Program-made: the position numbers and the translations under genes
Source: Candidatus Multivoradales bacterium
Lineage (GTDB): Bacteria; Acidobacteriota; Thermoanaerobaculia; Multivoradales; Multivoraceae
DNA length: 64,000 bases
Assembly (NCBI GenBank): GCA_965223325.1
Contig: CBDCWI010000002.1
Location: 2,656,001-2,720,000, forward strand
Direction: 5' to 3'
Notes under the pieces: model-generated
Told to the model about the DNA's origin: nothing
The model's input: the letters and a program-made list of their open reading frames with translations, nothing else
Database searches by the model: none
In this document: positions 1 through 64,000 of the stretch, piece by piece
Numbering within the stretch: position 1 is the stretch's first letter
Layout: the number at the start of each line of letters is the position of its first letter

Positions 1-1928
1 TTGGCTTCGAGTTCGGGAACGTTCGGCGGCGGCGGCGGCGGCGGGCTGCCGAGCAGCACCTCCATGACCCATTTGCCGCGCAGAACCGGCGACGTGCGGT
101 TGGCGTGCGAAGTCAAAGCCAGGATGCCCGCATGACCGAGCAGACCACGGCGGTTGGCGTCGGTCTGGGCAACGCGCCGGAACTGCGGCCCGGTGACGCC
201 GGAGAGACCGTAGTGGCGAGCAAGGCGCTCGTCGACGAAGGTGTAGTCGGCGTCGAGCAGATCGAGCAGGCTGCCGTTCTCGCGCACCAGATGGTCGAAC
301 AGCAACTCGCTTTCGCGCCGCATCGACTCGGCCAGCCGCTGGTCGAACTGCGGATAGGCGAGTGCGTCCGGGTGGAGACGGGAAAGGTCCTGGAGGCGCA
401 GCCATTGGGCAGCAAACCGGGTCGACAAGGCCTCGGCCCGCGGGTCCCCGAGCATACGCCGAGTTTGTTCAACAACGCCGGCGTCAGACGCCAGAACCCC
501 ATTGGCCGCCGCATCGAGCAGCTCCTGATCGGGCCCGGTGCCCCACAAGAAGAAACTCAATCGCGACGCCAACTCGAGGCCGCCGAGACGATAGTTCTGT
601 GCCGGTAGGGCATCCGGCGGCACGCGCTCGAAGCGGAACACGAAATGCGGGCTGGCAAGCATCGCCTGTAAGGCCATCGCCACGCCAGACTCAAAGCCTC
701 CGAGGCCGCGACCGCCGCGACTCGCGCCCTCCTCGTAGAACGACATCAAGCTCCCGAGATCACTCTCATTGAGCGGTCGGCGGTAGGCGCGGGTGGCCAG
801 ACGCTCGAGGATCGATTCGGCGCAGGCGATCTCTTCGGCCGCCGAGGTAGGCCGGCAGGTGAAGACGCGTTGACGGCTCGGGGTCTCGGAAATGCCCTGG
901 GCATTGAAAGGCCCGGTGACCGCCAGGGCGCGCAGGTGCGGCACCGTCGTGATGCCTTCGCCGATACCGATCTGGGTATCCGCCAGAGTGTGTTCAATCG
1001 GTGCCAGAAGATCGACCACCGGCCCGTCGAAGCGCGGAATGAAGGCCGCCGCGAGAAGCCGCTGCCCCGCTTTCACTGTCACCGACCCGGTCTTGATGTC
1101 CATACCGGCCGGATCCGCCTCGTCCATCAGCGGGTCGATATCGAGCAGCGCCACGCGATGACCGTCGACCGAAATTTCGATCTGTTCGTTGCGCGCCGTC
1201 GCCCCGAAGAGCTGCCCGGTGGGCGTGCTGTGCAAGGTGATGCGGAAAACGTACTGGCCGTCAGCTGGAAAGGTATGGCGGGTCGCAAGGCCACCGCGCG
1301 AACCGTAGGGAGTCCCCGGTACGTGCTGGGCCTGCGACGCGGTCCGCGGCACTTTGTAGGTCGCCTCGCCGGGGCTGCTCTGGGCCTCGCCGATCGACGC
1401 CAGGCTGACGCGTTCGGCGGCCCGCAGGTAACTCTCCATCAGGGTCGGCGACAAGGTCTGCACATCGGCAATGTTGTCGAAACCATGACTCATCGTGTCG
1501 GGCGGCAGGAGCGACTCGACGTCGATCTCGAGATCGAGCAGATCACGAACAGCACGCGCATACTCGGCCCGATTGAGGCGCTGGAATGTGCGACGCCCCG
1601 GATCGGGGCGAGCGTCGGCAGCGCGATCGACGCTGGTTTCGAGGAAACGTGCAAGGCCAGCGACCACCTCGGGATCGGGACGACGCATCGGGGGCGGCGG
1701 CATCATGCCGGTGCGCAGCTTGCGAATCACGCGCTCGGCCGTCGCCGGGTCGACCTCTGGATGCTCGAGGTCGAAGCCGGCGAGGTTGAGCTCGCCCTCC
1801 TGCTTCTTGTCGTTGTGGCAGCGCAGGCAGGTGCGGTTGACCAGCTCCGCTTCGGGTGCGTCGAGAATGTCGGTCTCGGAGGCGAGACCCGGACCCGGTG
1901 CGGTACCCAGGAGAAGCGCAACGACCAT
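1..1928 (-). CDS. DUF1592/DUF1588 (PSD/PSCyt) domain cytochrome-c-type protein, truncated by the window edge
   Basis: Not in the ORF track; segments translated by hand, all in one frame. ATG at 1928, signal-like MVVALLLG, heme motif CLRCH, MMPP, FQRLNRAEY, HGFDN, and RTSPVLRGKWVMEVLLGSPPPPPPPNVPEL near the window edge. The start could lie slightly upstream. Confidence 0.85.
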   Translation of the reverse strand, partial: MVVALLLGTAPGPGLASETDILDAPEAELVNRTCLRCHNDKKQEGELNLAGFDLEHPEVDPATAERVIRKLRTGMMPPPPMRRPDPEVVAGLARFLETSVDRAADARPDPGRRTFQRLNRAEYARAVRDLLDLEIDVESLLPPDTMSHGFDNIADVQTLSPTLMESYLRAAERVSLASIGEAQSSPGEATYKVPRTASQAQHVPGTPYGSRGGLATRHTFPADGQYVFRITLHSTPTGQLFGATARNEQIEISVDGHRVALLDIDPLMDEADPAGMDIKTGSVTVKAGQRLLAAAFIPRFDGPVVDLLAPIEHTLADTQIGIGEGITTVPHLRALAVTGPFNAQGISETPSRQRVFTCRPTSAAEEIACAESILERLATRAYRRPLNESDLGSLMSFYEEGASRGGRGLGGFESGVAMALQAMLASPHFVFRFERVPPDALPAQNYRLGGLELASRLSFFLWGTGPDQELLDAAANGVLASDAGVVEQTRRMLGDPRAEALSTRFAAQWLRLQDLSRLHPDALAYPQFDQRLAESMRRESELLFDHLVRENGSLLDLLDADYTFVDERLARHYGLSGVTGPQFRRVAQTDANRRGLLGHAGILALTSHANRTSPVLRGKWVMEVLLGSPPPPPPPNVPELEA

Positions 1929-2198
1929 GAGCGCGCGACTCCACCTGGGGCTTCGAGGCCTTCCAATGGGAACAATCTTCCAGGTGGGTCGCAAGGGTGC
2001 AGGCGCTCCGCAATCCGAACCGCGGCCAGGGATGACCCTGGGACGACTCGCAGATCAGAGAATGGTCACCTAGTGTACCCCCCGCTGGGCAAATTTCGCC
2101 CAGTTGGCCTTAGCGAGCGGGCCGCTGATCCCGCAACCTTCCCCAGCCGCTGACGTACCCTGAGTTTCAACCGCTCAGCCCTTCGCGAGGACCTTCCG

Positions 2199-4610
2199 AT
2201 GTTCGACCAACTGCGGCAAGACATTCGTTCCGCTCGGCGCGCCCTCATGGCGCGTCCGGGCTTCGCCCTGCTCGCCATCGTCACGCTGGCCCTGGGGATC
2301 GGTGCGAGCACCGCAATGTGGAGCGTTGTCGATGGGGTGCTGCTGCGTTCTTTGCCGTATCCGGCGGGCGACAGCCTGGTCTCGCTCTATCGCTACAACG
2401 TCAAGGACCCCAATCTCGAAAGTCCACGGCCGCAGCCGATGGCCAAACCCGGCTACTGGGATATCAAGGATCAGACCAAGAGCCTCGCGAGCACCTTTGG
2501 CTTCATGCAGACCCGCCTGACCGTGACCGGCCGTGGCGATGCCGCGGCGCTGCGCGGTGCGTTGGTCACTGAAGGGCCGCTCGAGACCTTCGGCCTTCTG
2601 CCGGCGCTAGGCCGTGACGTTCGTCAAGACGAAGCGACAGAAGGCGCTGCGAGCGTCGCTTTGATTGGCTGGCAGTTGTTCCAGGATCGCTTCGGCGGCC
2701 AGAGTTCGGCGATCGGCGAGGTGGTCACCGTCGATGGTGTACCGCACACCGTCGTCGGAGTCGCCCCGGAAGGCTTCGACTTCCCCGGCGGCTCACAACT
2801 CTGGACCAACCACCAGTGGCCCCTCGACGACTGCGGTCGCGACTGCCATTTCATGCGCTCGGTCGGCCGTCTCGCTCCCGGCAACTCGATCGCCGACGTC
2901 AACGAAGAGTTGGCGGTGGTCGCCCAACGGCTGGCCAGCGAGTACCCAACCAGTCGCGACAAACGCTACCGGGTCGACGATCTCCGCAGCTACATCACCC
3001 GCAACGTGCAGACCTCGATGTACGTCCTCCTCGGCGCCGTGGCCCTCGTCTTGTTGATCGCCTGCGCCAATGTCGCCAATCTCCTCTTGGTGCGCGGCGA
3101 GCGCCGCGGTCGTGAACTCGCGATTCGCACCGCGATCGGTGCGACCCGTGGTCGTCTTCTTCGCCAGCTGGTCTTCGAGAACGCCCTCCTTGCGGCGGCG
3201 GGTGTCGTCGTGGGCCTGGGTTTCGGTTGGCTTGCCCTGGAAGGTCTTCTCGGTCTTGCACCCTCTGGACTGCCGCGACTCGACGGCGTCCACCTCGATG
3301 CGCGGGTGGTTCTGTTCGCCGCCGCCTCCGGGCTGGCTACCCTCTTGCTCTTCGGCTTGCTTCCCGCATGGCGCCAGTCGGCCGCTTCGTTCGCCGGCAA
3401 ACTGCGCACCCGCGGCGGCGACGCTGGCCTGCAACGTTCGGCCCTCTTGACGGTCGAAGTCGCACTTTCCCTGATGCTCCTTCTCGGCGCCGGCCTCCTG
3501 GTGAGAACTCTCGGCGAGCTCTTGCAGGTCGACCCGGGCTTCGAGACCACCAACCTCACCTCGTTCAATATCGACCTGCCCGACCAGTACGACACAGAGT
3601 TCGAGCGCACCATCACCTGGTTCCAGACGCTCGAAGAACGCCTCGCCAGCCATCCTGGGGTGATCTCGGTGGGCTCTGCTCTGTCGCGACCTTTCGGCGG
3701 CCTGAGCCTGGGCGGGTCGGGCTACCGTGCGGACCGCCCCAGGCCAGCCGAAAAAGACGAGGGCGGCACCAAAGTCAACGCCGTCACCCGCACCTACTTC
3801 GCCACCCTCGGCGTGCCGCTCGTTGCGGGACGCAACTTTGGCCCGCAGGACCGCCTCGACAGCCCGCCCGTGGCGATCGTCAACCAGGCCTTCGTCGACG
3901 CCTTCTATCCTGGCGAGAGCCCGCTCGAGAAGCCCTTCGCCGTCGGCATGAGCCTCAACCGCGAGTACGACGAGCCCTACACCATCGTCGGCGTCGTGGC
4001 CGACCATCGAACCAACAGCTTGACCGCCACCGCCCTGCCCGAGTTCTTTATGCTGCAAGACCAGGTGTCCTCGGACTACCTGGCGGTAACGGTTCGCAGT
4101 CAGCCGGGAGTCGACGTCGCCAGCCTCGCACAGAAAGAAGTCAAGGCCCTGAACCCAGACGTTCCAGTTCAAGGAATGCGCACCATAGAAGAAGCCCTGA
4201 TCGAACAGACCGGGTCGGCGCGCTTCTACCTCACCATCCTCACCAGCTTTGCGCTGCTTGCCGTTCTCCTGGCCGGAATCGGGCTCTACGGCGTTGTGGC
4301 CTACCTGGTTGCCCAACGCACCCGTGAGCTGGCGCTTCGCATGGCTCTGGGCGCCGACCAGAAGAACATCGTGCGCCACGTCGTTCTGCGCGGCCTGAAA
4401 CCAGCGCTCCTGGGCATCGTCATCGGGCTTCTCGGAGCACTCGCCGCCTCGCGGGTTCTCGAATCGCTGCTCTATGGCATCAGCGCCCGTGATCCACTCA
4501 CCTTCGGCGTCGCCGCCGCGCTTCTCCTCGCCATCGCGCTCCTGGCGTGCGCGATTCCGGCGCAGCGCGCCAGTTCGATCTCACCGATGGTGGCGCTCAA
4601 GAGCGACTGA
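2199..4610 (+). CDS. Duplicated MacB/FtsX ABC permease (ADOP family, orphan)
   Basis: 803 aa with TLALGIGASTAMWSVV, LLIACANVANLLL, RELAIRTAIGA, RTRELALRMALGA and C-terminal PAQRASSISPMVALK. No ATPase gene is adjacent. Confidence 0.9.
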   Translation: MFDQLRQDIRSARRALMARPGFALLAIVTLALGIGASTAMWSVVDGVLLRSLPYPAGDSLVSLYRYNVKDPNLESPRPQPMAKPGYWDIKDQTKSLASTFGFMQTRLTVTGRGDAAALRGALVTEGPLETFGLLPALGRDVRQDEATEGAASVALIGWQLFQDRFGGQSSAIGEVVTVDGVPHTVVGVAPEGFDFPGGSQLWTNHQWPLDDCGRDCHFMRSVGRLAPGNSIADVNEELAVVAQRLASEYPTSRDKRYRVDDLRSYITRNVQTSMYVLLGAVALVLLIACANVANLLLVRGERRGRELAIRTAIGATRGRLLRQLVFENALLAAAGVVVGLGFGWLALEGLLGLAPSGLPRLDGVHLDARVVLFAAASGLATLLLFGLLPAWRQSAASFAGKLRTRGGDAGLQRSALLTVEVALSLMLLLGAGLLVRTLGELLQVDPGFETTNLTSFNIDLPDQYDTEFERTITWFQTLEERLASHPGVISVGSALSRPFGGLSLGGSGYRADRPRPAEKDEGGTKVNAVTRTYFATLGVPLVAGRNFGPQDRLDSPPVAIVNQAFVDAFYPGESPLEKPFAVGMSLNREYDEPYTIVGVVADHRTNSLTATALPEFFMLQDQVSSDYLAVTVRSQPGVDVASLAQKEVKALNPDVPVQGMRTIEEALIEQTGSARFYLTILTSFALLAVLLAGIGLYGVVAYLVAQRTRELALRMALGADQKNIVRHVVLRGLKPALLGIVIGLLGALAASRVLESLLYGISARDPLTFGVAAALLLAIALLACAIPAQRASSISPMVALKSD

Positions 4611-4642
4611 GGCGCACGACCCGCAGAGAACCGCGGCGAGTC

Positions 4643-5425
4643 CTAGAACCACAGTCGCACCCCGGTGACCCAACGGGTCGCTTCGGTTTCCTCACTCGCC
4701 GCTTCGGCGAGATCCGCAGTGCCGCCCAGGATCTTCGCCCACTCGACGCCGACGTAGGGTGCGAACTGGCGCCGGATCTCATAGCGCAACCGGGCACCGA
4801 GCTCCATGTCGGTCAAACCCGATGCGATGCCAACCTCGGGCACGTCGCTGGCGGCGAAGCTGACTTCCAGTCGCGGTTCGAGAACGAGACGCTGGGTAAA
4901 CAGCAACTCGTACTCGGTTTCGAGACGGGCGGAGAGATCGCCGTCGGTGCTGAGGAATGCTGCCGCGTCGATCTCGAACCAGTAGGGCGCCAACCCCTGG
5001 ACGCCGATCGTGGCGTGGGTGCGATCCTCTCCGGTACCGAGGTCCTGCCGAACGCCCATCTGGAGATCGAAGTAGGGCGACAAAGCGCGGCTCCATAGAG
5101 CCTGCACTTCGAGCTCTTCCTCGCCCGCTCCCCCGTCGCTCTCTTCGGCTTCGAGTTTCCACCACAGCCGGTCCTCGTCGCCGCCGTACCAACCCTGGCT
5201 CTCGAGAACGAAAAGGTCCTCGGCGTCGCCACTTTGAAACTCGAGCCGTTCCGCCTCCAGGAACAGAAAACGCTCTCCACCGTGGTGATGCTCGAGTTCA
5301 TGCCGGGCCTTTTGCATCGCCGACGAGTCGAGAGCGGTTCCGTGGCCGTCATGTTGCGCGACCAGGGGAACTGACGCTGCTGCGAAAAGGCACGCCAGAA
5401 GAGTGATGGCTCTTCTCATCAACAT
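4643..5425 (-). CDS. copB: Copper resistance outer-membrane protein B
   Basis: Signal peptide, His-rich N-terminus, GLAPYWFEID, RLRYEIRRQFAPYVGV, terminal RLWF; directly downstream of copA. Confidence 0.9.
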   Translation of the reverse strand: MLMRRAITLLACLFAAASVPLVAQHDGHGTALDSSAMQKARHELEHHHGGERFLFLEAERLEFQSGDAEDLFVLESQGWYGGDEDRLWWKLEAEESDGGAGEEELEVQALWSRALSPYFDLQMGVRQDLGTGEDRTHATIGVQGLAPYWFEIDAAAFLSTDGDLSARLETEYELLFTQRLVLEPRLEVSFAASDVPEVGIASGLTDMELGARLRYEIRRQFAPYVGVEWAKILGGTADLAEAASEETEATRWVTGVRLWF

Positions 5426-5427
5426 GG

Positions 5428-7299
5428 CTAGCGCCCCTCGTGATCGTGATGATGGTCGGTGGCAGGCTCTGGATCGCCCGGAATCTCGTCGTCGTCGAAG
5501 TGACGCACCGAAATGACCCGGAACATGCCGGCCGCCATGTGGTAGAGCAGGTGACAGTGGAAGGCCCAGTCACCGAGCGCGTCGGCAGAAATATCGATCG
5601 CCATCTTTTCGCCAGGCTTGACGAGCACGGTGTGCTTGCGGAGCTTGTGCGGGTTCGCTTCGTCGCCCGGAACGACGACATCGAAATACATGCCGTGCAG
5701 GTGGATGGGATGCGGCATCATGGTGTCGTTGACCAGCGTCATGCGCAGACGTTCGAAGTGCCGGAAGACGATCGGCTCACTCGCCTCCGAGTACTTGCGG
5801 CCGTCGAACGACCACATATAGCGCTCCATGTTGCTGGTGAGGTGGATCTCGATCTCACGTTCCGGAGCCCGGGTGTCGGGGACGGGGTCGAGACTCCGCA
5901 GGTCGGCGTAGCGGAGCGTGCGATGAGGCACCTCGTCGAGGCCGATGCCGGGTTCGTGAAGGCGACTGCTCGGTTCTTCAGCGAGGTTGGCAACGCCGGG
6001 GCCCGCCGGGTGATCGTGGGTTTGTGCCGCCGCTTGACCGTGCCCTGCGTGCGCCGAGTGATCGCCCTCGGCAGGCTGCATCTGGTGCGTGGCGCGGTCC
6101 ATGTCGTGCCGCATCGCCATGTCCTTCATCGACAGCAGAGGGCGGGCGCGGAGAGCCGGCACCTGGGGCTTCATGCCGGCGCGCGGTGCCAATGTCGCAA
6201 TCGCCTGGCCACTCGAATCGATCGACTCGCAAACCACCGCGTAGGCGCGGTTCTCCGATGGAACCACCACCGCGTCGTAGGTCTCGGCGGTGCCGATCTG
6301 GAACTCCTCGACCTCGACGGGTTGTACATCGATGCCGTCGGTCTGCACGATGGTCATCGGAAGGCCCGGGATGCGCACATTGAAGATCGACATGGCTGAG
6401 CCGTTGATGATGCGCAGCCGTACGCGCTCGCCGGGCTCGAAAAGCGCCGTCCAAGCGTCGGCTGGAGCGTGGCCATTGACCAGGTACGTGTAGGTCGCCC
6501 CGGTGACATCGGCGATGTCGGTCGGCATCATGCGCATCGCGCCCCAGGCGCGACGTTCTGCCAACGCCTCGCCCAAGCCCCGCGAGCGCGCGTCGCGAGC
6601 AAGATCGCGCAGGGTGCGCTTCTGGAAGTTGAGGCTCTCGCTGTTCTTCTTGAGCTTCGCCAACAGACGACGCGGGTGCATGTGCGTCCAGTCCGAAAGC
6701 ACAAGGACCACCTCACGGTCGTAGGCGACCGGATCGCCTTCTTTCGGGTCGATGATCAGCGGGCCGTAGTGTCCGAGCTGCTCTTGCATCCCGGAATGAC
6801 TGTGGTACCAGTAGGTCCCCGCCTGGCGCACCGGAAAGCGGTACTCGAAGGTCTCGCCCGCAGGGATTCCGGGAAACGACACTCCAGGGACCCCGTCCTG
6901 ATCGTAGGGAAGAAGAATCCCGTGCCAGTGGATCGACGTCGGCTCGTGCAGTTTGTTGTGCACCCGCATGGTCACCACGTCGCCCTCTCGCCAGCGCAGG
7001 AGCGGAGCCGGGATGGTGCCGTTGACCAGAATCGCCTGACTGCTGCGGCCAGCAACGCGGTAGGAACCGCGCGTCACGGCGAGGTCGAAGTCGGTACCGG
7101 AGAGCGTTGGCAGTCGGGAACGGCGGTCGCTGTCGGTCGTGTCGAAGCCAGCGCTCCGCGCCCAGGCGGGCAGCAGGCCCTGGGCAGAAAGCGCACCGGC
7201 AACCGATAGCGACGATCGCAGGAAACGACGACGGTTGAGCTGTGGATCGAGGGGACGAACGAGGTCGGGTCGGAGAAGGAGGGGTCGCGAATCGCGCAT
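5428..7299 (-). CDS. copA: Tat-exported copper-resistance multicopper oxidase
   Basis: Twin-arginine LNRRRFLR; copper motifs HWHG, WYHSH, HPIHLHG and HCHLLYHM; Met/His-rich insert. Confidence 0.95.
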   Translation of the reverse strand: MRDSRPLLLRPDLVRPLDPQLNRRRFLRSSLSVAGALSAQGLLPAWARSAGFDTTDSDRRSRLPTLSGTDFDLAVTRGSYRVAGRSSQAILVNGTIPAPLLRWREGDVVTMRVHNKLHEPTSIHWHGILLPYDQDGVPGVSFPGIPAGETFEYRFPVRQAGTYWYHSHSGMQEQLGHYGPLIIDPKEGDPVAYDREVVLVLSDWTHMHPRRLLAKLKKNSESLNFQKRTLRDLARDARSRGLGEALAERRAWGAMRMMPTDIADVTGATYTYLVNGHAPADAWTALFEPGERVRLRIINGSAMSIFNVRIPGLPMTIVQTDGIDVQPVEVEEFQIGTAETYDAVVVPSENRAYAVVCESIDSSGQAIATLAPRAGMKPQVPALRARPLLSMKDMAMRHDMDRATHQMQPAEGDHSAHAGHGQAAAQTHDHPAGPGVANLAEEPSSRLHEPGIGLDEVPHRTLRYADLRSLDPVPDTRAPEREIEIHLTSNMERYMWSFDGRKYSEASEPIVFRHFERLRMTLVNDTMMPHPIHLHGMYFDVVVPGDEANPHKLRKHTVLVKPGEKMAIDISADALGDWAFHCHLLYHMAAGMFRVISVRHFDDDEIPGDPEPATDHHHDHEGR

Positions 7300-7484
7300 A
7301 GTGGCATTCCGGAAGACTAAACACTGAATCGGAGATTGAGACGGCAGCGGGCGAGGGAGCGACCACGGAGATCACACCCTCGAAGCGAGAGGGAGGGGCC
7401 TTCTAAGCTCTGAGCGCGAACACGCGACCGGGGCATCCAGCCGAGGTCATCGGCTCGCTAGGAGACGGAGAGCTCTGGGGGGTA

Positions 7485-7946
7485 TCAGAGCCGCAGGATG
7501 CAGCGTTCGGCGAGAACGTCGGCGACGGCAACCCAACTCGAGGCAGCTGCTGGAGGGCCGTTGCCGAACCAGGCGGTCGACATGTCCGGCGAGCGGTCCG
7601 CGAAGCGCGTATTGGCCTGGGGCCAGAGACCGGTGTCGTTGCGCAACCGCGGATCACTCGAACGAGCAGCCACAGCCGGCACACCGCGCTCTAGTTGGCA
7701 GCACTCGGCATCGAGGCAACCGTGTTCGCCGGCGTCGATGACAGCGGCGGCCGCAGCAGGAGCAGTCGCGGGGGTCTCCGTTTCGCTGGCGTGGCAAGCT
7801 GGAACCTCGGCTCGCTGCGGCTCGACCGCAGTCGTGCTGCTCTTCGCCGGTTCCTGGCACCAGCGCAGGATCTCGGCGGCGACGTCGGTAGCCGGCACCA
7901 GCGTCAGCAAGAGCGCAGCCGCGAAGATGTTGAGCCGTCGACCCAT
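7485..7946 (-). CDS. Small secreted Cys/His-rich protein upstream of copAB (CopL/DUF2946-like)
   Basis: Signal peptide from MGRRLNIFAAALLL; PACH, HGCLDAECC, C-terminal ERCILRL; TAGAAT lies 7 nt before the ATG. Confidence 0.55.
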   Translation of the reverse strand: MGRRLNIFAAALLLTLVPATDVAAEILRWCQEPAKSSTTAVEPQRAEVPACHASETETPATAPAAAAAVIDAGEHGCLDAECCQLERGVPAVAARSSDPRLRNDTGLWPQANTRFADRSPDMSTAWFGNGPPAAASSWVAVADVLAERCILRL

Positions 7947-7978
7947 GCGCGAGATTCTATCCGACGGCGCGGTCCTCG

Positions 7979-8896
7979 TCAGGCGTCGGGTGCAAGAACC
8001 CCCTCGAAGCGCAGGATGGAACCTTGTTCGTTGGTGACCAGTAGATCTGGACCGTCCCAGGCTACGCCTTCGCACTGCTTGGCTACCAACGGCGCCAGAA
8101 CGAGCGCGACGACGGGTGGTTGCGAGAAGAAGCTCTGGTCGCGATTCGCCGCGTCGGCACCGGGCGCGAGCTCGAAGACCCGCAAGCCGTAGTAACTGAG
8201 CACCGCGAGATGACGCCCGTCGGCGGTGACATCGGCGCCGGTTGCCATGCCACCGCGCGGTATGCCGGCTTCACCGAGGTCGAATACACCGACTTCGACC
8301 AGACGGGCCGCATCCTGCGATTGGTCGAAACGCATCAGGCGCGTGCGCGTGTCTTCTCGGTGCTTGGTCAAGAGATAGAGCTCACCGCCGGTCCAGAAGA
8401 GTGACTCGGCGTCGAAGTTGCGAAACTCTCCCGCCGGCGGCTGCCTTTGCCCGGGGTAGCGAAACGGAATGCGCCGTTTGACGCGCACCGGCTCCGACTG
8501 ACCAATGGTGGGCTCGTCGACCACCAGCACGGTCAAGTCACGGCGCATGCTCGCGTTGTTGCCAATGTCACCAATGTAGAGCTGGCCGGCATCGTCAATC
8601 GCCACCGCCTCCCAGTCGCGGTTGGCCACCGCACTGACGGTGAACACCCCGAGGATCTCTCCCTCGCGCGAGAGCGCGAACAACCGCGGGCTGTTACCCG
8701 AGTCGTTGAGCGTCCAGAAGACGTTCTCCTGCCGGCGGCTCTTCACCAGACCGGAGCTTTCGGGAATCACCGTGGTATCGAAGTGAGCGAACGCCGCCGC
8801 GGGAACGGCTTCTACCCCTTCTCCGGCGCTGTCCTCCTGAGCCGGAACTGGCACCGCAACCAGGAAGCCAACCATCGAAAGCCAGAGGATCTTCAC
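7979..8896 (-). CDS. Secreted beta-propeller-like hypothetical protein (SdiA-regulated/phytase-like)
   Basis: GTG start overlaps the NUDIX stop (GTGA); signal peptide; ESSGL, TLNDSG, DWEAV, GDIGNN, FDAE and QCEGV motifs. Confidence 0.65.
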   Translation of the reverse strand: MKILWLSMVGFLVAVPVPAQEDSAGEGVEAVPAAAFAHFDTTVIPESSGLVKSRRQENVFWTLNDSGNSPRLFALSREGEILGVFTVSAVANRDWEAVAIDDAGQLYIGDIGNNASMRRDLTVLVVDEPTIGQSEPVRVKRRIPFRYPGQRQPPAGEFRNFDAESLFWTGGELYLLTKHREDTRTRLMRFDQSQDAARLVEVGVFDLGEAGIPRGGMATGADVTADGRHLAVLSYYGLRVFELAPGADAANRDQSFFSQPPVVALVLAPLVAKQCEGVAWDGPDLLVTNEQGSILRFEGVLAPDA

Positions 8897-9309
8897 CGCT
8901 GTCTCAGCTCTTCGAGCACTGCCGCCAAGGCCGGTCGATCGGCCCGCGCCCAGTCGAGCTCGGCGAGCGCTCCGGCATCGAACCAACCCCAGGCTTCATG
9001 CTCACGTGCAACCGGCTTTCCTCTGAGGTGTCGTGCACGATAGATCTCGAGAACGAAACCGCGGCCTGTTTCTTCCGCGGGCGCCGTTTCTGAGCTCGCC
9101 AACAGGTGACCCACTTCGATGTCGATCCCCAGTTCTTCGCGAATCTCGCGAGCCAGCGCGTGGGCCGGCGCTTCTCCTTTTTCGACCTTGCCACCAGGGA
9201 ACTCCCATTTGCCAGCCAGGCTCATCTGCGGACCGCGCTTGGCGGCCAGACACTCGTTCTGCCGGACAATCGCCGCACCCACCACCAGGACCGGAGAGTC
9301 AAAGGCCAT
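8893..9309 (-). CDS. NUDIX (d)NTP pyrophosphohydrolase, MutT/NudG-like
   Basis: WEFPGGKVEKGEAPAHALAREIREELG Nudix box; alternative start at 9336. Confidence 0.9.
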   Translation of the reverse strand: MAFDSPVLVVGAAIVRQNECLAAKRGPQMSLAGKWEFPGGKVEKGEAPAHALAREIREELGIDIEVGHLLASSETAPAEETGRGFVLEIYRARHLRGKPVAREHEAWGWFDAGALAELDWARADRPALAAVLEELRQR

Positions 9310-9383
9310 CAGACTCCAGGCTTCTCGGCCATGCACTCGATCTCGACGATTGCACCGAGCGGTTCCGGCTGCACCACGCGCCC

Positions 9384-9887
9384 CTACTGCCGAACCGCGG
9401 TTGCGACGATCTCGAAACGCGCCCCACGAAGCAGCGGTCCTGAGCCCAGAAACGCCCGCGCCGGGAAGGCGCCCTCTTCGAAGTAGGTGCGGTAGGCGGC
9501 GTTGAACGGTTCATAGAGCGACAGGTCGGGGCAGTAGACCTGCACACTCACCACGTCCGCCATGCTCATCCCGGCACCCTCGAGCCTGCGTTTGATCTCG
9601 TCCATCGCCAGCCGCACCTCGGCGCCCGGGTCCTCCGGCGGAGCGCCGGTCGCCGGATCGAGACCCAAGGTTCCCGCAACGTACAAGGTGTCGCCCGCCT
9701 GGACGGCCTGGCTGAAGGGCAACGGACTGTCGGCGGCGGTAAAACGCTTGTGCTCGCTGGCAAGAGGCGCAGCGGGTAGTGCCGCCATCAGAAGAATCGC
9801 CAACAAGGCGCCAACAGCCATCCAAGCCACGGGTTGGAGGCTTCTCTTTGGGCGAACGGGGTCGGTGGGATTGCTTGCAACAGTCAT
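9384..9887 (-). CDS. RidA/YjgF family protein with N-terminal signal
   Basis: PFSQAVQAGDTLYVAG, FNAAYRTYF, FPARA, FEI. Confidence 0.9.
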   Translation of the reverse strand: MTVASNPTDPVRPKRSLQPVAWMAVGALLAILLMAALPAAPLASEHKRFTAADSPLPFSQAVQAGDTLYVAGTLGLDPATGAPPEDPGAEVRLAMDEIKRRLEGAGMSMADVVSVQVYCPDLSLYEPFNAAYRTYFEEGAFPARAFLGSGPLLRGARFEIVATAVRQ

Positions 9888-9939
9888 CTCTTTTCCTCCT
9901 CGATGAATAGGGAGCGGGTCTCAGGGTGATCGTTCGAAT

Positions 9940-10941
9940 TCAAGAATCCAGGACGTCGCTTCTCAGGTCAGGAAAGACCTTGCCGACTTTCGACAGGAGA
10001 TACTCGCCGTAGGTCCCCTGCCACTGGTGCACGCTCTGGCGGTCCCAGCGCTCTTCGGCGTCTTCTTGAACCTCAACGGTCGGATCGATCGGCTGAACCA
10101 CTACATCCCAGCCGGGGTCGAAGAAGAAGGGGAACGAGAAACGCGAGCGGCCGCTGCGATTGAGGACGCGGTGCGGTGTCGAGCGGTAGAAGCCACCGGT
10201 GATGCGATCGAGCATGTCGCCGATGTTGCACACGAAGCTATCGGGCACCGGCGGCGCCGCCACCCACTCACCGCGACTTTTGACCTCCAGGCCACCGACA
10301 TCGTCTTGCAGGAGAATCGTCAGCAACCCGTAATCGGTGTGCTCTCCAACACTCCACAGAGCCTCTTCGATCTGCTTGGCGCCCATCTCTGGGTAGTGGA
10401 AAATGCGAAAGAGAACCAGCGGGTCGGATGTCAGGGTCTCTTTCAGGGCGTCGGCCTCGAGCCCTAGACCGAGGGCAAAGCCTGCCATCAGCTGGTGCCC
10501 CAGGGTCGTCATGGCGTCGATATAGGAGAGTACTGCCGAGCGCAGCTCCGACAAGTCGTCGGGAAAGAGGTTCGGCCCGTGCAGAGGACGGCCGGCGACC
10601 ACTCGCGGGTCGTCGCGCGAAAGCTCGGCGCCAAAGTAGAGCCCTTCCTTCCAATCGGGCTTCCCAGACGTCAGCTCGTCGCCGACTCCGAAATAGCCGC
10701 GCCAGGCGCGGCCGCCACGGGCCATCTCGATGGTGCGCTTCTTCTCTGCCGGCCAGCCAAAGAACTCACGACTGCTGTCCTGGAGGCGCGCGATCAGCTC
10801 GGCGTCGACGCTATGGCCGACAATGTAGAAGAAACCACATTCACGGCAGGCAGCACGTATGGCAGCGCCCAGTGCGTGCTTGTCGGCCTCGGATCCGCCC
10901 TGGGAGAGCGGTGACACATCGAGGATTGGCAGTGATTCCAC
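9940..10941 (-). CDS. 2OG-Fe(II) oxygenase, isopenicillin N synthase-like family
   Basis: [13 protein letters not shown] (HxD), NIGDML, STPHRV, RFSFPFF (RxS). Confidence 0.9.
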
Positions 10942-10996
10942 CGGGCCAGCCTACCGCTGCAGGGCGGCATCGGGGAGAGTGGCACGAACAGGGGTC

Positions 10997-11025
10997 CTAG
11001 TGCTCCGTACCAGACGGGGTACTAG
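10997..11025. repeat. Minimal CTAG-flanked copy of the MITE ends found at 11547-11712
   Basis: ctagtgctccgtaccagacggggtactag: the left 16 nt match the MITE left end at 14/16 and the right 12 nt are identical to its right end. Confidence 0.6.
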
Positions 11026-11061
11026 ACTGGGCCCGCTAACGAAACCCCCAGGAGATCCACT

Positions 11062-11550
11062 ATGCGCCTTTCCCCCGGTCGCACGCTCGCCGTGCTCGCC
11101 CTTGTCTTGTTCGCCACCACCGCCACTCTCATGGCTGAAGGCCCAGAAGCCACAGTCGAAGACCTGAGCTGGATGGTTGGCTCCTGGCAAGGAGAGGCCA
11201 TGGGCGGCATGCTGCAGGAAACCTGGACGGCTCCTGAGGGCAGCACCATGACGGGCTTGGTGCGCGCCTGGAGCGGCGACGCCACCTCCATGGTCGAGCT
11301 GATCGTCATCGAAGAAGAAAACGGCTCCCTGGTCCTGCGCTTGCAGCAATTCGACAAGGGGTTCAAGGCGCGCTCCGAACCGCAGCCCTTCGAACTCTCG
11401 AGCGTCGAGGAGAACAAGGTGGTGTGGAAAGCAACCGGTGAAGGCGGTCTCGCCGGCCTTGGCTACAGCAGTCCCGAACCCGGCAAGTTCGTCATCTCGG
11501 TCGAGACTCCGACCGGCCAGAAGTTCGACATCCCGTTGTCGGCCAACTAG
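11062..11550 (+). CDS. Secreted DUF6265-like protein
   Basis: SD aggag; signal peptide; LSWMVGSWQG...ETW...GSTMTG pattern. Confidence 0.7.
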   Translation: MRLSPGRTLAVLALVLFATTATLMAEGPEATVEDLSWMVGSWQGEAMGGMLQETWTAPEGSTMTGLVRAWSGDATSMVELIVIEEENGSLVLRLQQFDKGFKARSEPQPFELSSVEENKVVWKATGEGGLAGLGYSSPEPGKFVISVETPTGQKFDIPLSAN

Positions 11551-11712
11551 TACCCCGTACCATTGAAACGGATAGTGGCTGAGCGGATGATCGTGCTCGA
11601 GATCAAGGCGTCACGACAGAGGCATATTGGTGATCTGTCGAGGAGTGACAACACAGAGAGCGAGCGCGAGGACCGCGCAAACGCTGTGCGTTTCAATGGT
11701 ACGGGGTACTAG
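11547..11712. mobile_element. MITE-like element with 20-bp terminal inverted repeats and flanking CTAG duplication
   Basis: ctagtaccccgtaccattgaaacg (11547-11570) is the exact reverse complement of cgtttcaatggtacggggtactag (11689-11712). The element lies between convergent genes and has no transposase. Confidence 0.75.
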
Positions 11713-11726
11713 GCGCCGAGGGTCAC

Positions 11727-14700
11727 TCAGGCAGGAAGGTCGACGGCGCTCGGGGTGTCGTCACCGAAGAGATCGAAGTCACCGGCGAGTACCCGCTCGA
11801 GGTGGCCGGTCTTCCAGCCTCGCGACGCATCACGCACGAGCGGCGATGGCTCGCGCCGATAGCGGCGAGCGATCCCCACCTCGTCGCCTTTCCGCTCCAG
11901 GAGCTCGACCGCCGTAGCCGGCGTACCCAGGCCGTTGGCCGCCGGCTGGGCGGCGACCCGCACGCGCGCCCGAACGCGCTTTGTGCCCCGCCCCTCGGTC
12001 GGTACCTCGAGTACGTGGACGCCGTTCTCGCTCTCGAGCAGGCTCCAGGCTCCGAAGCCCACGATCGAAAGCACGGTCCTCGGGCCCCGATCGACGACCT
12101 CGCTGCGCATGCTGCGACGCTCAGCCCAAGCGCTGTACATCGAAACTAGATCTCCGGCCCAGGATCGCGTTTCGGCACCGGCGTCGGGCGGGACCTCGAC
12201 GGCCAGGTAGGCATCCCACGGCACGCCGGCATCGAGGTCACGTAGTCCGACCTCGATGAGACGCACCTTTTGAGCGAGACGTCCCACCAGATTGCTCGGC
12301 GGGTCGCCCTGGTGTTGTGCCAGCCGCTGGCCCAACGACTCGACGGTGCGGGTGGCGGCGCGCAGCCGGTCAATGGACTCAACGAGAGTCAGAACATCGA
12401 AGCGATCGTCGCGACTCCAGAAATCCGAACGTGCCATCTGCGACATCGCGTCTTGTTTGCGTTCCTGCCACCGCGGTGAATCGAGAGTCTCGGCAAGCTG
12501 CGCCACGCGCCGGGTAAGTTCGGCGCGCTCGACCTCGTCGCCGCGCGGCGAGAGCGCCATCTGAGTGAGTACGGGTGGCGCGCCGCCCGATCGTTCGGCC
12601 TGCTCCCGGGCCTCGACTTCAGAGGGACTTGACGCATCGGGGTCGACGAACTCGACCGCCAGCCTGTCGCCCGCCGCCCGGATGAAGAGAAACTGGTCGC
12701 CTTCGGGGACCTGCGCGTCAACGATGGAACGCGCCAGGGGCGCTAGCAGGTGTTCTTCGACGGCTCGCTTGAGCGGCCGCGCACCAAGATCGGGTGTAAA
12801 ACCCTGGTCGAGGAGAAACTCGATCGCCGAGCTGTCCCACTCCACCGCCCACTGCCGGCGACGCAGCCCTCGACGCTCGAACACGTCGCGCAACTCGAAC
12901 TCGAGCAACCTTCGCATGACGTCTCTCGAGAGCGGGCGAAAGATCACCGTGCGGTCGATGCGATTCCGAAACTCGGGCCGAAAGACGCGCGCCAGCTCGC
13001 GCTCGACCGAGGCAGCGTGAAACGCGGAACCATCACCCGCGAAACCGATCGAGTGACCAACCGGCACCGCGGCACCCAGGTTCGAAGTCAGAATGATCAG
13101 CGTGTTCCTAAAATCGGTCAGCACGCCGCGATGATCGGTCAAGCGACCGTCGTCGAAGACTTGCAGAAACAGATCCCAGACCTGTGGCGCCGCCTTCTCG
13201 AACTCGTCGAGCAGCACGATCGAGAAGGGCTGCTTGCGCACCTGGTCGCAGAGTGAGCCCCCGAGCTCGCTCGTGGTGCCGTCCCCCAGAATACGATCGA
13301 GCGACTCCGAGTGTTGAAACTCACTCATGTCAAGCCGCACCAGGCGCTGGTCGGAACCGAACAGATAGCGTGACAGCGTCTTGGCGACCTCGGTCTTGCC
13401 GGTGCCGGTTGGACCGGCGAACAAGAAGACCCCCAGTGGTCGTGTGGGATCACAAACGCCAGCTTTGATCATCGCGACCCGCTCGACCAGACAGTCGATC
13501 GCCTCCGGCTGTCCGAGCACCGAGTTCTCGAAGCGCTCGCGCAGCGTGGACATCTCGAGGGTCTGCCGGTCGTCGAGAATGCGGGCCGGCAAGCCGGTGT
13601 GTTGAGCGAGCGTCTCGATCAGGTCATCCGTGGTGAGTTGGCGCTCCGGACGAGAAACAGCGGCCGCCTGACCCTGTCGCTCCCCTCCTCGGGCGCTGAT
13701 GCGATCAAAGGTGGTGCCCAGAAAGCGCAGGAGCGAACCGGGGGCGGCACGATCGGCGAGGAACTGGCGCGCGAGTTCGGCCGCTTCGGACAGAAAGTCA
13801 TCGCCTGGCGCTCTGATGTCACTGTCGGCCAGCCGCCGGCGCGCGACTTCCCTGGCGAGTGCGAGGGTCTCGCCGTCGCTCATCGGCTGAATCTCGCTGC
13901 GCTCGAAAGCCTGGCGCACTCGTGGGCGCGCTTCGCGCAGTCGACTCCAGGGCGCCGGCAGAGCTTCGGTCAGAACGACGATCCGCTGGCGCTCGATGTG
14001 CGGCAAGAGCATGCTGAGAGCATCGTTCTCGCTCTGCGAGTGCCTGCCGGTGAAGCGCAGGGCGGGAAGGTCTGGGATGTACCAGACGATCTTCGAACCA
14101 CCGAGCTGGCGCAGCAGGACCTGGAGCCGCTGCTCGAGCTGCCCCACGTAGACCTGGCCGGCAATCAACTCCGTGTGACCGGCCTCGAAGACCACCCAGC
14201 CGTCGTCGGTCAGGCGCCGGGTCACGCTGTCGACAACCGCCGTTTTGCCGACCCCGCTCTCGCCCACCAGCACCACCGATCGCCGCGTGAGAAGGGTCGC
14301 CAGCACCTGATCGCAGCGCGCATCGTGCATGGGGTGACCGATGGGCAAGGCGGCATCATCGATGCGCCGAATGCTCCCGATGTCGCGCAGAACCGCAAGA
14401 TCGAAGCGTGAATCGCGCCACCGATCGAACGACTCCCGCAGAGGCATCGAGAGTTTCGCCGGCAGACGCCGGAGAACCGCCTCGACTTCCTCCTCGCGCG
14501 TTGGGTCTTCGATCTTGAAGTCCGTGACCTCTAGCGGCTCGCCGCGGCTCGAACGCAGCGCGAGAAACTCTTCTAGAAAGCGTTGCTTGTGGCGATTCCA
14601 GGCGAAGCTGTCGTCGAGCCCCGAAATGACGGCCGCAATTGTCTTGCCCTCGTCGCCGGCCAGCTGATCGATCGCCCGCAGAGCGAACCATGACGCCCAC

Positions 14701-15176
14701 GGCTGGTTGTCACCTAGCCCCTCGGCGATCTTCGAGACCCAAGTGGCGTCGGCCCGACGCTCGAGCGCCTCGAGAGCAGTACACGACACCACCCAGTTGC
14801 CGCCCCGCGCGTACTCCACGAGGTCAGCGAGTGGTACAGCCTCATCGAGCAGGACTTCCACTGCCGCCGAGAAGTCAGCGTGGGCGGCAAGAGCGCTTGG
14901 CGATGCGGTGCTGGCGGCGAAGCCCTCGAGCCCTTTTGCAGCCCGATGCAGGCGGGCAGACACCGATTGGTCGAGGGACTTCTCGTTCTTCGCCGTGCTC
15001 TCGCCGGCAGCTGTACGCTTCGCATCGGCACCCTGCGCCGCGAGTCCTCGACCCCTTTCAACCCGCGATGCGTCGTTCAGCTTCGCCGTCGCCGCCCCGG
15101 CGCGCAGTCCAGCGACAAACCGCCAGGCTACGAAAACTGCCAGGGCAGCGAAGACAACGATGATCGCGCTTTCCAT
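11727..15176 (-). CDS. Membrane-anchored ClpA/ClpB-like AAA+ ATPase with C-terminal release-factor-like (PCRF) module
   Basis: N-terminal TM helix; Walker A motifs GESGVGKT and GPTGTGKT; Walker B LLDEFEKA; DDGRLTD, RPEFRNRID, GARPLKR; C-terminus resembles RF2 domains 1, 2 and 4. Confidence 0.85.
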   Translation of the reverse strand: MESAIIVVFAALAVFVAWRFVAGLRAGAATAKLNDASRVERGRGLAAQGADAKRTAAGESTAKNEKSLDQSVSARLHRAAKGLEGFAASTASPSALAAHADFSAAVEVLLDEAVPLADLVEYARGGNWVVSCTALEALERRADATWVSKIAEGLGDNQPWASWFALRAIDQLAGDEGKTIAAVISGLDDSFAWNRHKQRFLEEFLALRSSRGEPLEVTDFKIEDPTREEEVEAVLRRLPAKLSMPLRESFDRWRDSRFDLAVLRDIGSIRRIDDAALPIGHPMHDARCDQVLATLLTRRSVVLVGESGVGKTAVVDSVTRRLTDDGWVVFEAGHTELIAGQVYVGQLEQRLQVLLRQLGGSKIVWYIPDLPALRFTGRHSQSENDALSMLLPHIERQRIVVLTEALPAPWSRLREARPRVRQAFERSEIQPMSDGETLALAREVARRRLADSDIRAPGDDFLSEAAELARQFLADRAAPGSLLRFLGTTFDRISARGGERQGQAAAVSRPERQLTTDDLIETLAQHTGLPARILDDRQTLEMSTLRERFENSVLGQPEAIDCLVERVAMIKAGVCDPTRPLGVFLFAGPTGTGKTEVAKTLSRYLFGSDQRLVRLDMSEFQHSESLDRILGDGTTSELGGSLCDQVRKQPFSIVLLDEFEKAAPQVWDLFLQVFDDGRLTDHRGVLTDFRNTLIILTSNLGAAVPVGHSIGFAGDGSAFHAASVERELARVFRPEFRNRIDRTVIFRPLSRDVMRRLLEFELRDVFERRGLRRRQWAVEWDSSAIEFLLDQGFTPDLGARPLKRAVEEHLLAPLARSIVDAQVPEGDQFLFIRAAGDRLAVEFVDPDASSPSEVEAREQAERSGGAPPVLTQMALSPRGDEVERAELTRRVAQLAETLDSPRWQERKQDAMSQMARSDFWSRDDRFDVLTLVESIDRLRAATRTVESLGQRLAQHQGDPPSNLVGRLAQKVRLIEVGLRDLDAGVPWDAYLAVEVPPDAGAETRSWAGDLVSMYSAWAERRSMRSEVVDRGPRTVLSIVGFGAWSLLESENGVHVLEVPTEGRGTKRVRARVRVAAQPAANGLGTPATAVELLERKGDEVGIARRYRREPSPLVRDASRGWKTGHLERVLAGDFDLFGDDTPSAVDLPA

Positions 15177-15209
15177 CTAGGCGATCCTACCGGTGAGAAA
15201 AGCCATCAC

Positions 15210-16904
15210 GTGAACCCCAACGACGATCAACCGACGCCGAAGCGCCCAAGCGCCTGGCAAGCCGTCGCCGTCACGGCCTGGGCGCTGGTGACCGCCGTCC
15301 TGATGCGGCTCGGTGGCCCTCTCGGTGAACCAGCGGTTTTGTGGCCAAGCCTGGCTGCGGTCCTCTTGGCGTTCATGACGCGCGAGATCTACTCGTCGCT
15401 CTTTCTCGGTGCGCTCGCCGGCAGCTTCTTGTTGCGCGGCACAACCGGTGCTGGCTTTTTGGAGTCGGTCGTCCTCGGATGGATCGATCTGTTCTCGGTG
15501 CACATGCTGGGTTCGTTGACCAGCCGCTGGAACATCGCCATCCTGGCCTTTACCTTGATCATGGGTGGCCTGGTCGAGGTCCTGCATCAGAACGGCAGCA
15601 TGCAGGCACTCGCCGACCGCATGTTGCGTTCCGATCGATCGCGTCGGCGGGCAGGTCTGGGTACCTTCGGGATGGGATTCCTGGTGTTCTTCGATGGCCT
15701 TGCCAACAGCATGTTGGTTGGCAAGACGATGCGGGCGACCGCTGACCGAGCCGGCATGTCGCGCGAGAAGCTCGCCTTCATTGTCGACTCGACCTCGTCT
15801 CCGATCGCCTCGGTGGCGCTGATCTCGACCTGGATCGTCACCGAGATGTCTCTCATTCGCGAGGGTCTCGATCACCTGAGCGTCGCGATGGTTGCCGGCG
15901 CTTCGCCCTACGGGCTGCTGCTCGCCAGCCTTCCGTTTCGGTTCTACGCGTACTTTCTCCTCATGATGGTCTTCCTCTCCATTTGGCTGCAGCGCGACAT
16001 CGGGCCCATGATTGACGCCGAGAAGGCCGGTCGAACGGCGCCCGCTGCGCGCGACGATCACCCGCCAAAGGCTCAGCACTCCGGACGTATCTGGCTGGCG
16101 GTCCTACCGCTGGCAGTTCTCATCTCGTCGGTTTTCGGTGGCCTGTTCATTGAAGGCGGCGGGCTGGCCGAGCCGCGGACCTGGACCGGTGTCACCACCG
16201 CCTTTGGCCGCGCGCAAGCTGACCTGGTGTTCGTCTGCGCCTCTGCCACCTCGGTTCTCGTCGCCATCTCGCTCACCTGGCTGGCGGACCGCACTGGAAG
16301 CCCTGGCAGCACCGGGGCGCCACAATCGGCATCAGGCTTGCGCGCCTTTCTTGACGGTATGCAGCAGATGTTCCTCCCCGCCCTGATCCTGGTCTTCGCC
16401 TGGACGCTCAACGCCGTCATCAAAGAACTCGGAACCGCGACCTACCTGGTCCAGGCACTCGACGACCAGTTTCCGGCGCTCCTCTTTCCTGCCGCGGTGT
16501 TTTTGCTCTCGGCGCTGGTTTCGTTCTCGACCGGAACCAGTTGGGGCACGATGGCGATCATCGTACCGCTCGTTGTGCCGCTTGGCGCCGGACTGGCGGG
16601 CACCACCGCCGGACCGCTTCTGCCGGCGGCGATAGGTGCAGTGCTCGCGGGTGCGGTCTTCGGTGATCACTGCTCTCCCATTTCCGACACCACCATCGTT
16701 TCGGCCTTCGCCTCTGACTGCGACCCGATGGACCACGTACGCACCCAGATCCCGTACGCCCTGGTGGTCGCAGGCGTTGCGGTTGGCCTGGGCTACCTGC
16801 CGGCGGCAGCGGGGATTCCGACCTGGTTTCTCCTTCCCCTGGGCGGTCTGGCCTGCTGGATTCTCCTGCGTTTCGCCGGCACGCCGGCAACTACTGGGGC
16901 CTGA
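15210..16904 (+). CDS. NhaC-family Na+/H+ antiporter-like transporter
   Basis: FFDG, SREKLAFIVDSTS, FSTGTSWGT, FGDHCSPISDTT, HVRTQIPY. GTG at 15210 was chosen to avoid overlap with the divergent gene. Confidence 0.9.
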   Translation: MNPNDDQPTPKRPSAWQAVAVTAWALVTAVLMRLGGPLGEPAVLWPSLAAVLLAFMTREIYSSLFLGALAGSFLLRGTTGAGFLESVVLGWIDLFSVHMLGSLTSRWNIAILAFTLIMGGLVEVLHQNGSMQALADRMLRSDRSRRRAGLGTFGMGFLVFFDGLANSMLVGKTMRATADRAGMSREKLAFIVDSTSSPIASVALISTWIVTEMSLIREGLDHLSVAMVAGASPYGLLLASLPFRFYAYFLLMMVFLSIWLQRDIGPMIDAEKAGRTAPAARDDHPPKAQHSGRIWLAVLPLAVLISSVFGGLFIEGGGLAEPRTWTGVTTAFGRAQADLVFVCASATSVLVAISLTWLADRTGSPGSTGAPQSASGLRAFLDGMQQMFLPALILVFAWTLNAVIKELGTATYLVQALDDQFPALLFPAAVFLLSALVSFSTGTSWGTMAIIVPLVVPLGAGLAGTTAGPLLPAAIGAVLAGAVFGDHCSPISDTTIVSAFASDCDPMDHVRTQIPYALVVAGVAVGLGYLPAAAGIPTWFLLPLGGLACWILLRFAGTPATTGA

Positions 16905-17343
16905 CAACCAGGATCGCACCCACCAGAAGAAGCGCCGCGCCCACCACCCGCAGCGTGCTGATCGGCTGCACCGGTGAGGCAAGCCAGCCGAAGTGAGAGA
17001 TCACCATCCGGACCACCAGCTGAGAAGCCACGAAAATGGCGAACAGGTTGGCCGCACCGAGCCGCGGAATCAGGAAAGTGCTGGCGCCGACCACCAACAC
17101 GCTGATGAGCCCGGCCACGAAGTACCACGGCGGCACTTCGGTGAGTGCCGCGAATGAAGACCGCTGGCGAGTGGCGAGCACCAGTCCCGAAATCAGCAGA
17201 AATGCGATGCCGTAGAAGGTGAACGTCGCAACGAGGGTGGAGTTGATTCGGGCACCGAGGGCACCATTGATCGGAATATGCATGCCTCCGAGCGTTCCGG
17301 CAGCAACCGCCAGAAAGACGTAGAGAACTGTCGTCTTCTCCAT
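16891..17343 (-). CDS. DMT family transporter (YdcZ/DUF606-like)
   Basis: Hydrophobic 150-aa C-terminal part of the track ORF: PINGALG, PPWYF, PRLGA, SQL...HFGW. Confidence 0.8.
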   Translation of the reverse strand: MEKTTVLYVFLAVAAGTLGGMHIPINGALGARINSTLVATFTFYGIAFLLISGLVLATRQRSSFAALTEVPPWYFVAGLISVLVVGASTFLIPRLGAANLFAIFVASQLVVRMVISHFGWLASPVQPISTLRVVGAALLLVGAILVVRPQ

Positions 17344-17348
17344 ACCCC

Positions 17349-17780
17349 TTACTCCTCGAGAGCGCCCGGCCGAGTACCCCAGGCGGTCATTCCCATCGCC
17401 ACGAACACCGCAAGCACCGCTGCCATAAACAGCAGGAAGACAAACCAGTTCGCCCCGCTGCCACCCGGGGCGAGCCCACGCTCTCCAGAGAGCGCACCGA
17501 CGATCGAAGCGATGACGTTGCCGTAGCCCGCCAACACGAGACTGCCAACCAGCCAGCCCGCGGCTCGGTCGCTGAGCTTCAGGAGACCGCCGCAGCCGGC
17601 GACCGCGAGCATCAAGAGCCCATTGAGGAGACCTTCGAGATGAGCCATGCGCCAGGCGCGAGCGGCGTCGGAGGTGCTGCCTGAGGTGATCACCTCGGCC
17701 CAGGGAAAACCGGCGAATAGTCCGAAGGTCACGACGACCACCGCGTGGAAGGCCAGCCGTCTTCGTCTCGCTACGTTCAT
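17349..17780 (-). CDS. Four-TM membrane protein, styrene oxide isomerase (StyC)-like
   Basis: FHA near the N-terminus, AWRMAHLEGLLNG, GERGL; four hydrophobic segments. Confidence 0.55.
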   Translation of the reverse strand: MNVARRRRLAFHAVVVVTFGLFAGFPWAEVITSGSTSDAARAWRMAHLEGLLNGLLMLAVAGCGGLLKLSDRAAGWLVGSLVLAGYGNVIASIVGALSGERGLAPGGSGANWFVFLLFMAAVLAVFVAMGMTAWGTRPGALEE

Positions 17781-18643
17781 TGTTCTGCTCCTGGTTGCCT
17801 TCCCTGGTCCACCATTCGCTCGAGCGTGAGCGAAGCGAGGAACCCGGCAAGGGTGCGAGTCACCGCATCCGGCGCCTCAGCCATCATCATGTGCCCGGCT
17901 CCAGGAAGGACCTCGAACCGAGCCCCGACGATCGCTTCCGCCAGGCTCTGCCCGGCACGCGGCGGTGTCATGCGATCTGCGGCCGCGGAGATCACCATCG
18001 TGGGGCATCGGATTTCGCCGGCCACGACGCCACCCGCCCAATCGTTGCAGGCGTTGAAGTCACGGTGCAGTACTTCGGGCGCCGCGCGCTCGAGCAAAGC
18101 GATCGTGGCACCGATGTTCCAGAGACCTGGATTCTCCGCTCCACCGAAGTGAGCGTTTCGTCCGTGTCCGAACGCGGTGATGAAACGATGCGCGCGTTCT
18201 GGGCGCGCCAAGGTGTCGTCGAGCAGACGCTGGTTGACGGGCGTGCTTTCCCCGGCTCCCAGAAGCGCCAGGCCAACCAGTGCCTCGGGCCGTGCAGCCG
18301 CAAAGTTGACCGCCACGCACGAGCCCATTGAGTGCCCGGCTACAACCACCGGCTGCTCAGCGGTCTGGGCGATCTCGCCGATGAACCCTGCCAACCAGGA
18401 GGCGTAGGCCTCGATCGACTCGAGCTTCGGGTCATCCTCTGTGCGACCGTGGCCCGGCAGATCGACGGCCGCCGTGTTCCACCCCTGGCGACCGAAGGAG
18501 CGAGCCTGAAGCGACCAGACCGTGTGGTCCTGGCCGGCGCCGTGGACGAACACCAGGAGTGGCTGGCCGACACGCCACGCGGTCCCGCCGGTTCCATACC
18601 AGGCCCTTCGACCGTTGACCTGGACCCCGGCATCACTCTTCAC
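17777..18643 (-). CDS. Alpha/beta hydrolase
   Basis: HGAG, DLPGHG, GHSMG nucleophile, DRMTP, GHMM. Confidence 0.9.
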   Translation of the reverse strand: MKSDAGVQVNGRRAWYGTGGTAWRVGQPLLVFVHGAGQDHTVWSLQARSFGRQGWNTAAVDLPGHGRTEDDPKLESIEAYASWLAGFIGEIAQTAEQPVVVAGHSMGSCVAVNFAAARPEALVGLALLGAGESTPVNQRLLDDTLARPERAHRFITAFGHGRNAHFGGAENPGLWNIGATIALLERAAPEVLHRDFNACNDWAGGVVAGEIRCPTMVISAAADRMTPPRAGQSLAEAIVGARFEVLPGAGHMMMAEAPDAVTRTLAGFLASLTLERMVDQGRQPGAEQ

Positions 18644-19961
18644 TCCCGCTTTCCGCGCCCTCGGGGACTTTGCCCGCCGTGGGCAAAGCGCGCCCGAGAT
18701 CGGAGATCAAATCGGCTGGGTCTTCGAGGCCAACAGACAACCGAATCATGTCGGCACCGACTCCTGCAGCGTCGAGTTCGGAATCGGTCATCTGTTGGTG
18801 GGTGGTGCTGGCGGGGTGAATCACCAGGCTCTTGGCGTCCCCGACATTTGCCAGATGACTGAAGAGCTCGAGTGCTTCGATGAAGGCACGGCCGGCGGCG
18901 CGGCCCCCGCGGACTCCAAACGTCATCAGCGCGCCGCAGCCATCGGGCATGAGCTCCTGGGCCAGGGCGTTCTGCGGATGGTCAGCGAGCCCCGGATAGG
19001 AAATCCAGGACACTCCATCGTGGCCAGCCAAAAACTCGGCAACCGCGACGGCGTTGTCGGTATGACGCCGCATCCGAAGCGGCAGGGTTTCGAGCCCCTG
19101 CAGCAGATAGAACGCCGACTGAGGGTGCAGACAGGCGCCAAAGTCACGCAGCGCTTCGAGTCGCGCCTTCATCACGAACGCCGTCGGCCCGAACTGATCC
19201 GCAAACGCCACGCCGTGGTAGCCCGGGCTGGGCTCGGTCATCACCTTGAAGCGCCCGGAAGCCGCCCAGTCGAAACCTCCGCCGTCGACCACGACGCCTC
19301 CGAGGGTGACCCCGTGCCCACCGATGAACTTGGTCGCCGAATGAAAGACGAGATCTGCGCCGTGCTCGATCGGCCGACAGAGGGCCGGCGTGGCGAAGGT
19401 GTTGTCGATCACCAGAGGCACCCCGTTCTGGTGCGCAATATCGGCCACCGCCGGCATATCGAGGACGTCCATGCGGGGGTTGCCGATCGTCTCCGCGATG
19501 ACCAGCCGAGTGCGCTCGCTCATCGCGGCGCGAAAGTTCTCGGCCGGCTGCGGGTCTACGAAGGTTGTGGTGATCCCGAACCGTCGCATGGTGTGCTCGA
19601 GCAGGTTGAACGAACCGCCATAGACCGAGCGACTCGCTACCACTTCATCACCGGCCTCGAGCAGCGTACCCACGATGAGATGGAGCGCCGCCATACCCGA
19701 CGCAGTCGCCACCGCACCAACTCCACCTTCGAGCGCCGCTACCCGTTCCTCGAGAACGGCGACCGTCAGGTTGGAGATGCGCGAGTAGATATGCCCGACC
19801 TGCTGCAGGTCAAAGAGACCCGCCGCCTGATCGCAGTCTTCGAAAACAAACGACGTTGAGTTGTAGACCGGCACGGCGCGCGCACCGGTGGCTTCGTCGG
19901 GACGCTGGCCGGCGTGCAGGGTGAGGGTGTCGAAGCGGTAGAACCAGTCATCACCACTCAT
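18633..19961 (-). CDS. metY: O-acetylhomoserine sulfhydrylase (aminocarboxypropyltransferase)
   Basis: YSRISN, SGMAA, DNTFAT, PLP lysine in HSATKFIGGHG, NVGDAKSLVIHPASTTH, RLSVGLE. Confidence 0.9.
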   Translation of the reverse strand: MSGDDWFYRFDTLTLHAGQRPDEATGARAVPVYNSTSFVFEDCDQAAGLFDLQQVGHIYSRISNLTVAVLEERVAALEGGVGAVATASGMAALHLIVGTLLEAGDEVVASRSVYGGSFNLLEHTMRRFGITTTFVDPQPAENFRAAMSERTRLVIAETIGNPRMDVLDMPAVADIAHQNGVPLVIDNTFATPALCRPIEHGADLVFHSATKFIGGHGVTLGGVVVDGGGFDWAASGRFKVMTEPSPGYHGVAFADQFGPTAFVMKARLEALRDFGACLHPQSAFYLLQGLETLPLRMRRHTDNAVAVAEFLAGHDGVSWISYPGLADHPQNALAQELMPDGCGALMTFGVRGGRAAGRAFIEALELFSHLANVGDAKSLVIHPASTTHQQMTDSELDAAGVGADMIRLSVGLEDPADLISDLGRALPTAGKVPEGAESGSEE

Positions 19962-20092
19962 GAGTGCGCAACCTCCGCGAGCGCGGAGACGCTCGATACG
20001 GTTTGAGAGAACGGGTCTCGGAACGAACGGCGATCATACGCCGCTGCCTGGGCGCACCGTTTCTCTGGCCCTAGTTCCCCTCGGACGGCCAC

Positions 20093-22372
20093 CTAGGGGT
20101 TACTACGACTCCAGGCGGTGGTGCCTTGGCTCTCGAAATCGTCTCCGAAGAGGGACTTCCAGGTACGTAAGAGCGTCGCCAAGGCCGCCGGGCTCGACGT
20201 GGCCGCGGTGTTACCTTCCTGGTTCTCGCGATTCACACCGTGGCAGCCGTCACAGGCTCGAATCTCGCCCGGCTGAGCGGTGATCCAGAAACGTTCTCGC
20301 ACCACCGGCGTACCGGCGCTATCGGTGCTCTGCCAGGCGAGCGCCCGCTGCGCAGGCACGAATGCAGCCACCGACCCATCGGGATGAATCTCGACGCTCG
20401 CCGGTGGCGCGTCGTTCGCCAGGGGTGTCAGAGCGAGCGCTTGTTCGTCGTGCAGGTACTGCGCAAGGACGCGACGGCCGGGCCGCGGGTCGTCGGTACC
20501 GCCATAGCCGCGCAGCAGATCGCCCTGGAAGAACTGGAAGTACTCGAGGTCGTAGAGCTTGCCGTCGGGCGTTCCACGGGTCGTCTTACCGCCCGGCACG
20601 CGCAGGTTGTAGGGCTGCTGAAGGTCGGCGTCGTCGCGTGAGGTCACGTCGCGCACCACCAACAAGGCCAACTGCCGATCTCGCATCCAGGATTGCAGCT
20701 CGTCGGGTGCTATGCCCTCGGCATCGAAGACCGCCTGCTCGGGGCCAGCCAGGGCTTCGCTCGGCGCGGGCGGCACGGGGCGCGCGCGAACTTCGACGGG
20801 CTCGAGCTCCCACAGCGGTCCGGAGTAGGTCACCCGGACATCGGGATCCCACCAGCTGACGGTTTCAGAGATGCCCGAGGTGAGCTCGACACCCGGGGCC
20901 ATCGAGCCGGTGCTCCCGGTCACGGTGCGCAATCTGAAGTCGTAGCGAGGGTCAGGCGCAGCGCGCGTTCCCTCATTCTCGGCATAGCGCTTCTCATGGG
21001 TGTGCGCGGCAATCAGCGTGCCGTCTGAAAGCGGCAGGGGGTCACGAAAGAAGCCCCGGTGACCGGCCGGCGGCGTAGCGCCGTCGGCGATCGGAACACG
21101 ACCCACCCGGTCGGTCAGGTAGCTGACGGTCACGTCGTCGGGATTCCGCTCAGGCGGCGCGTCGAGGGCTACAAGTTGGCCAGCGGCGTGGGTCCCGAAC
21201 TCTGGTGCATCGGTACCAACGTAGCGACCCAGATCTGTAGGGTCTTCGCGCATCTGCAAGATGTTCTCGAGCTCGTTCGGGTTCACACGGCCAGTGACCT
21301 CGGCGATGAACTCGACCAGGTTCGGGTCATCGTTGAATGCCCGATCGAAGTAGCTCGCCAGCTCATGACGTCCGACGTGATTGAGCATCTCCTCGCTGGT
21401 GCCGTCCTGGTTGATCTGCCACGGCAGGAACTGGTTCAGCGTATGGCCGGCCAGGTTGGTCCCCGCGAGCAGGTCGGTACGCTCGCTGCGCGGCTCGGGG
21501 AAGATCTCATCTTGTCGTGGCAGGCGCTCGGCCCGGGCCGACTCACTGGCGTAGTTGAAACTCCCGTGATCGCGGTGGCCGAGGGCGTCGGCATCGGCCT
21601 GTTGGTCTTGCTGTAGGTGGTCCCAACGCGTGAAGATCACGCGCCCGAACGAATCGACGATGGGCGTGAACGAACCCGAGGGCGCGTGGTTCAGCATCAC
21701 CAGCTCGCCGCTCTCGGGGTCGAGGCTCCAGAGACCGGTCGGCGTCGGAGTGGACTCGTACTCGTCGAGCTGCGGATAGTGATGCGCTGTTCCACCGCGC
21801 GGCCGGTCGGAAACGAAAACGATGCGACCGTCGCTCAAGTACGCGGGGCTCACGTTGTTGTAGCTGCTGGGTTGGCGCGGCACTCTCCCAATCGACACGG
21901 AGTCTCCTTCGCCGAGGCCGGTGACCTCATAGAGCTGCCAGAAGGTCTGCTCTTGGACGTACTGCTGGGACGGCGCACCGCGCAGCATGCTGAAGACCGC
22001 CTTCTCGCCGTTCCAGTGCACCGACGGTCCGCGCACCGCGATCGCATGGCTCGCCTGCCCGCCGGCCTGGCCGAAGCCGGCTTCTTCGGTGAGATTTCGC
22101 AACGTCCCGTTGGGATACAAGATCCAGAGATCGCCGCCCCGTGCGACCGCCATCATGTGCGTCCTGTGGTTCGCAAACACCGAGCCAATGGTCGCGAAGT
22201 CTGCAGGCACCGGAACCTGGGTGACGAACAGAACCGGATTGGGAACCACGCCCGCGGTGCCACGCACCGGGGAGCCAGCCGGGACCGAGCGCTCCTGGGC
22301 TTCGAGGCTGGGCGTGGACGAGGCAACTAGTCCGAACAACAGAACCGCGGCGACGCGGTCGCGGATAGGCAT
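20093..22372 (-). CDS. Secreted HzsA-related beta-propeller protein with CxxCH and a C-terminal FxDxFE tail
   Basis: Signal peptide; PAYLSDGRIVFVSDR, GRVIFTRWDH, DGSVAAFVPA...WQ, PGEIRACDGCH; ends LFGDDFESQGTTAWSRSNP. Confidence 0.75.
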   Translation of the reverse strand: MPIRDRVAAVLLFGLVASSTPSLEAQERSVPAGSPVRGTAGVVPNPVLFVTQVPVPADFATIGSVFANHRTHMMAVARGGDLWILYPNGTLRNLTEEAGFGQAGGQASHAIAVRGPSVHWNGEKAVFSMLRGAPSQQYVQEQTFWQLYEVTGLGEGDSVSIGRVPRQPSSYNNVSPAYLSDGRIVFVSDRPRGGTAHHYPQLDEYESTPTPTGLWSLDPESGELVMLNHAPSGSFTPIVDSFGRVIFTRWDHLQQDQQADADALGHRDHGSFNYASESARAERLPRQDEIFPEPRSERTDLLAGTNLAGHTLNQFLPWQINQDGTSEEMLNHVGRHELASYFDRAFNDDPNLVEFIAEVTGRVNPNELENILQMREDPTDLGRYVGTDAPEFGTHAAGQLVALDAPPERNPDDVTVSYLTDRVGRVPIADGATPPAGHRGFFRDPLPLSDGTLIAAHTHEKRYAENEGTRAAPDPRYDFRLRTVTGSTGSMAPGVELTSGISETVSWWDPDVRVTYSGPLWELEPVEVRARPVPPAPSEALAGPEQAVFDAEGIAPDELQSWMRDRQLALLVVRDVTSRDDADLQQPYNLRVPGGKTTRGTPDGKLYDLEYFQFFQGDLLRGYGGTDDPRPGRRVLAQYLHDEQALALTPLANDAPPASVEIHPDGSVAAFVPAQRALAWQSTDSAGTPVVRERFWITAQPGEIRACDGCHGVNRENQEGNTAATSSPAALATLLRTWKSLFGDDFESQGTTAWSRSNP

Positions 22373-22584
22373 AGCAGGGCTCCCTGGTTTCGAAAACAAG
22401 GAAAGGGAATCGGGATAGGAGCGCCTGCGCCGTGCCGTGGTTTGAAGGCGAGCGGACCGGACCGACCGGCGCAGGCTAATATCCCTTAGTGCGCACTATT
22501 CTATATTGGGTCCGCACAGCGCCGGGTGATAGCTTGATGAGCCTCCAAGTCCTCATTCGAGCCATGTCAACGAGTCGACGATCC

Positions 22585-23802
22585 ATGCACCATTCCTTGC
22601 TTGCCCCGCGCCTGCTCGTGCTCCTCGGTTTGAGCCTCGTTCTCGCCCCTCAAGCCCCGGCCCAGGAGAGCGAGGGCGCCTCCAGTCAGGGCCGGGTCGA
22701 GGGTGCGCACGAGAAACTCCCGCCCGGCTCGTTCGAGGACGACCTCGGGATCACGATTCCCATACCGGCCAGCCACTCCGGGCGGCGCTATCCAGCCACC
22801 GGCGACTTCCCTACCGGTCCCGCAATCGGCCAGCGGCTGCCCGAGTTCGAGCTGCCCAACCAGAGTGGCGAGGTCATTGACTTTCATGCCGACCGCGGCG
22901 ACTCGAAGGCGATCGTCGTCTTCTTTCGCTCGGCGGTGTGGTGACCGTACTGCCGTACGCAGCTGGTCGAGCTGCAAGAAAACCTCGAGTTTCTCAACGC
23001 CCAGGGCATCAAGCTCTACGGCGTCAGCTATGACGCCCAGGGCCACCTCAGAACGTTCGCCGATGGGCACGGAATCACCTACGACCTGCTGTCGGACTAC
23101 GACTCGGAAGTCATCAAGCGCTTCGGGATTCTAAACACCACCATTGAACCCGACGCGCCGGAAATCCATCGCGGAACCGAACGCGGGTTCTACGGTATTC
23201 CCTTTCCTGGCGTCTACGTGGTTGGCAACGATGGCCGGGTCACCGAAAAGTTCTTTCACCGCCACTACGCCACGCGCACTTCGGCAGGCACGATTCGAGA
23301 CAGCGTGATCGGTCGAATTGTTTCCCAACACGAAGTCCCGGCCACCGACCTGGGTGACGACCACGTCGAGGTCTCCCTCTTCCTCGCCGACCCGTCGCTC
23401 CGATTCGAGTACGCGAGCACGCTCTACGTCCGCTTCGAAGTCGCCGATGGGTTCCACATCTATGCCAACCCCCTGCCAGAGGGTTTTATCGCATCGACGG
23501 CAGAGATCGTCCCGACCGAAGGGGTGCGCGCTGGAACTGCAACCTATCCTCCGACTCGCATCCGGGAATTTCCCAAGCTCGGCGTGACACTCAACGTCTA
23601 CGAAGGCACCACCGACGTTGCGATCCCGATCACCCTCAATTCCGAGATCCTCAACTGGCCCATCCAGGACAAGCCAAGCGAGATCAAGATTCCGGTCGAG
23701 GTGGTCTATCAGGTGTGCAGCGAAACGGTTTGCTACGTGCCAATGGAGAAAACCGTCGAGCTCGAGGTCCCGATCGAGCCGCTGGTGATGCCCGGCCAGT
23801 GA
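22585..23802 (+). CDS. Exported selenoprotein: AhpC/TSA peroxiredoxin-like UxxC domain fused to a DsbD-N-like domain (UGA at 22942-22944 read as Sec)
   Basis: Track ORFs 22489-22944 and 23218-23802 share one frame, interrupted only by TGA in FFRSAVW-U-PYCRTQLVELQ. C-terminal FHIY...YQVCSETVCY. Start at 22564 or 22585. Confidence 0.85.
22959..22975 (+). promoter_or_regulatory. Candidate bacterial SECIS hairpin
   Basis: GCAGCT-GGTCG-AGCTGC stem-loop starting 15 nt after the UGA, with G at the start of the loop. Confidence 0.65.
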
Positions 23803-23852
23803 CCGCGCGCGGCCTTGTGGCGACGACGTTCAAGCTCAGCCCATCGCTCGAG

Positions 23853-23903
23853 TTGATGCGTTGATGCGTTGATGGCATCGTCAGATGATGCTATGATGCC
23901 TGG
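23853..23903 (+). promoter_or_regulatory. Sigma70-type promoter with GATG repeats (putative operator) for vapBC
   Basis: TTGATG (23869-23874), 17 bp spacer, TATGAT (23892-23897) with an extended-10 TG. The ATG follows 6 nt later. TTGATG occurs three times at 8-bp spacing. Confidence 0.65.
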
Positions 23904-24173
23904 ATGCGAACGACGGTCACTCTCGATGCCGACGTCGAGGAACTGCTGCGCGAAGCAATGCGGCGAAACCGCAAGAGCTTCAAACAGACCCTCAACGACG
24001 CTCTCCGCAGCGGCCTCGGCGCCGGGCGACCAAGCGACGAGCCCGAGTTCGTCATCAACGCACGACCCCTCGGTCTGCGCTCAGGAATCGACCCGGCGGC
24101 GGTTCGCGACCTGGATGACGAGATCGAAGTCGACGAATTCCTGCGCAAGACCCAAGAGCTCGAAGGCCGGTAG
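23904..24173 (+). CDS. vapB: VapB-type RHH antitoxin
   Basis: MRTTVTLDADV...SFKQTLNDALRSGL; acidic C-terminus; overlaps the toxin start. Confidence 0.85.
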   Translation: MRTTVTLDADVEELLREAMRRNRKSFKQTLNDALRSGLGAGRPSDEPEFVINARPLGLRSGIDPAAVRDLDDEIEVDEFLRKTQELEGR

Positions 24174-24604
24174 TGATCGTGCCCGACGCCAATCTGCTGC
24201 TCTATGCCTACGACACGTCGAGCCCCTTTCATGAACGTGCCGCAAGGTGGTGGGAAGGAGCGCTGAACAGCGGTGAGAGCGTCGGTTTGTGCTCCGTTGT
24301 GCTGTTTGCCTTTGTGCGAGTCGGGACGAATCGGCGAGCCTTCGAGAACCCGATGACAATTGGCGAAGCATCGGGCCACGTTCGCAGCTGGCTGGCGCGC
24401 TCGGTGACCGAACTCCTCATCACACAAGAGGCCGACGTCACGAAAGCCCTGCAGTGGCTCGAAGCCCTGGGCTCAGGCAGTACCCTGACCACCGATGCCC
24501 AGATCGGAGCCATCGCCAGTCGCTACCGAGCGACAGTGCACACCGCCGACACCGACTTCGCCCGATTCCCCGGGGTCAGATTCAAGAACCCGCTACTCGA
24601 CTGA
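24173..24604 (+). CDS. vapC: VapC PIN-domain ribonuclease toxin
   Basis: IVPDANLLLYA, TDAQIGAIA, HTADTDFARFPG, NPL. Confidence 0.9.
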   Translation: MIVPDANLLLYAYDTSSPFHERAARWWEGALNSGESVGLCSVVLFAFVRVGTNRRAFENPMTIGEASGHVRSWLARSVTELLITQEADVTKALQWLEALGSGSTLTTDAQIGAIASRYRATVHTADTDFARFPGVRFKNPLLD

Positions 24605-24857
24605 GCCTCTCAGCGGAGGTCGACCCCTCGCGCGTAGTAGCCATCGTCGAGCCTGCGGGTGCGAACCTTCCCATCCACGGCCTTTAGAGTGAGGACAACC
24701 TCGCTGCGATGTTGGGGTATAACGCGGTGCTTCCACAGTCCTGCCCTTCGGCAGCACCGGCCCCCAGGGCAGCAACCGCCATCAGACAGGAAACGAGACG
24801 CCGATTCATGCTCACCACTCTAAGCGACGGATCGGGCGACGGGCGGTTCGGAGCTCG

Positions 24858-27149
24858 CTAGAACAGGAATGCGTAGCCCAGCTTCAGAAACAGCGTGCGA
24901 TCCGTCTGGGTCAAGCTGAATGCATCACCGCCCAACCGGTTGTCTGAATAGCCCGCAAACAGAACAGTCTGTGCGTTGAGCTTGTAGCTGAACAGGAGCT
25001 GCGTGAAGACGTCTTCGCTCTCGCGCTCGACTGGGCGGATGAAGAACGCCGGGTCGTTCTTGATCGCTGTTCTTTGCACGATGGCGCGCACGAAGCTGCG
25101 GGTGCTGAAGTGGTAGAAGAGGCGCAGTTCGGTGAGGTCGGCGGTGAGGTAGGTGTCGCCCTCGAGTTCGAAGCTGCGCCGCGAGTGGCCGAGTTCCGCC
25201 TGAGTGCGCTTGCCAATCTTGAGACCAATCTCGGGGCTGAAGTTGAACAGGTCGGCTTGGCGATCGTTCCTGAAGTCGACCTCGTCTTCATACGCAACGT
25301 AGAGCGCGAGGCTCAACGAACCGGTGGGCTGCAGCTGGCCGAAGAGCTCGCCGCCCCGCAGGTCTTCATAGAGAGTCGAGCCGTTGCGCTTGTCGATGTT
25401 CCAGGTTTGCACGAAGGCACTCGACTGCTTGGGGCCCTGGAAGAAGCCCGACAGCCCAACCTTGCGATCGGTCAACAATCCGTCGCGGTCCTCGCTCTGA
25501 AAGGCGTTGACTCCAACCTGCGAACTCACCAGAAACGACTCCGGCGAATGCCACCAGGTGCGCGAGAGGTGGGCACCGGCAGTTTCGATGTCGACCCGCG
25601 GAACGAAACCCGAGTCGGCGCGAAAGTCGCGATCCAGGACGCGGTAGTTGGCACTCCAGTTCCACTCTCGCGTGTTGTGAAAGTAGTTGACTGCGAAGGC
25701 GTTGCCGCCAATCTGATTCTCCGACAGCCCCTGACGGTCGCGTAAGGGGTCGGGATAGTCCGTTTCCGAATGCAACGCCTGAACATTCAGCCGGTCGCTG
25801 CGGGCGATCTGAAACGAAGCATCAACACCGCTGACCCGGTTCCAGTAGTTGTCAGCTTCGCGCCCGGCATAGAGCACACCCACACTATGGTTGCGGCCTA
25901 CGTCGCGGCGGTAGCGCAACACAGAACCGAGGACCTCGGAGTCGAGCACTCCATCGGCCGACGAGACGAAGGCCGACCCCTGGTTTCCCGGCAGCAGGAC
26001 GTTGTTGACCGTGTCCTGGGTCACGAAGACTCCGTAGGCATTCTTGCCTTCCTTTCCCGTCAGCTTGAGGCCAACGTCCGGGTCGACGACCGTTCGCGTG
26101 AACACCGCGTTGATGGGAGTCTGAAAGACGTCGGTGCCCTCGAGAAAGAACGGGCGCTGCTCTGGAAAGAAGAGCGCAAAGCGCTGGTTGACGTCGAGCT
26201 GACCAGCATCGGCCTCGACCTGTGAAAAGTCCGGGTTGACCGCGAAGCTGAGGCGCGAGCTCGGGCTGAGGTTGAAGCGCCCCGAAACCCCTGGATCGAC
26301 GTCGTCATCGTTGTCGTCGAAGTCGCCGTCGGGGAGCTCGGTCTTGCGCTCGGTATTGCGAGCCGTCAGGGTCGGGATGACCTCGAAGGAGCTTCCCGGC
26401 TTCATGCCCGCGAAGCCTTCAAAGTAGCTGTAGTTGCAGGTGAAGCACACGTCGTCAAAATCGATCTTGTGGCTCGCCATGCGATGGCGCTGCCCACGCG
26501 GCCAGGAACGACCGAGGTTGATTCGCCAGGTCTGGGCGCCCTGCCCAGCGGGGAACGGAAGCTGGTTCAGCGGGAAGGCGATCTCGACGATGTAGCCTTG
26601 AGGGGTGATGCGTCCCTTGGCGTCCCAGATGATGTCCCACGACCAGTCTTCGGACCCACCACCAACGAAACTGTTGAGTGAATCCGCCTGCACGCCGAGA
26701 GGGTTGACGCGGAACTGAAAGGCGCGGCGCTGGTCATTGAAGGAATCGATCATCACCAGGATGTAGTCGTCCTGAACCATGGTGTCGATGGCATCCCGAT
26801 CCATCAGGTGCGCACGGATCAGCGACGGCTCTGGGTCGAGCGCACGAGCGCCGACATAGAGCCGCCGCTCGTCGTAGGTGACGAGAAACTCGGTTCTAAC
26901 AGGCGGCTCAACGTTCTCGCCAGGCGTCCACTCCCACAGCTTGTCGACAACCAGCGCGTCATCCCAAGCGGCTTCATCGAGCACGCCGTCAACGACGATG
27001 GGGGAGGTTGCCGCCTGCACCTGGTAATGCAGCGGCTCGAACTCCACCTCATCCTGGGCCAGCGCCGGAAGGCGCAGCGCGGCCTGAAAGACAGAGAAAA
27101 GGAAAGCGATTGCAGCGAGGCGCAGTCGCCCCTGGAAGATGGCCGGCAT
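24858..27149 (-). CDS. CBM9-like plus DUF5916 outer-membrane protein
   Basis: Signal peptide, DGVLDEAAW, FRVNPLGVQ, NPDFSQVEAD, FFPEQRPFFLEG, terminal aromatic beta-strand KLGYAFLF. Confidence 0.85.
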   Translation of the reverse strand: MPAIFQGRLRLAAIAFLFSVFQAALRLPALAQDEVEFEPLHYQVQAATSPIVVDGVLDEAAWDDALVVDKLWEWTPGENVEPPVRTEFLVTYDERRLYVGARALDPEPSLIRAHLMDRDAIDTMVQDDYILVMIDSFNDQRRAFQFRVNPLGVQADSLNSFVGGGSEDWSWDIIWDAKGRITPQGYIVEIAFPLNQLPFPAGQGAQTWRINLGRSWPRGQRHRMASHKIDFDDVCFTCNYSYFEGFAGMKPGSSFEVIPTLTARNTERKTELPDGDFDDNDDDVDPGVSGRFNLSPSSRLSFAVNPDFSQVEADAGQLDVNQRFALFFPEQRPFFLEGTDVFQTPINAVFTRTVVDPDVGLKLTGKEGKNAYGVFVTQDTVNNVLLPGNQGSAFVSSADGVLDSEVLGSVLRYRRDVGRNHSVGVLYAGREADNYWNRVSGVDASFQIARSDRLNVQALHSETDYPDPLRDRQGLSENQIGGNAFAVNYFHNTREWNWSANYRVLDRDFRADSGFVPRVDIETAGAHLSRTWWHSPESFLVSSQVGVNAFQSEDRDGLLTDRKVGLSGFFQGPKQSSAFVQTWNIDKRNGSTLYEDLRGGELFGQLQPTGSLSLALYVAYEDEVDFRNDRQADLFNFSPEIGLKIGKRTQAELGHSRRSFELEGDTYLTADLTELRLFYHFSTRSFVRAIVQRTAIKNDPAFFIRPVERESEDVFTQLLFSYKLNAQTVLFAGYSDNRLGGDAFSLTQTDRTLFLKLGYAFLF

Positions 27150-27430
27150 TGGTCGAAGTCCTAGAGAACAGGGCTGTGCCCCTAGACCCGGCCCCTCGGC
27201 TGGGAGGACACGACGCGAATGTGGATTGGGATAGCGGGTGCGGCTGGAGGGCCGCCAAGGAGGTATACGGAGGTGAGTGGCGTTCGTCCCGAAAAAAGTC
27301 TACTCTTTGAAGCGAGCAAGATCCTGGCAACCGTGACTCCAAGATGCAAGCCTCCAGGACTGAGAACCGCCCGGCACAGCGCAAGTTCCCGCACCGGCCA
27401 ATGGACCAGCGCCTTACCCTCCTGCGACCC

Positions 27431-28066
27431 TCACGTCGGGTCCTGTTCCTCGATTCGTCCGTACTCGAGCGACTTGTACGCCCGCAGAACGACGTCGACA
27501 GTCGGCCGCGGAAGGTCTCGGGGAATGCGAATGAGCGGCCCAGAACGTTCGAACGGTGGCGGCGGAACGGTCTCGAACACGCTCGCCCACAATCGGACCG
27601 GGCAGCTGTAGTAGATCCAGTCAGCCGCACCATAGCGATCGTCCCACTCGATCAACTTCTCGTTGGTCTCGATCAACAAGCGGCGCGCATTGGCAAGCCG
27701 AAGCCGCGAGCCATAGCGGGACTTGCCCTTGGTCTTTAGATGCAGCGGTTGTGCCCGCCCTTTTCCGCGCACCACATAGCGCCGCAGGCTTTTTCTGATG
27801 AGCGGTTGCGCGCCCTCGAACCGCCCGAGCGAAACGGCACCTGCTTGCATCAGAACCACCGAGTGGCGAGTCGGCGCTTCAGGTAGAGAGCCGAGGTACT
27901 GAGCGAGCGTGGTGCAGTCGGGTTCGATCGGGAAGACGAGGGGCGGCAGAACACGCAGCCCTTCTGTCTCGAACCAGCGCCGTTTGGGCTCGAGGATCAG
28001 CTCATGTTCAACCTCGAGACGCTCGAGAGTGGCGGCAGTTTCTTGCCAATGAAAAGTTTGCGGCAT
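27431..28066 (-). CDS. VLRF1 (Vms1-like) family release factor/peptidyl-tRNA processing protein
   Basis: VVLMQAG...G...KSLRRYVVRGKGRAQ...KTKGKSRYGSRLR, matching the bacterial VLRF1 pattern. Confidence 0.7.
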   Translation of the reverse strand: MPQTFHWQETAATLERLEVEHELILEPKRRWFETEGLRVLPPLVFPIEPDCTTLAQYLGSLPEAPTRHSVVLMQAGAVSLGRFEGAQPLIRKSLRRYVVRGKGRAQPLHLKTKGKSRYGSRLRLANARRLLIETNEKLIEWDDRYGAADWIYYSCPVRLWASVFETVPPPPFERSGPLIRIPRDLPRPTVDVVLRAYKSLEYGRIEEQDPT

Positions 28067-28129
28067 TGGCTGAATCTTTCATGGTTCCCGCTCGACCCTC
28101 CGCAGGATCGCCGCCACAACTGAGTCTCC

Positions 28130-29689
28130 TCAGATCAAAGCCTCGATAAGCGAAGGCCCTGGCTCGCTTAAAGCAGCTGCCAGAGCGCTGTTGAACTCCT
28201 CAGCGGTTTCGACCCGCCAGGCTGGAACCCCCATCCCCTTCGCCAGGTCGGTCCAGCCGAGCGCCGGGTTGGTGAGGTCGAGCATGCTGATGGCCTTTGG
28301 CCCTGGTTCGTGGGCACCGACCCGAGCAAACTCGATCTGCAGAATGGCGTACTTCTGGTTGGCGAACACGATGGTCGTGATGTCGAGTTGCTCGCGGGCC
28401 TGGGTCCAGAGGGCCTGGACGGTGTACATGCCCGAGCCATCGGCCTGGAGTGAAACGACCCTACGATCAGGACATGCAACCGCCGCGCCGACGGCAGCCG
28501 GCAGGCCGTAGCCGATCGAGCCGCCGGTCAGAACCAACCAGTCGTGCGGGGGTGCACCGCGGGTGGCATAGGCCGAAGGGGCTCCTGACATGCCGCCTTC
28601 ATCGACGACGATCGCGTTCTCAGGCAGCAAGTGCCCGACCGCAGCACCAATCGAACGGGCGTTGAGCTCGCCTGTCGGGAGTGGCGGACGCTCGGGGGCG
28701 ATCAGGCGCGCTTCGGTGCCAGCGGCGCCGACCGCATCGGCCAGAGCTTCGAGCGCTCCGTCGATGTCACCGTCGCGCTCGACGAGCACGTGCAGGGAAC
28801 AGTCCTCCGGCGTCAACCAATTTGGCTTGTCGGGGTAGGCAAAAAAGGTGATCGGTGGCTGGGTGCTGCACAGAATCAGATGTTTCGTACCCGCAAGCAC
28901 TTCGGTCGCTTGCTCGCCGAAGTACGGAAGCCTCGCGACCTCGGCCCTGCCCGCGCCGCGTTCGATGCGCGGCACGAAGGTATCCATGATCACGCGTGCA
29001 CCGGTTGCCTGGGCAACACGGTCGGCGATCGCGGTGCGCCGCGCACTGATCACACCGTTCATCAAAATCACGCTCGGTTCGCCGCTTCTGAGCACCCGCG
29101 CCACCTCTTCGACTTGACTGGCATCGACCGGCTTCGGAGCAACCTTCGGGAGCGGCACCGCGCTGGCAGAGGTGCGATTCCAGGCCGTATCGGCTGGCAG
29201 GATCAGAGTCGCCACCTGGCCGGGCGGCGACATTGCCGCTTGCACGGCGGCCGCACCGTCGGCTGCGACGTCATCGGCCGACGGCGAGACCTTGACCCAC
29301 CCCGAAACCGGTCGCGCGATGCCCTCGACATCGGAGGTGAGCGGCGCATCGTACTGACGGTGGTAGGTGGCATGGTCACCGACCACGTTGACGAGCGGGG
29401 TTCTCGCCTTCTTGGCATTGTGCAGATTGGCGAGACCGTTGCCGAGACCCGGACCGAGGTGAAGCAATGTCGCGGCCGGGGTGGCGTTCATCCGCCCGTA
29501 GCCATCGGCTGCACCCGTCACCACGCCTTCGAAAAGGCCGAGTACGCAGCGCATCTCCGGATTGGTATCGAGCGCCGCCACGAAGTGCATCTCGGATGTG
29601 CCGGGGTTGCTGAAGCAAACGTTGACCCCGGCGTCGACGAAGGTCTGGACGAGGCTCTCCGCCCCGCTACGGTCTCTTGTTTCGGTCAT
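28130..29689 (-). CDS. Acetolactate synthase large subunit-like ThDP enzyme
   Basis: NPGTSEMH, LFEGVVTGAADGYGR, LHLGPG, ThDP motif ADGSGMYT...N. Confidence 0.9.
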   Translation of the reverse strand: MTETRDRSGAESLVQTFVDAGVNVCFSNPGTSEMHFVAALDTNPEMRCVLGLFEGVVTGAADGYGRMNATPAATLLHLGPGLGNGLANLHNAKKARTPLVNVVGDHATYHRQYDAPLTSDVEGIARPVSGWVKVSPSADDVAADGAAAVQAAMSPPGQVATLILPADTAWNRTSASAVPLPKVAPKPVDASQVEEVARVLRSGEPSVILMNGVISARRTAIADRVAQATGARVIMDTFVPRIERGAGRAEVARLPYFGEQATEVLAGTKHLILCSTQPPITFFAYPDKPNWLTPEDCSLHVLVERDGDIDGALEALADAVGAAGTEARLIAPERPPLPTGELNARSIGAAVGHLLPENAIVVDEGGMSGAPSAYATRGAPPHDWLVLTGGSIGYGLPAAVGAAVACPDRRVVSLQADGSGMYTVQALWTQAREQLDITTIVFANQKYAILQIEFARVGAHEPGPKAISMLDLTNPALGWTDLAKGMGVPAWRVETAEEFNSALAAALSEPGPSLIEALI

Positions 29690-29830
29690 GCTCTACCACC
29701 CTCAACCAGAAGGAGCGCGAACCGGCGCCCTGGCGCGTCATCCGCGGCTGTTATTCGACGCGACCGTACAGGCCATCACCAGCCCCGGGCAAGCGAGCAT
29801 CGACCCGGAGCTGTGCTGGTTGCCTCGGGT

Positions 29831-32800
29831 TTAGACCGTCAGGCTCCAGGCCGCGGTCGAGCCAATCTCGAAACCGTCCGAGAACAGCTCGTCATCTGGC
29901 GCGTCGAGGCCATCGACGCCGTCACTCTCGCCTGCCTGGTCTGCTTCGGCAGAGGGCACATGCTGGGCAGGGTCGCCAAGGAGGTTATAGGACGGCACGC
30001 TCGCCAGGCGGCCGCCGCGGGCGACAAAACGGTCGAACGACGCGAGGATCAGATCGCCCAGCCGCTGGTTGGGGGTTTCCATCGCCAAAAGCGACGCGAG
30101 CTGAAGAGCGAGCTCGACCGAAGCGGCATCGTCGGCCAACCCTGAAGAGCTGAGCGCCGCAACCGCCCCGCCACCAGCCTGAAGCAACAGCTCTTCGGCA
30201 AGCGCCGGCGACCCTGGCAGGCCGTAGCGGGCTGCGGTACAGGTCATTGCGCCGAGAATGAACGGCTGATCGGCGAAGGGATCGAGATCGGGGTTGTCCG
30301 TCGGGCTGGGAAGGTCGTCGGTCGTCAGGAGTTGTTCGGCCGCGAGCGCTGTCAGCGCTCCGTGGCCGAAGTAGGAGACCCAACCGGCGCCGCGATCGAG
30401 GGCTTCGAACAGGCTTCGACGCGTGGTGACGGTGCCACCGGGCGAAAGCACCACATCCTCGATATCGAACGCATAGGCGAGAGGCGCCAGCGCACTGCGA
30501 CCATCGGGACCGAAGTTGGCTCCTGCTTCGGCGTCATCTGCCAGCATGAGATGACGCTCGGTCCACTCTTCGCCCGCCGCCAGATCGGCTTCGTAGGCAT
30601 CCAGCTTTGCGAGATAGCCGTCGAGTTCGACCGCTGTCACCACCGGGAGTCGCCCGATTGCCGTGTCGGCCAGTCCGTCCGTTTCCGACCTCGACCAGTC
30701 GACGTAAAGGGCATCCGAGGCGAAAAGACCGACCTCGGTTACGGTGAGAAGCGCCGGTACGAGGTTGCCGCCGGCCGCCAGGTGGTCGTGATAGTCGAAG
30801 GTCCCGGCACCCACCAGAACAACGTACGACGGGCCGAGCTCTGACAGGAAGCCCGACAGAGCGGAGGGGTCGAAATCACCGGCCGACCGCTGGTCGAGAA
30901 CGTCCTCGAGCAGAACGACTTCGGCAGCCAGCCCTTCGTCACTACGTCGAGCCGCCAGCTCCTCTGCTCCTGGCAGAAGGTCACGCGCTCCGACCACCGC
31001 GACCCAATCGGCCGAGGTTGGCAGAATCCCATCGAAGCCGGCGGTAACCATGAGCGTTTGCGGCGCGCCCGAGTGCACGAGGTAACGACGTTCTGCGGTC
31101 GTTTCGAGATCGAGACTCCACACTCCAGCGTCGCTCTGTGGAGTCACCGCAATGGCTACAGGTGCGTAGGGCTCGCTGATATCGAGGGCCACGACGCGGT
31201 CAGAAAGCAAGCTGCCCACCGTCGTGGTCGCGGTTTCTTCGGCTTCGAAGATCAGCATGCCACCCATAGCCTCGGCGTAGCGCGGATAGGTGAGCGTGAT
31301 GTGATCGGCGTAGAGAACACCGGCAGTTCGGGAAATCGAAACCAGATTCACGCCTTCTTGCAGCTCTCCCGGTTCCAACTCGTGCTCGAAGACGAGATCT
31401 CCCGAACCGTCTCGGGTCGCCAAACCAAGTGGGTCCGGCGAGCCGTTCAGATAGACCTCGGCGCTATGAGTGGTCGCACCGGCACCAAAAAGCGCAACGC
31501 GCAAATGAACCGCGCCGCTGGCGATCGCCGAGGCCTCGACCGAGACATCGAGCGTCGGCGACCCGGCGTGCAGGGCCTGCCAGAAGAAGATGTCACGAAC
31601 CGGGTCGCGAAGGGCCGCAGTGGCAGCAAAGTTGTTCTCCTCGACGGTCGTGACCTGGGTGTAGGAGACACCGCCACTCCCGCGCTGCGCGAAGGCTGCC
31701 CGCCGCGCCGAGATCTGCGTCCCCGGACGGGGGTACAAGAAGTAGGTCGCGTATTGCCCGTAGATGCTGTCGCGCCCTTCGCCGTAGAAGCGAATGCTCG
31801 ACCCTTCCGGGTCTTCGATCCAGGGGACCGATACTCCCGCGCGCACCAGATCGAACCGGCCCGCGGCAATCTGCGTCGAAGCGACCTCGGGCGTCATGCC
31901 GAAGACTTCGCCCAACTGGGAGACCGTGATCTCGAAGAGACCATCTTCTGGAACCAGGGCGCGCAGGTAGTCAGCCGTCAGCGCCTCGGGCTGCAGCGCC
32001 GGGGTGGTGATGCGCTGTAGCGGATCAGGAAGGATCGGAGTCGCGCGGTAGCCGTCGAGTACGAATTCACGCGCGTCGGTGCGAAAAGCGCGCGCCGCCC
32101 GCAGAGCACCCTCCGGCGGTCGGTACTCGATGACCGACCGAACGAACGGCCCCCACCAGCGTGCGAGGCCGTCCTGGGTGCGCTCGACGAGCGCGTACTC
32201 GAGGGTTTCACCCGACGGAGCCCGGTTGTCGCGCAGGCTGTAGGTCGCGCCGCTGCTCGCCTCGGGAACCGCCGGTTGCGGTTCTTCTGTCACCGCCACC
32301 CATTCTCCAGCGTCGCGCCGCCAGAGTTCCCAGCTCTGGGTTCCGACCTCGGAGGCGGTGCGCCAACGAACCTCGATGCCATCCTCGTTGTAAACGTCGA
32401 AGGAGGTCACCGGAGCGTGGGTCAAGGTCGCCGTCTGAATGGTGAGCTGACAGAGTTCGCCAGTCGACAGAGTCGCGGGGCCGAGTTGTGCCGCGCCGCA
32501 TAAAGCGCCGGTACACGTGCCGTCGACCCATGTGGCACGGGTGCCGTTGCTGGTTCCGGGCGCCGGGGTGACGTCAACCGGCGTCGCCGCCGTGGGCGTC
32601 ACCGTCACGCGATAGGACAGGAGGGCGGCGGAGCCGGCCGCGACGGTTCCCGGGTTCCACTGCACATTCCCGGCGCCACCAGCAGCGGGTTGTGCCACCA
32701 CCGTGCCTTGTGACACCGACTGAATCGCCGAGTACAAGACTTGACCACCCGGCACGTTGGCGGTTACAAGGTTGGTGGCGCTGAAGGAGATTGGCAGACT

Positions 32801-33904
32801 GGTCGGGTTGACCACCCGTACCGTCACGACGAAGTCGCTCGCGACTCCAATCACCGGCGGATTGGGACCAGCGCCGGTCGCCGCCAGGCGTTGCTCGAGG
32901 AAGGGGCGCACCGGCACGCCACCACCGTCAATCGGGAGATAGAGGCGGCTGGAGTTGGCATAGGGCTGCCCGGTCGGCGCCGCGGGGCCGGCCAGGTCTT
33001 CGCCGAGGTAGAACACCGACCAGTTGTCTTTGACGCCGTTCGGGGAATCGAGCACCGCCGTCCAACTACCGTAGTCGACGGCCACTGAAGCGGACGTGAA
33101 CCCGGTCATCGCAACGTCCCCCCAGGCCTGATTCCCCGACGGCGGATTGGTCGCCGAGAAGGCTCCCGTACGACTGCTGATGACGTTGTTCCCCAGGTTG
33201 TCCTGGTCGTAGGTTCGATCGCGGACGGTGCAGCCATTGGTGACGTGCGGGTAGACCGTGAGATTGGGCTGCGGCGAACCGACGGTGTTGCCCCACATCA
33301 CGAAGCTATGGGCATAGACCGGTAGCTCGGTTCCACCGGCCGTGGGGTCGGAATCGTGGGCGCGCAACCCGAAGCCGTTCAGGTACCTCTTGGTGCCACC
33401 GGTCGAATCGGTGCGAATCTCCCAATGACCCGGAGCCGGCGCGTTCTGACCGAAGAGCTGGATCCACTGGTTGTTGCAGGGTCCGGTCGCACACAGCTGG
33501 ACGGCAGTAACCGGTCCAGCCGCACCCGCTCCGTTGAGAAGCACCGGCGCTCCGAAGGGGTCGAGCACCGTGATCTGAAACAGGCTGGCGGTCCCGGTAT
33601 CCCAGGCGGCGCCGATGTCAGGATCGAAGAGATCGATCTCGAGACGCGCCAGTCCTGGTGGGACCTCAACAAAGAAACTGTAGTGGGTACCCAGCGCCTT
33701 GGTCACGTAGTCGCCGCTCGACAGCGCCACCTTGGCGCTCAGCTGCCGGAACAGTTCTCCGGGTGCGGCGCCGCCCGAGGTGCCGGCCGCAAACGCTCGT
33801 GTACCCGATAGAAGCACCGTCGCGCTCAGCAAGATCAAACCAAGCTGAGCGTAGCGGGGCCGAATGGACGGCCGAGTCGTTCGGGCTTCGCGAAAGAAGA
33901 GCAT
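29831..33904 (-). CDS. Secreted C25 (gingipain/PorU-like) cysteine peptidase with a C-terminal FxDxFE tail
   Basis: YVVLVGAG, SDALY, AIGRLPV, catalytic His in VSYFGHG, catalytic Cys in GAMTC, YNLLGDPA; ends LFSDGFEIGSTAAWSLTV. Start uncertain (33904 or 33922). Confidence 0.85.
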   Translation of the reverse strand: MLFFREARTTRPSIRPRYAQLGLILLSATVLLSGTRAFAAGTSGGAAPGELFRQLSAKVALSSGDYVTKALGTHYSFFVEVPPGLARLEIDLFDPDIGAAWDTGTASLFQITVLDPFGAPVLLNGAGAAGPVTAVQLCATGPCNNQWIQLFGQNAPAPGHWEIRTDSTGGTKRYLNGFGLRAHDSDPTAGGTELPVYAHSFVMWGNTVGSPQPNLTVYPHVTNGCTVRDRTYDQDNLGNNVISSRTGAFSATNPPSGNQAWGDVAMTGFTSASVAVDYGSWTAVLDSPNGVKDNWSVFYLGEDLAGPAAPTGQPYANSSRLYLPIDGGGVPVRPFLEQRLAATGAGPNPPVIGVASDFVVTVRVVNPTSLPISFSATNLVTANVPGGQVLYSAIQSVSQGTVVAQPAAGGAGNVQWNPGTVAAGSAALLSYRVTVTPTAATPVDVTPAPGTSNGTRATWVDGTCTGALCGAAQLGPATLSTGELCQLTIQTATLTHAPVTSFDVYNEDGIEVRWRTASEVGTQSWELWRRDAGEWVAVTEEPQPAVPEASSGATYSLRDNRAPSGETLEYALVERTQDGLARWWGPFVRSVIEYRPPEGALRAARAFRTDAREFVLDGYRATPILPDPLQRITTPALQPEALTADYLRALVPEDGLFEITVSQLGEVFGMTPEVASTQIAAGRFDLVRAGVSVPWIEDPEGSSIRFYGEGRDSIYGQYATYFLYPRPGTQISARRAAFAQRGSGGVSYTQVTTVEENNFAATAALRDPVRDIFFWQALHAGSPTLDVSVEASAIASGAVHLRVALFGAGATTHSAEVYLNGSPDPLGLATRDGSGDLVFEHELEPGELQEGVNLVSISRTAGVLYADHITLTYPRYAEAMGGMLIFEAEETATTTVGSLLSDRVVALDISEPYAPVAIAVTPQSDAGVWSLDLETTAERRYLVHSGAPQTLMVTAGFDGILPTSADWVAVVGARDLLPGAEELAARRSDEGLAAEVVLLEDVLDQRSAGDFDPSALSGFLSELGPSYVVLVGAGTFDYHDHLAAGGNLVPALLTVTEVGLFASDALYVDWSRSETDGLADTAIGRLPVVTAVELDGYLAKLDAYEADLAAGEEWTERHLMLADDAEAGANFGPDGRSALAPLAYAFDIEDVVLSPGGTVTTRRSLFEALDRGAGWVSYFGHGALTALAAEQLLTTDDLPSPTDNPDLDPFADQPFILGAMTCTAARYGLPGSPALAEELLLQAGGGAVAALSSSGLADDAASVELALQLASLLAMETPNQRLGDLILASFDRFVARGGRLASVPSYNLLGDPAQHVPSAEADQAGESDGVDGLDAPDDELFSDGFEIGSTAAWSLTV

Positions 33905-34023
33905 TTGAAGTTTTACATGCAATCAACAGGCCACGCGAGCAGATAAATCCTATCATTTACAGTTTTAAAATTCTACAAATCGATCGGCAGGGTCACCGCC
34001 AGGACGCCAGAGGGCCGGTCGTC

Positions 34024-36360
34024 CTACCCCACGACCCTGGACCACGAGCTCGTCCCGGCTGATTCGAAGTCGTCCACAAACAGCGGCTTGGGGAGAATGG
34101 TCTGCGAGAACTGCGCTTCGTTGTCCAGCGTGCTGGACTCGGCGGTCGAGGCAGAGGACGATGCCCCGAGGTCGAAGGACTGTCCCGGCTCTCCGGTGAC
34201 CATGACCGTGAGCACGACCGTCTGGACGCTGCCCGCCGGCAGCGAAGCGAAGTCGCAGATGTTGCCACCACCAGGCGTTGCGGGGCTACCGCCGGCGCAG
34301 TCGACGCTTGTGATGACGCCCGCCGACAGCGAGTCGATCGCCAACTGCACGGCCTGCGCATCGGAAGGCCCCTCGTTGGTGAGCTCGAGGGTGAGCTCGA
34401 ACTGCTCGTCCATCTCCTCGGGACCCTCAGGTGCCGAGGCCGTCAGGGCCAGGTTGGCCAGCGGATTGACCGAGAAGGCCAGATCACGTGCATTGTCTAA
34501 AGAAACCGGATCGAACCCTGCGACCGAAGCACTCGTCGGCATGAGAACCTCGCCCACCACATCGGATGCGATTCCGCACATGAAGTCGTAGCGAAACTCG
34601 CTGGATCCGCCGAGCACCAGATCAGCCTCCGAGACACCTCCCGAAACCGGCCCAGGCGAGCACGCGGCCACGCCTCGCCCACCATCTCCGCCAAAGCTGG
34701 TTGGCACACACGTCCACTCGCACCCGTCTAGACCAGCCGGCAGCCCAACCGAGACGTCGACGGTCTGCGGAAAGTAGCCATAGTTGGTGACATGAATCGA
34801 GAACGTCGTCGCTGACCCCGGCGTCGTCCCCGCCACTGCACCGAGATCGACCGCTACGTTCTCAGTCACCTCATAGGCGCCGAGATCGCAGTCTCCGGCG
34901 ATCGAACGATCGAAGCCGCGGCCGTCGCTCTGATCGCAGAAGGCCAGACCCCGCGCCTCGGCCGGCGCGGCATTGATCGCCGGACTGCCTGCCAGCAGTC
35001 GATGAGTCCTCGTGCTGCCGCCGTTGTCGGCCAGCGGCCCGAGATAACTCACGGCGGCGGAAACGGCCTGGTCTGACGAGGCGGTTGGACACTCGGACTC
35101 GGTGTCCTCGAAGAGGTTGTACCCCAGAGTCGAGACGCCGGCCGCCGCCGAGCAATTGGAACCGCCGGGTGCGGAGTTCGACAACACGATCGAACGCCCG
35201 ATCTCGAGCGCCCCGGCAAGGCCACCAGCCTCCGACGACGCTTGGTTCTCCACCACCGTGACGAAGTCCAGCGTGACGGCCACCTCAGGAGGCGCCACGC
35301 CGCGCACATCGGGTGCCAGAAACTCGGCGAACACTCCTCCGCCAACACCAGCGGCGGTCTCGACGCCGACAGCCTGGTTGCCCGACACCGTCACGTTGCT
35401 GAGGGTAAGTCCCGAGCCCAGGGCGAAGACCGCACCTCCGCGGGCATAAGTCTCCACCACTTGCGAGTGAATCTCGGCCACGTTGCCCTCGAACGATGAC
35501 TCTTCGACCGTACCGGCCCCACCGAACCACAGCCCACCGCCCTCGACTTGACCTTCATCGCTGAGGTCGTCGATCATCTCGGCGTGGTTGTTGCTGAAAG
35601 TCGTTCCACGCACCGCAAGCGACCCGGCGCTGTAGATGCCTCCTCCTTGAAATCGTGGTCCACCGAGCTCACGAAGTTCTTCGAAGTCCTGAGGACGCAC
35701 CAGGTTGTCTTCGATGAGGCTGTCGATGATGACCAGCGTCGGTACCGGGTCAAGTGGCCCGGGGGCCGGAGCGTTGAAAATCCCGCCACCGCGCTCAGCC
35801 TCGTTGTCGGCAACTCGAACGTTGCGTAGCACGAGCCGACCACGGTTGTAGATTCCTGCGCCCTCGTTGGCGCGCCCGCCCTCGATCGCAAGACCATGGA
35901 GTGCTGGACTGCCGCCCAACTGGTCGGTGTAAGTGCACTCGAGGACGCGGTGATCACCGACCGCGCTGATCACCGTCTGGTCGCTCCCAACACCCTCCAG
36001 AACGAGCCGGCTCTCAATGAAGAGCGAGCCGAACTCGACCTCGTAGGTGCCGGCTGCGAGCTGGATCAAGTCCTCCGCGGGCCCATCGGGACCGGGACCT
36101 GGCGTACCCGAGGGACATGTATCGACGGCACTTTTGCTGCGCGCCGCGAGCAGGGCCTCGCGCAACGAACACTCGCCGTCACTGCCTTGCGCCGGAGTCC
36201 AGTCTGAGAACGTCGTCACCACAATCGCACCAGCACCGCGGGTGACCTCGCCGTTTAGAGAATCGTCTGCGGCTTCTGCGGTCTGCGCAACGAGCAGGGC
36301 TGCCAACAGAGGCCCGATGCGTAGAGCGGAAGCGAGGCGGCCGGAGAGAGAAGGGTTCAA
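34024..36360 (-). CDS. CSLREA/beta-helix/choice-of-anchor Q/DUF11 surface protein with a C-terminal FxDxFE tail
   Basis: ECSLREA, GGGI repeats, LGPLADNGG...GSPAINA...CDLGAYE, TNEGPSDA; ends LFVDDFESAGTSSWSRVVG; SD gaggagg. Confidence 0.85.
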   Translation of the reverse strand: MNPSLSGRLASALRIGPLLAALLVAQTAEAADDSLNGEVTRGAGAIVVTTFSDWTPAQGSDGECSLREALLAARSKSAVDTCPSGTPGPGPDGPAEDLIQLAAGTYEVEFGSLFIESRLVLEGVGSDQTVISAVGDHRVLECTYTDQLGGSPALHGLAIEGGRANEGAGIYNRGRLVLRNVRVADNEAERGGGIFNAPAPGPLDPVPTLVIIDSLIEDNLVRPQDFEELRELGGPRFQGGGIYSAGSLAVRGTTFSNNHAEMIDDLSDEGQVEGGGLWFGGAGTVEESSFEGNVAEIHSQVVETYARGGAVFALGSGLTLSNVTVSGNQAVGVETAAGVGGGVFAEFLAPDVRGVAPPEVAVTLDFVTVVENQASSEAGGLAGALEIGRSIVLSNSAPGGSNCSAAAGVSTLGYNLFEDTESECPTASSDQAVSAAVSYLGPLADNGGSTRTHRLLAGSPAINAAPAEARGLAFCDQSDGRGFDRSIAGDCDLGAYEVTENVAVDLGAVAGTTPGSATTFSIHVTNYGYFPQTVDVSVGLPAGLDGCEWTCVPTSFGGDGGRGVAACSPGPVSGGVSEADLVLGGSSEFRYDFMCGIASDVVGEVLMPTSASVAGFDPVSLDNARDLAFSVNPLANLALTASAPEGPEEMDEQFELTLELTNEGPSDAQAVQLAIDSLSAGVITSVDCAGGSPATPGGGNICDFASLPAGSVQTVVLTVMVTGEPGQSFDLGASSSASTAESSTLDNEAQFSQTILPKPLFVDDFESAGTSSWSRVVG

Positions 36361-36375
36361 AGTGCTGCCTCCTCG

Positions 36376-39300
36376 CTAGCGTGAGCGGATTCTCTGACGC
36401 CGACCAGAACTGGTTGAGTACTCGATGTGAAGAAGCGGAGCACCGCTCGACGAGCCGTTGTACGAGTCGGCAACACGTTTCCCGGTCCCGGTCACTACGA
36501 AAGCGATGGCGTTACCACTCACCCAGTCGGGACGTGAAACGACCGACTGGACCACCGGAGCGAGGTTCGGGGTTTGCTGGGCCGGACCGGCATCGAGCTT
36601 GGTTTGCCAGGGAGCTGGGTTCCACACCACCGCCGCCTGCGTGCGCGGACGACTCGAGATATTGCCGTCGCTAGTCGTGAATCCAGGCGCGGAACCGGTG
36701 TCGTGGGCCTCGAACGTGAGGCTGGTGGCCTCACTGTTGACTTCGTCGGCCTGGAACTGAATCCAGGCGTTGATGATCGTGGCCCCCGGGGGTATCGCAA
36801 CTCCCTGGAAGCGCATACCGACAAGCTGCACCGCACCATCGTCGATCATCTCGAGATCGCTGCTGGTGACGTTCATCGAGCCATCGGAGAGGGTCTCCTC
36901 GGCATCGTCGGCGCCGGTGCTGACTCGCACCTCGAAGGTCTGCGGCGTATCGACAACCTCGACTGTCATGTCGTCGGAAGAGTCGAGCTCACCATCCGAC
37001 GCGGTCAACCGGATGACAAAGGTCCCGCTGGTGCCGAAGGTCGCGTCCGTCGACAGTTGGTTGGGAGTGCCGAAGGTCACGGAAGCGGGGCCACTCACCA
37101 AGGACCAGCTGACAGCGATCGGCCCGGGCTGGCCGTCGTCGCTGGCCGAGCCTTGAAGTTGGAGCGCCACCCCGACACCGACAACCGCGTCGGCACCGGC
37201 CGCGACCACCGGCGCCTGGTTTGGCCCCAGCGGTTCGACGACAACCTCCACGTCGTCGGAAACGGTGAACTCACCGTCGTCGGCGCTGAGACGGAGGACG
37301 TAGGTTCCATCGATCGGGAACGACACGCCAGTGGTCTCCGCGTCGGGGCTGGTGAAGGTCGCCGTGCCGGGCCCTCCGACCTGACTCCAGGCGAGCACAA
37401 CCGGCGTTTCTCGGCCGTCATCAGAGACACTGCCAGCCAGCGTTAGAGACTGGGCGATCGAGACCGTCTGATCGGTGCCGGCAAAGACGACCGGCGGCTG
37501 GTTCGGAGGCGGAGGCCCCGTCGTGTACTCAACGTGCAGAAGTGGCGCCTTCTCGCTTCCACCCTCGTAGGAGTCGGCGGTGCGCTTGCCGGTGCCGTCG
37601 ATCAGGAAGGCAACTGCGTTGCCACTCACCCAGTCGGAACGGGAAACGACGGTCTGCAAGAGCGTCTTCAACTCCGTGGTGCGCTCGGCAGACCCAGCGG
37701 CGCCGACAGACGTCCAGGGCTCGGGTGACCAGGACACGGCAAGGGTCGAGAGAGCTCGCGACGACAGGTCACCGTTGGAGCTGGAAAAGGGCGCCGCCGA
37801 ACCAACGTTCTCGATGCGAATCGAGAGATCGGTCACAACGCTGTCGGTTTCATCGGCAACGAACTGCACCCACGCAGTGTGAATCGTGGCGTTCTGGGGC
37901 ACATCGAGGTTCGCGAACCTCACACCGACAAGCTGGTTGACCGACTCCTCGACCATCTCGAGATCGCTGCTGGTCACCGAGACCGACCCGCCAGGGTTGT
38001 CTTCTTCGGCATCGTCGCTGCCAGCGGCAACCCGAACCTCGACCGTCGTGGGCTGTGACACCACGGTCACGGTCAGTTCGTCGTTGACCTGGAACTCACC
38101 GTCGTCGGCCTCGAGCCGCAGCTCATAGTCGCCCACCGCCGAGAACACAACCGTTGTACTGGCGCTCTCTGGGTTGGCAAACGTCGCCGCCCCGGGGCCA
38201 GCGACCTGGCTCCAGGCGAGTGCCAATGGGCCCGGCTGGCCGTCGTCCGCCACCGTCGCCACCAGAACAGCTGGCGAGCTGATCGCAACGGTGCGATCTT
38301 CACCCACATCGACGGTCGGGCCCTGGTTGGGCGGCATGGGTGCCACAGTCACCGTGAGCTCGTCGAACGAGGAGAGCTCGCCGTCAAAAGCTGTCAGGCG
38401 CAAGACATAGACACCGTCGGCTGAGAACGACACGCTCGTGCCTGCGGCGGTGTGATCTGCGAAGACCACCGTTCCCGGCCCAATGACCATCGTCCAGGCC
38501 AGCGATACGGGCGACGGTTGCCCGTCGTCATCGATGAAGGCGCTGAGTGCAACGTGCGCCGGAAGGGTCACATTCTTGTCGGCGCCGACGTCGACGGTGG
38601 GAGCCTGGTTCGGCGGCGGTGGCGCAACCGTCACCGCAACCTCGTCGAACGCTGCGAGCTCACCGTCCGAGACCTCGGCGCGCAAGACATAGCCACCTTC
38701 GGCGCTGAAGGAAGCATTGGTGCTGGCGCTCGCGGGGGCGCTGAAGGTGACGCTACCCGGGCCGCTCACCTTCGACCACTGGATCGTCAACGGCCCCGGC
38801 TGACCGTCATCGGATGTGTTGGCTACGAGCTGCACAGTGTCGGTGAGTTCAATGGAGAGGTCGGTACCGACGTCAACGGTCGGCGCCTGGTTCGGGGCCG
38901 GCGGACCGAAGCCGAACTCGACGTGCAGGGTCGGAGCGTTAGAACTCGATCCATCCCAGGAGTCGGCGACTCGCTTGCCGCTGCCCGAAACCAGGAGCAG
39001 AACCGAGTTGCCGCTCGCCCATGAAGGAAGGTCGATGACCTCCTGGAGAACATCGCTCAGGTTGGGAGTGCGCTCGGCGATCCCTCGATTGCCCACTGCC
39101 GTCCACGGCTCTGGCGACCAGGTTGCGACAGCAGTGGTCGTTTGGCGCGACGAAAGGCCAAAGGCGCTCGAAGTGATCGGTGGGGCATCGGCGATCTTCT
39201 CGGCACGCACTTCGAGTGAAGTCGCACCGCTATCGACCTCGTCGACCTGGAACTGCACCCAAGCGTTCAAGATGGTCGCCGCGGGTGGCACTGCGACACC

Positions 39301-42300
39301 TTCGAAGCGCAGACCGACGAGCTGCAGCTTGCCCTTGTCGTCGATGAGTTCGAGATCACTGCTGGTGCGCGAGACCGATCCGGAGGCCACGCGCTCCTCG
39401 GCATCGTTGTTGCTCTGGTCAATTGAAACTTCGATCACCGTCGGTGCATCGACGACTTCGACCGAAACATCGTCGCTCATCGTGAACTCACCATCGTCAA
39501 CGGTAAGTCGCAAGACATAGTCGCCGGGTGCACTGAAGGTCGCAGAAGTCGACAACGCCGACGCGTCGCCGAAGACCACCGCTCCGAGGCCTGAGACTTT
39601 CGACCAGAGCGTCACCGGCGGGGCCACCAGGCCGTCGTCCTGGACCGAGCCCGAGAGTTGACCGGCGACACCGAGCGCGACCATGAAGTCGCCACCGGCG
39701 TTCACCGCTGGGGGCTGATTGGGCGGCTGCGGCGCAACGTCAACCGTCAGCTCCGAGAACGACGACAACTCGCCGTCGTCGGCGGTGATGCGCAAGGTGT
39801 AGAGGCCGGCGGCGGCAAACCAGGCGGTCGTCGCGGAGGCTGCGTTGTCGTCGAAAGTCACAGCACCCGGACCGCTTTGAACCGTCCAGAGAACCGACAC
39901 CGGACCGGGTTGGCCGTCGTCGGACACCGATGCTGTGAGACTCGCACCGCTCGGCAAGGCAATCATCTGATTCGGGCCGGCTGAAACGACGGGAGCTTCG
40001 TTCGGCGGTGGCGGGTCGACTTGTACCGTCAGATCGTCGGTCGTCGTGTACTCGCCGTCATAGGCGGCGATGCGCAGCGTGTAGAGGCCATTGACACTGA
40101 AGGTCGCGTCGGTCTGTTCAGCCGTTGCATCCTGGAAAGTCACCGTACCCGGCCCCGCAACCTTGCTCCAGAGGACCGTGACCGGTGAGGGTTGCCCGTC
40201 ATCACTGACCGTCGCAGCGAGCGAGACGCTCTGTGCCTGATGAATCGTCTGATCCGCTCCAGCCGCAACCACCGGCGCCTGGTTGGGGGGCGGCGGGCCG
40301 AGGCTGTACTCGACGTGCAGTAGCGCGGCGGCCGAAGATTCTCCGTCGTAGGACTCGGCGACTCGCGACCCACTACCCGTCAGAAGGATCGCCAGGGCGT
40401 TGCCTTCGGCCCAGCCCTCTCGGTCAACGACCTCTTGAAGAACCGGCGCGAGGTTCGGGGTCCGTTGGTCGGCGCCGGCATCACCGACCGACTGCCACGG
40501 CGCCGGCGTCCAGGCCACCGACTGAACCGTTCGCGGTCGAGCCGAGAAGTCGCCCGTCGAGCTACTGAGGGACGGGGCATCATCGCTGGCCTGTGCTTCG
40601 ATTTGCAGCTGGGTGGTGCCACTCGAAGACTCATCGGCCTGGAACTGAACCCAGGCTTCAACGATCTGAGCTCCCTGCGGGACCGAAACGCCACCAAAAC
40701 GCAGCGCCACGACCTGCTCGGTGCCCTTGTCGCTGATCATCTCGAGGTCACTGCTCGAGAGGCTGATCGAACCACCAGGCAAACGTTCCTCGCCGTCGTC
40801 GTTCGACCCTGCAATCCGAGTCTCGAACACCTGCGGCGCGTCTTCGACGGTGACGGCCAGGTCTGCGTAGCTGGAAAGCGCACCGTCGGAGACGCTGAAG
40901 CGCAGAACGTAGGCGCCCGGAAGCGAGAAGATCGCACCGGTCGACGGGCTCGACGGGTTGCTGAACACCACCGTGCCGGGGCCGGAAATCTTCGCCCAGC
41001 TGAAGGTCATGCCCATCGACTGCGGCAGGCCGTCGTCGCTGTAGGACCCTTCGAGGCTCGCGGTCTGGGTGACGAACAGAGTCAGCGGCGGTCCGGCCGA
41101 GACCGAAGGCGCCTGATTGGTCGTGCCCTCGGGATAGACCGTCACCTCGACGTCGTCGGTGGCAGTGAACTCGCCGTCGTCGGCCAGAAGGCGCAGGACG
41201 TAGGTGCCTTCCAGGCTGAACGAGACCGACGATTCGAGGGCGGCGGGAGTCGTGAAGGTGGCGGTTCCCGGCCCGCTGACCTGGCTCCAAGTGTGGGAAA
41301 GCGGCAGGCTCAGGCCATCGTCGGTGACCGAACCGGTGAGCGTGACGCTCGCGGGTAGAACGACCCCGAGATCAGCCCCCGCGGAGACCACCGGGGCGGC
41401 GTTCGGGGGCGGGCCCTTGAGTAAGGTGAACTCATCATCCACCGCACCGTTCTCGCGCAGAAACACGACATACATCTCATTGCCGGTGACATCGATCACC
41501 AGTGAGCCGAGCTCAGACAGGCCCAGGTACATCGCCGGGTGATCGAAGTCCCCTGACGACCTCTTCCCGGAGCTCCCGGCCACGATATAGACCGCACCCG
41601 GTCCATCGGCGTCGTACTCACCGTCACCAGACGCGCGTCCGTCACCGCCGTCAATCAACATGGTGCCGGGATCGAACGAACTCGATGAACCATAGTGGCC
41701 GTCGATCAGGAAGGACCGTTCATAGGAGTGACTGTGGCCAGTCAGGATGAGATCGGTGCCGTAGGCCTCGAGGATGGGGACAGCGTTCTGGCGGATCTCT
41801 TCGAGCGAGCTCGAACTGTCGGAATCGTGCGACCCCTTCGAGTACGGGGGGTGATGGAAGAAGGCGACGATCCAGGTCTGATCGGTCGAGGCGAGATCAT
41901 TCTCGAGCCACGTGAGCATCGGCCCGGTCGGAGAGTTGTCGCTGTCGTAGGAGTCCAGACAGACGTAGTGCACGTTGCCGACATCGAACGAGTAGTAGGC
42001 CTCCGTGCCTGAAGCCACACCCCCCGCCTCGCCTTGACGCGGCAGCGTGAAGAGGTCGTAGTAGACGCCACTCTGCGAGTCTGAGCTGGCGCTCCTTCCA
42101 TCATGGTTGCCGAGCGTCGACCAGAGCACAGACTTCTGCAACGTCGACGGATACATGTCGAAGACAGCCCTCTGGTACTCGCTGTCGCGGCCGTCGCTGT
42201 AGGCGTTGTCTCCGAGCATCAGCCAGGTCTGGGTGTGCATGTTGCCGGTATAGCCGAGGTAGGCATCGCGCACCGCTCGGGCCCGGTCGTCTGCGGTCCC

Positions 42301-42708
42301 CGAGTCTCCGAGCACCCAGATGCGCTGCGGCTCGGTACTGCCAACGACGGGTGAGGTGCGGAAATAGTGTTCCGCGTCACCACCGGCGAGCGTCTGACTG
42401 GTCGTACCAACGGTGTAGTAGTAGACCGTCGCCGGGTCGAGACCGGTGAGCAGAACGGCGTGATCGGTTGCCAGGTTGAGGCTCGTCGCCTGCCCATCCA
42501 CCACTCCGGGCGCCGCACCATAGGTCACTCGACTGTCGGTGGCGTAGTTCGTTCGCCAGCGCACGACAACGCTATCGGGGGTGCCGCGTTGAAGATAGGG
42601 ACCCCGGGTCACCGTCTGCGCCGCAACCGGCGCTACGGTCGTGACCCCTGAGAAGAGAGCCAGAGCCAACAGAAACGGCATGCTTCGATCAAACGGCAGG
42701 CACTTCAT
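36376..42708 (-). CDS. Giant secreted purple-acid-phosphatase-type metallophosphoesterase with 10 PKD/Ig-like repeats and 4 copies of a second domain
   Basis: RGPYLQ, GDSG, GDNAY, GNHD, FHHPPY and GHSHSYER motifs; repeats begin NxAPxVxAG. Start at 42708 or 42681. Confidence 0.85.
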   Translation of the reverse strand: MKCLPFDRSMPFLLALALFSGVTTVAPVAAQTVTRGPYLQRGTPDSVVVRWRTNYATDSRVTYGAAPGVVDGQATSLNLATDHAVLLTGLDPATVYYYTVGTTSQTLAGGDAEHYFRTSPVVGSTEPQRIWVLGDSGTADDRARAVRDAYLGYTGNMHTQTWLMLGDNAYSDGRDSEYQRAVFDMYPSTLQKSVLWSTLGNHDGRSASSDSQSGVYYDLFTLPRQGEAGGVASGTEAYYSFDVGNVHYVCLDSYDSDNSPTGPMLTWLENDLASTDQTWIVAFFHHPPYSKGSHDSDSSSSLEEIRQNAVPILEAYGTDLILTGHSHSYERSFLIDGHYGSSSSFDPGTMLIDGGDGRASGDGEYDADGPGAVYIVAGSSGKRSSGDFDHPAMYLGLSELGSLVIDVTGNEMYVVFLRENGAVDDEFTLLKGPPPNAAPVVSAGADLGVVLPASVTLTGSVTDDGLSLPLSHTWSQVSGPGTATFTTPAALESSVSFSLEGTYVLRLLADDGEFTATDDVEVTVYPEGTTNQAPSVSAGPPLTLFVTQTASLEGSYSDDGLPQSMGMTFSWAKISGPGTVVFSNPSSPSTGAIFSLPGAYVLRFSVSDGALSSYADLAVTVEDAPQVFETRIAGSNDDGEERLPGGSISLSSSDLEMISDKGTEQVVALRFGGVSVPQGAQIVEAWVQFQADESSSGTTQLQIEAQASDDAPSLSSSTGDFSARPRTVQSVAWTPAPWQSVGDAGADQRTPNLAPVLQEVVDREGWAEGNALAILLTGSGSRVAESYDGESSAAALLHVEYSLGPPPPNQAPVVAAGADQTIHQAQSVSLAATVSDDGQPSPVTVLWSKVAGPGTVTFQDATAEQTDATFSVNGLYTLRIAAYDGEYTTTDDLTVQVDPPPPNEAPVVSAGPNQMIALPSGASLTASVSDDGQPGPVSVLWTVQSGPGAVTFDDNAASATTAWFAAAGLYTLRITADDGELSSFSELTVDVAPQPPNQPPAVNAGGDFMVALGVAGQLSGSVQDDGLVAPPVTLWSKVSGLGAVVFGDASALSTSATFSAPGDYVLRLTVDDGEFTMSDDVSVEVVDAPTVIEVSIDQSNNDAEERVASGSVSRTSSDLELIDDKGKLQLVGLRFEGVAVPPAATILNAWVQFQVDEVDSGATSLEVRAEKIADAPPITSSAFGLSSRQTTTAVATWSPEPWTAVGNRGIAERTPNLSDVLQEVIDLPSWASGNSVLLLVSGSGKRVADSWDGSSSNAPTLHVEFGFGPPAPNQAPTVDVGTDLSIELTDTVQLVANTSDDGQPGPLTIQWSKVSGPGSVTFSAPASASTNASFSAEGGYVLRAEVSDGELAAFDEVAVTVAPPPPNQAPTVDVGADKNVTLPAHVALSAFIDDDGQPSPVSLAWTMVIGPGTVVFADHTAAGTSVSFSADGVYVLRLTAFDGELSSFDELTVTVAPMPPNQGPTVDVGEDRTVAISSPAVLVATVADDGQPGPLALAWSQVAGPGAATFANPESASTTVVFSAVGDYELRLEADDGEFQVNDELTVTVVSQPTTVEVRVAAGSDDAEEDNPGGSVSVTSSDLEMVEESVNQLVGVRFANLDVPQNATIHTAWVQFVADETDSVVTDLSIRIENVGSAAPFSSSNGDLSSRALSTLAVSWSPEPWTSVGAAGSAERTTELKTLLQTVVSRSDWVSGNAVAFLIDGTGKRTADSYEGGSEKAPLLHVEYTTGPPPPNQPPVVFAGTDQTVSIAQSLTLAGSVSDDGRETPVVLAWSQVGGPGTATFTSPDAETTGVSFPIDGTYVLRLSADDGEFTVSDDVEVVVEPLGPNQAPVVAAGADAVVGVGVALQLQGSASDDGQPGPIAVSWSLVSGPASVTFGTPNQLSTDATFGTSGTFVIRLTASDGELDSSDDMTVEVVDTPQTFEVRVSTGADDAEETLSDGSMNVTSSDLEMIDDGAVQLVGMRFQGVAIPPGATIINAWIQFQADEVNSEATSLTFEAHDTGSAPGFTTSDGNISSRPRTQAAVVWNPAPWQTKLDAGPAQQTPNLAPVVQSVVSRPDWVSGNAIAFVVTGTGKRVADSYNGSSSGAPLLHIEYSTSSGRRQRIRSR

Positions 42709-42709
42709 C

Positions 42710-43612
42710 TCAGCAACCCTCCCTGACCGAGCCATCGAGAGCGGCATCGCGCCCTCGACATCCCTTGGGTCTAACCCACGGGCCAGAGCCGGCGCGTAGA
42801 CGCTCGGCGAGTCGCTCGGCGAGTTCCGCTCGGGCCGGGGCGTTGCGGCCATCCCCGCGCTGCTCGAGCGATTGCAAGGCCCCTCGGTAGGCAGCCTCCG
42901 CTTCGCGGTTGCGTCCGAGACGCAGGAGGATCTCGCCCCGCTTCACCATCCACTTCTCGGCTCGGGGCGCCATCCCAAGGACCCGGTCGACGTGTTCTAG
43001 CGCCGCTTCGTCATCGCCTCGGGCCTGCTGGTAATCAAGCGCCCGCACCTCGAGAACCAACAGAGTTCCCAGAGTGTCGGTCGCCGCATCGAGCACCGCG
43101 ATCGCATCCTCGACCCGACTGGGCTCCGCTTCGATGTAAGCCTCGGCCAGCTCGAGGTAGTACGTCGGCCCGGCCATCGGATCAGCCGTGATGACGTCGG
43201 TGTAGTCAACGGCAGCTTCGAGCGGTCGGTCGAGGGCCAAGAGCGCCCGGGCGCGCAGGATCCTGGCGAACAAATGATGGGGTTCAACCTCGAGCGATCG
43301 ATTGAGCTCGGAAAGGGCTGCCTCCACATCGCCAGATTCGAGCAACACCCTGCCAAGCAGAAAGTGAGCCTCCCAGGCGCCAGGTTCTAGCGCGAGGAAG
43401 CGCTCGAGATCGAGTCGCGCCTCTTCGAAATGGTCCACCTGGCGGAGTAGTTCGGCGCGCTGGAGGTAGAGGTCAGCCGCATCGGGGGCCAGTGCGATCT
43501 TGAAGGCCAGCGACGAAATCGCCTCGCTCGGTGCCTCGTGAGCGAAGGCACCCGGTGCAGCCGGCAAGAGAAGCAGAGCCCCGAGAACAAGGGAGCGTGT
43601 TTGAAAGGACAT
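42710..43612 (-). CDS. Secreted TPR protein
   Basis: Signal peptide ending AFA-H; multiple TPR helices; abuts the phosphatase start. Confidence 0.8.
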   Translation of the reverse strand: MSFQTRSLVLGALLLLPAAPGAFAHEAPSEAISSLAFKIALAPDAADLYLQRAELLRQVDHFEEARLDLERFLALEPGAWEAHFLLGRVLLESGDVEAALSELNRSLEVEPHHLFARILRARALLALDRPLEAAVDYTDVITADPMAGPTYYLELAEAYIEAEPSRVEDAIAVLDAATDTLGTLLVLEVRALDYQQARGDDEAALEHVDRVLGMAPRAEKWMVKRGEILLRLGRNREAEAAYRGALQSLEQRGDGRNAPARAELAERLAERLRAGSGPWVRPKGCRGRDAALDGSVREGC

Positions 43613-43794
43613 GAAGAGGGCATCCAGCGTTGTTGGTAGGCGGCGGATCTGGCTCGCAGCCCGCAAATCGAATCTTTGAATCTTATCTATATATCCAGAA
43701 AACTCCAACTTCTAAGAATTCAGCAACCCGCGCTCAAAGAGCGTGGGCAACGGCCGAAAACACGGCCACGGCCGGCCTTGGCAACGACAGCAAA

Positions 43795-43842
43795 GCCAGG
43801 AAGCTAGGAAGCTAGGAGGCTAGGAGGCCAGGAGGCCAGGCT
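43795..43842. repeat. 8-bp tandem repeat x6 (GCYAGGAR)
   Basis: gccaggaa gctaggaa gctaggag gctaggag gccaggag gccaggct, immediately after the polA stop. Confidence 0.85.
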
Positions 43843-43843
43843 T

Positions 43844-46489
43844 TCAGCTCTTGGCGTCGTACCAGGTTTCGCCGAGCGCCGCGTCAACCACCAACGGCAC
43901 AGCCAGCTCGGCCACGCCGACCATCCGAGCGACCACCATGTCGAGCACGGCCGAGGCCTCGGCCTCGGGGACCTCGAGTACCAGCTCGTCATGCACGGTG
44001 AGCAGCAGACGAGTGTTGGGATGCTCGCGTTGCAACACGCCGTCGACTTCGATCATTGCCTTCTTGAGCAGATCGGCAGCCGTTCCCTGAACGCGGGCGT
44101 TGATCGCCATGCGCTTGGCGTTCTCGCGCAGGTTCCAGTTACGACTCTGGATGTCGGGTAGCCAACGGGTACGACCGTAAAGCGTTGTCACGCAGAGGTT
44201 CTCGCGCGCCGCTTCGAGGGTGGTCTCGGTGTACTCGGCGACCTTGGGGAAGCGCTCGAAGTAGGCCTCGATGAACTGCTTGGCCTCCGCGTTGGTGATG
44301 CCGAGATTGTTGGCGAGGCCGAAGGGGCTCATGCCGTAGATGATGCCGAAGTTGATGACCTTGGCGGCCCGGCGCTGGTCGGGCGACACCAAGGCCGGCG
44401 ACACGCCGAAGACGCTGGCTGCGGTTGACTGGTGGATGTCGCCGCCCCTCTGGAAGGTCTCGATCAGTTCCGACTCTTGGGCAATGTGGGCCAGCACTCG
44501 CAGTTCGATCTGGCTGTAGTCAGCGACCAACAGTTGATGCCCAGAAGCGGCACGAAACGCTCGCCGGATCTCGGCACCGCCGTCGGTTCGCACGGGTATG
44601 TTCTGCAGGTTGGGGTTCGCCGAAGACAGCCGTCCGGTCGCAGCCACGGCTTGATTGAAGCGCGTGTGCAGGCGGCCGTTCGAGTCGACCAGCCCCGGCA
44701 GCGCATCGACGTAGGTCGACTTGAGCTTGGTGAGCTCGCGGTAGCGCAGAATGCGCTCCGGCAGGTCGTAACCGCGTGCCGCCAGCTCTTCGAGGGTCTC
44801 GGCGTTGGTCGAGTACTTCTTGGTCTTGCGAGTTTTCTTGACCACCGGATACTCGAGCTTCTCGATCATGATCTGGCCGAGCTGCGCCGGCGAGTTGATG
44901 TTGAACTCCTCGCCGGCGATCTCGTAGATCTCACCTTCGAGCCCGCCGATCCTTTCGGCCAGGTCTTTCGACATGGTCTCGAGGAACTCCGTGTCGAGCT
45001 CGATGCCAGCTTCTTCCATGCGCATGAGCACCGGCATGAGGGGCTCTTCGATCGAGTGGTAGACCGAGGCGGGGTCACCTGGGTCACCGGTACCGGCCTC
45101 GAGTTGTTCAAAGAGCGACGGAGCCATCATGGCGGGGAGGAGGGCGCGTTCCGCGGCGTAGCCGAGCAGGTTGGGATCGCTGGACTCGGGGGGCTTCCCC
45201 TTCATCCAGCCAGCGTCTTTCTCGGTCGTTGCTTTGTAGTCGAGTCGCTCGATCGTCACGTCGCCGAGGCCGAAACTGCGCACCGCGGTACGCAGGAGGT
45301 ACGCCAGCAGCATCGTGTCGACCAGCCCAGCGCGTACGTCGACGCCGCGGCCAGAGAGGCGCAGAACCTCCTTGAGGTCATGCCCGACCAGGTCACGTTT
45401 CGGATCGCCGACCCATTCGCGAAGCGACACAATGACTGCCTTGCGAAGCGCTTCATCGCGAAAGTCTGCGAACACCGATTCACCTTCGCCGGTAGCGAGT
45501 GAGAGGCCGACTGGCTCCTGTTCCCCGATCACTCCCAGTTCGACTCTCTGGCCAACATCCTTTGCGACCGTCTTCCAGGCAGCGACACTGTCGATGAGCA
45601 TCGCCGGTTCGATGGTGACCCGGGTCGGTACAGCGCCCTGCGCATCGAGCTCTTCAACCAGTGAGAAGAAGTCGAGCTCGCGGTACAGCTCACGCAGCGC
45701 CTCCGCGTCAGGCTCTTCGAGGCGCAGGCTTTCGGGGTCGAAAGCCATGTCGAGCTCGGTCTGGATAGTGACGAGCTCTTTGGACAAGAGCGCCTGCTCG
45801 CGGTTGTTCAAAAGACCTTCGCGATAGTTCTTGCGCTTGATCTCTTCGGCGTGATCGAGCAGCTTCTCGACCGTGCCGTACTCCTCGATCAGCTTCTTGG
45901 CCCCCTTTTCGCCGATGCCCGGCACACCTGGAACATTGTCGACGGAGTCGCCCATCAGCGCCAAGACGTCGATGACCTGCTCTGGCGGCACCCCGAAGTC
46001 TTCCTTGACCAGCGCCGGATCGTAGAGCTTCTCGCGGAAGGTGTGCCACACGTTGACCTTGTCAGAGACCAGCTGGAAGAAGTCTTTGTCGGCGGTGACC
46101 AGGACGACTTCGAACCCCGCCGCCACGGCCTGCCTGGTGATCGTCCCCACGACGTCGTCGGCCTCCCACTCCTCGATCTCGAGCATCGGAATGCGGAAGC
46201 CCTCGATGGCACGCCGAATCGCCGGCATCTGCGCCTTGAGGTCGTCGGGCATGGCGCTGCGGTTGGCCTTGTACTCGGCGTACTGTTCCTTGCGCGCTCC
46301 GTGACCGCCGGTGTCGAGCGCGATGCCGATGAGGTCTGGCCGCTCCTCGCGCAGCAGCTTGCGCAACATGTTGACGAAGCCGTATACCGCGTTGGTCGGC
46401 TCACCCCGGGCGTTCGATAGGCCGTGAATGGCGTAGAACGCCCGAAAGATGTTCGAGTAGCCGTCGATCAGGAATAGACGCTCGGCCAA
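43844..46489 (-). CDS. polA: DNA polymerase I
   Basis: LIDG...RAFYA, EADD, GDSVDNVPGVPGIGEK, TGRLSSANPNLQNIP, ADYSQIELR, RRAAKVINFGIIYG, VHDE. TTG start inferred. Confidence 0.97.
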   Translation of the reverse strand: MAERLFLIDGYSNIFRAFYAIHGLSNARGEPTNAVYGFVNMLRKLLREERPDLIGIALDTGGHGARKEQYAEYKANRSAMPDDLKAQMPAIRRAIEGFRIPMLEIEEWEADDVVGTITRQAVAAGFEVVLVTADKDFFQLVSDKVNVWHTFREKLYDPALVKEDFGVPPEQVIDVLALMGDSVDNVPGVPGIGEKGAKKLIEEYGTVEKLLDHAEEIKRKNYREGLLNNREQALLSKELVTIQTELDMAFDPESLRLEEPDAEALRELYRELDFFSLVEELDAQGAVPTRVTIEPAMLIDSVAAWKTVAKDVGQRVELGVIGEQEPVGLSLATGEGESVFADFRDEALRKAVIVSLREWVGDPKRDLVGHDLKEVLRLSGRGVDVRAGLVDTMLLAYLLRTAVRSFGLGDVTIERLDYKATTEKDAGWMKGKPPESSDPNLLGYAAERALLPAMMAPSLFEQLEAGTGDPGDPASVYHSIEEPLMPVLMRMEEAGIELDTEFLETMSKDLAERIGGLEGEIYEIAGEEFNINSPAQLGQIMIEKLEYPVVKKTRKTKKYSTNAETLEELAARGYDLPERILRYRELTKLKSTYVDALPGLVDSNGRLHTRFNQAVAATGRLSSANPNLQNIPVRTDGGAEIRRAFRAASGHQLLVADYSQIELRVLAHIAQESELIETFQRGGDIHQSTAASVFGVSPALVSPDQRRAAKVINFGIIYGMSPFGLANNLGITNAEAKQFIEAYFERFPKVAEYTETTLEAARENLCVTTLYGRTRWLPDIQSRNWNLRENAKRMAINARVQGTAADLLKKAMIEVDGVLQREHPNTRLLLTVHDELVLEVPEAEASAVLDMVVARMVGVAELAVPLVVDAALGETWYDAKS

Positions 46490-46653
46490 GCCAATTACCT
46501 CAACGGGGAACGACGAACAGATCCCGAAACAAGAGGGTTCTAGATGGAACGCGGAGGAACGCCGCAAGGTATCACGCACCCTGGAGGCTTATCGCCCAGA
46601 GCGGCCCCCTCCCGGCTGCCCCCCGCGCTCCTCGTTAGAGCTAGACTCCTCTG

Positions 46654-49600
46654 ATGCGTTTCATAGCCGTTTCGTTCGCGCTCAGCGGGGTGCTCGCGGC
46701 ATCCCTCCAGGCAGCTCCTCCGAGTGCCGAGGCGGTAGAACTCCGCAACCTCGGCATCGCCCTGCTCGAGAACGAGAAGGAACTCGAGGCCGCCGACACC
46801 TTTCGCAAGCTGGCAACGCTGGTTCCCGAGGACCCGCTACCGTGGGCCAACCTCGCCGTCGCTCTCTTGCGCACTTCGAAGACCGACGAAGCCAAAGAAG
46901 CGATCGCCAAGGCGCTCTCCATCGCGCCCGAACGGGCCGACCTGATCGGAATCGATGCCGAGATCATGCAATGGAGTGGCGAACTCGAGGCATCGGTTGG
47001 CCGTTGGGCCGAAGCCGCTTCCCTGGCGCCGCGTGACGTCGAGCTGCAGTACAAGCTCTGGGACACCGCCTCGAGTGCAAGTAGTGAGACAGCAAGGGAG
47101 CACCTCGAGACCGCGATCGAACGCCTGGCGGATCTGCGGCCCGAAAACCCGCTGGTGCTCCTTCAGCTCGGTGAGATCGCACTCCGAAACGGCGATGCCA
47201 AACGTGCCACCCGCGCCTACAAGCGCCTGCGCGAACTGACGTGGGTAGACCCTGAGACGAGCGCCCAGGCAGACCGCATGTTCGACCTGATCTTTCCGCT
47301 CCTCGAGACCGGAGACCTCGACAAAGCCATCCGGCCGGCGCGCGGTCTCGGCAACATCTTCAATGCCCCCCCCAGGTCGAACACCACCCGCGCCGATCTG
47401 ACTCCCCCCATCCAAGGCATCCCCGTTGACCGATTCGTTGACGAGCCCCCTCCGACAGATTTCGGCAACCCCCTCGAGGTGTCGTTCAAGCTCGGGAAGC
47501 TCGCCGACGGTGCGACCTCCGGCCGCGCCTTGGCAGTGGCCGACTTCGACGGCGACCACATGCCCGACACCGCGCGCATCCTGGCGGGAAACGAACCGCA
47601 GCTCGAAGTACGTCTGGCAAGCGGCAAACGACAGCTCCTCGCTGGCCAGTCGCACCACGGCCTCTTGTCGATCGACCTCGACAATGACGGACACCTCGAT
47701 CTGATCGGTTTCGGTGCCCCAGGCGACGACGCGGCGATGCAGGGCTGGTCCGGAGCCGCCAGCGGCACCATGACCGACGCCACCGAAACCTTCGGCATCG
47801 GGAAGGTCAACGCCACCGCTATCGCGGCGGTCGACTTCGATGCTGAAGGCGATCTCGATCTGTTGGTTGCCAAACGAGGCAGCGACCTCGAGCTTCTTCG
47901 CAACAACCTGGCGGGCCCGCTCGAAAGCGTTGGCGAGAAGTCACTGCCGCCGCTGCGCGACCGCAGCGTCACCGATATCCACGCCTCCGATCTCGACCTC
48001 GACGGTGATCTCGACGTGCTGGTGGCGCATGAAGGTGGCGTGACCTGGCTTCAGAACCTGCGTCAAGGACGCTTTGGCAACGAAACAGCGATCGGTGGCC
48101 TCCGGCAACGGCCGGCGGCCAGCGCCCTCGTCACCGCCGACCTCGACGACGATGGCCGCATCGACATCCTGTCGGTGGGTTCCGGAGTTGACTTCATGCG
48201 CTCGCTGGGCCGGCGTTTTGAGCCCGCAGCGTCCGAAGGACTCGATGTCAAGGGCGGCCAGGACGCAGTCGCGGCAGACTTCGATAACGACGGCGTGCTC
48301 GACCTGGCGGTCGCTGAAGCGCGCGGCGTCAGTGTGTTCCTTCGTCGCGGCCCGAAGTACGAGAAGCTCGAAGTGGCGCTCAAGGCCGCCACCCTCGAAG
48401 CTGCCGACATCGATCGCGACGGCGACCTCGACATCGTCGCTACCGGCCCCGAAGGCCTGCACCTGCTCACCAACGAAGGCGGCAACCAGAACCACTGGTT
48501 GCGAGTGCGCCTACGCGGTCTCGACGCCGACAACCAGAAGAACAACCACTTCGGGCGCGGCGCACTGGTCGAAGTCAAGAAGGGGCGCGCACGTCAGGTT
48601 CGCGAAGCCAACAGCGATGAACTGCACTTTGGCGTCGGCCGCTTCCGTGAGGTCGATCTTCTGCGCGTGGTGTGGAACAACGGAGTACCGCAAAACCGGC
48701 TCGAACCGAAGGCCGATCAAGAGATCGTCGAAGAACAGCTGCTCAAAGGTAGCTGCCCGTTTCTCTACACCTGGAACGGTGAGGAGGTCGTGTTTGTCAC
48801 CGATCTTCTGTGGGGCGCACCGCTCGGAATGCCGCTCGCCGATGGGGTGTGGAACGTTTTCGATCCCGAAGAACTGGTGCGCATCGACGGTGCGGCGCTG
48901 CGCGACGGCCGCTGGGACCTGCGCATCACCGAAGAGCTCTGGGAAACGGCCTACTTCGATCGCGTCAGACTGTGGGTGGTCGACCACCCCAAAGATGTCG
49001 AGGTCGCCAGCAGCCTCCGAATCGTCCCCGGGGCCTCTGGCGACCATCCGGCGTTGGTTGATCGGGTGCTCGGCACGCGCGCGGTCCGTCCGGTCGCCCA
49101 GGCAGTCGACGGCCAGGGTCGAGACGTCACCGCGCGCGTCGCCCGTCGTGACGACATCTACGCCGACGGCTACCCGTCGGGGCGCTACCAGGGGGTGACC
49201 CCCGCGCCATGGTCGGTCGAGTTCGACCTCGGTGAAGCACCCGTGGCTCCCGTTCGCCTGCTCCTCGACGGCTGGGTCTTCCCAGCCGACGCCAGCCTGA
49301 ACATCGCCACCTCACAGCGCACAGACCTCAACTGGACGTTTACGCGACTCGAAGCGCTCACCGAAGATGGTTGGCAAACGCTACTCGACCCGATGGGTTT
49401 CCCGGCTGGCAAGACCAAAACGATGGTGGTCGACACGCCGGCGCTTCCCGCCGGAACGACGCGCCTGCGCATCGTCTCTTCACGCTGGCTGCACTGGGAC
49501 CGCATCGCCTGGAGCCTCGAGCCGGCCGACGACGCACCGGTGGTAGCGGCTCGTCTTTCCCCCGACACTGCCGAGCTCGGCTATCGCGGTTTCTCGAAGC

Positions 49601-50007
49601 TCGTGCAGAGCGCTCCGAACGCACCGCACACTTTCGAGTACTCGCAAGTGAGCGAAGCTTCCCCCTGGCTCAGCATCGGCGGCGCCGCAACGCGCTACGG
49701 CGATGTGTCGCCACTCCTTACTGATGTCGAAGACGAGATGGTAGTGCTCAAGCCTGGCGACGAAATGCGTCTCACCTTCGACGCCGGCAAGGTTGCGCCA
49801 GTCGCCCACGGCTATCGGCGCACCCTGTTTCTCGAGAGCCACGGCTACGACAAGGATGCAGACCGCAATACCTGGGAAGCCGACAGCACCGAGCCGTTTC
49901 CCTTCCGGGGCATGACCTCGTACCCACTTCCCGAGGGCGAAGCCTGGCCAGACGACGCCCGCTACCGTCGCTACCTCGAGGAGTGGCAGACGCGCGATGA
50001 CGGTTGA
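46654..50007 (+). CDS. TPR + FG-GAP + ASPIC/UnbV (CRTAC1-like) secreted protein
   Basis: Signal peptide, TPRs, many DxDxDGxxD loops, NHWLRVRLRG, LHFGVG, C-terminal domain starting KGSCPFLY. Confidence 0.85.
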   Translation: MRFIAVSFALSGVLAASLQAAPPSAEAVELRNLGIALLENEKELEAADTFRKLATLVPEDPLPWANLAVALLRTSKTDEAKEAIAKALSIAPERADLIGIDAEIMQWSGELEASVGRWAEAASLAPRDVELQYKLWDTASSASSETAREHLETAIERLADLRPENPLVLLQLGEIALRNGDAKRATRAYKRLRELTWVDPETSAQADRMFDLIFPLLETGDLDKAIRPARGLGNIFNAPPRSNTTRADLTPPIQGIPVDRFVDEPPPTDFGNPLEVSFKLGKLADGATSGRALAVADFDGDHMPDTARILAGNEPQLEVRLASGKRQLLAGQSHHGLLSIDLDNDGHLDLIGFGAPGDDAAMQGWSGAASGTMTDATETFGIGKVNATAIAAVDFDAEGDLDLLVAKRGSDLELLRNNLAGPLESVGEKSLPPLRDRSVTDIHASDLDLDGDLDVLVAHEGGVTWLQNLRQGRFGNETAIGGLRQRPAASALVTADLDDDGRIDILSVGSGVDFMRSLGRRFEPAASEGLDVKGGQDAVAADFDNDGVLDLAVAEARGVSVFLRRGPKYEKLEVALKAATLEAADIDRDGDLDIVATGPEGLHLLTNEGGNQNHWLRVRLRGLDADNQKNNHFGRGALVEVKKGRARQVREANSDELHFGVGRFREVDLLRVVWNNGVPQNRLEPKADQEIVEEQLLKGSCPFLYTWNGEEVVFVTDLLWGAPLGMPLADGVWNVFDPEELVRIDGAALRDGRWDLRITEELWETAYFDRVRLWVVDHPKDVEVASSLRIVPGASGDHPALVDRVLGTRAVRPVAQAVDGQGRDVTARVARRDDIYADGYPSGRYQGVTPAPWSVEFDLGEAPVAPVRLLLDGWVFPADASLNIATSQRTDLNWTFTRLEALTEDGWQTLLDPMGFPAGKTKTMVVDTPALPAGTTRLRIVSSRWLHWDRIAWSLEPADDAPVVAARLSPDTAELGYRGFSKLVQSAPNAPHTFEYSQVSEASPWLSIGGAATRYGDVSPLLTDVEDEMVVLKPGDEMRLTFDAGKVAPVAHGYRRTLFLESHGYDKDADRNTWEADSTEPFPFRGMTSYPLPEGEAWPDDARYRRYLEEWQTRDDG

Positions 50008-50208
50008 GTTCGAGAGACAGCCACAGGCCGGGCCCGCGGTCGCGTGTTATCTTGAAGCCTCAACCTGAACAACTTCTGACGCGTACCTCGAAGCCTGGAA
50101 CTGAGCCCCCGACCAGCACTCCACCTTCTCGAGGGATCTCTGAACCCAAGAATCTCTCTGCCCGGCTGCGGGTTGCCCGGGCAGATCCAAGAACGGAGCG
50201 CACCGTCC

Positions 50209-51606
50209 ATGGCAGCTGATCGAGGAACGTTTGGAAAGCTGGGTTTCATCCTCGCTGCGGTCGGCTCGGCGATCGGCCTCGGGAACATCTGGAAGTTCCC
50301 CTACATCACCTATGCCAACGAGGGCGGTACCTTCGTGCTGGTCTACCTGGCGGCGATCGTCCTGATCGGCGGGCCCATCATGGTCGCCGAGATCGTCGTC
50401 GGTCGACGCACCCAGCTCAGTCCGATCGCGGCCTTTACGCGCCTTCGCGACGAGGAGGGAACGTCGGGCTTCTGGCGCGTGGCCGGCGCACTCGGCGTGG
50501 TCACCGCCTTCGTGCTGCTTTCGTACTACGCAATGATCGCCGGCTGGACCGTGTTCTATATCGGCAAGTGCCTGACCTGGTCGCTGAGCGGCTTCCCCAC
50601 CGACTCGACCGCCGTCGCCACCGAGTTCGGTGCCTTCCTCGGTGACGGCGGAATGCAACTGGTCTTCCAGGGCCTGTTCATGGTCATCACCACCCTGGTG
50701 GTCATTCTCGGCATCAAGGCGGGGATCGAACGCGTCACCCGCATCCTCATGCCCTGCCTCGGTGTGATGCTGGTGCTCCTGGCAGCCAACTCCTTCTTTC
50801 AACCTGGGTTCAGCGACGCGATCCGTTTTCTGTTCAGCGTCGGGCCAATCGACGCCGACGGCGTTCTCGAGGCCGTGGGTCACTCGTTCTTCACGCTGTC
50901 GCTCGGCATGGGCGCGATGATCACCTACGGCTCCTATATGGAACGCGGCGCGTCGATCCCCAGGTCAGCGATTGCAATCTGCATCCTCGACACCCTGGTT
51001 GCAATTCTCGCCTGCATCATCATGTTCTCGATCATCTTCTCGGTGCCTGCCGGCGAGCGTGACGCGACCTTCAGCCAGAGCGCAACGATCCTGTTCACGA
51101 CGTTGCCGCAGATGTTCTACGCCATGCCCTTCGGTAGGTTCCTGGCACCGTTCTTCTACACCCTGGTCGGCTTCGCGGCGTTGACATCAACGATCTCGCT
51201 ACTCGAGGTTGCCGTTTCCTACTTCATCGACTCGCGGGGCTGGGGGCGCAAGAAGGCCGCCCTCATTGTCGGCGCCAGCATCTTCGCTCTCGGTGTCCCA
51301 GCCGCGCTGTCGCTCGGCGCCTCTTCCTGGTTCTCGAACTTCGAGATTCCCGGAGTTCCCTCCGGCCCCGGATTCTTCAGCCTCTACGACTACACGGTCT
51401 CGAACTGGTTCCTGCCGGTGGGCGGGCTGTTGATCGCAATCTTCGTCGGTTGGATCTTGAGTTCGGGCGTCTCGCGCCGCGAGATCGACATCGGTCACGG
51501 CCGCTTCCGGCTCCATGCGGTATGGCTGTGGTTCCTGCGGGTCTTCGCCCCGGCGGCAATCATTTGGATCCTGATCGCCGTGATCAGTGGGCGCACCTTT
51601 AACTAG
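50209..51606 (+). CDS. Sodium-dependent transporter, NSS/SNF family
   Basis: GSAIGLGNIWKFPY, GIER, FFTLSLGMGAMITYGSY, AALTSTISLLE. Confidence 0.95.
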   Translation: MAADRGTFGKLGFILAAVGSAIGLGNIWKFPYITYANEGGTFVLVYLAAIVLIGGPIMVAEIVVGRRTQLSPIAAFTRLRDEEGTSGFWRVAGALGVVTAFVLLSYYAMIAGWTVFYIGKCLTWSLSGFPTDSTAVATEFGAFLGDGGMQLVFQGLFMVITTLVVILGIKAGIERVTRILMPCLGVMLVLLAANSFFQPGFSDAIRFLFSVGPIDADGVLEAVGHSFFTLSLGMGAMITYGSYMERGASIPRSAIAICILDTLVAILACIIMFSIIFSVPAGERDATFSQSATILFTTLPQMFYAMPFGRFLAPFFYTLVGFAALTSTISLLEVAVSYFIDSRGWGRKKAALIVGASIFALGVPAALSLGASSWFSNFEIPGVPSGPGFFSLYDYTVSNWFLPVGGLLIAIFVGWILSSGVSRREIDIGHGRFRLHAVWLWFLRVFAPAAIIWILIAVISGRTFN

Positions 51607-51714
51607 CGCGACGCGTGGTTTACGGCCCTCGGTTGGTGAGCCGCGATTCGGCTCGCTGTGCTGGTGAGTGCCGGTTTCTCAGGGTCGTTGGGTCGTTACC
51701 ACGCGCCGCGCTAG
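51603..51714. mobile_element. Second CTAG-bounded inverted-repeat (MITE-like) element, at the NSS stop codon
   Basis: ctagcgcgacgcgtggt ... accacgcgccgcgctag (16/17 complementary). It forms the start of repeat unit 1. Confidence 0.55.
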
Positions 51715-52380
51715 CGTCACTCTCGCCGCGCAAGCGGTCCGTTGGGCGGGCCGGGTGCGCCAGCGCTCGCCCTGCACTTGCGGCTCAGCACTGCGATCAT
51801 CCCTCGCGCGCGGCGGATTCCTGCCTCCGATGAAACGAACGACTCCGGATCCAGGACTGCGGGTGAGCGGCGCGCGCCGCTCGAGCCTTGGCTGATGGAA
51901 CGAATTCTCAAACCTGATCACCCGCCTCCAGGTGCAGGCGTGGTTTACGGCCCTCGGTTGGTGAGCCGCGATTCGGCTCGCTGTGCTGGTGAGTGCCGGT
52001 TTCTCAGGGTCGTTGGGTCGTTACCACGCGCCGCGCTAGCGTCACTTTTGCCGCGCAAGCGGTCCGTTGGGCGGGCCGGGTGCGCCAGCGCTCGCCCTGC
52101 ACTTGCGGCTCAGCACTGCGATCATCCCTCGCGCGCGGCGGATTCCTGCCTCCGATGAAACGAACGACTCCGGATCCAGGACTGCGGGTGAGCGGCGCGC
52201 GCCGCTCGAGCCTTGGCTGATGGAACGAATTCTCAAACCCGATCACCCGCCTCCAGGTGCAGGCGTGGTTTACGGCCCTCGGTTGGTGAGCCGCGATTCG
52301 GCTCGCTGTGCTGGTGAGTGCCGGTTTCTCAGGGTCGTTGGGTCGTTACCACGCGCCGCGCTAGCGTCACTTTTGCCGCG

Positions 52381-54290
52381 ATCGCGGTAGGAGCGCCGGT
52401 TGCCCGGCGCCCCCCGCACAGATCCCAGCGTGCACTGCTAATGCACTGGGCTCCTGCCTCAGGTATTGACGACAAGTCGCTCATCAGGCCAGGGATGTTG
52501 GACTCGGGCTTTGGGTAGGTAGTGGGCCACCAGGGCCCACATCCGTTTCCAGGACGTGCGGTCTTTGTCACTGCGTCGGCGCAGAGCGCGCATCCAGTGC
52601 CGAATGACCTCCTGTCGAAAGGCGTTCAACGCCGCTGAGTTGCCGGGTACGCCGTAGTAGGCATTGAAGCCTCGCACCACGGATCCCAGCCAGAGACCTT
52701 GCTCTGGTAGCGGCGAGTGTCGGTGTCCCAGAAGGGCCGTACCGACAGCCTTCAGTGTCCTGCGGATTCGGTGGCGGCTCGTGATGCGCTTCAGCAAGAA
52801 CCTCCCTCGACTAGACTGCGCACAGCAGTGCGTAAAGCCTAGAAACTCGAAGGTCTCCGGCCGCCCGAGACCTCGCGCGCGTCGGTTGTAGGCCGCAAAG
52901 CGGCCAAACTCCAGCAGGCGCGTCTTCTCGGGTTGGATCTCCAACGAGAAGTCACGGAGTCGCAGGTTCAGTTCCTCGAGGAATCGTTCTGCCTCCTCCT
53001 GCCTCTCAAATCCAACGATGAAGTCATCCGCGTAGCGCACGAAGATCATGTCCCCAAGCGCGTTGCGTTTCCTCCACTGCTGGACCCAGAGATCGAGCAC
53101 GTAGTGCAGGTACACGTTCCCGAGGAGAGGCGAAATCGTCGCCCCCTGAGGAGTCCCCCGCGTGCTCGCGTGCCACTTACCGTCTTCCATCACTCCGGAC
53201 CTCAGCCATTTCTGGATGAGGCGAAGGATCCTACGGTCTCCGATACGGTGCTCGAGAAACTTCACCAGCCACTCGTGGTCCAGGGCATCGAAGAACCCAC
53301 GAATGTCTGCGTCGAGCACCCAGTTCACCTTCCGCTTTGTGATTCCAACGAATAGCGCATCCAAAGCATCGTGCTGGCTGCGGCCTCGCCTGAATCCGTA
53401 TGAGTACCCGAGAAAGTCTTCCTCGTAGATCGCATCCAACACCGAGACGACGGCGCGCTGAAGGATCTTGTCCTCCAACGTGGCGATGCCAAGCGGTCGG
53501 AACCGCCCATCCGATTTCTCGATGTAGACGCGACGAGTCGCACTCGCCCGGTAGCTCCCACGGTGGACACGAGAGTGCAGGTCCTCGAGATTGCTCAGCA
53601 AAGATTCTGCGTACTCGCTCCATGACACTCCGTCCACTCCTGCCGCTGCGTCTCGGTGCAACACGTCAAATGCGCTCCGGAGTCGCTCGACCGTGATGTG
53701 GTGAAGAAGCGCTGTGAACTTCACTTCCTTGCCCCTGCGGGCGGCTTCTCGTACACGGCCCAGCGCATTGCTCGCACTCTCCATCCGGCTCTGTGTCCGG
53801 GGTGCGTTTTGCTTGCCCGTGTTCCCCTTGGCCAGGCCCCTTCCCTCCACCGCCTCCGCCGCTGGTCTCCCACCGTTGTTCGACGACTTCGCAGGTACTA
53901 CGGGCCTGTCTGACTTCCGCCATCCGTGCGTCATCGGCTTACGGCCTCTAGCCTTCCCGATGCGGACCAGATACCCAACTGGCCAGATCGCGGATCTCCC
54001 GGTTCTCGCGCATGGAGATTCCACACATGCACAGGGTCTACGACCGCGGGGAGTCGCCGCAGAGCTCGCGATAGCGCGCTACGGAGTCTCGCCTTCCGCT
54101 TCGCTTGACAGCGTCGGCACTCCCAAATTCTTATTTCGCGGCTCAATACCCGGCCTGTGTGTGCCCCTGTCAACGCTTCACCGCACCCTCGCGGGAGCCG
54201 GCGCATGACTCGGGGACCCTCTGGGTCGCTACCCCTTCGAGGGTGGGACTCTCTCATTCCTTTCTCCATGCCGGTTTATCCCGGCGTATC
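52381..54290 (-). mobile_element. Complete group II intron (1910 nt; IIB-like, probably bacterial class E)
   Basis: Boundaries are fixed by the empty repeat units and there is no target duplication. DV at 52421-52453 has an AGC triad; DVI has a bulged A at 52388; the 3' end is AU. EBS1 CAAGCG (54102-54107) pairs with exon IBS1 CGCTTG (54291-54296). Confidence 0.92.
52459..53934 (-). CDS. ltrA: Group II intron reverse transcriptase/maturase without an endonuclease domain
   Basis: AAGVDG, RPLGI, SYGFR, LDADIRGFFD, GTPQGATISPLLGNVYLH, RYADD, FEFLGF; ends HPWP with no HNH motif. Confidence 0.93.
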   Translation of the reverse strand: MTHGWRKSDRPVVPAKSSNNGGRPAAEAVEGRGLAKGNTGKQNAPRTQSRMESASNALGRVREAARRGKEVKFTALLHHITVERLRSAFDVLHRDAAAGVDGVSWSEYAESLLSNLEDLHSRVHRGSYRASATRRVYIEKSDGRFRPLGIATLEDKILQRAVVSVLDAIYEEDFLGYSYGFRRGRSQHDALDALFVGITKRKVNWVLDADIRGFFDALDHEWLVKFLEHRIGDRRILRLIQKWLRSGVMEDGKWHASTRGTPQGATISPLLGNVYLHYVLDLWVQQWRKRNALGDMIFVRYADDFIVGFERQEEAERFLEELNLRLRDFSLEIQPEKTRLLEFGRFAAYNRRARGLGRPETFEFLGFTHCCAQSSRGRFLLKRITSRHRIRRTLKAVGTALLGHRHSPLPEQGLWLGSVVRGFNAYYGVPGNSAALNAFRQEVIRHWMRALRRRSDKDRTSWKRMWALVAHYLPKARVQHPWPDERLVVNT

Positions 54291-54494
54291 CAAGCGGTCC
54301 GTTGGGCGGGCCGGGTGCACCAGCGCTCGCCCTGCACTTGCGGCTCAGCACTGCGATCATCCCTCGCGCGCGGCGGATTCCTGCCTCCGATGAAACGAAC
54401 GACTCCGGATCCAGGACTGCGGGTGGGCGGCGCGCACCGCTCGAGCCTTGGCTTCGATAGAACGGTTCTACCCCCCTTTTCGGCAAGCCGGAGT

Positions 54495-55652
54495 TCAGAG
54501 TCCGGGTTGGGGCTCGTCGGTCTCTGTCTCGGTGGCCTCGCCTTCGGCGAGCCGGCCTAGAGTTGTGAGTTCGCCGGGGTTCTCGAGCCATAGGGCGGCG
54601 CGGAAACTGGCCCAGGCGAGGAGTGCACCGGCGTAGCCGTCGATGGCGTAGTGCCACCCGGTGGCGACTGAGCCAAAGAAGGTCAGGGCGACGCCTACGA
54701 CTGCGAGGGCCCAGAGGGGGCGCATGGTGCGACGGATCCAGAGCATCAGGAGGACGTGTGCTCCGACGTGCAGGCTTGGCATCGCAGCTACCCCGAGCAG
54801 GGGGTTGAACTGTCTGAGGTTGCCTTGGTCGCGACCGCGCACGATGCGCTGGTAGTTGCTCCACAACCCCTGCTGCATGTTGGTCGCCCTCGGTAGGTCT
54901 GCGCGAGAGGCCTCGACCGAGTCCGGATATGCGTAACAGGGGCCGACGGCTGGCAGCGCCATGTACATCCAGGCGCCCAACATCCAAAGCAGCGCGCAGG
55001 AAAGAATGAAGCTGCGTCGCAGACGCTCCCGCCGCGCACAGGTCAGGAAGGCGACTAGCCACACCACCGTGGTCAACCAGAGGCCGTACCAGCTATCGAG
55101 GAACCCGGCGAGACTCGTTCCGCCGAGGAGGTTGGCGAAGAACACGTTCGGCTGCACGCCGAGATGAAGGACTCGATCGATCGACCAGAAGCTGGCGTCG
55201 TAGAGATCGCTTCGCACCAGCGGCACCGACACCTTCACCCATGTGTAGGTGTAGAAGAGAAGCGCATAGCAAACGTAGAGCCTGAGCCAGGCGAGGTACC
55301 AACGCGGCGTTCGCAACACCTCCAGGTAACGTTCGACCGGTAACGGACTCCTCTGCCAGACCGACGCAGCGACCATCCAGGCGAAATGTGCGAGAACACC
55401 CAGCAAGATGAGACGCGGTGCCGCGTTCACGAACGGCCCGAGTGTGTAGCGGAAGGTGACCCAGTCGACGTTCAGCCCTTGACTGCGAAGGAACAGCACC
55501 GAACCCAGGAAGATGGTCCACACCACGATCTCGAGCGGCCACGGCCGCAGCCAGCGCCGAAGGCTCAGCGCCTCAGGATCCGTCGGCTCCGTCGAGTCAT
55601 GCGACGAGCGGACCCCTACGTCGGGTGCAGCACCGTTTTCGTCAGGCGTCAT
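54495..55652 (-). CDS. PAP2/AUR1-like membrane phosphatase or phosphotransferase
   Basis: PAVGP, AAMPSLH, GWHYAIDG; multiple TM helices. Confidence 0.85.
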   Translation of the reverse strand: MTPDENGAAPDVGVRSSHDSTEPTDPEALSLRRWLRPWPLEIVVWTIFLGSVLFLRSQGLNVDWVTFRYTLGPFVNAAPRLILLGVLAHFAWMVAASVWQRSPLPVERYLEVLRTPRWYLAWLRLYVCYALLFYTYTWVKVSVPLVRSDLYDASFWSIDRVLHLGVQPNVFFANLLGGTSLAGFLDSWYGLWLTTVVWLVAFLTCARRERLRRSFILSCALLWMLGAWMYMALPAVGPCYAYPDSVEASRADLPRATNMQQGLWSNYQRIVRGRDQGNLRQFNPLLGVAAMPSLHVGAHVLLMLWIRRTMRPLWALAVVGVALTFFGSVATGWHYAIDGYAGALLAWASFRAALWLENPGELTTLGRLAEGEATETETDEPQPGL

Positions 55653-55802
55653 GGGTCGACTCAGAAGGAAGGGGGGAGAACGGAGGGGCGTACGGAGGGG
55701 AGCGCCGAACAGCGCCGGGCGAGTATGGCGCAAGGCGCGCGCGCACGTCGAGCGCATACGTTCCACAGTCGAGCCACCTGGCTGCCACAATCATCGCCCA
55801 CC

Positions 55803-57134
55803 ATGGCGAGCATGAGCACAAGACCGAAGTACTGCGCCGGGGCGCTCGTCGCCTGCCTTGCGGCTCTCGCGCTCCTCTCCTGCCGAGCTACCGAAGAAGC
55901 GACCGAGCGCTCGCTAGCGCGCGCCCCGGTCGCCGCGACCACACCCGCAGATCCTTCGACTTCTCATACGGGATTTCTCCATGGCCGCATCACCACCCGT
56001 GACGGCTCGTCCATCACCGGCCGCCTGCGCTGGGGCGGCGACGAGGAAGCCTTCTACGACAACTACTTCAACGGCTGGAAGGCCGAGAACCCTTGGGCGC
56101 ATTTCGTTCCGCCGGAACGACTCACCGAACGAACCGTCGTCGAGATCTTTGGCATTCAGGTCAGAGAGCGAGAACGCCCCCTGAAGCTCGAACGACCGTT
56201 CATGGTGCGCTTCGGCGACCTTTCTCACATTGAAGTCGAAGGCAACGACATTCGGGTGACCGCAAAGAACGGCACGACCTTCACTCTCGACCGCCTCAAT
56301 GCAGATGACATTGCAGACGGCGTACGCGTCTGGGACAGTGGGGGCCGCTCGACCGACCTCTCGGAACCTCAGATCCGCAGGGTCGAGATTCTGCCCGCCG
56401 TAACGACCGGTCCGGTGCCCACTCGCTTGCATGGCACGGTGGACACCAGCGAAGGCGACTTCACTGGCTTCATCCATTGGAACCGGAGAGCCTCCGTCGA
56501 CACAGACGAGCTCACCGGGCAAGGCGACGACGGCGATCTCACTCTTGCCTTCAAGGCCATCCGTTCGATCAGCCGCCTCTCCAGTGCCAGCGCGCGCGTG
56601 ACGCTACGTAACGGAAGCGAGGTCACACTTTCGGGTACCGAGGATGTTGGTCAGGGCAATCGCGGCATCGAAGTAGAAGATTCTCGCTTCGGCACCGTGC
56701 GGATCTCCTGGCAGGCCTTCTCTCGCCTCACCCTGAACGCCGCCGGCAGTGGACGCGCCTATGCCGATTTCCCGCCCGGCCAGGCACTCCAGGGCAACGT
56801 TGAGCTGGCTGACGGCGGTAGTCTGAGCGGGCGCCTGGTCTACGACCTTGATGAGAGCACGACCTTCGAGACTCTCGACGCGCCCTGGCGCGGCCTGCAC
56901 TTCAGCATTCCGTTCGGGTTGATCGCCACGATCACCCGCGATCCTGGGACCCCCGGGCACACCCGGATCAGCCTTCATGGCGGAGAAGAGCTTGAACTCG
57001 AAAACCACGGCGATCTTGCAGAAGACATCGCTGGGATCCTGGTCTTCACCACAGAAGACGCAGAGCCCGAGTACCTCGCCTGGAGCGACGTCACGAGAGT
57101 CGACTTCTCCTCGCCGGTTCAGGAAAACCGGTAG
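55803..57134 (+). CDS. Hypothetical lipoprotein with three internal repeats
   Basis: Lipobox LLSC; three LxGxVxxxxG...G repeats; start at 55803 or 55812. Confidence 0.7.
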   Translation: MASMSTRPKYCAGALVACLAALALLSCRATEEATERSLARAPVAATTPADPSTSHTGFLHGRITTRDGSSITGRLRWGGDEEAFYDNYFNGWKAENPWAHFVPPERLTERTVVEIFGIQVRERERPLKLERPFMVRFGDLSHIEVEGNDIRVTAKNGTTFTLDRLNADDIADGVRVWDSGGRSTDLSEPQIRRVEILPAVTTGPVPTRLHGTVDTSEGDFTGFIHWNRRASVDTDELTGQGDDGDLTLAFKAIRSISRLSSASARVTLRNGSEVTLSGTEDVGQGNRGIEVEDSRFGTVRISWQAFSRLTLNAAGSGRAYADFPPGQALQGNVELADGGSLSGRLVYDLDESTTFETLDAPWRGLHFSIPFGLIATITRDPGTPGHTRISLHGGEELELENHGDLAEDIAGILVFTTEDAEPEYLAWSDVTRVDFSSPVQENR

Positions 57135-57183
57135 CCTCATCTCTGCCGAGAACTCCCCGCCCACAACCTCTGGGAGCAAGGCC

Positions 57184-57642
57184 ATGCGAACAACAAGCCT
57201 CCTGCTTGTCGCACTCCTCTCCTCGTCGGCCGTCGCCTGCTCAGACAACGCAACCAAACTGTCCTTTGCGATCGAACGTGCCGCTCAGGCTCACAGCGAC
57301 GGTGCGAACGACAACCAGCAGTCGATCGTCTACACACCGCGCAACGCTCCAAACGAACCGTACTTTCTGGTCTTCTTTCCAGATCGCGCCACTTCAGAGG
57401 TTCAACTGGAAGCTGCCGGACTGCCCCGCCCGCTGGTAGCGCGCATCTTCACTGAGATGGCCTACCTTCCCATCGGCCGATCACCCTTCCTGATCTTCGT
57501 GCGCGAAGGAGGGGACCTGTACTTCACGACCCATTGGACGCGGTTCGCTTCCGTCCCAGAGCCGCTGGTCGTCAACGCCAGCGGTCCGGTCGAGCTCACC
57601 ATCACGCACTCGGCCGATGGTGCCACCATCGGCTTGCCGTGA
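57184..57642 (+). CDS. Hypothetical lipoprotein
   Basis: SD gggag; MRTTSLLLVALLSSSAVA-C lipobox. Confidence 0.65.
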   Translation: MRTTSLLLVALLSSSAVACSDNATKLSFAIERAAQAHSDGANDNQQSIVYTPRNAPNEPYFLVFFPDRATSEVQLEAAGLPRPLVARIFTEMAYLPIGRSPFLIFVREGGDLYFTTHWTRFASVPEPLVVNASGPVELTITHSADGATIGLP

Positions 57643-57819
57643 GCCGCTACCATCACCATCGACGATACCGGAGACCGGCTACGGGTCGCCTCCGAGCAGT
57701 GCAGGCGGAGGCATCGCGGCAGAGCTCGAGCCACTGCGCCTGGTGAACCTCCCTACCGAAGCTGGTTGACCGGAGGGCCTTGATCTCATGGCCGCGGCGT
57801 GGCCGGCGACGGAGACGAC

Positions 57820-58788
57820 ATGAAAGCAATCGAAATCGAAGCGGGCGAGCTCGTCTGGCGAAGTGTTGACCCGCCGGCAATGGACAACGGTGACGTCCGA
57901 ATTCGCGTCCATGCTACCGCCGTCAACCGTGCCGACCTTTCCCAACGCGCCGGTGCCTACCCTCCGCCACCTGGAGCCAGCCCGATTCTCGGCCTGGAGT
58001 GCGCCGGTGAGATCATCGAAGTAGGCGCCGAGGTTCAGGGTTGGAAGGTCGGGCAGACGTGTTGCGCGCTGCTCGCCGGTGGGGGCTACGCCGAAGAGGT
58101 CGTTGTACCAGCTGGACAGGTCCTCTCGATTCCCGCCGGCTCGAGCATGGAGGAAGCGGCGGCACTGCCGGAGGTCTTCTCCACCGCCTGGCTCAACCTC
58201 TACCGCGAAGCCGCCTTGCAACCCGGCGAGCGCGTAGTGCTCCATGCCGGCGCTAGCGGTGTCGGCACCGCGGCGCTACAACTCTGCCGCATGACCGGGA
58301 ACCCGACCTTCGTCACCGTCGGCTCAGAAGCCAAGATCGAGGCCTGCCGCAACTATGGTGCCGACGCCGGATGGAACCGCCACGAGGGCTCGTTCGCTGA
58401 AGCTGTCCGTGAGTGGAGCGGCGAAAAGGGGGTCGACGTCATTCTCGACCCGGTTGGCGCGGGCTACCTCGCCGACAACTTGCAGGTCCTCGGCAGCGAC
58501 GGGCGGCTGGTGGTCATCGGGCTCCTGGGAGGCACCAGCGCCGAGGTCAACCTCGGGCTGATGATGGTGAAGCGTGTACGGGTGATCGGATCGACCCTGC
58601 GCGCCCGTCCCGTTGCCGCCAAGGCTGCGATCATTCGCGACCTCCGAGAGCGCGTTTGGCCAGCGATCGAAGCCGGCGAGATCAAGCCGGTGATCGAAGA
58701 GGTGCTGCCGATCGTGGAGGCCAACCGCGCCCACGAGGTCATCGCCGGCAATCAGACGGTCGGCAAGGTCATTCTGAAAGTGACCTAG
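57820..58788 (+). CDS. NAD(P)H-quinone oxidoreductase (PIG3/zeta-crystallin-like)
   Basis: VNRAD...YPPPPGAS.ILGLEC, HAGASGVG, GSTLRAR. Confidence 0.93.
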   Translation: MKAIEIEAGELVWRSVDPPAMDNGDVRIRVHATAVNRADLSQRAGAYPPPPGASPILGLECAGEIIEVGAEVQGWKVGQTCCALLAGGGYAEEVVVPAGQVLSIPAGSSMEEAAALPEVFSTAWLNLYREAALQPGERVVLHAGASGVGTAALQLCRMTGNPTFVTVGSEAKIEACRNYGADAGWNRHEGSFAEAVREWSGEKGVDVILDPVGAGYLADNLQVLGSDGRLVVIGLLGGTSAEVNLGLMMVKRVRVIGSTLRARPVAAKAAIIRDLRERVWPAIEAGEIKPVIEEVLPIVEANRAHEVIAGNQTVGKVILKVT

Positions 58789-58882
58789 AGAGCCGCTGTG
58801 ATCAAAAAGTGAGATCCGCGTGACCGACGTGAGATCTGGCTACCGAAGACTGTTGACCCCGACCACCTCCCAAGGAGTCTTC

Positions 58883-59587
58883 ATGACCAAGCGCACCCCT
58901 TTCGTTCTCTTCACCCTGTTCCTTGGCCTGATGGCGATGATCGCTGCCCCGGCCACCGCCCAGGAAGATGCCACCACCAACCACCACTCCTGGAAGAAGG
59001 CCAAGTTCCGCGTCACGATCACCAACCTCACGCGCGCCCAGGTGTTCTCACCGCCGGTGGTCGTCTCCCATAACTCCTCCGTGGCGCTCTTCGCGGCAGG
59101 CGACGCAGCGTCCGATGCCCTGGTGGCCATGGCCGAAGACGGTCAAACCGCTCCGCTCGTAGCCCTCGCGGAAGGCACGGCCGGAGTCAGCGGTGTCGCA
59201 GCCGCCAGCGGTCCCGTCCTCCCCGGAGCCTCGCTGAGCGTCGAAGTCTCCGGCCGGGTGAACCACCGCATCACTGCAGTCGGCATGCTGGTGAACACCA
59301 ACGACACCTTCTTCGGTCTCAGCGGAGCGGCAGCCCCCTGGAGTCGCCGCGCCGCCTACCGCTACGACGTGCCGGCCTACGACGCTGGCAGCGAAGCCAA
59401 CAACGAAGAGTGCGGGTTCATCCCCGGCCCAGCGTGCGGTGGCGCCGGGGCCGGCGTGCGTGCGCCCGAGGGCGCAGAGGGCTACGTCTACATCTCGAAC
59501 GGCGTGCACGGCATTGCCGACCTCGATGAAGCCGCCTACGACTGGCGCAACCCGGTCGCCAGAATCGTCGTCGAGCGCATTCGCTAG
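58883..59587 (+). CDS. Secreted spondin-N domain protein
   Basis: VTITNLT..QVFSP, MAEDG, MLVNTNDTF, YDAGSEAN; SD aaggag. Confidence 0.85.
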   Translation: MTKRTPFVLFTLFLGLMAMIAAPATAQEDATTNHHSWKKAKFRVTITNLTRAQVFSPPVVVSHNSSVALFAAGDAASDALVAMAEDGQTAPLVALAEGTAGVSGVAAASGPVLPGASLSVEVSGRVNHRITAVGMLVNTNDTFFGLSGAAAPWSRRAAYRYDVPAYDAGSEANNEECGFIPGPACGGAGAGVRAPEGAEGYVYISNGVHGIADLDEAAYDWRNPVARIVVERIR

Positions 59588-59617
59588 ATCGACAGACACG
59601 AAGTCGTCGGCCCAGGA

Positions 59618-59658
59618 GCCCCGGTATCGCCCCGCCGATGCCGGGGCCTTTCCCTTTC
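59618..59658 (+). terminator. Putative intrinsic terminator
   Basis: gccccggtatcg-ccccgc-cgatgccggggc 12-bp stem followed by ctttccctttc. Confidence 0.55.
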
Positions 59659-59801
59659 GAGTCATTCCACGTCTACGCTCGACGGCGTCGGGCTTTCGAA
59701 TCCGAAGCAACGCCCACAGGCGATCGGCACGGTCGACTACACTGCCCTTGATCGGCCCTTCCTGGGGTTTGGACAGAACGACAACGGAAGGCAGGAACGG
59801 C

Positions 59802-60491
59802 ATGACCCTTCGCACTGCAACAACCGGCAAAGGCCACTTCGCGGCCCTGGTCCTCCTGTTGATTCTCACTCCGGGAGTGGCAACGGCGACGGACGATGCG
59901 GTCGAGTTCGAGGGAGTCGATGGGTCTGTCTACCAGGGCACAGCGTGGAACGCGGGAGGCAGCGCGGGTTTCATTCTGCTGCCCCAGTGCGAACGCGACC
60001 GCTCGATGTTCGGTGACCTCGGTGAGCAAATCGCTGCGGCTGGGTTTCGTGTGCTCGCGGTCGACCTGCCGAACAACACCGAGAGTGACGATTCCAGGGC
60101 TCTCCTCGACCAGGCCGCTGAAGCCGCCTTCGCGCACCTCGGTCAGGCCACGGCTGTCCTCGGTGCCGGTTGCGGCGGCGGCGCTGCCGTTCGTCTCTCG
60201 AAGGCACACCCTGAGATCACCCACGTCGGCTTGCTTTCGGCCGGGCTGTCGGCGCACGAGGAGCGCGATGCCCTGCAGCTTTCGGGGCGCCAGCTCCTGC
60301 TGGTTGCCAGCAAGGGAGACGGCCCTGCAATCCGCCCCGCGGGAACTATCGCCTACCGAAAGGGCCGCCGCTCAGCCAAACTCAAAACCTACGACGGCGA
60401 CCTCCGCGGCGCCGCCCTGCTCGAGGAAGACCCGCAACTGATCGAATTCATTTCCCGATGGTTCGCGCCGGCACTCGAAGACACTCCCTGA
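59802..60491 (+). CDS. Secreted alpha/beta-hydrolase-fold protein, apparently degenerate
   Basis: Signal peptide; AGFRVLAVD; nucleophile elbow reads LGAGCGG; LLVASKGD. Confidence 0.6.
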   Translation: MTLRTATTGKGHFAALVLLLILTPGVATATDDAVEFEGVDGSVYQGTAWNAGGSAGFILLPQCERDRSMFGDLGEQIAAAGFRVLAVDLPNNTESDDSRALLDQAAEAAFAHLGQATAVLGAGCGGGAAVRLSKAHPEITHVGLLSAGLSAHEERDALQLSGRQLLLVASKGDGPAIRPAGTIAYRKGRRSAKLKTYDGDLRGAALLEEDPQLIEFISRWFAPALEDTP

Positions 60492-60513
60492 CCCGCTGCA
60501 GCGCTACCTTCCG

Positions 60514-61902
60514 CTAGTACCACTCGGGAGCTTCCAGAGCTTCGTCCGGGTCGCTTCTGGCAACGAGCATGGCTTCGAGATCGGCGTCGAGTTCGGCCGC
60601 CAGCGGCGCGGGAACAAGCCGCGGCGCTCTACGGGCGAGCAAGGTGCGAATGCGTTCGAACCATCCGGCTGGTCGGGGTTCGGCCGGGGGAAACTCGCGC
60701 GCCAGTTCAGAAGCGGCTTCTGGCGCGAAGTCGAGCCCGCCGAACGCAGCGAGACGGGCCAGGCACGCCTGCGGTTCTTGCTCGAGCTCCCGGCGGGTTA
60801 GAGGGAGAACCCCGCTTGCTACCCGGTCCAGGGTTCGGTCGGTCATGGCCTCGAGGAGCGCTCTCCAGGCGGCGGCCAGGCGCGCTTCTCCGTAGACCGG
60901 GTGCGCTACGAGATCGCGCGCTTCGGACAACGCTAGCGACTCATCTTCGAGACACGTCAGGCGAAACCTGTCGAACGCCTGTGACGGCTGGTCGAGGAAA
61001 ACGAGTACACGCTTCTCACTGTAGTCCTCGAGGGCAAGCTCGGGCGGGCTGGGATCGTGGAGGTGGAGATCCAACGAGCCCGCCGACCTAACGATCGCCG
61101 GCGCAGCCTCCGCCGACGTCGGCAAGGCATTGCGCTCGAGGCACGAGGCCAGAGCGTGCCCGCCGCAGCCCGGCTGCGAGAGCACGACGAGGTGGGCGCC
61201 CCGAAGGGCCGCTCGACGCTCGGCAGTGCGCGTCTTCAGGTCGTGCGGGCGCCAGCGATGATAGGGGTTGTCGCGCACATCTAGATCGATGCGCGAAGGT
61301 TCGATGCCATGCTTCCAGGCCACATAGTGAAAGCTCACCTGGTCGCGCGAGCTTCCGGCTTCGATCTCGCTCCACCATTCTTCCGAGAGGGCCACGACGG
61401 CTGGATCGTGGTGGCGTCTTAGAATCACCATGCAAGCTGGAATGGAGAGCCCGTCGGGATAGCCCGCTTCGCGATAGCGGCTGACCTGCGCTCGCAGAAT
61501 CTCTGGGTCGTCTTTCCCGAGGCGAGCGCACGCCTCGGCCTCCTGATAGATGCTGCCGCGCCTCTCGGGATGTTCGAACATCACCACCGACTGCCCGCTG
61601 AGCTGGCTGGCGGCAAAGGCACCGAGGTCACCGCGAAGCTCGAGGTTGCCGTCGACCCAGACACTCCAGTCGTAAGACGGCAGGAAACGATGCGGCAGGA
61701 TCTTGGGTGCCTTGGCGCGCCGGACCGGAACGCCGCCCGCCGCGGCGGCGGGCAGCAAGCGCACATCCCAACCCTCGATCTGTCGGTCGGGGTTGTCAGA
61801 GAAGCACACCAGGTCACAGCCGCTCTGTTGGGCACGCGGCGGGCGCAGGTCATCGCAGCTACCGGCAACGGCGGTGTAGATCACACCGCGCTCTTCGGTC
61901 AC
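60514..61902 (-). CDS. DUF616 (TOD1/MUCI70-like) glycosyltransferase with a sulfotransferase-like C-terminal half
   Basis: IYTA, CFSD, KILPH, WVDGN, HPER..IYQEA, SSRDQVSF; C-terminal PGCGG...L...L. Confidence 0.7.
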   Translation of the reverse strand: MTEERGVIYTAVAGSCDDLRPPRAQQSGCDLVCFSDNPDRQIEGWDVRLLPAAAAGGVPVRRAKAPKILPHRFLPSYDWSVWVDGNLELRGDLGAFAASQLSGQSVVMFEHPERRGSIYQEAEACARLGKDDPEILRAQVSRYREAGYPDGLSIPACMVILRRHHDPAVVALSEEWWSEIEAGSSRDQVSFHYVAWKHGIEPSRIDLDVRDNPYHRWRPHDLKTRTAERRAALRGAHLVVLSQPGCGGHALASCLERNALPTSAEAAPAIVRSAGSLDLHLHDPSPPELALEDYSEKRVLVFLDQPSQAFDRFRLTCLEDESLALSEARDLVAHPVYGEARLAAAWRALLEAMTDRTLDRVASGVLPLTRRELEQEPQACLARLAAFGGLDFAPEAASELAREFPPAEPRPAGWFERIRTLLARRAPRLVPAPLAAELDADLEAMLVARSDPDEALEAPEWY

Positions 61903-62741
61903 GGGATCTTCCGTGAGAGGTCATCGGCGAGCGCGGCGAGATTCCACTCGTAGCCCAGCCTCTCCGCCGCCGGCCTCACATTGACCTCGAACTCCCGCTG
62001 CTCGGTCGGCGACCAATCGAGAGTGGTCTGCGCAGGGTTTCTGCTGTTGGGCTTGGTAGCGATCAAGTCTTCCAGACCCGAGCGATCGTAGCTGGGGGTC
62101 ACTTCGAGCCACTCACAGAAGTCAGAGTAGGCAGCGAAATCGAACGTCTCGATGGGGATGACCCGCTTGTGAGACTCCGGAACACGCTCGAGCAGTGCCA
62201 GACAGTCGATATTGAGACGGTTCCAGAACCACGCCAACTGACCAGTTCGCGATTGCTCTTCCCAGTGCCGCCCCTCCTCGCCGCGCGGCACGATGCGACT
62301 GAAGCTGTGATGGTCCAGATGGAGCTCGGGCTGAAAGCCTGCCGCCAAACTCGGGTCGTCTCGCACCAGCGGAGCGCGGTACCAACCCTTGTCGAGATAC
62401 GAGATCACCACCCGATGCGGGGCACGGACAAGCAAGACCACGCGCGCCTCCAGCTCTTCCCAGAGACGATGCACCGCATAGGACAGGTAGGCGCTGGCCT
62501 CGAACGACACCGCTGCGCGATCGAGGTCGGCCTCGACGTCGCGGCGCTTCGTCGCCAGGAACCCGCGCTCGTCGACCGGCAGCCGGTTGAAGCGGCAGTA
62601 ACGATCGAAGGCATCGATCAGCGGGCGTCGCTCATGGCACGACTGAACGTTCGCGTGGCGCGACATCAGCTCGTGCATGAACTTGGTGCCGCAACGCCCG
62701 GTGCCAACGGCGAAGACGGCTTTTCCATTCAAGAGTTGCAT
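61899..62741 (-). CDS. Sulfotransferase-like protein
   Basis: PAPS-loop-like GTGRCGT, HE, LLVRAP..VVISY. Confidence 0.7.
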   Translation of the reverse strand: MQLLNGKAVFAVGTGRCGTKFMHELMSRHANVQSCHERRPLIDAFDRYCRFNRLPVDERGFLATKRRDVEADLDRAAVSFEASAYLSYAVHRLWEELEARVVLLVRAPHRVVISYLDKGWYRAPLVRDDPSLAAGFQPELHLDHHSFSRIVPRGEEGRHWEEQSRTGQLAWFWNRLNIDCLALLERVPESHKRVIPIETFDFAAYSDFCEWLEVTPSYDRSGLEDLIATKPNSRNPAQTTLDWSPTEQREFEVNVRPAAERLGYEWNLAALADDLSRKIP

Positions 62742-62807
62742 TGGGGTTCCGTTGGCGACGCCTCGATCTGATCGGAGAGGAAGGGCGCTTGGCAATAGAG
62801 TACCCCG

Positions 62808-63695
62808 ATGATCGAACCCCTGATCGCCGAACGAGCCGCCTCCCAGGTCACCGTGGTCGTGCGCACGGTAGGCGAGCGCACCGAGACTCTGTGTCTCGAG
62901 ATCCTCCACTCCCAGCTGCCGCTAGAGAACGTGATCGTCATTCGGCAACGCCCCTTCGCCAGAGCCCATCGAGATTCGGTGGAGGCTGCAATCGAGACCG
63001 GCCGGCCGTGGGCCATGGTCACAGACTCCGACAAGCTGGTGCGCCCCGGGGCAGTCCTGGAGATGCTCCGTCGTGCCCAGAAGGCGCCGCCCCAGACTTT
63101 CATGGTGCACACCTTGATGGTCGATAAGTTCTTCGGCGGCGAGCGCTACGTCGGGCCGAAGCTCTACCGCACCGAGCTTCTCGACGAGGCGCTCTCTTAC
63201 GTTCCGGAGTCTGCCAACGTGCACCGACCAGAGACCGAGATGAGCAAGGCGATGAGAAAGAAGGGCTACCCCTGGTATCTCACGCGCTACGTCTCCGGCG
63301 TCCACGACTTCGAGCAGGCCTACGGCGACATCCTTCGCAAGGGCTTCACCCATGGCAAGAAGAGTGCCCGCTGGGCACCCACCCTCGAGCCCTACTGGCA
63401 ACGCGCCGCGCGGTTCGATCCCGACTTCGCCGTTCTTCTGGAGGGAATCGCTCTGGCTGCCGACGACAGCCGCGAGCTTCAGCTGGACATCGAAGAGACC
63501 GCCGCCGAACGCCACGAGGTGTTCGAACGACTGCACCTCGAAGAGAAGCCACCCTTGACACCCGGCGACGGGGCGCTGCAGCTGGTTGAGAAACTGCTCG
63601 CTGAGCACGAGCCACCGCCCGAGTACCTGCCGGTCAAACGCGATCTCGACGCCTCGACCGTACAGGCCGCTTCGAATGTCATCGTCGAACACTGA
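62808..63695 (+). CDS. Glycosyltransferase-A-like hypothetical protein
   Basis: VTVVVRTVGERT, DxD motif (TDSD), GVHDFEQ; glycan-gene context. Confidence 0.5.
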   Translation: MIEPLIAERAASQVTVVVRTVGERTETLCLEILHSQLPLENVIVIRQRPFARAHRDSVEAAIETGRPWAMVTDSDKLVRPGAVLEMLRRAQKAPPQTFMVHTLMVDKFFGGERYVGPKLYRTELLDEALSYVPESANVHRPETEMSKAMRKKGYPWYLTRYVSGVHDFEQAYGDILRKGFTHGKKSARWAPTLEPYWQRAARFDPDFAVLLEGIALAADDSRELQLDIEETAAERHEVFERLHLEEKPPLTPGDGALQLVEKLLAEHEPPPEYLPVKRDLDASTVQAASNVIVEH

Positions 63696-63710
63696 AGCTC
63701 TGCGTCACCC

Positions 63711-64000
63711 ATGAGCGCTGGCGACTACTTCATCGACGTAGCGGGCTACCAGTGCAACCCGGAGACCAGCTTCGACTCAAGCGAGAGCCGTGAGTATTGG
63801 ACCGACGAGCGCATCGCGCAGTCACTCGAGTTCCAATACGACGTCTACGCTCTCGCCGCCCAGCTAGCAGCCGAGACCTCGGCAAGTCGTGTGCTCGATC
63901 TCGGCTGCGGAGCACCCGGCAAGCTGGGCCTCTTCTTCTCGCCCAACAGTCCCGAGGAGATCGCGCTGGTGGACCAACCGAACACCCGCGAACTAGCTGC
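63711..64000 (+). CDS. Class I SAM-dependent methyltransferase, truncated by the window edge
   Basis: Translated by hand: MSAGDYF...FQYDVY...RVLDLGCG...LVDQ, open to the window edge. Confidence 0.75.
   Translation, partial: MSAGDYFIDVAGYQCNPETSFDSSESREYWTDERIAQSLEFQYDVYALAAQLAAETSASRVLDLGCGAPGKLGLFFSPNSPEEIALVDQPNTRELA

Follow-up and report, generated by a model that had tools for sequence, protein, structure and literature searches.

P0001, an open reading frame in the 64,000-nucleotide stretch of DNA that was analysed here (the window), belongs to an unnamed but widespread family of proteins of about 1100 amino acids, each encoded by one gene, that join a Clp-type ATPase to a relative of release factor RF2. 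P0001 starts with a hydrophobic anchor and a HEAT-like solenoid, continues with a double AAA+ core of the ClpA/ClpC kind, and ends, after a flexible linker, in a RF2 paralogue. The earlier note on this DNA had read the protein as a Hsp100/Clp ATPase with a membrane anchor, fused to a RF2 mimic that lacks GGQ. This structural reading is upheld by the sequence, profile and fold evidence, and all of the strings quoted for it (VWYIPDL, QMARSDFWS, SWAGDLVSMYSAWAERR, GAWSLLESENGVHVL, and ARRY..EPSPLVRD..GWKTGHLERVLAGDFD) are present in the translation. With a probability of roughly 0.3, and with the function inferred from sequence, we propose that these proteins form a membrane-tethered, ClpP-coupled AAA+ machine that carries a non-hydrolytic, codon-independent probe of the ribosomal A site. 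No published description of a Clp ATPase-RF2 fusion was found in the literature. New here are the (L/I/V)GF loop in the second ATPase module (D2), the Tyr retained in the first (D1), the spread over at least 299 genomes, the sporadic occurrence, and the coexistence with a canonical set of release factors, Clp ATPases and ClpP. The features of P0001, with positions in the window, are as follows.

11727 to 15176, minus strand: whole open reading frame P0001, 1149 amino acids plus stop
15111 to 15167, minus strand: N-terminal hydrophobic helix, residues 4-22, mean Kyte-Doolittle value 2.51
14301 to 14999, minus strand: HEAT/ARM-like α-solenoid N-domain, residues ~60-292, all-helical in the AF2 model (pLDDT 91.3)
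13677 to 14300, minus strand: D1 AAA+ module, residues ~293-500, from Pfam/NCBIfam matches and alignments
14241 to 14264, minus strand: D1 Walker A, GESGVGKT, residues 305-312 (alignment A4)
14127 to 14162, minus strand: D1 pore-loop equivalent AGQVYVGQLEQR, residues 339-350, with Tyr343 (alignment A4)
14067 to 14087, minus strand: D1 Walker-B position, VWYIPDL, residues 364-370, acidic pair replaced
12951 to 13442, minus strand: D2 AAA+ module, residues 579-742, Pfam AAA_2
13251 to 13295, minus strand: D2 pore-loop-1 position RILGDGTTSELGGSL, residues 628-642 (alignment A4)
13035 to 13052, minus strand: SIGFAG, residues 709-714, at the position of the ClpP-docking loop (alignment A4)
12693 to 12932, minus strand: ClpB_D2-small domain, residues 749-828, with sensor-2 GARPLKR (Pfam, 1.8e-14)
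12540 to 12638, minus strand: variable low-complexity linker, residues ~847-879, unconserved and length-variable in alignment A1
12222 to 12539, minus strand: three-helix bundle like RF2 domain 1, residues ~880-985, aligned to RF2 ~4-115
11757 to 12221, minus strand: superdomain like RF2 domains 2/4, residues ~986-1140, with Pfam PCRF at 993-1056
11874 to 11948, minus strand: short connector, residues ~1077-1101, which replaces ~108 RF2 residues

The N-terminal transmembrane helix proposed earlier is borne out by the hydropathy of residues 4-22, against a best value of 1.35 beyond residue 40. An N-terminal hydrophobic segment is also visible in the family alignment (A1), and a comparable hydrophobic 19-mer lies within the first ~140 amino acids of 184 of the 244 full-length family members. 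The helix is followed by an Arg/Lys-rich stretch (7 K+R vs. 4 D+E in residues 24-60), and the positive-inside rule gives the anchor a putative N-out/C-in topology. The α-solenoid occupies the usual place of Clp_N, which had no match in residues 1-292 at E ≤ 10. Pfam HEAT_2 matched this N-domain weakly, and the structural matches of its model were generic HEAT-repeat proteins only (exportin-4, Z 9.1; YibA, Z 8.2), while Foldseek with the same model returned nothing at E < 0.05.

Both AAA modules recognized earlier were recovered by profile searches, with AAA_2 at residues 579-742 (E 3.5e-44), ClpB_D2-small downstream of it, and P-loop matches at residues 297-401. Positions 207-728 of the NCBIfam ClpA model aligned to residues 299-827, and P0001 scored below the equivalog cut-offs of the NCBIfam ClpA, ClpB, ClpV, ClpK and ClpG models (ClpB 321.5 vs. 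1232, ClpA 293 vs. 993, and ClpV 244 vs. 885). D1 is without a M-domain. In alignment A4, in which the family was compared with the host genome's own ClpA, ClpB and ClpC-like proteins, the Walker A residues G305, G308, G310, K311 and T312 of D1 are invariant. The Walker B of D1 is degenerate, as had been claimed: the family has IPD or VPN where host ClpA/B/C have FIDE(L/I)H, and among 181 members the dipeptide is PN in 51, PD in 36, PA in 17, PG in 10, PE in 10, with others in the remainder and DE absent from the variants listed. D1 is predicted to bind nucleotide and to be hydrolysis-dead. Its pore-loop equivalent, AGQVYVGQLEQR, aligns to AG(A/T)KYRG(E/Q)FE of the host ClpA/B/C proteins with Y343 invariant in A4, and the pattern AGxxYxGxxE, which marks the pore-loop Tyr, is found in 165 of 181 members.

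D2 is intact and lacks the GYVG pore loop, both in line with the first reading. Its Walker A (GPTGTGKT), Walker B (LLDEFEKA), sensor-1 (TSN) and Arg-finger region (FRPEFxNR) are invariant in A1 and A4, and the sensor-2 region has the invariant columns G798, A799, R800, P801 and R804. The D2 pore loop is 2-3 residues shorter than in host ClpA, ClpB and ClpC-like proteins, variable and non-aromatic; a GYVG-like motif occurs at this position in 1 of 205 members, and any aromatic residue in 20 of 203. With a Tyr in the dead D1 and no aromatic loop in the active D2, the pore-loop pattern is unlike that of a classical threading motor. The GF of SIGFAG aligns to the LGF of host ClpA and the MGF of the host ClpC-like protein, and host ClpB is without the tripeptide. 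At this site, between sensor-1 and FRPEF, a (L/I/V)GF tripeptide (counted as [LIVMF]GF) is present in 200 of 229 members, with G711 invariant and F712 conserved to at least 90% in A1; no h-G-h tripeptide of any kind was found in 19 of the 229. A LGF-type loop is described as the established feature by which ClpC/ClpA, which bind ClpP, are told apart from ClpB (PMC10149685). Judged from this motif, the protein is probably a ClpP-coupled protease partner rather than an unfoldase on its own.

The C-terminal module is a true RF2 paralogue, with a likeness far beyond chance. Pfam PCRF matched with 35.4 bits (cut-off 24), at E 1.3e-8 for the whole protein and 5.2e-10 for the C-terminal 280 amino acids alone, and phmmer with the protein matched RF2 in the PDB at 1.1e-9. 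The family profile matched PDB RF2 at E 9.5e-18 in two collinear pieces (RF2 4-210 and 318-352), skipping RF2 211-317, and hhalign against the host genome's RF2 gave a probability of 97.5 with 236 columns across RF2 25-344. RF2 is nearer than RF1 by family profile (9.5e-18 vs. 2.9e-11) and with the prfB and prfA models (6e-9 vs. 6.5e-5), with the score for TIGR00020 (RF2), 35.4, below its cut-off of 370. The AF2 model of the module (pLDDT 93.5) superposed on free RF2 (1gqe) with Z 18.2 and a rmsd of 4.7 Å over 258 residues, and its superdomain on ribosome-bound RF1/RF2 with Z 16-17 and a rmsd of ~3 Å over 135-155 residues. The RF2-like tail described earlier thus stands, but its start near residue 906 (12460) does not, since the module begins near residue 880 (~12539). 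The linker before it varies in length, the spacing from the FVDPD motif to the FW motif of domain 1 being 63-120 residues (median 68, 163 members).

Constraint on the module is strong in domain 1, where W903, K907, W920, R925, D936 and R937 are invariant, and in the domain-4 motif RRYRxxPSPLVRD..VLxGDFD, which also has invariant columns; the superdomain further carries MYxxWA and ExGxHVLE. The connector, a single helix in the AF2 model, stands for the end of RF2 domain 2, the whole of domain 3 (GGQ) and the switch loop. GGQ and SPF are both absent from the sequence, as first observed. The Pfam RF-1 domain (PF00472) had no match in the protein, and the positions equivalent to SPF and to the GGTE-type codon-reading motif of helix α5 vary across the family. 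The host genome's own RF2 keeps GAGGTDSQDWA, SPF and the GWGSQ switch-loop region. The median net charge of 40 modules is +1 (pI 8.1) vs. -22 (pI 4.9) for host RF1, a reference that is the whole RF1 and not the matched domains, in a setting where high genomic G+C favours Arg. The basic charge is consistent with RNA binding that does without the lost parts.

The fusion was found in at least 299 species genomes of many phyla. It is obligate: the parts were collinear in one gene in 80 of 80 loci, and the 12 short database matches inspected were all pieces of the fused form. No conserved neighbour was detected in the 80 loci, the best neighbour cluster being present in 9, and the neighbours in the window are housekeeping genes (Na+/H+ antiporter, DUF6265, 2OG oxygenase, RidA and NUDIX). 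An orthologue was present in 1 of 40 relatives, with a decayed relic in one relative, and this sporadic occurrence indicates that the gene is dispensable. The host genome also encodes canonical RF1, RF2, ClpA/B/C/X and ClpP; since canonical RF1 and RF2 coexist with it, the module is an extra, specialised copy.

Functional analogues of the proposed machine are FtsH, a N-terminally membrane-anchored AAA+ ring with its protease on the far side, and the Cdc48/Vms1 pair of eukaryotic RQC, in which an AAA+ unfoldase and a protein resembling a release factor act together at stalled ribosomes. FtsH and Cdc48 belong to other AAA+ clades, and in Vms1 the portion akin to a release factor has catalytic activity and belongs to the aeRF1 type; to our knowledge, neither FtsH nor Cdc48/Vms1 has both activities in one polypeptide. 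The Vms1-CDC48 link is mentioned in PMC6514570. Like ClpA/ClpC, the class-I Hsp100 partners of ClpP, the family has tandem AAA+ modules, complete D2 ATPase motifs and the (L/I/V)GF position, and like ClpA it has no long M-domain. Unlike ClpA/ClpC, it has an anchor and a HEAT-like domain in place of Clp_N, a dead D1 Walker B, a lost GYVG, and a 280-amino acid RF2-derived C-terminal module. The atypical Clp unfoldase ClpI of Actinomycetota is described as a further paralogue that accompanies ClpB and ClpC and may or may not carry LGF (PMC10149685); it differs from the family in its intact ATPase modules, its M-domain and its want of a release-factor module, and a search of that paper for the term "release factor" gave 0 occurrences.

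With RF2 (PrfB) the module shares homology and the common fold of domains 1, 2 and 4; it differs in having no domain 3, switch loop, SPF or GGTE-type motif, in being joined to an ATPase, and in a charge that is neutral to basic, not acidic. PrfH is similarly a truncated release factor paralogue, a specialist for damaged ribosomes, whose domain 2/4 core (9mq4) matches the model with Z ~10, and it is described as having lost domain 1 and kept the catalytic Gln (PMC6514570). We rejected an identity with PrfH, since the family module has domain 1, lacks the catalytic domain and has no conserved neighbour, whereas PrfH neighbours RtcB. Chloroplast PrfB3, reported to be a RF2 derivative that lost SPF and GGQ and binds the petB mRNA 3' UTR (PMC5897788), resembles the family in its descent from RF2, in these losses and in a new non-termination role. 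Unlike the family, it is free-standing, occurs in eukaryotic plastids and belongs to an Atlas cluster with the RF-1 domain fold in 82%, and its target is, as far as known, this 3' UTR and not the A site. The PrfB3 cluster ranked third (0.87) in an ESM Atlas feature search, as a lead only. A functional precedent for the proposed A-site probe is Balon, reported as a release factor homologue without GGQ and codon motifs that sits in the A site independently of mRNA (PMC10901736). Its fold is unrelated to that of the family module (archaeo-eukaryotic aeRF1/Pelota type), and it is free-standing, partners with EF-Tu and has no ATPase.

The earlier note had suggested that an A-site-binding module could bring an unfoldase to stalled ribosomes at the membrane, or act in conflict or defence. 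In the mechanism that we propose, a hexamer would be anchored on the cytoplasmic side of the membrane. D1 would be its static ring, holding ATP and serving for assembly and grip, and D2 would be the sole motor. With ClpP docked on the D2 face, the geometry would be FtsH-like, the entry pore facing the membrane. The hexamer would carry six modules derived from RF2 on tethers of 30-50 residues. Each would be a non-hydrolytic probe that needs no stop codon, and would dock in the ribosomal factor/A site by placing its domain 1 on the L11 stalk and its domains 2/4 in the decoding centre. The machine would act on ribosomes close to the membrane whose A site is accessible, such as those stalled on membrane or secreted proteins, and docking would couple the state of the ribosome to ATP-dependent remodelling, or to ClpP degradation, of the nascent chain or a ribosome-bound factor. 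Since the module would be unable to hydrolyse peptidyl-tRNA, release would come from another factor or from force. In RF2, domains 2 and 4 are described as the decoding-centre superdomain and domain 1 as the part that binds the L11 stalk; a compact form of RF2 can sit in the A site while its SPF is unbound (PMC5378476). Docking in the A site would be favoured by the pattern of RF2 parts, those for ribosome docking being kept and the catalytic and codon-reading parts lost; however, with SPF, the GGTE-type motif and the switch-loop Trp gone, affinity for the A site may be lost too. Processive threading into ClpP is at odds with the pore-loop pattern, and the members without h-G-h, the sporadic occurrence of the gene and the gene neighbourhoods, which give no functional hint, also count against the mechanism.

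It is possible, though doubtful, that the module no longer binds the A site and that the protein is a membrane-anchored ClpP partner whose HEAT domain picks membrane-proximal substrates. The module could then be a PrfB3-like platform for free RNA, a binder of ArfA-like peptides or adaptors, or a domain for autoregulation or oligomerisation of the Clp ring. PrfB3, as a RF2 relative without SPF and GGQ that binds a mRNA 3' UTR, shows that such a derivative can be reused for non-ribosomal RNA binding (PMC5897788), which also counts against our mechanism. Every named decoding contact is lost from the basic module, and the β-sheet edge that ArfA extends in RF2 is kept as a strand in the model, both as this alternative would have it. 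Against it, domains 1, 2 and 4 superpose on RF2 in their entire arrangement (the Z 18.2 match above), and PrfB3-type proteins mostly keep the RF-1 fold (82%) that is excised in the family module. Domain 1, which is not known to have roles away from the ribosome and also serves there with RF3, is kept with its invariant residues. It is described as binding the ribosomal L11 stalk (PMC5378476). If A-site docking is retained, the ATPase may work without ClpP as a mechanical remodeller, as in the earlier "unfoldase" reading, with D2 movements passing through D2-small to the module, so that a factor is expelled, ribosomes are split or dislodged, or nascent chains are pulled on at the membrane. An active ring without a gripping pore loop suggests work outside the pore, the module is attached directly after D2-small, the h-G-h tripeptide is missing from 19 members, and ClpP-associated unfoldases can work alone, as described in PMC10149685. 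We regard this as unlikely, since 200 of 229 members have a (L/I/V)GF tripeptide precisely where ClpA/ClpC do, its Gly being invariant in A1, and such conservation is hard to explain without ClpP docking.

The same loop would be left unexplained by a Balon-like hibernation system, in which the hexamer would cap A sites and park ribosomes at the membrane under stress, to be freed by ATP hydrolysis on recovery. Balon is reported to be a hibernation factor that lacks GGQ and needs no mRNA to fill the A site (PMC10901736), and six-fold tethered modules with an anchor, in an accessory gene, would suit sequestration. No hibernation factors or stress operons were associated in the 80 loci, however, and Balon differs in fold (aeRF1) and works with EF-Tu, so that we hold this reading to be quite improbable. 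More improbable still is a role in conflict or defence, in which the module would sense, or serve as a decoy for, a phage or toxin factor aimed at RF2 or the A site, and would itself set off Clp-dependent proteolysis. The patchy distribution across many phyla, with losses in close relatives, would agree with such a role, as would the PADLOC matches of D2 to the Clp-like defence ATPases DolB (Dodola) and PDC-M37B (~7e-29). These matches span the generic D2 AAA core only (residues 534-711), and no conserved partner gene was found (best 9 of 80 loci) beside the housekeeping neighbours in the window. Whichever role it serves, the Clp-RF2 fusion is an unstudied design, and it may couple protein degradation directly to ribosomes.

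The open reading frame (ORF) described in the earlier note as a membrane-anchored Clp/Hsp100 ATPase fused to a GGQ-less RF2-like module (hereafter the query) is real and lies where the note placed it, and every peptide string quoted there is present in its translation. The query and its surroundings in the window are as follows.

11727..15176, minus strand: the query ORF, a single unbroken frame of 1149 aa.
11062-11550, plus strand: a DUF6265 gene on the side of the query's C-terminus, convergent with the query, with a signal-peptide-like N-terminus.
Other flank, divergent from the query: a gene for a NhaC-type antiporter, with metabolic genes beyond.
7979-8986, minus strand: a 335-aa ORF with an N-terminal hydrophobic segment and no Pfam family at E ≤ 0.001.

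Searches of the query against Pfam recovered the three families that the earlier note had named for checking, AAA_2 (residues 579-742, E 3.5e-44), ClpB_D2-small (749-828), and PCRF (993-1056, 35.4 bits against a gathering score of 24). P-loop models cover residues 297-401, and HEAT_2 matches residues 117-190 weakly. Among NCBIfam models, that of ClpA aligns to residues 299-827 and that of prfB to residues 886-1056, all matches being far under the equivalog cut-offs. The RF2-like C-terminal part is thus present as claimed, with a start near residue 880, somewhat earlier than had been proposed. The sequence also bears out the N-terminal transmembrane helix: residues 4-22 have a mean Kyte-Doolittle value of 2.51 (beyond residue 40 no value exceeds 1.35), basic residues are enriched just after the helix, and a hydrophobic 19-mer near the N-terminus is found in 184 of 244 full-length members of the family, by which we mean proteins with the same fusion. 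Residues 60-292 form an all-helical repeat with a confidently predicted fold (pLDDT 91.3), whose structural matches are generic HEAT/ARM solenoids only. Foldseek returned no match for this N-domain at E < 0.05, and the best scores in a wide VIA search, Z 9.1 over 99 residues (exportin-4) and 8.2 (YibA), are unspecific for helical repeats and under the meaningful level for that fold.

The RF2 relationship of the C-terminal module was assessed by profile and structural comparison. The last 280 residues of the query alone match solved RF2 chains with E 1.1e-9, and a profile built from 41 family modules matches RF2 with E 9.5e-18 and RF1 with E 2.9e-11. The profile alignment consists of two collinear pieces (profile 11-207 to RF2 4-210 and 243-277 to RF2 318-352), so that the module has about 35 residues where RF2 has about 108. 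Alignment to the RF2 of the source genome by hhalign gave a probability of 97.5, with 236 columns aligned across RF2 25-344. An AlphaFold2 model of the module, computed from the family alignment, had a mean pLDDT of 93.5 and a pTM of 0.89, and its approximately 50 best Foldseek matches in the PDB are all bacterial or mitochondrial class-I release factors. By VIA-align the model superposes on free E. coli RF2 (1gqe, chain residues 7-359) with Z 18.2 and an rmsd of 4.7 Å over 258 residues, while the domain 2/4 part alone matches ribosome-bound RF1 and RF2 with Z 16-17 and about 3 Å over 135-155 residues. The earlier note had staked its reading on likeness to RF1/RF2 in profile or structure and had called for such a superposition; both kinds of likeness were found.

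The RF2 of the source genome carries GAGGTDSQDWA, SPF, GGQ, and GWGSQIRSY. In the family modules the GGQ domain and the switch loop are deleted, and the positions of the SPF and GGTE-type motifs are unconserved, in agreement with the reported absence of GGQ and SPF. The conserved residues include W903, K907, W920, R925, D936, and R937 in domain 1 (alignment columns), the MYxxWA helix, ExGxHVLE, and, most of all, RRYRxxPSPLVRD...VLxGDFD. The module is therefore RF2 stripped of its catalytic domain. Canonical RF1 (361-aa frame) and RF2 (364-aa frame) are both encoded in the source genome, which makes the query module a third, specialised release factor paralogue. Its acidity is also much lower than that of a canonical factor, the median net charge being +1 against -22 for the whole RF1 of the source genome, a comparison that is not domain-matched. 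The RF2 frame (C2:2343122-2343682, locus L084) spans 364 aa from stop to stop, starts with PNASMTLRKGY..., and has no obvious start codon. A programmed +1 frameshift is usual in prfB, and a frame of this kind would fit it.

To characterize the ATPase modules, ClpA, ClpB, and a ClpC-like protein of the source genome were picked by NCBIfam and aligned with three family members. Motifs were then counted with regular expressions anchored on flanking motifs, which excluded sequences without the anchors (of 244, the ClpP-type loop count lost 15, the D2 loop count about 40, and the D1 count 63). In D1, the first AAA+ module, Walker A is kept, and the Walker B motif FIDE(L/I)H of ClpA/B/C is replaced by IPD or VPN, which substantiates the claim of a degenerate Walker B. 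Over 181 members the corresponding dipeptide is PN, PD, PA, PG, PE, etc., with no DE among the variants listed. The D1 pore-loop motif AG(A/T)KYRG(E/Q)FE is kept as AGQxYxGQLE, with its Tyr invariant in the six-sequence alignment and an AGxxYxGxxE-type pattern in 165 of 181 members. The M-domain insertion is absent from the query ATPase in the same alignment. The description of D2, the second module, as intact and lacking the GYVG pore loop likewise held: every catalytic motif is present, and G(A/S)PPGY(I/V)G gives way to a shorter, variable loop, which is GYVG-like in 1 of 205 members and contains an aromatic residue in 20 of 203. For the roles of the KYR-type Tyr, Walker B, sensor, and Arg-finger motifs we rely on established AAA+ knowledge. 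A D1 predicted to be hydrolysis-dead that retains its Tyr, combined with a live D2 without a gripping loop, is a poor match to a classical processive translocase.

A further motif, SIGF, which had been overlooked in the earlier note, sits between sensor-1 and FRPEFxNR. In the source genome, the ClpA and ClpC-like proteins have LGF and MGF, respectively, at the aligned position, and ClpB has no such tripeptide. Among 229 anchored members, [LIVMF]GF occurs in 200, another hydrophobic-Gly-hydrophobic tripeptide in 10, and no tripeptide in 19. LGF loops are described as inserting in hydrophobic pockets of ClpP and as missing from ClpB, so that their presence serves as a sequence marker of ClpP partners (PMC10149685). 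The ClpP gene of the source genome adjoins that of ClpX. A predicted complex of two ClpP protomers with D2 residues 540-850 of the query, computed with a family alignment, scored 0.17 against a mark of 0.32 and is evidence neither way. A second, weak ClpP-family match in this genome (C2:2347700-2348095, locus L002; 26 bits, E 2.5e-5) lies in a 519-aa frame that is possibly a SppA-like or other ClpP-fold protein.

The family is large. A word-indexed search with the module retrieved 191 proteins at E ≤ 1e-3; most of the 120 family proteins listed are 1050-1250 aa long with module identities of 36-46%, and they are named merely 'AAA family ATPase' or 'ClpC'. PF03462 is precomputed in 59 of these 120, so the architecture is machine-catalogued yet unnamed. 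An exhaustive HMMER search gave 198 cluster representatives at E ≤ 1e-30 and 454 at E ≤ 1e-10. The module is at the extreme C-terminus in all 150 listed representatives, the best 150 of 744 matches, and weaker matches may hold other architectures. A stand-alone module was considered and rejected: all 12 short database matches examined start in the ATPase tail or linker and are thus fragments. Scanning one genome per species for a single peptide pattern gave 299 confirmed genomes. By their record titles, the 80 loci retained from them include Acidobacteriota (Pyrinomonadaceae, Blastocatellia), Planctomycetota, Actinomycetota (Gaiellaceae, Acidimicrobiia), Gemmatimonadota, Alpha- and Gammaproteobacteria, Desulfobacterota, Calditrichia, Krumholzibacteriota, Rhodothermales, and others, with Inquilinus limosus and Lysobacter as cultured hosts. 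The module is collinear with the ATPase in 80 of 80 loci; where ORFs are short, the ATPase part is encoded immediately upstream in a different frame, the break falling within the linker in three loci. In these three (L054, L058, and L062, all from long-read metagenome-assembled genomes; locus positions around 8900-9000), the two parts are in different frames and the break is exactly in the linker, at query residues ~848-852 and then 869-879. Either an indel error in a GC-rich low-complexity stretch or a natural two-gene split could account for it.

The survey of homolog neighbourhoods that had been suggested revealed no conserved neighbour in the 80 loci, the best cluster occurring in 9 of 80 (all-vs-all clustering of ORFs ≥ 90 aa, which are crude six-frame calls rather than gene predictions). 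The DUF6265 gene was not conserved beside the family in the same set. Of 40 relatives drawn from the genus, family, and order of the source genome, only G013 has an orthologue of full length (E 1.4e-85); matches at about 1e-11 in other relatives were rejected as orthologues, being ordinary release factors in 360-400-aa frames. The genome of another relative, G012, retains a frame-shifted relic of the query's last ~80 codons.

Locus L096 of G012, about 1420-1930, plus strand: the relic, reading VRVRVAAPPE...GIVRKYREKPSP, followed by a frame change before a GDFDL-like end.

Unrelated minus-strand ORFs occupy the expected place of the ATPase in this locus, and together with the decayed relic they point to gene loss in a genome from the same bacterial family. 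The spread over many phyla, the single orthologue among 40 relatives, and the relic mark the query gene as an old, widely spread, and dispensable accessory gene.

The query falls outside ClpA, ClpB, ClpC, ClpV, ClpK, and ClpG, since it scores under the NCBIfam cut-offs and is without three defining features, D1 Walker B, D2 GYVG, and Clp_N. Nor is it RF2, as both the RF-1/GGQ domain and SPF are missing and its score of 35 is far short of the cut-off, 370. It is also distinct from PrfH, described as lacking domain 1 and keeping the catalytic Gln (PMC6514570), and from ClpI, described as having intact modules and an M-domain (PMC10149685). Full-text literature searches found no published description of the fusion, and the consulted portion of the release-factor survey of Burroughs and Aravind (2019; PMC6514570) does not mention it, though the supplementary lists might include the architecture. 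The query adds a new targeting module to a Clp/Hsp100 ATPase and gives RF2 a new, non-catalytic fate, and it could be more than a variation on known kinds if ribosome coupling were proven.

Domains 2 and 4 of RF2 are described as the codon-recognition superdomain at the decoding centre, and domain 1 as binding the L11 stalk; compact RF2 can sit in the A site with SPF unbound and without a stop codon, as in the ArfA-RF2 cryo-EM structures (PMC5378476). Balon, a release-factor homologue without GGQ, illustrates that such a protein can bind the A site independently of mRNA (PMC10901736). In the family, the docking parts are kept under strong constraint, and the parts for codon reading, switch opening, and hydrolysis are removed. 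These kept parts, the lower acidity, and the Balon precedent suggest that the module may be a non-hydrolytic, codon-independent A-site probe. Alternatively, the module may have quit the ribosome, as did chloroplast PrfB3, an RF2 relative without SPF and GGQ that is reported to bind an mRNA 3′ UTR (PMC5897788). The N-terminal anchor would place the D1 face and the HEAT domains towards the membrane and leave the D2 face, which bears the (L/I/V)GF loops, pointing towards the cytosol and ClpP, in an FtsH-like geometry; six modules would extend on tethers of 30-50 residues. As our best guess, with the module as A-site probe, such a machine would couple the state of the ribosome at the membrane to ClpP-dependent removal of the nascent chain or of a ribosome-bound factor, a function to which we assign a probability of about 0.3.

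Since the pore-loop pattern, a static D1 with its Tyr and an active D2 without a gripping loop, does not match a classical processive translocase, a ClpP-independent remodeller stays a rival: the module would dock in the A site and the ATPase would act without ClpP. In a further rival reading, the family may act like Balon and park ribosomes at the membrane. The query might also belong to a conflict system, for which the patchy distribution and the matches in PADLOC, all of them generic AAA matches, constitute the sole support; this explanation is weakened by the lack of a conserved partner gene in the six-frame ORFs of the 80 loci. Turning back to ClpP-dependent coupling, its fullest form is doubtful, and somewhat less probable than the coupling itself. 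The family would then be the bacterial equivalent, in a single polypeptide, of ribosome-associated quality control in eukaryotes: an AAA+ and ClpP machine tethered to the membrane and connected directly to an RF2 stripped of catalysis, which senses 'A site accessible' rather than a stop codon. When ribosomes stall at the membrane, the nascent membrane or secretory protein would be extracted and degraded.

In bacteria, ribosome rescue is known to supply Clp proteases by an indirect route alone, namely SsrA or Ala tags added to the released chain, and to our knowledge the clearance of stalled translocating ribosomes at the membrane is poorly understood. The idea is directly testable, given a family found in at least 299 species genomes and including cultured Inquilinus and Lysobacter. 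Even if the ribosome link fails, two features are unusual in Hsp100: the membrane anchor, and the inverted motifs, with a dead D1 that has a pore Tyr and a live D2 that has no pore loop. If the link is true, a Clp ATPase with a ClpP-type docking loop and a ribosome-docking release factor scaffold would constitute a direct physical connection between ribosome and protease at the membrane. It would be the first known Clp/Hsp100 enzyme targeted by the ribosome itself, and the bacterial RF1/RF2 fold would for the first time be known to serve as an A-site probe without catalysis. As Balon and Pelota do for the aeRF1 fold, it would show that the bacterial release factor fold can be reused as a state sensor once catalysis and codon reading are gone.

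Follow-up and report, generated by a model that had tools for sequence, protein, structure and literature searches.

A short C-terminal tail shared by unrelated, predicted exported proteins of Acidobacteriota is a candidate envelope sorting tag

The window analyzed here is the whole 64-kb stretch of DNA, and it holds three genes, all on the minus strand, whose products end in the same short tail. The gene at 20093..22399 encodes a 768-aa, predicted exported protein with a beta-propeller and a CxxCH heme motif. This protein is related to HzsA: Pfam HZS_alpha matches it at 7e-11, PD40 is also found, and its neighbors in the atlas are named "HzsA-related protein family" with a score of 0.98. Tail 1, LFGDDFESQGTTAWSRSNP, lies at 20096..20152 on the minus strand, runs for 18 residues from its Phe to a final Pro, and is followed directly by the stop codon at 20093-20095. 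A tail-bearing protein of locus L001, from an Acidobacteriota MAG, is 59% identical to the HzsA-like protein, and both retain the tail.

The second gene (29831..33922, minus strand) encodes a 1363-aa, predicted exported, PorU-like clan CD cysteine peptidase; the database record of this protein (P0125) has 1357 aa, with its start 6 codons further in. Peptidase_C25 (PF01364) matches residues 977-1319, which by the Pfam coordinates correspond to 29966..30994 on the minus strand, with 154.3 bits (cut-off 23). With both catalytic residues, His and Cys, present as well, the protein belongs to family C25 of clan CD. From the ORF coordinates, His1187 is encoded at 30362-30364 and Cys1228 at 30239-30241 (both minus strand). 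Because these two residues are invariant in an alignment of 17 sequences, the window C25 enzyme is probably active. An acidic, low-complexity linker of ~25 residues separates the C25 domain from tail 2, LFSDGFEIGSTAAWSLTV, which lies at 29834..29887 on the minus strand and measures 17 residues from Phe to end.

The third gene (34024..36360, minus strand) is oriented like the C25 gene, lies about 100 bp upstream of it, and encodes a 778-aa, predicted exported protein of the CSLREA, choice-of-anchor-Q, and DUF11 type. It ends in tail 3, LFVDDFESAGTSSWSRVVG, at 34027..34083 on the minus strand, again with 18 residues from Phe to end, and its nearest relative (P0006, 42% identity) has the same tail. 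Choice_anch_Q (NF041518) matches residues 440-498 with 66.3 bits against a cut-off of 25, and DUF11 lies at residues 637-751. Of the domain assignments made in a preliminary description of this DNA, C25 and anchor Q are thus borne out by their scores; CSLREA_Nterm (TIGR04214) falls slightly below its cut-off (23.1 against 25 bits), and the translated sequence contains the CSLREA motif.

That description had also proposed that one tail closes three unrelated proteins with signal-peptide-type starts, and this holds: every copy sits at the stop of a long minus-strand ORF. By eye, the N-termini of the three carriers resemble Sec signal peptides, with a basic stretch and then a hydrophobic one, and a crude signal-peptide heuristic is positive for two of the three. 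Written as a degenerate DNA pattern, F-x-D-[GDE]-F-E-x3-T-x2-W matches the window three times against 0.00 expected, with a maximum of 0 matches over 100 dinucleotide-preserving shuffles of the window. A looser six-frame regular expression adds only one window match, which lies 50 residues short of the stop in a frame of 70 codons. When all six-frame window segments were scored with a tail HMM built from 123 sequences, the three window tails included, these tails reached 28-34 bits and the next segment 6.8 bits. The window tails lie at the edge of the family, with DDFE for DGFE in two of the three and a Pro end in one of the three. In agreement with the first description, hydrophobic helices and basic clusters are absent from all three. 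A promoter and terminator scan of 19800-37000 returned nothing exceeding shuffles.

Judged by sequence, the three window tails are members of a large, lineage-restricted C-terminal tag family. Its consensus is [L/I/V]-F-x-D-G-F-E-S-G-D-T-S-A-W-S-x-T-V-P-COOH, a conserved unit of 17-19 residues in which the stretch from Phe to free C-terminus typically measures 18. A pattern scan of reference genomes gave at least 142 distinct matches. Among the 142 matches listed, the stop falls exactly 18 codons past the Phe in 86 and 13-24 codons past it in 126. Seventeen further tails, detected by HMM in flanking DNA, do not fit the search pattern, so their selection is not due to it; all 17 lie no more than 13 residues from the stop, and 13 of the 17 no more than 3. 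Across the family, the tag thus keeps to the C-terminus. At positions left free by the pattern, the 123 distinct tails are also conserved, with L/I/V/P at -1 in 98%, Gly at +7 in 93%, Ser at +6 in 69%, and Pro at +17 in 76%; the last residue is Pro in 90 of the 123. Searched against 1.84 billion cluster representatives, the 123-sequence tail profile matched 7,778 at E ≤ 0.001, a figure that overstates the number of true tails, since 33 of the best 150 matches have internal copies only; 112 of these 150 have a C-terminal copy. Some proteins have tandem double tails, 21-24 residues apart. The stop codons of the 123 distinct tail ORFs are TGA in 57, TAG in 55, and TAA in 11. Read-through or recoding past the tail was considered and set aside: the TAG share (55/123 versus 214/703) is only mildly shifted, and no conserved downstream frame follows.

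The tail is apparently undescribed so far. No Pfam or NCBIfam model matches the three tails, even as isolated sequences at E ≤ 10, and the tail profile has no match among PDB sequences at E ≤ 10. A description of it was not found in literature on C-terminal sorting, Thermoanaerobaculia sorting signals, or acidobacterial exosortase, nor among the listed titles on choice-of-anchor domains, and the main text of one article (PMC8528874) does not use the term "C-terminal".

Among the matches listed, 104 of the 123 loci bear Acidobacteriota-lineage labels by title count, mostly Thermoanaerobaculia or Holophagae, a taxonomic skew that could partly reflect the order of the scan. Ten tail clusters were sampled; three came with an organism name, and all three were Acidobacteriota. 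The window itself fits this lineage, as its DNA polymerase I shares 59-70% identity with the relatives listed, the named ones being Thermoanaerobaculia, Holophagales, or Acidobacteriota MAGs. Similar tails had been said to occur in other diderms, which is borne out only in part. Matches outside Acidobacteriota-labeled records do exist, but in named phyla they are mostly internal copies.

The carriers of the tail are diverse. Pfam assignments for 83 carriers of at least 150 aa include peptidases of families S8, M12B, M28, M14, C1, and C25, together with GH114, GSDH, ThuA, FG-GAP, BNR, beta-helix, DUF11, PKD, purple acid phosphatase, and more. With their tails removed, the 123 carriers fall into 69 BLAST clusters, an inflated figure since many of them are 100-aa fragments from 300-bp flanks. 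A signal-peptide test, a crude home-made heuristic applied to crude ORF calls, was positive for 50 of 65 tail ORFs versus 132 of 442 other long ORFs of the same loci (odds ratio 7.8, p 5e-13), and the anticipated enrichment among signal-peptide proteins is therefore seen in the tail loci by this heuristic. All-against-all clustering of 3,368 locus ORFs yielded only an ECF sigma factor and a Ser/Thr kinase as recurrent neighbors, with no recurrent receptor, translocon, peptidase, or outer-membrane protein. Two recurrent ORFs that had appeared as unknowns turned out to be shadow frames antisense to the genes for the kinase and the sigma factor.

The motif F-x-DGFE-S-G-x-x-x-x-W itself is that of the start of jelly-roll modules (PF14099 Polysacc_lyase; PF02018 CBM_4_9). 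In the multi-copy proteins examined, internal copies fall at profile position 1 of PF14099 or at positions 2-4 of CBM_4_9. An HMM of 215 positions, built from eight full jelly-roll units, gave 108 matches to the carriers, all within positions 1-27, and 99 of these end no more than 12 residues from the ORF end. A whole module would span roughly 130-215 residues; at the tails the rest of it is absent, Pfam reports no jelly-roll domain, and the protein ends after the conserved x-T-V-P. By profile comparison, then, the tail matches the first 14-27 positions of a concanavalin-A-like jelly-roll profile, used alone. An AlphaFold model of an InhA-type MAM domain with its tail, made from a 6-sequence alignment, argues that the tail is not part of the neighboring fold: the jelly roll extends to residue 149, the linker has pLDDT <50, and the tail has 47-59. 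The acidic linker that precedes the tail in the C25 protein points the same way. A 36-residue tail modeled alone from 85 sequences reached pLDDT 71 without a secondary-structure call. A jelly roll without its first strands, which would be a candidate receptor, was not found in the 1.24 Mb of fetched DNA.

We favor, at a rough probability of 0.55, the reading that the tail is a lineage-specific envelope sorting or anchoring tag that would be read in trans through strand docking. With their N-terminal signal peptides, carriers would pass the inner membrane via Sec. A putative envelope receptor would then read the short, unpacked hairpin at their C-terminus in trans and would either move the protein across the outer membrane or retain it at the cell surface. 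Because the tag matches the start of a jelly-roll domain and the rest of the module is missing, we infer recognition by beta-strand docking, in which the tag may complete a sandwich that the receptor leaves incomplete. The tail would probably direct where the cell sends or holds its secreted enzymes. The preliminary description had likewise taken it for an export or anchoring tag, and several observations agree with this: the tail is locked to the C-terminus, it is spread over unrelated proteins that mostly have signal-peptide-like starts, it falls under no Pfam or NCBIfam model, and other sorting-type ends occur on some of the listed anchor-Q homologues. Taken further, the tail could be the handle of a new surface-display route of the Thermoanaerobaculia/Holophagae type, in which the first two strands of a jelly roll, detached as a hairpin of 18 residues, complete the incomplete sandwich of a receptor and bring dozens of hydrolases per genome to the surface or medium with no T9SS, membrane-helix signal, or known sortase; this fuller picture is, as a whole, rather unlikely.

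The same description had also suggested that the C25 enzyme may process the tail in the way that PorU handles T9SS cargo: a PorU-like peptidase would recognize the tail, cut it off, and link the cargo to a surface molecule. The enzyme carries the tail, its gene lies directly downstream of a tail-bearing gene, its catalytic residues are conserved, and among solved structures PorU is the nearest to the C25 family profile (6za2_A, E 9.5e-50, versus gingipain R, E 4e-34); the single C25 sequence has no match in the PDB. The alignment to the NCBIfam PorU model (NF033707) also extends ahead of the Pfam C25 domain, starting at residue 720, and a second tail-bearing C25 protein adjoins two other tail genes in locus L031. 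These points are outweighed by others. The PorU model scores 127 bits, far under its cut-off of 420, and the PorU2 model 77.1 bits against 450. The tail is present in 0 of the 29 other C25 homologues found, most of which stop just after the catalytic domain, and of the 123 tail loci, just three (L031, L060, and L123) have a match to the C25 HMM. Pfam and NCBIfam models detect no T9SS component in the window, and one survey (PMC4793230) found the T9SS in 60 of 97 Bacteroidetes genomes but nowhere outside that clade. Many other peptidase families bear the tail as plain cargo. A processing role is accordingly quite unlikely, and the window C25 protein reads as one more tagged passenger, with processing not demonstrated. 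On its own, a tail on a C25 protein fits cargo, as gingipains carry a CTD, just as well as a sortase, as PorU carries one too.

Other roles would leave the tail at the C-terminus without any sorting. It might act after release as an adhesive or ligand-binding hairpin, for example for calcium or polysaccharide, or as a cap against carboxypeptidases. The descent of the motif from carbohydrate-binding-type jelly rolls, the tandem tails spaced like repeat-type binding modules, and the frequent Pro end all suit such a role, to which we give a small chance; on general structural grounds, ligand binding by just two sandwich strands is unlikely, the conserved exact distance to the free C-terminus would be needless for a binding repeat, and some listed anchor-Q homologues have known sorting-type tails in its place. 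It is very unlikely that the tail is an evolutionary leftover, a functionless stub that persists after truncation of a full jelly-roll module. Full modules with the same start are known in other proteins, and the tail matches only positions 1-27 of the 215-position profile, but independent truncations would not share an end residue, and here 86 of the 142 matches listed stop at 18 codons with x-T-V-P conserved. The tail also occurs on dozens of unrelated families, is retained between relatives as distant as the 59% and 42% identical pairs above, and has stop codon usage in which nothing points to read-through. Least probable of all is a tag for a periplasmic quality-control or C-terminal-processing protease of the PDZ type, setting the lifetime of exported proteins. 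PDZ domains read C-termini, and a fixed distance to the free carboxyl end would suit such a reader, but no protease of this kind recurs near tail genes, and it is hard to see why so many hydrolases should be tagged for degradation.

As a sorting tag, the tail would resemble the T9SS CTD (TIGR04183/PF18962) in being a C-terminal signal without a membrane helix, placed on Sec-exported hydrolases and adhesins of many families and also on a PorU-like C25 enzyme of the same genome. A T9SS CTD further ends 3 of the 119 anchor-Q homologues listed. T9SS CTDs are folded domains of roughly 70-100 residues, whereas the tail has ~18 and, in the C25 protein, follows the low-complexity linker. Neither CTD model matches the three proteins or their isolated tails, the window C25 protein is far under the PorU cut-off, and the lineage here is Acidobacteriota rather than the Bacteroidetes to which the survey cited above (PMC4793230) assigns the system.

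The tail is also like PEP-CTERM/exosortase, LPXTG/sortase, GlyGly-CTERM/rhombosortase, and MYXO-CTERM signals, which are short, lineage-specific C-terminal tags, in that one tag is common to many unrelated exported proteins per genome. Those tripartite signals consist of a motif, then a hydrophobic helix, then a basic cluster. Helix and basic cluster are absent from the three tails and from the logo of the 123 tails, NCBIfam models of PEP-CTERM, LPXTG, and GlyGly-CTERM do not match the tails, and the tail implies no membrane-embedded sorting enzyme. The beta-signal of outer-membrane proteins offers another parallel: it too is a short strand at the C-terminus that an envelope machine reads, as is proposed for the tail. 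Its last residue is aromatic, and it is found on barrel proteins; the tails, unlike it, are mostly Pro-ended and sit on soluble enzymes. Shared C-terminal tags have repeatedly opened the way to sorting machines, as with sortases, exosortases, rhombosortase, and the T9SS, and a tag with neither helix nor folded domain would indicate a route that those machines do not explain. The tail described here occurs on thousands of predicted secreted enzymes in an abundant, mostly uncultured acidobacterial lineage, and taking it into account would improve predictions of which enzymes these sediment and soil bacteria have outside the cell. The tail profile is a ready search handle and allows a clean test through phylogenetic profiling and tail deletion.

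The listed anchor-Q homologues differ in their ends. Besides the T9SS CTDs, the 119 listed include 14 with an xLPLI-type end, 7 that match a regular expression for a hydrophobic helix plus basic cluster, as in tripartite signals (two of them doubtful by eye), 2 with the full tail, and 6 with a bare F-x-DGFE-like end. At several of the fetched loci, an anchor-Q motif of the "DIGAFE" type is followed by the tail within ~10 residues.

The tail, an ~18-residue C-terminal end of the type F-x-DGFE-S-G-D-T-S-A-W-S-x-T-V-P, with positions counted from the Phe, terminates three long minus-strand ORFs in the window, as the preliminary description had reported. The first is an HzsA-related gene (20093–22399; 768 aa, ending LFGDDFESQGTTAWSRSNP) that encodes a propeller bearing a CxxCH motif (HZS_alpha and PD40 in Pfam; Atlas neighbors). 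The second is the C25 cysteine peptidase gene (29831–33922; 1,363 aa, ending LFSDGFEIGSTAAWSLTV; Pfam, 154.3 bits), and the third encodes a CSLREA/choice-of-anchor-Q/DUF11 protein (34024–36360; 778 aa, ending LFVDDFESAGTSSWSRVVG; Pfam and NCBIfam). All three proteins have signal-peptide-like starts, and they are mutually unrelated apart from the tail. A degenerate DNA pattern for F-x-D-[GDE]-F-E-x3-T-x2-W matched the window (G+C ~64–65%) three times, against no matches in 100 dinucleotide-preserving shuffles. A tail HMM run on all six-frame window segments scored the three tails, which were part of its training set, at 28–34 bits, with the next segment at 6.8 bits. Upstream of the CSLREA gene, across a gap of 16 bp, lies the gene for a 2,158-aa protein (36376–42852, minus strand) with a signal-peptide-like start and a purple-acid-phosphatase head; it also contains ten PKD domains of the K319L-like kind and, in several copies, an unnamed repeat beginning SDDAEE. 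This exported neighbor lacks the tail, which is therefore not general to exported proteins of the window. Encoded between the tail genes is a 763-aa CBM9_1 and DUF5916 protein (24858–27149, minus strand); its family was not recurrent close to tail genes in the other loci examined.

The shared tail is real, and its family is far larger than the three copies in the window. Scanning a reference-genome collection with the tail DNA pattern yielded at least 125 stretches, giving 123 loci (L001–L123), of which 80 include flanking sequence of up to 10 kb; these listed loci hold at least 142 distinct pattern matches. Among the 142 matches listed, an in-frame stop lay exactly 18 codons from the Phe in 86 and 13–24 codons from it in 126 (the 86 included); two had stops at 29 or 32 codons, nine at 40 or more, and in five the frame ran off the locus. 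Because the search pattern fixes six residues, conservation was read at free positions only, over the 123 distinct tails among the matches listed: L/I/V/P at −1 (98%), Gly at +3 (88%) and +7 (93%), Ser at +6 and +13 (69% each), Asp or Asn at +8 (74%), Ala at +11 (63%), and Pro at +17 (76%). Length was exactly 18 residues in 84 of these listed tails, and Pro was the last residue in 90. As a pattern-free check, the tail HMM recovered 17 further copies in the locus flanks, none fitting the DNA pattern; every one of them ends no more than 13 residues from a stop, and 13 of them no more than three away. Out of 1.84 billion cluster representatives, 7,778 matched a profile of the 123 listed tails at E ≤ 0.001. 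Among the best 150 of these, a ranking topped by multi-copy proteins because their scores add up, 102 had a C-terminal copy only, 10 had both C-terminal and internal copies, 33 had internal copies only, and 5 fell outside the regex. Stop codons of the 123 distinct listed tail ORFs were TGA in 57, TAG in 55, and TAA in 11, and those of other long ORFs were TGA in 441, TAG in 214, and TAA in 48. No conserved frame was found downstream of the tail stops in the 123 ORFs, and translation termination after the tail is ordinary. Tandem complete tails, 21–24 residues apart, were seen at the C-terminus of five proteins (P0282, P0285, P0288, P0309, and P0420), and one tandem-tail protein is 3,969 aa long.

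We then characterized the tail-bearing proteins, or carriers. Pfam, run on the 83 carriers from the listed loci that are 150 aa or longer, identified peptidases (subtilases; M12B, M28, and M14 metallopeptidases; papain-type; C25), other enzymes (GH114, glucose/sorbosone dehydrogenase, ThuA, and purple acid phosphatase), and FG-GAP/ASPIC, BNR, beta-helix, DUF11, PKD, and cadherin-like proteins. Stripped of their tails, the 123 listed carriers formed 69 BLAST clusters, a figure inflated because ~45 loci gave only 100-residue fragments. Several members of the largest cluster (n = 39) carry a MAM jelly roll of the InhA type immediately ahead of the tail, and in other carriers the domain directly preceding it is a subtilase, fn3-like, or DUF11 domain. 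The preliminary description had suggested looking for enrichment among signal-peptide proteins, and this was borne out by a crude heuristic, which 50 of 65 tail ORFs passed against 132 of 442 other long, non-overlapping ORFs of the same listed loci (odds ratio 7.8, p = 5e-13). Tail genes are also clustered, with three or four in several 20-kb loci and three in 16 kb in the window. Among the listed carriers, the sole one that is not a soluble exported protein is a 969-aa membrane protein with Wzy_C (O-antigen ligase) and PMT_2 domains (L053:2837–5746, minus strand), whose tail-like end has E-E-A-T-T in place of E-S-G-D-T.

Counted from record titles, 104 of the 123 listed loci bear Acidobacteriota-lineage labels (Acidobacteriota, Acidobacteria, Holophagae, Thermoanaerobaculia, or an order or family of that class). 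The remaining 19 comprise seven labeled “uncultured bacterium,” five “Deltaproteobacteria bacterium” MAGs, five from Actinomycetota or Verrucomicrobiota with matches that are internal or whose frame leaves the locus, and one MAG each of Crocinitomicaceae (Bacteroidota) and Polyangiaceae (Myxococcota). The C-terminal-type tails in these last two (L091 and L114) may stem from genuine spread, from gene transfer, or from a binning error. As an independent check, 10 full-length clusters with the tail were taken from the profile search; three of them had organism names, all “Acidobacteriota bacterium.” The Acidobacteriota skew among the matches listed is suggestive rather than proven, and may in part follow from the order in which the collection was scanned. 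The DNA polymerase I encoded in the window shares 59–70% identity with its listed relatives, and the named ones among these are Thermoanaerobaculia, Holophagales, or Acidobacteriota MAGs; the window is accordingly assigned to an acidobacterium, probably a member of the class Thermoanaerobaculia.

The choice-of-anchor-Q protein of the window has 119 listed homologs besides its own record, which we sorted by C-terminus. Two end in the full tail (P0006, the nearest relative at 42% identity, and P0058), six in a bare F-x-DGFE-like end directly after a CDIGAFE motif, seven in a hydrophobic helix with a basic cluster (by regex, two being doubtful by eye), three in the C-terminal sorting domain (CTD, PF18962) of type IX secretion (T9SS), and 14 in an xLPLI-type end; the other 87, many of them partial, have no such ending. 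The NCBIfam name “choice-of-anchor” reflects that different sorting signals come after these domains in different proteins, which argues that the tail belongs among sorting signals. It is classed here as a putative C-terminal sorting tag of differing build, unlike both the helix-type C-terminal signals and the T9SS CTD. In several listed loci, a DIGAFE-type motif is followed by the full tail within ~10 residues. The bare-end homologs (P0007, P0012, P0051, P0070, P0084, and P0109) stop at or a few residues past the motif and lack the G-D-T-S-A-W-S half; this end may be a shorter sister tag. The xLPLI class (for example P0008, P0016, P0018, P0047, and P0096), with a short I-F/Y-L-P-L-I/V-x-R-type terminus, likewise represents a brief ending that recurs, and we saw no model for it. 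The tail itself had no Pfam or NCBIfam match, within proteins or alone at E ≤ 10, its profile matched no PDB chain, and no description of it was found in a literature search of limited coverage. With neither model nor paper found, it is apparently an undescribed sorting-type tag within the literature searched.

Internal copies offer a view of its possible fold. In the multi-copy proteins examined, they open jelly-roll modules, aligning to position 1 of the PF14099 (Polysacc_lyase) profile or to positions 2–4 of the CBM_4_9 profile, and are spaced every 190–430 residues. An HMM of eight full jelly-roll units (215 positions) gave 108 matches in listed-locus ORFs, all within positions 1–27, and 99 of them end within 12 residues of the ORF end. 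By sequence match, the tail thus corresponds to the opening of a concanavalin-A-like sandwich, used alone, and this stretch is taken to be the first two strands. Two observations suggest that the tail does not pack against the protein that bears it. In an AlphaFold prediction for a MAM domain with its tail (pTM 0.73; alignment of six sequences), residue 149 is the last of the sandwich, and pLDDT is <50 in the linker and 47–59 over the tail. In the window’s C25 protein, the tail comes after an acidic linker of ~25 residues. One internal motif lies in a C25-family fragment of a Sulfomarinibacteraceae MAG (L123:1–639), upstream of part of the region preceding the catalytic domain.

From comparative evidence only, for function and mechanism alike, we consider it somewhat probable (roughly 0.55) that the tail is a lineage-specific envelope sorting or anchoring tag acting in trans via a short free hairpin. 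The preliminary description had proposed the C25 peptidase as the enzyme that processes it. The “PorU/gingipain-like” label is accurate and the window’s enzyme is probably active, since the C25 family profile matches PorU, the T9SS sortase, first among PDB chains (6za2_A, E 9.5e-50) and then gingipain R (E 4e-34 and 2.3e-33), and His1187 and Cys1228 are kept in 17 aligned family members. Its own tail would suit cargo no less than a sortase, since gingipains and PorU both bear a CTD. A role as sortase for the tail proteins is, in our assessment, quite improbable: tried as PorU proper, the enzyme scores 127 bits against a curated cut-off of 420; the tail was found on 0 of 29 other C25 homologs, most of which stop just past the catalytic domain; and the 64-kb window contains no T9SS part. 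Few loci have a C25 gene at all: when the 5,386 ORFs of the listed loci and the window were searched with the C25 HMM, the only matches were the window’s own gene, a 2,852-aa tail-bearing protein (L031), a 1,034-aa protein that lacks the tail but lies within a few kb of a tail gene, plus a neighboring ORF fragment of 208 aa (L060), and a fragment (L123). According to a published survey, 60 of 97 Bacteroidetes genomes have T9SS and no other clade does (PMC4793230).

When 3,368 ORFs from the listed loci were clustered for families recurring near tail genes, the only recurrent non-carriers were a PF07638-type ECF sigma factor, present in 8 loci, and a TPR-repeat Ser/Thr kinase, present in 7, whose genes often adjoin each other and a tail gene. 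Pairs occur in L009, L025, L031, and L075, the sigma factor only in L014, L041, and L070, and the kinase only in L021 and L038. These look like regulators, not sorters, and may constitute a regulatory cassette for tail-bearing secreted proteins. Elsewhere on the minus strand of the window, 11727–15176 encodes a ClpA/ClpB-like double AAA+ protein of 1,149 aa that also has HEAT repeats and, at its C-terminus, a release-factor (PCRF) domain, and 27431–28066 a separate bVLRF1-type release-factor protein of 211 aa. It is unusual to see unfoldase and release-factor parts paired in this way, and they may serve in ribosome rescue. Finally, a 521-aa reverse transcriptase (52459–54024, minus strand; RVT_1, 9.2e-39) may be part of a group II intron or retron.
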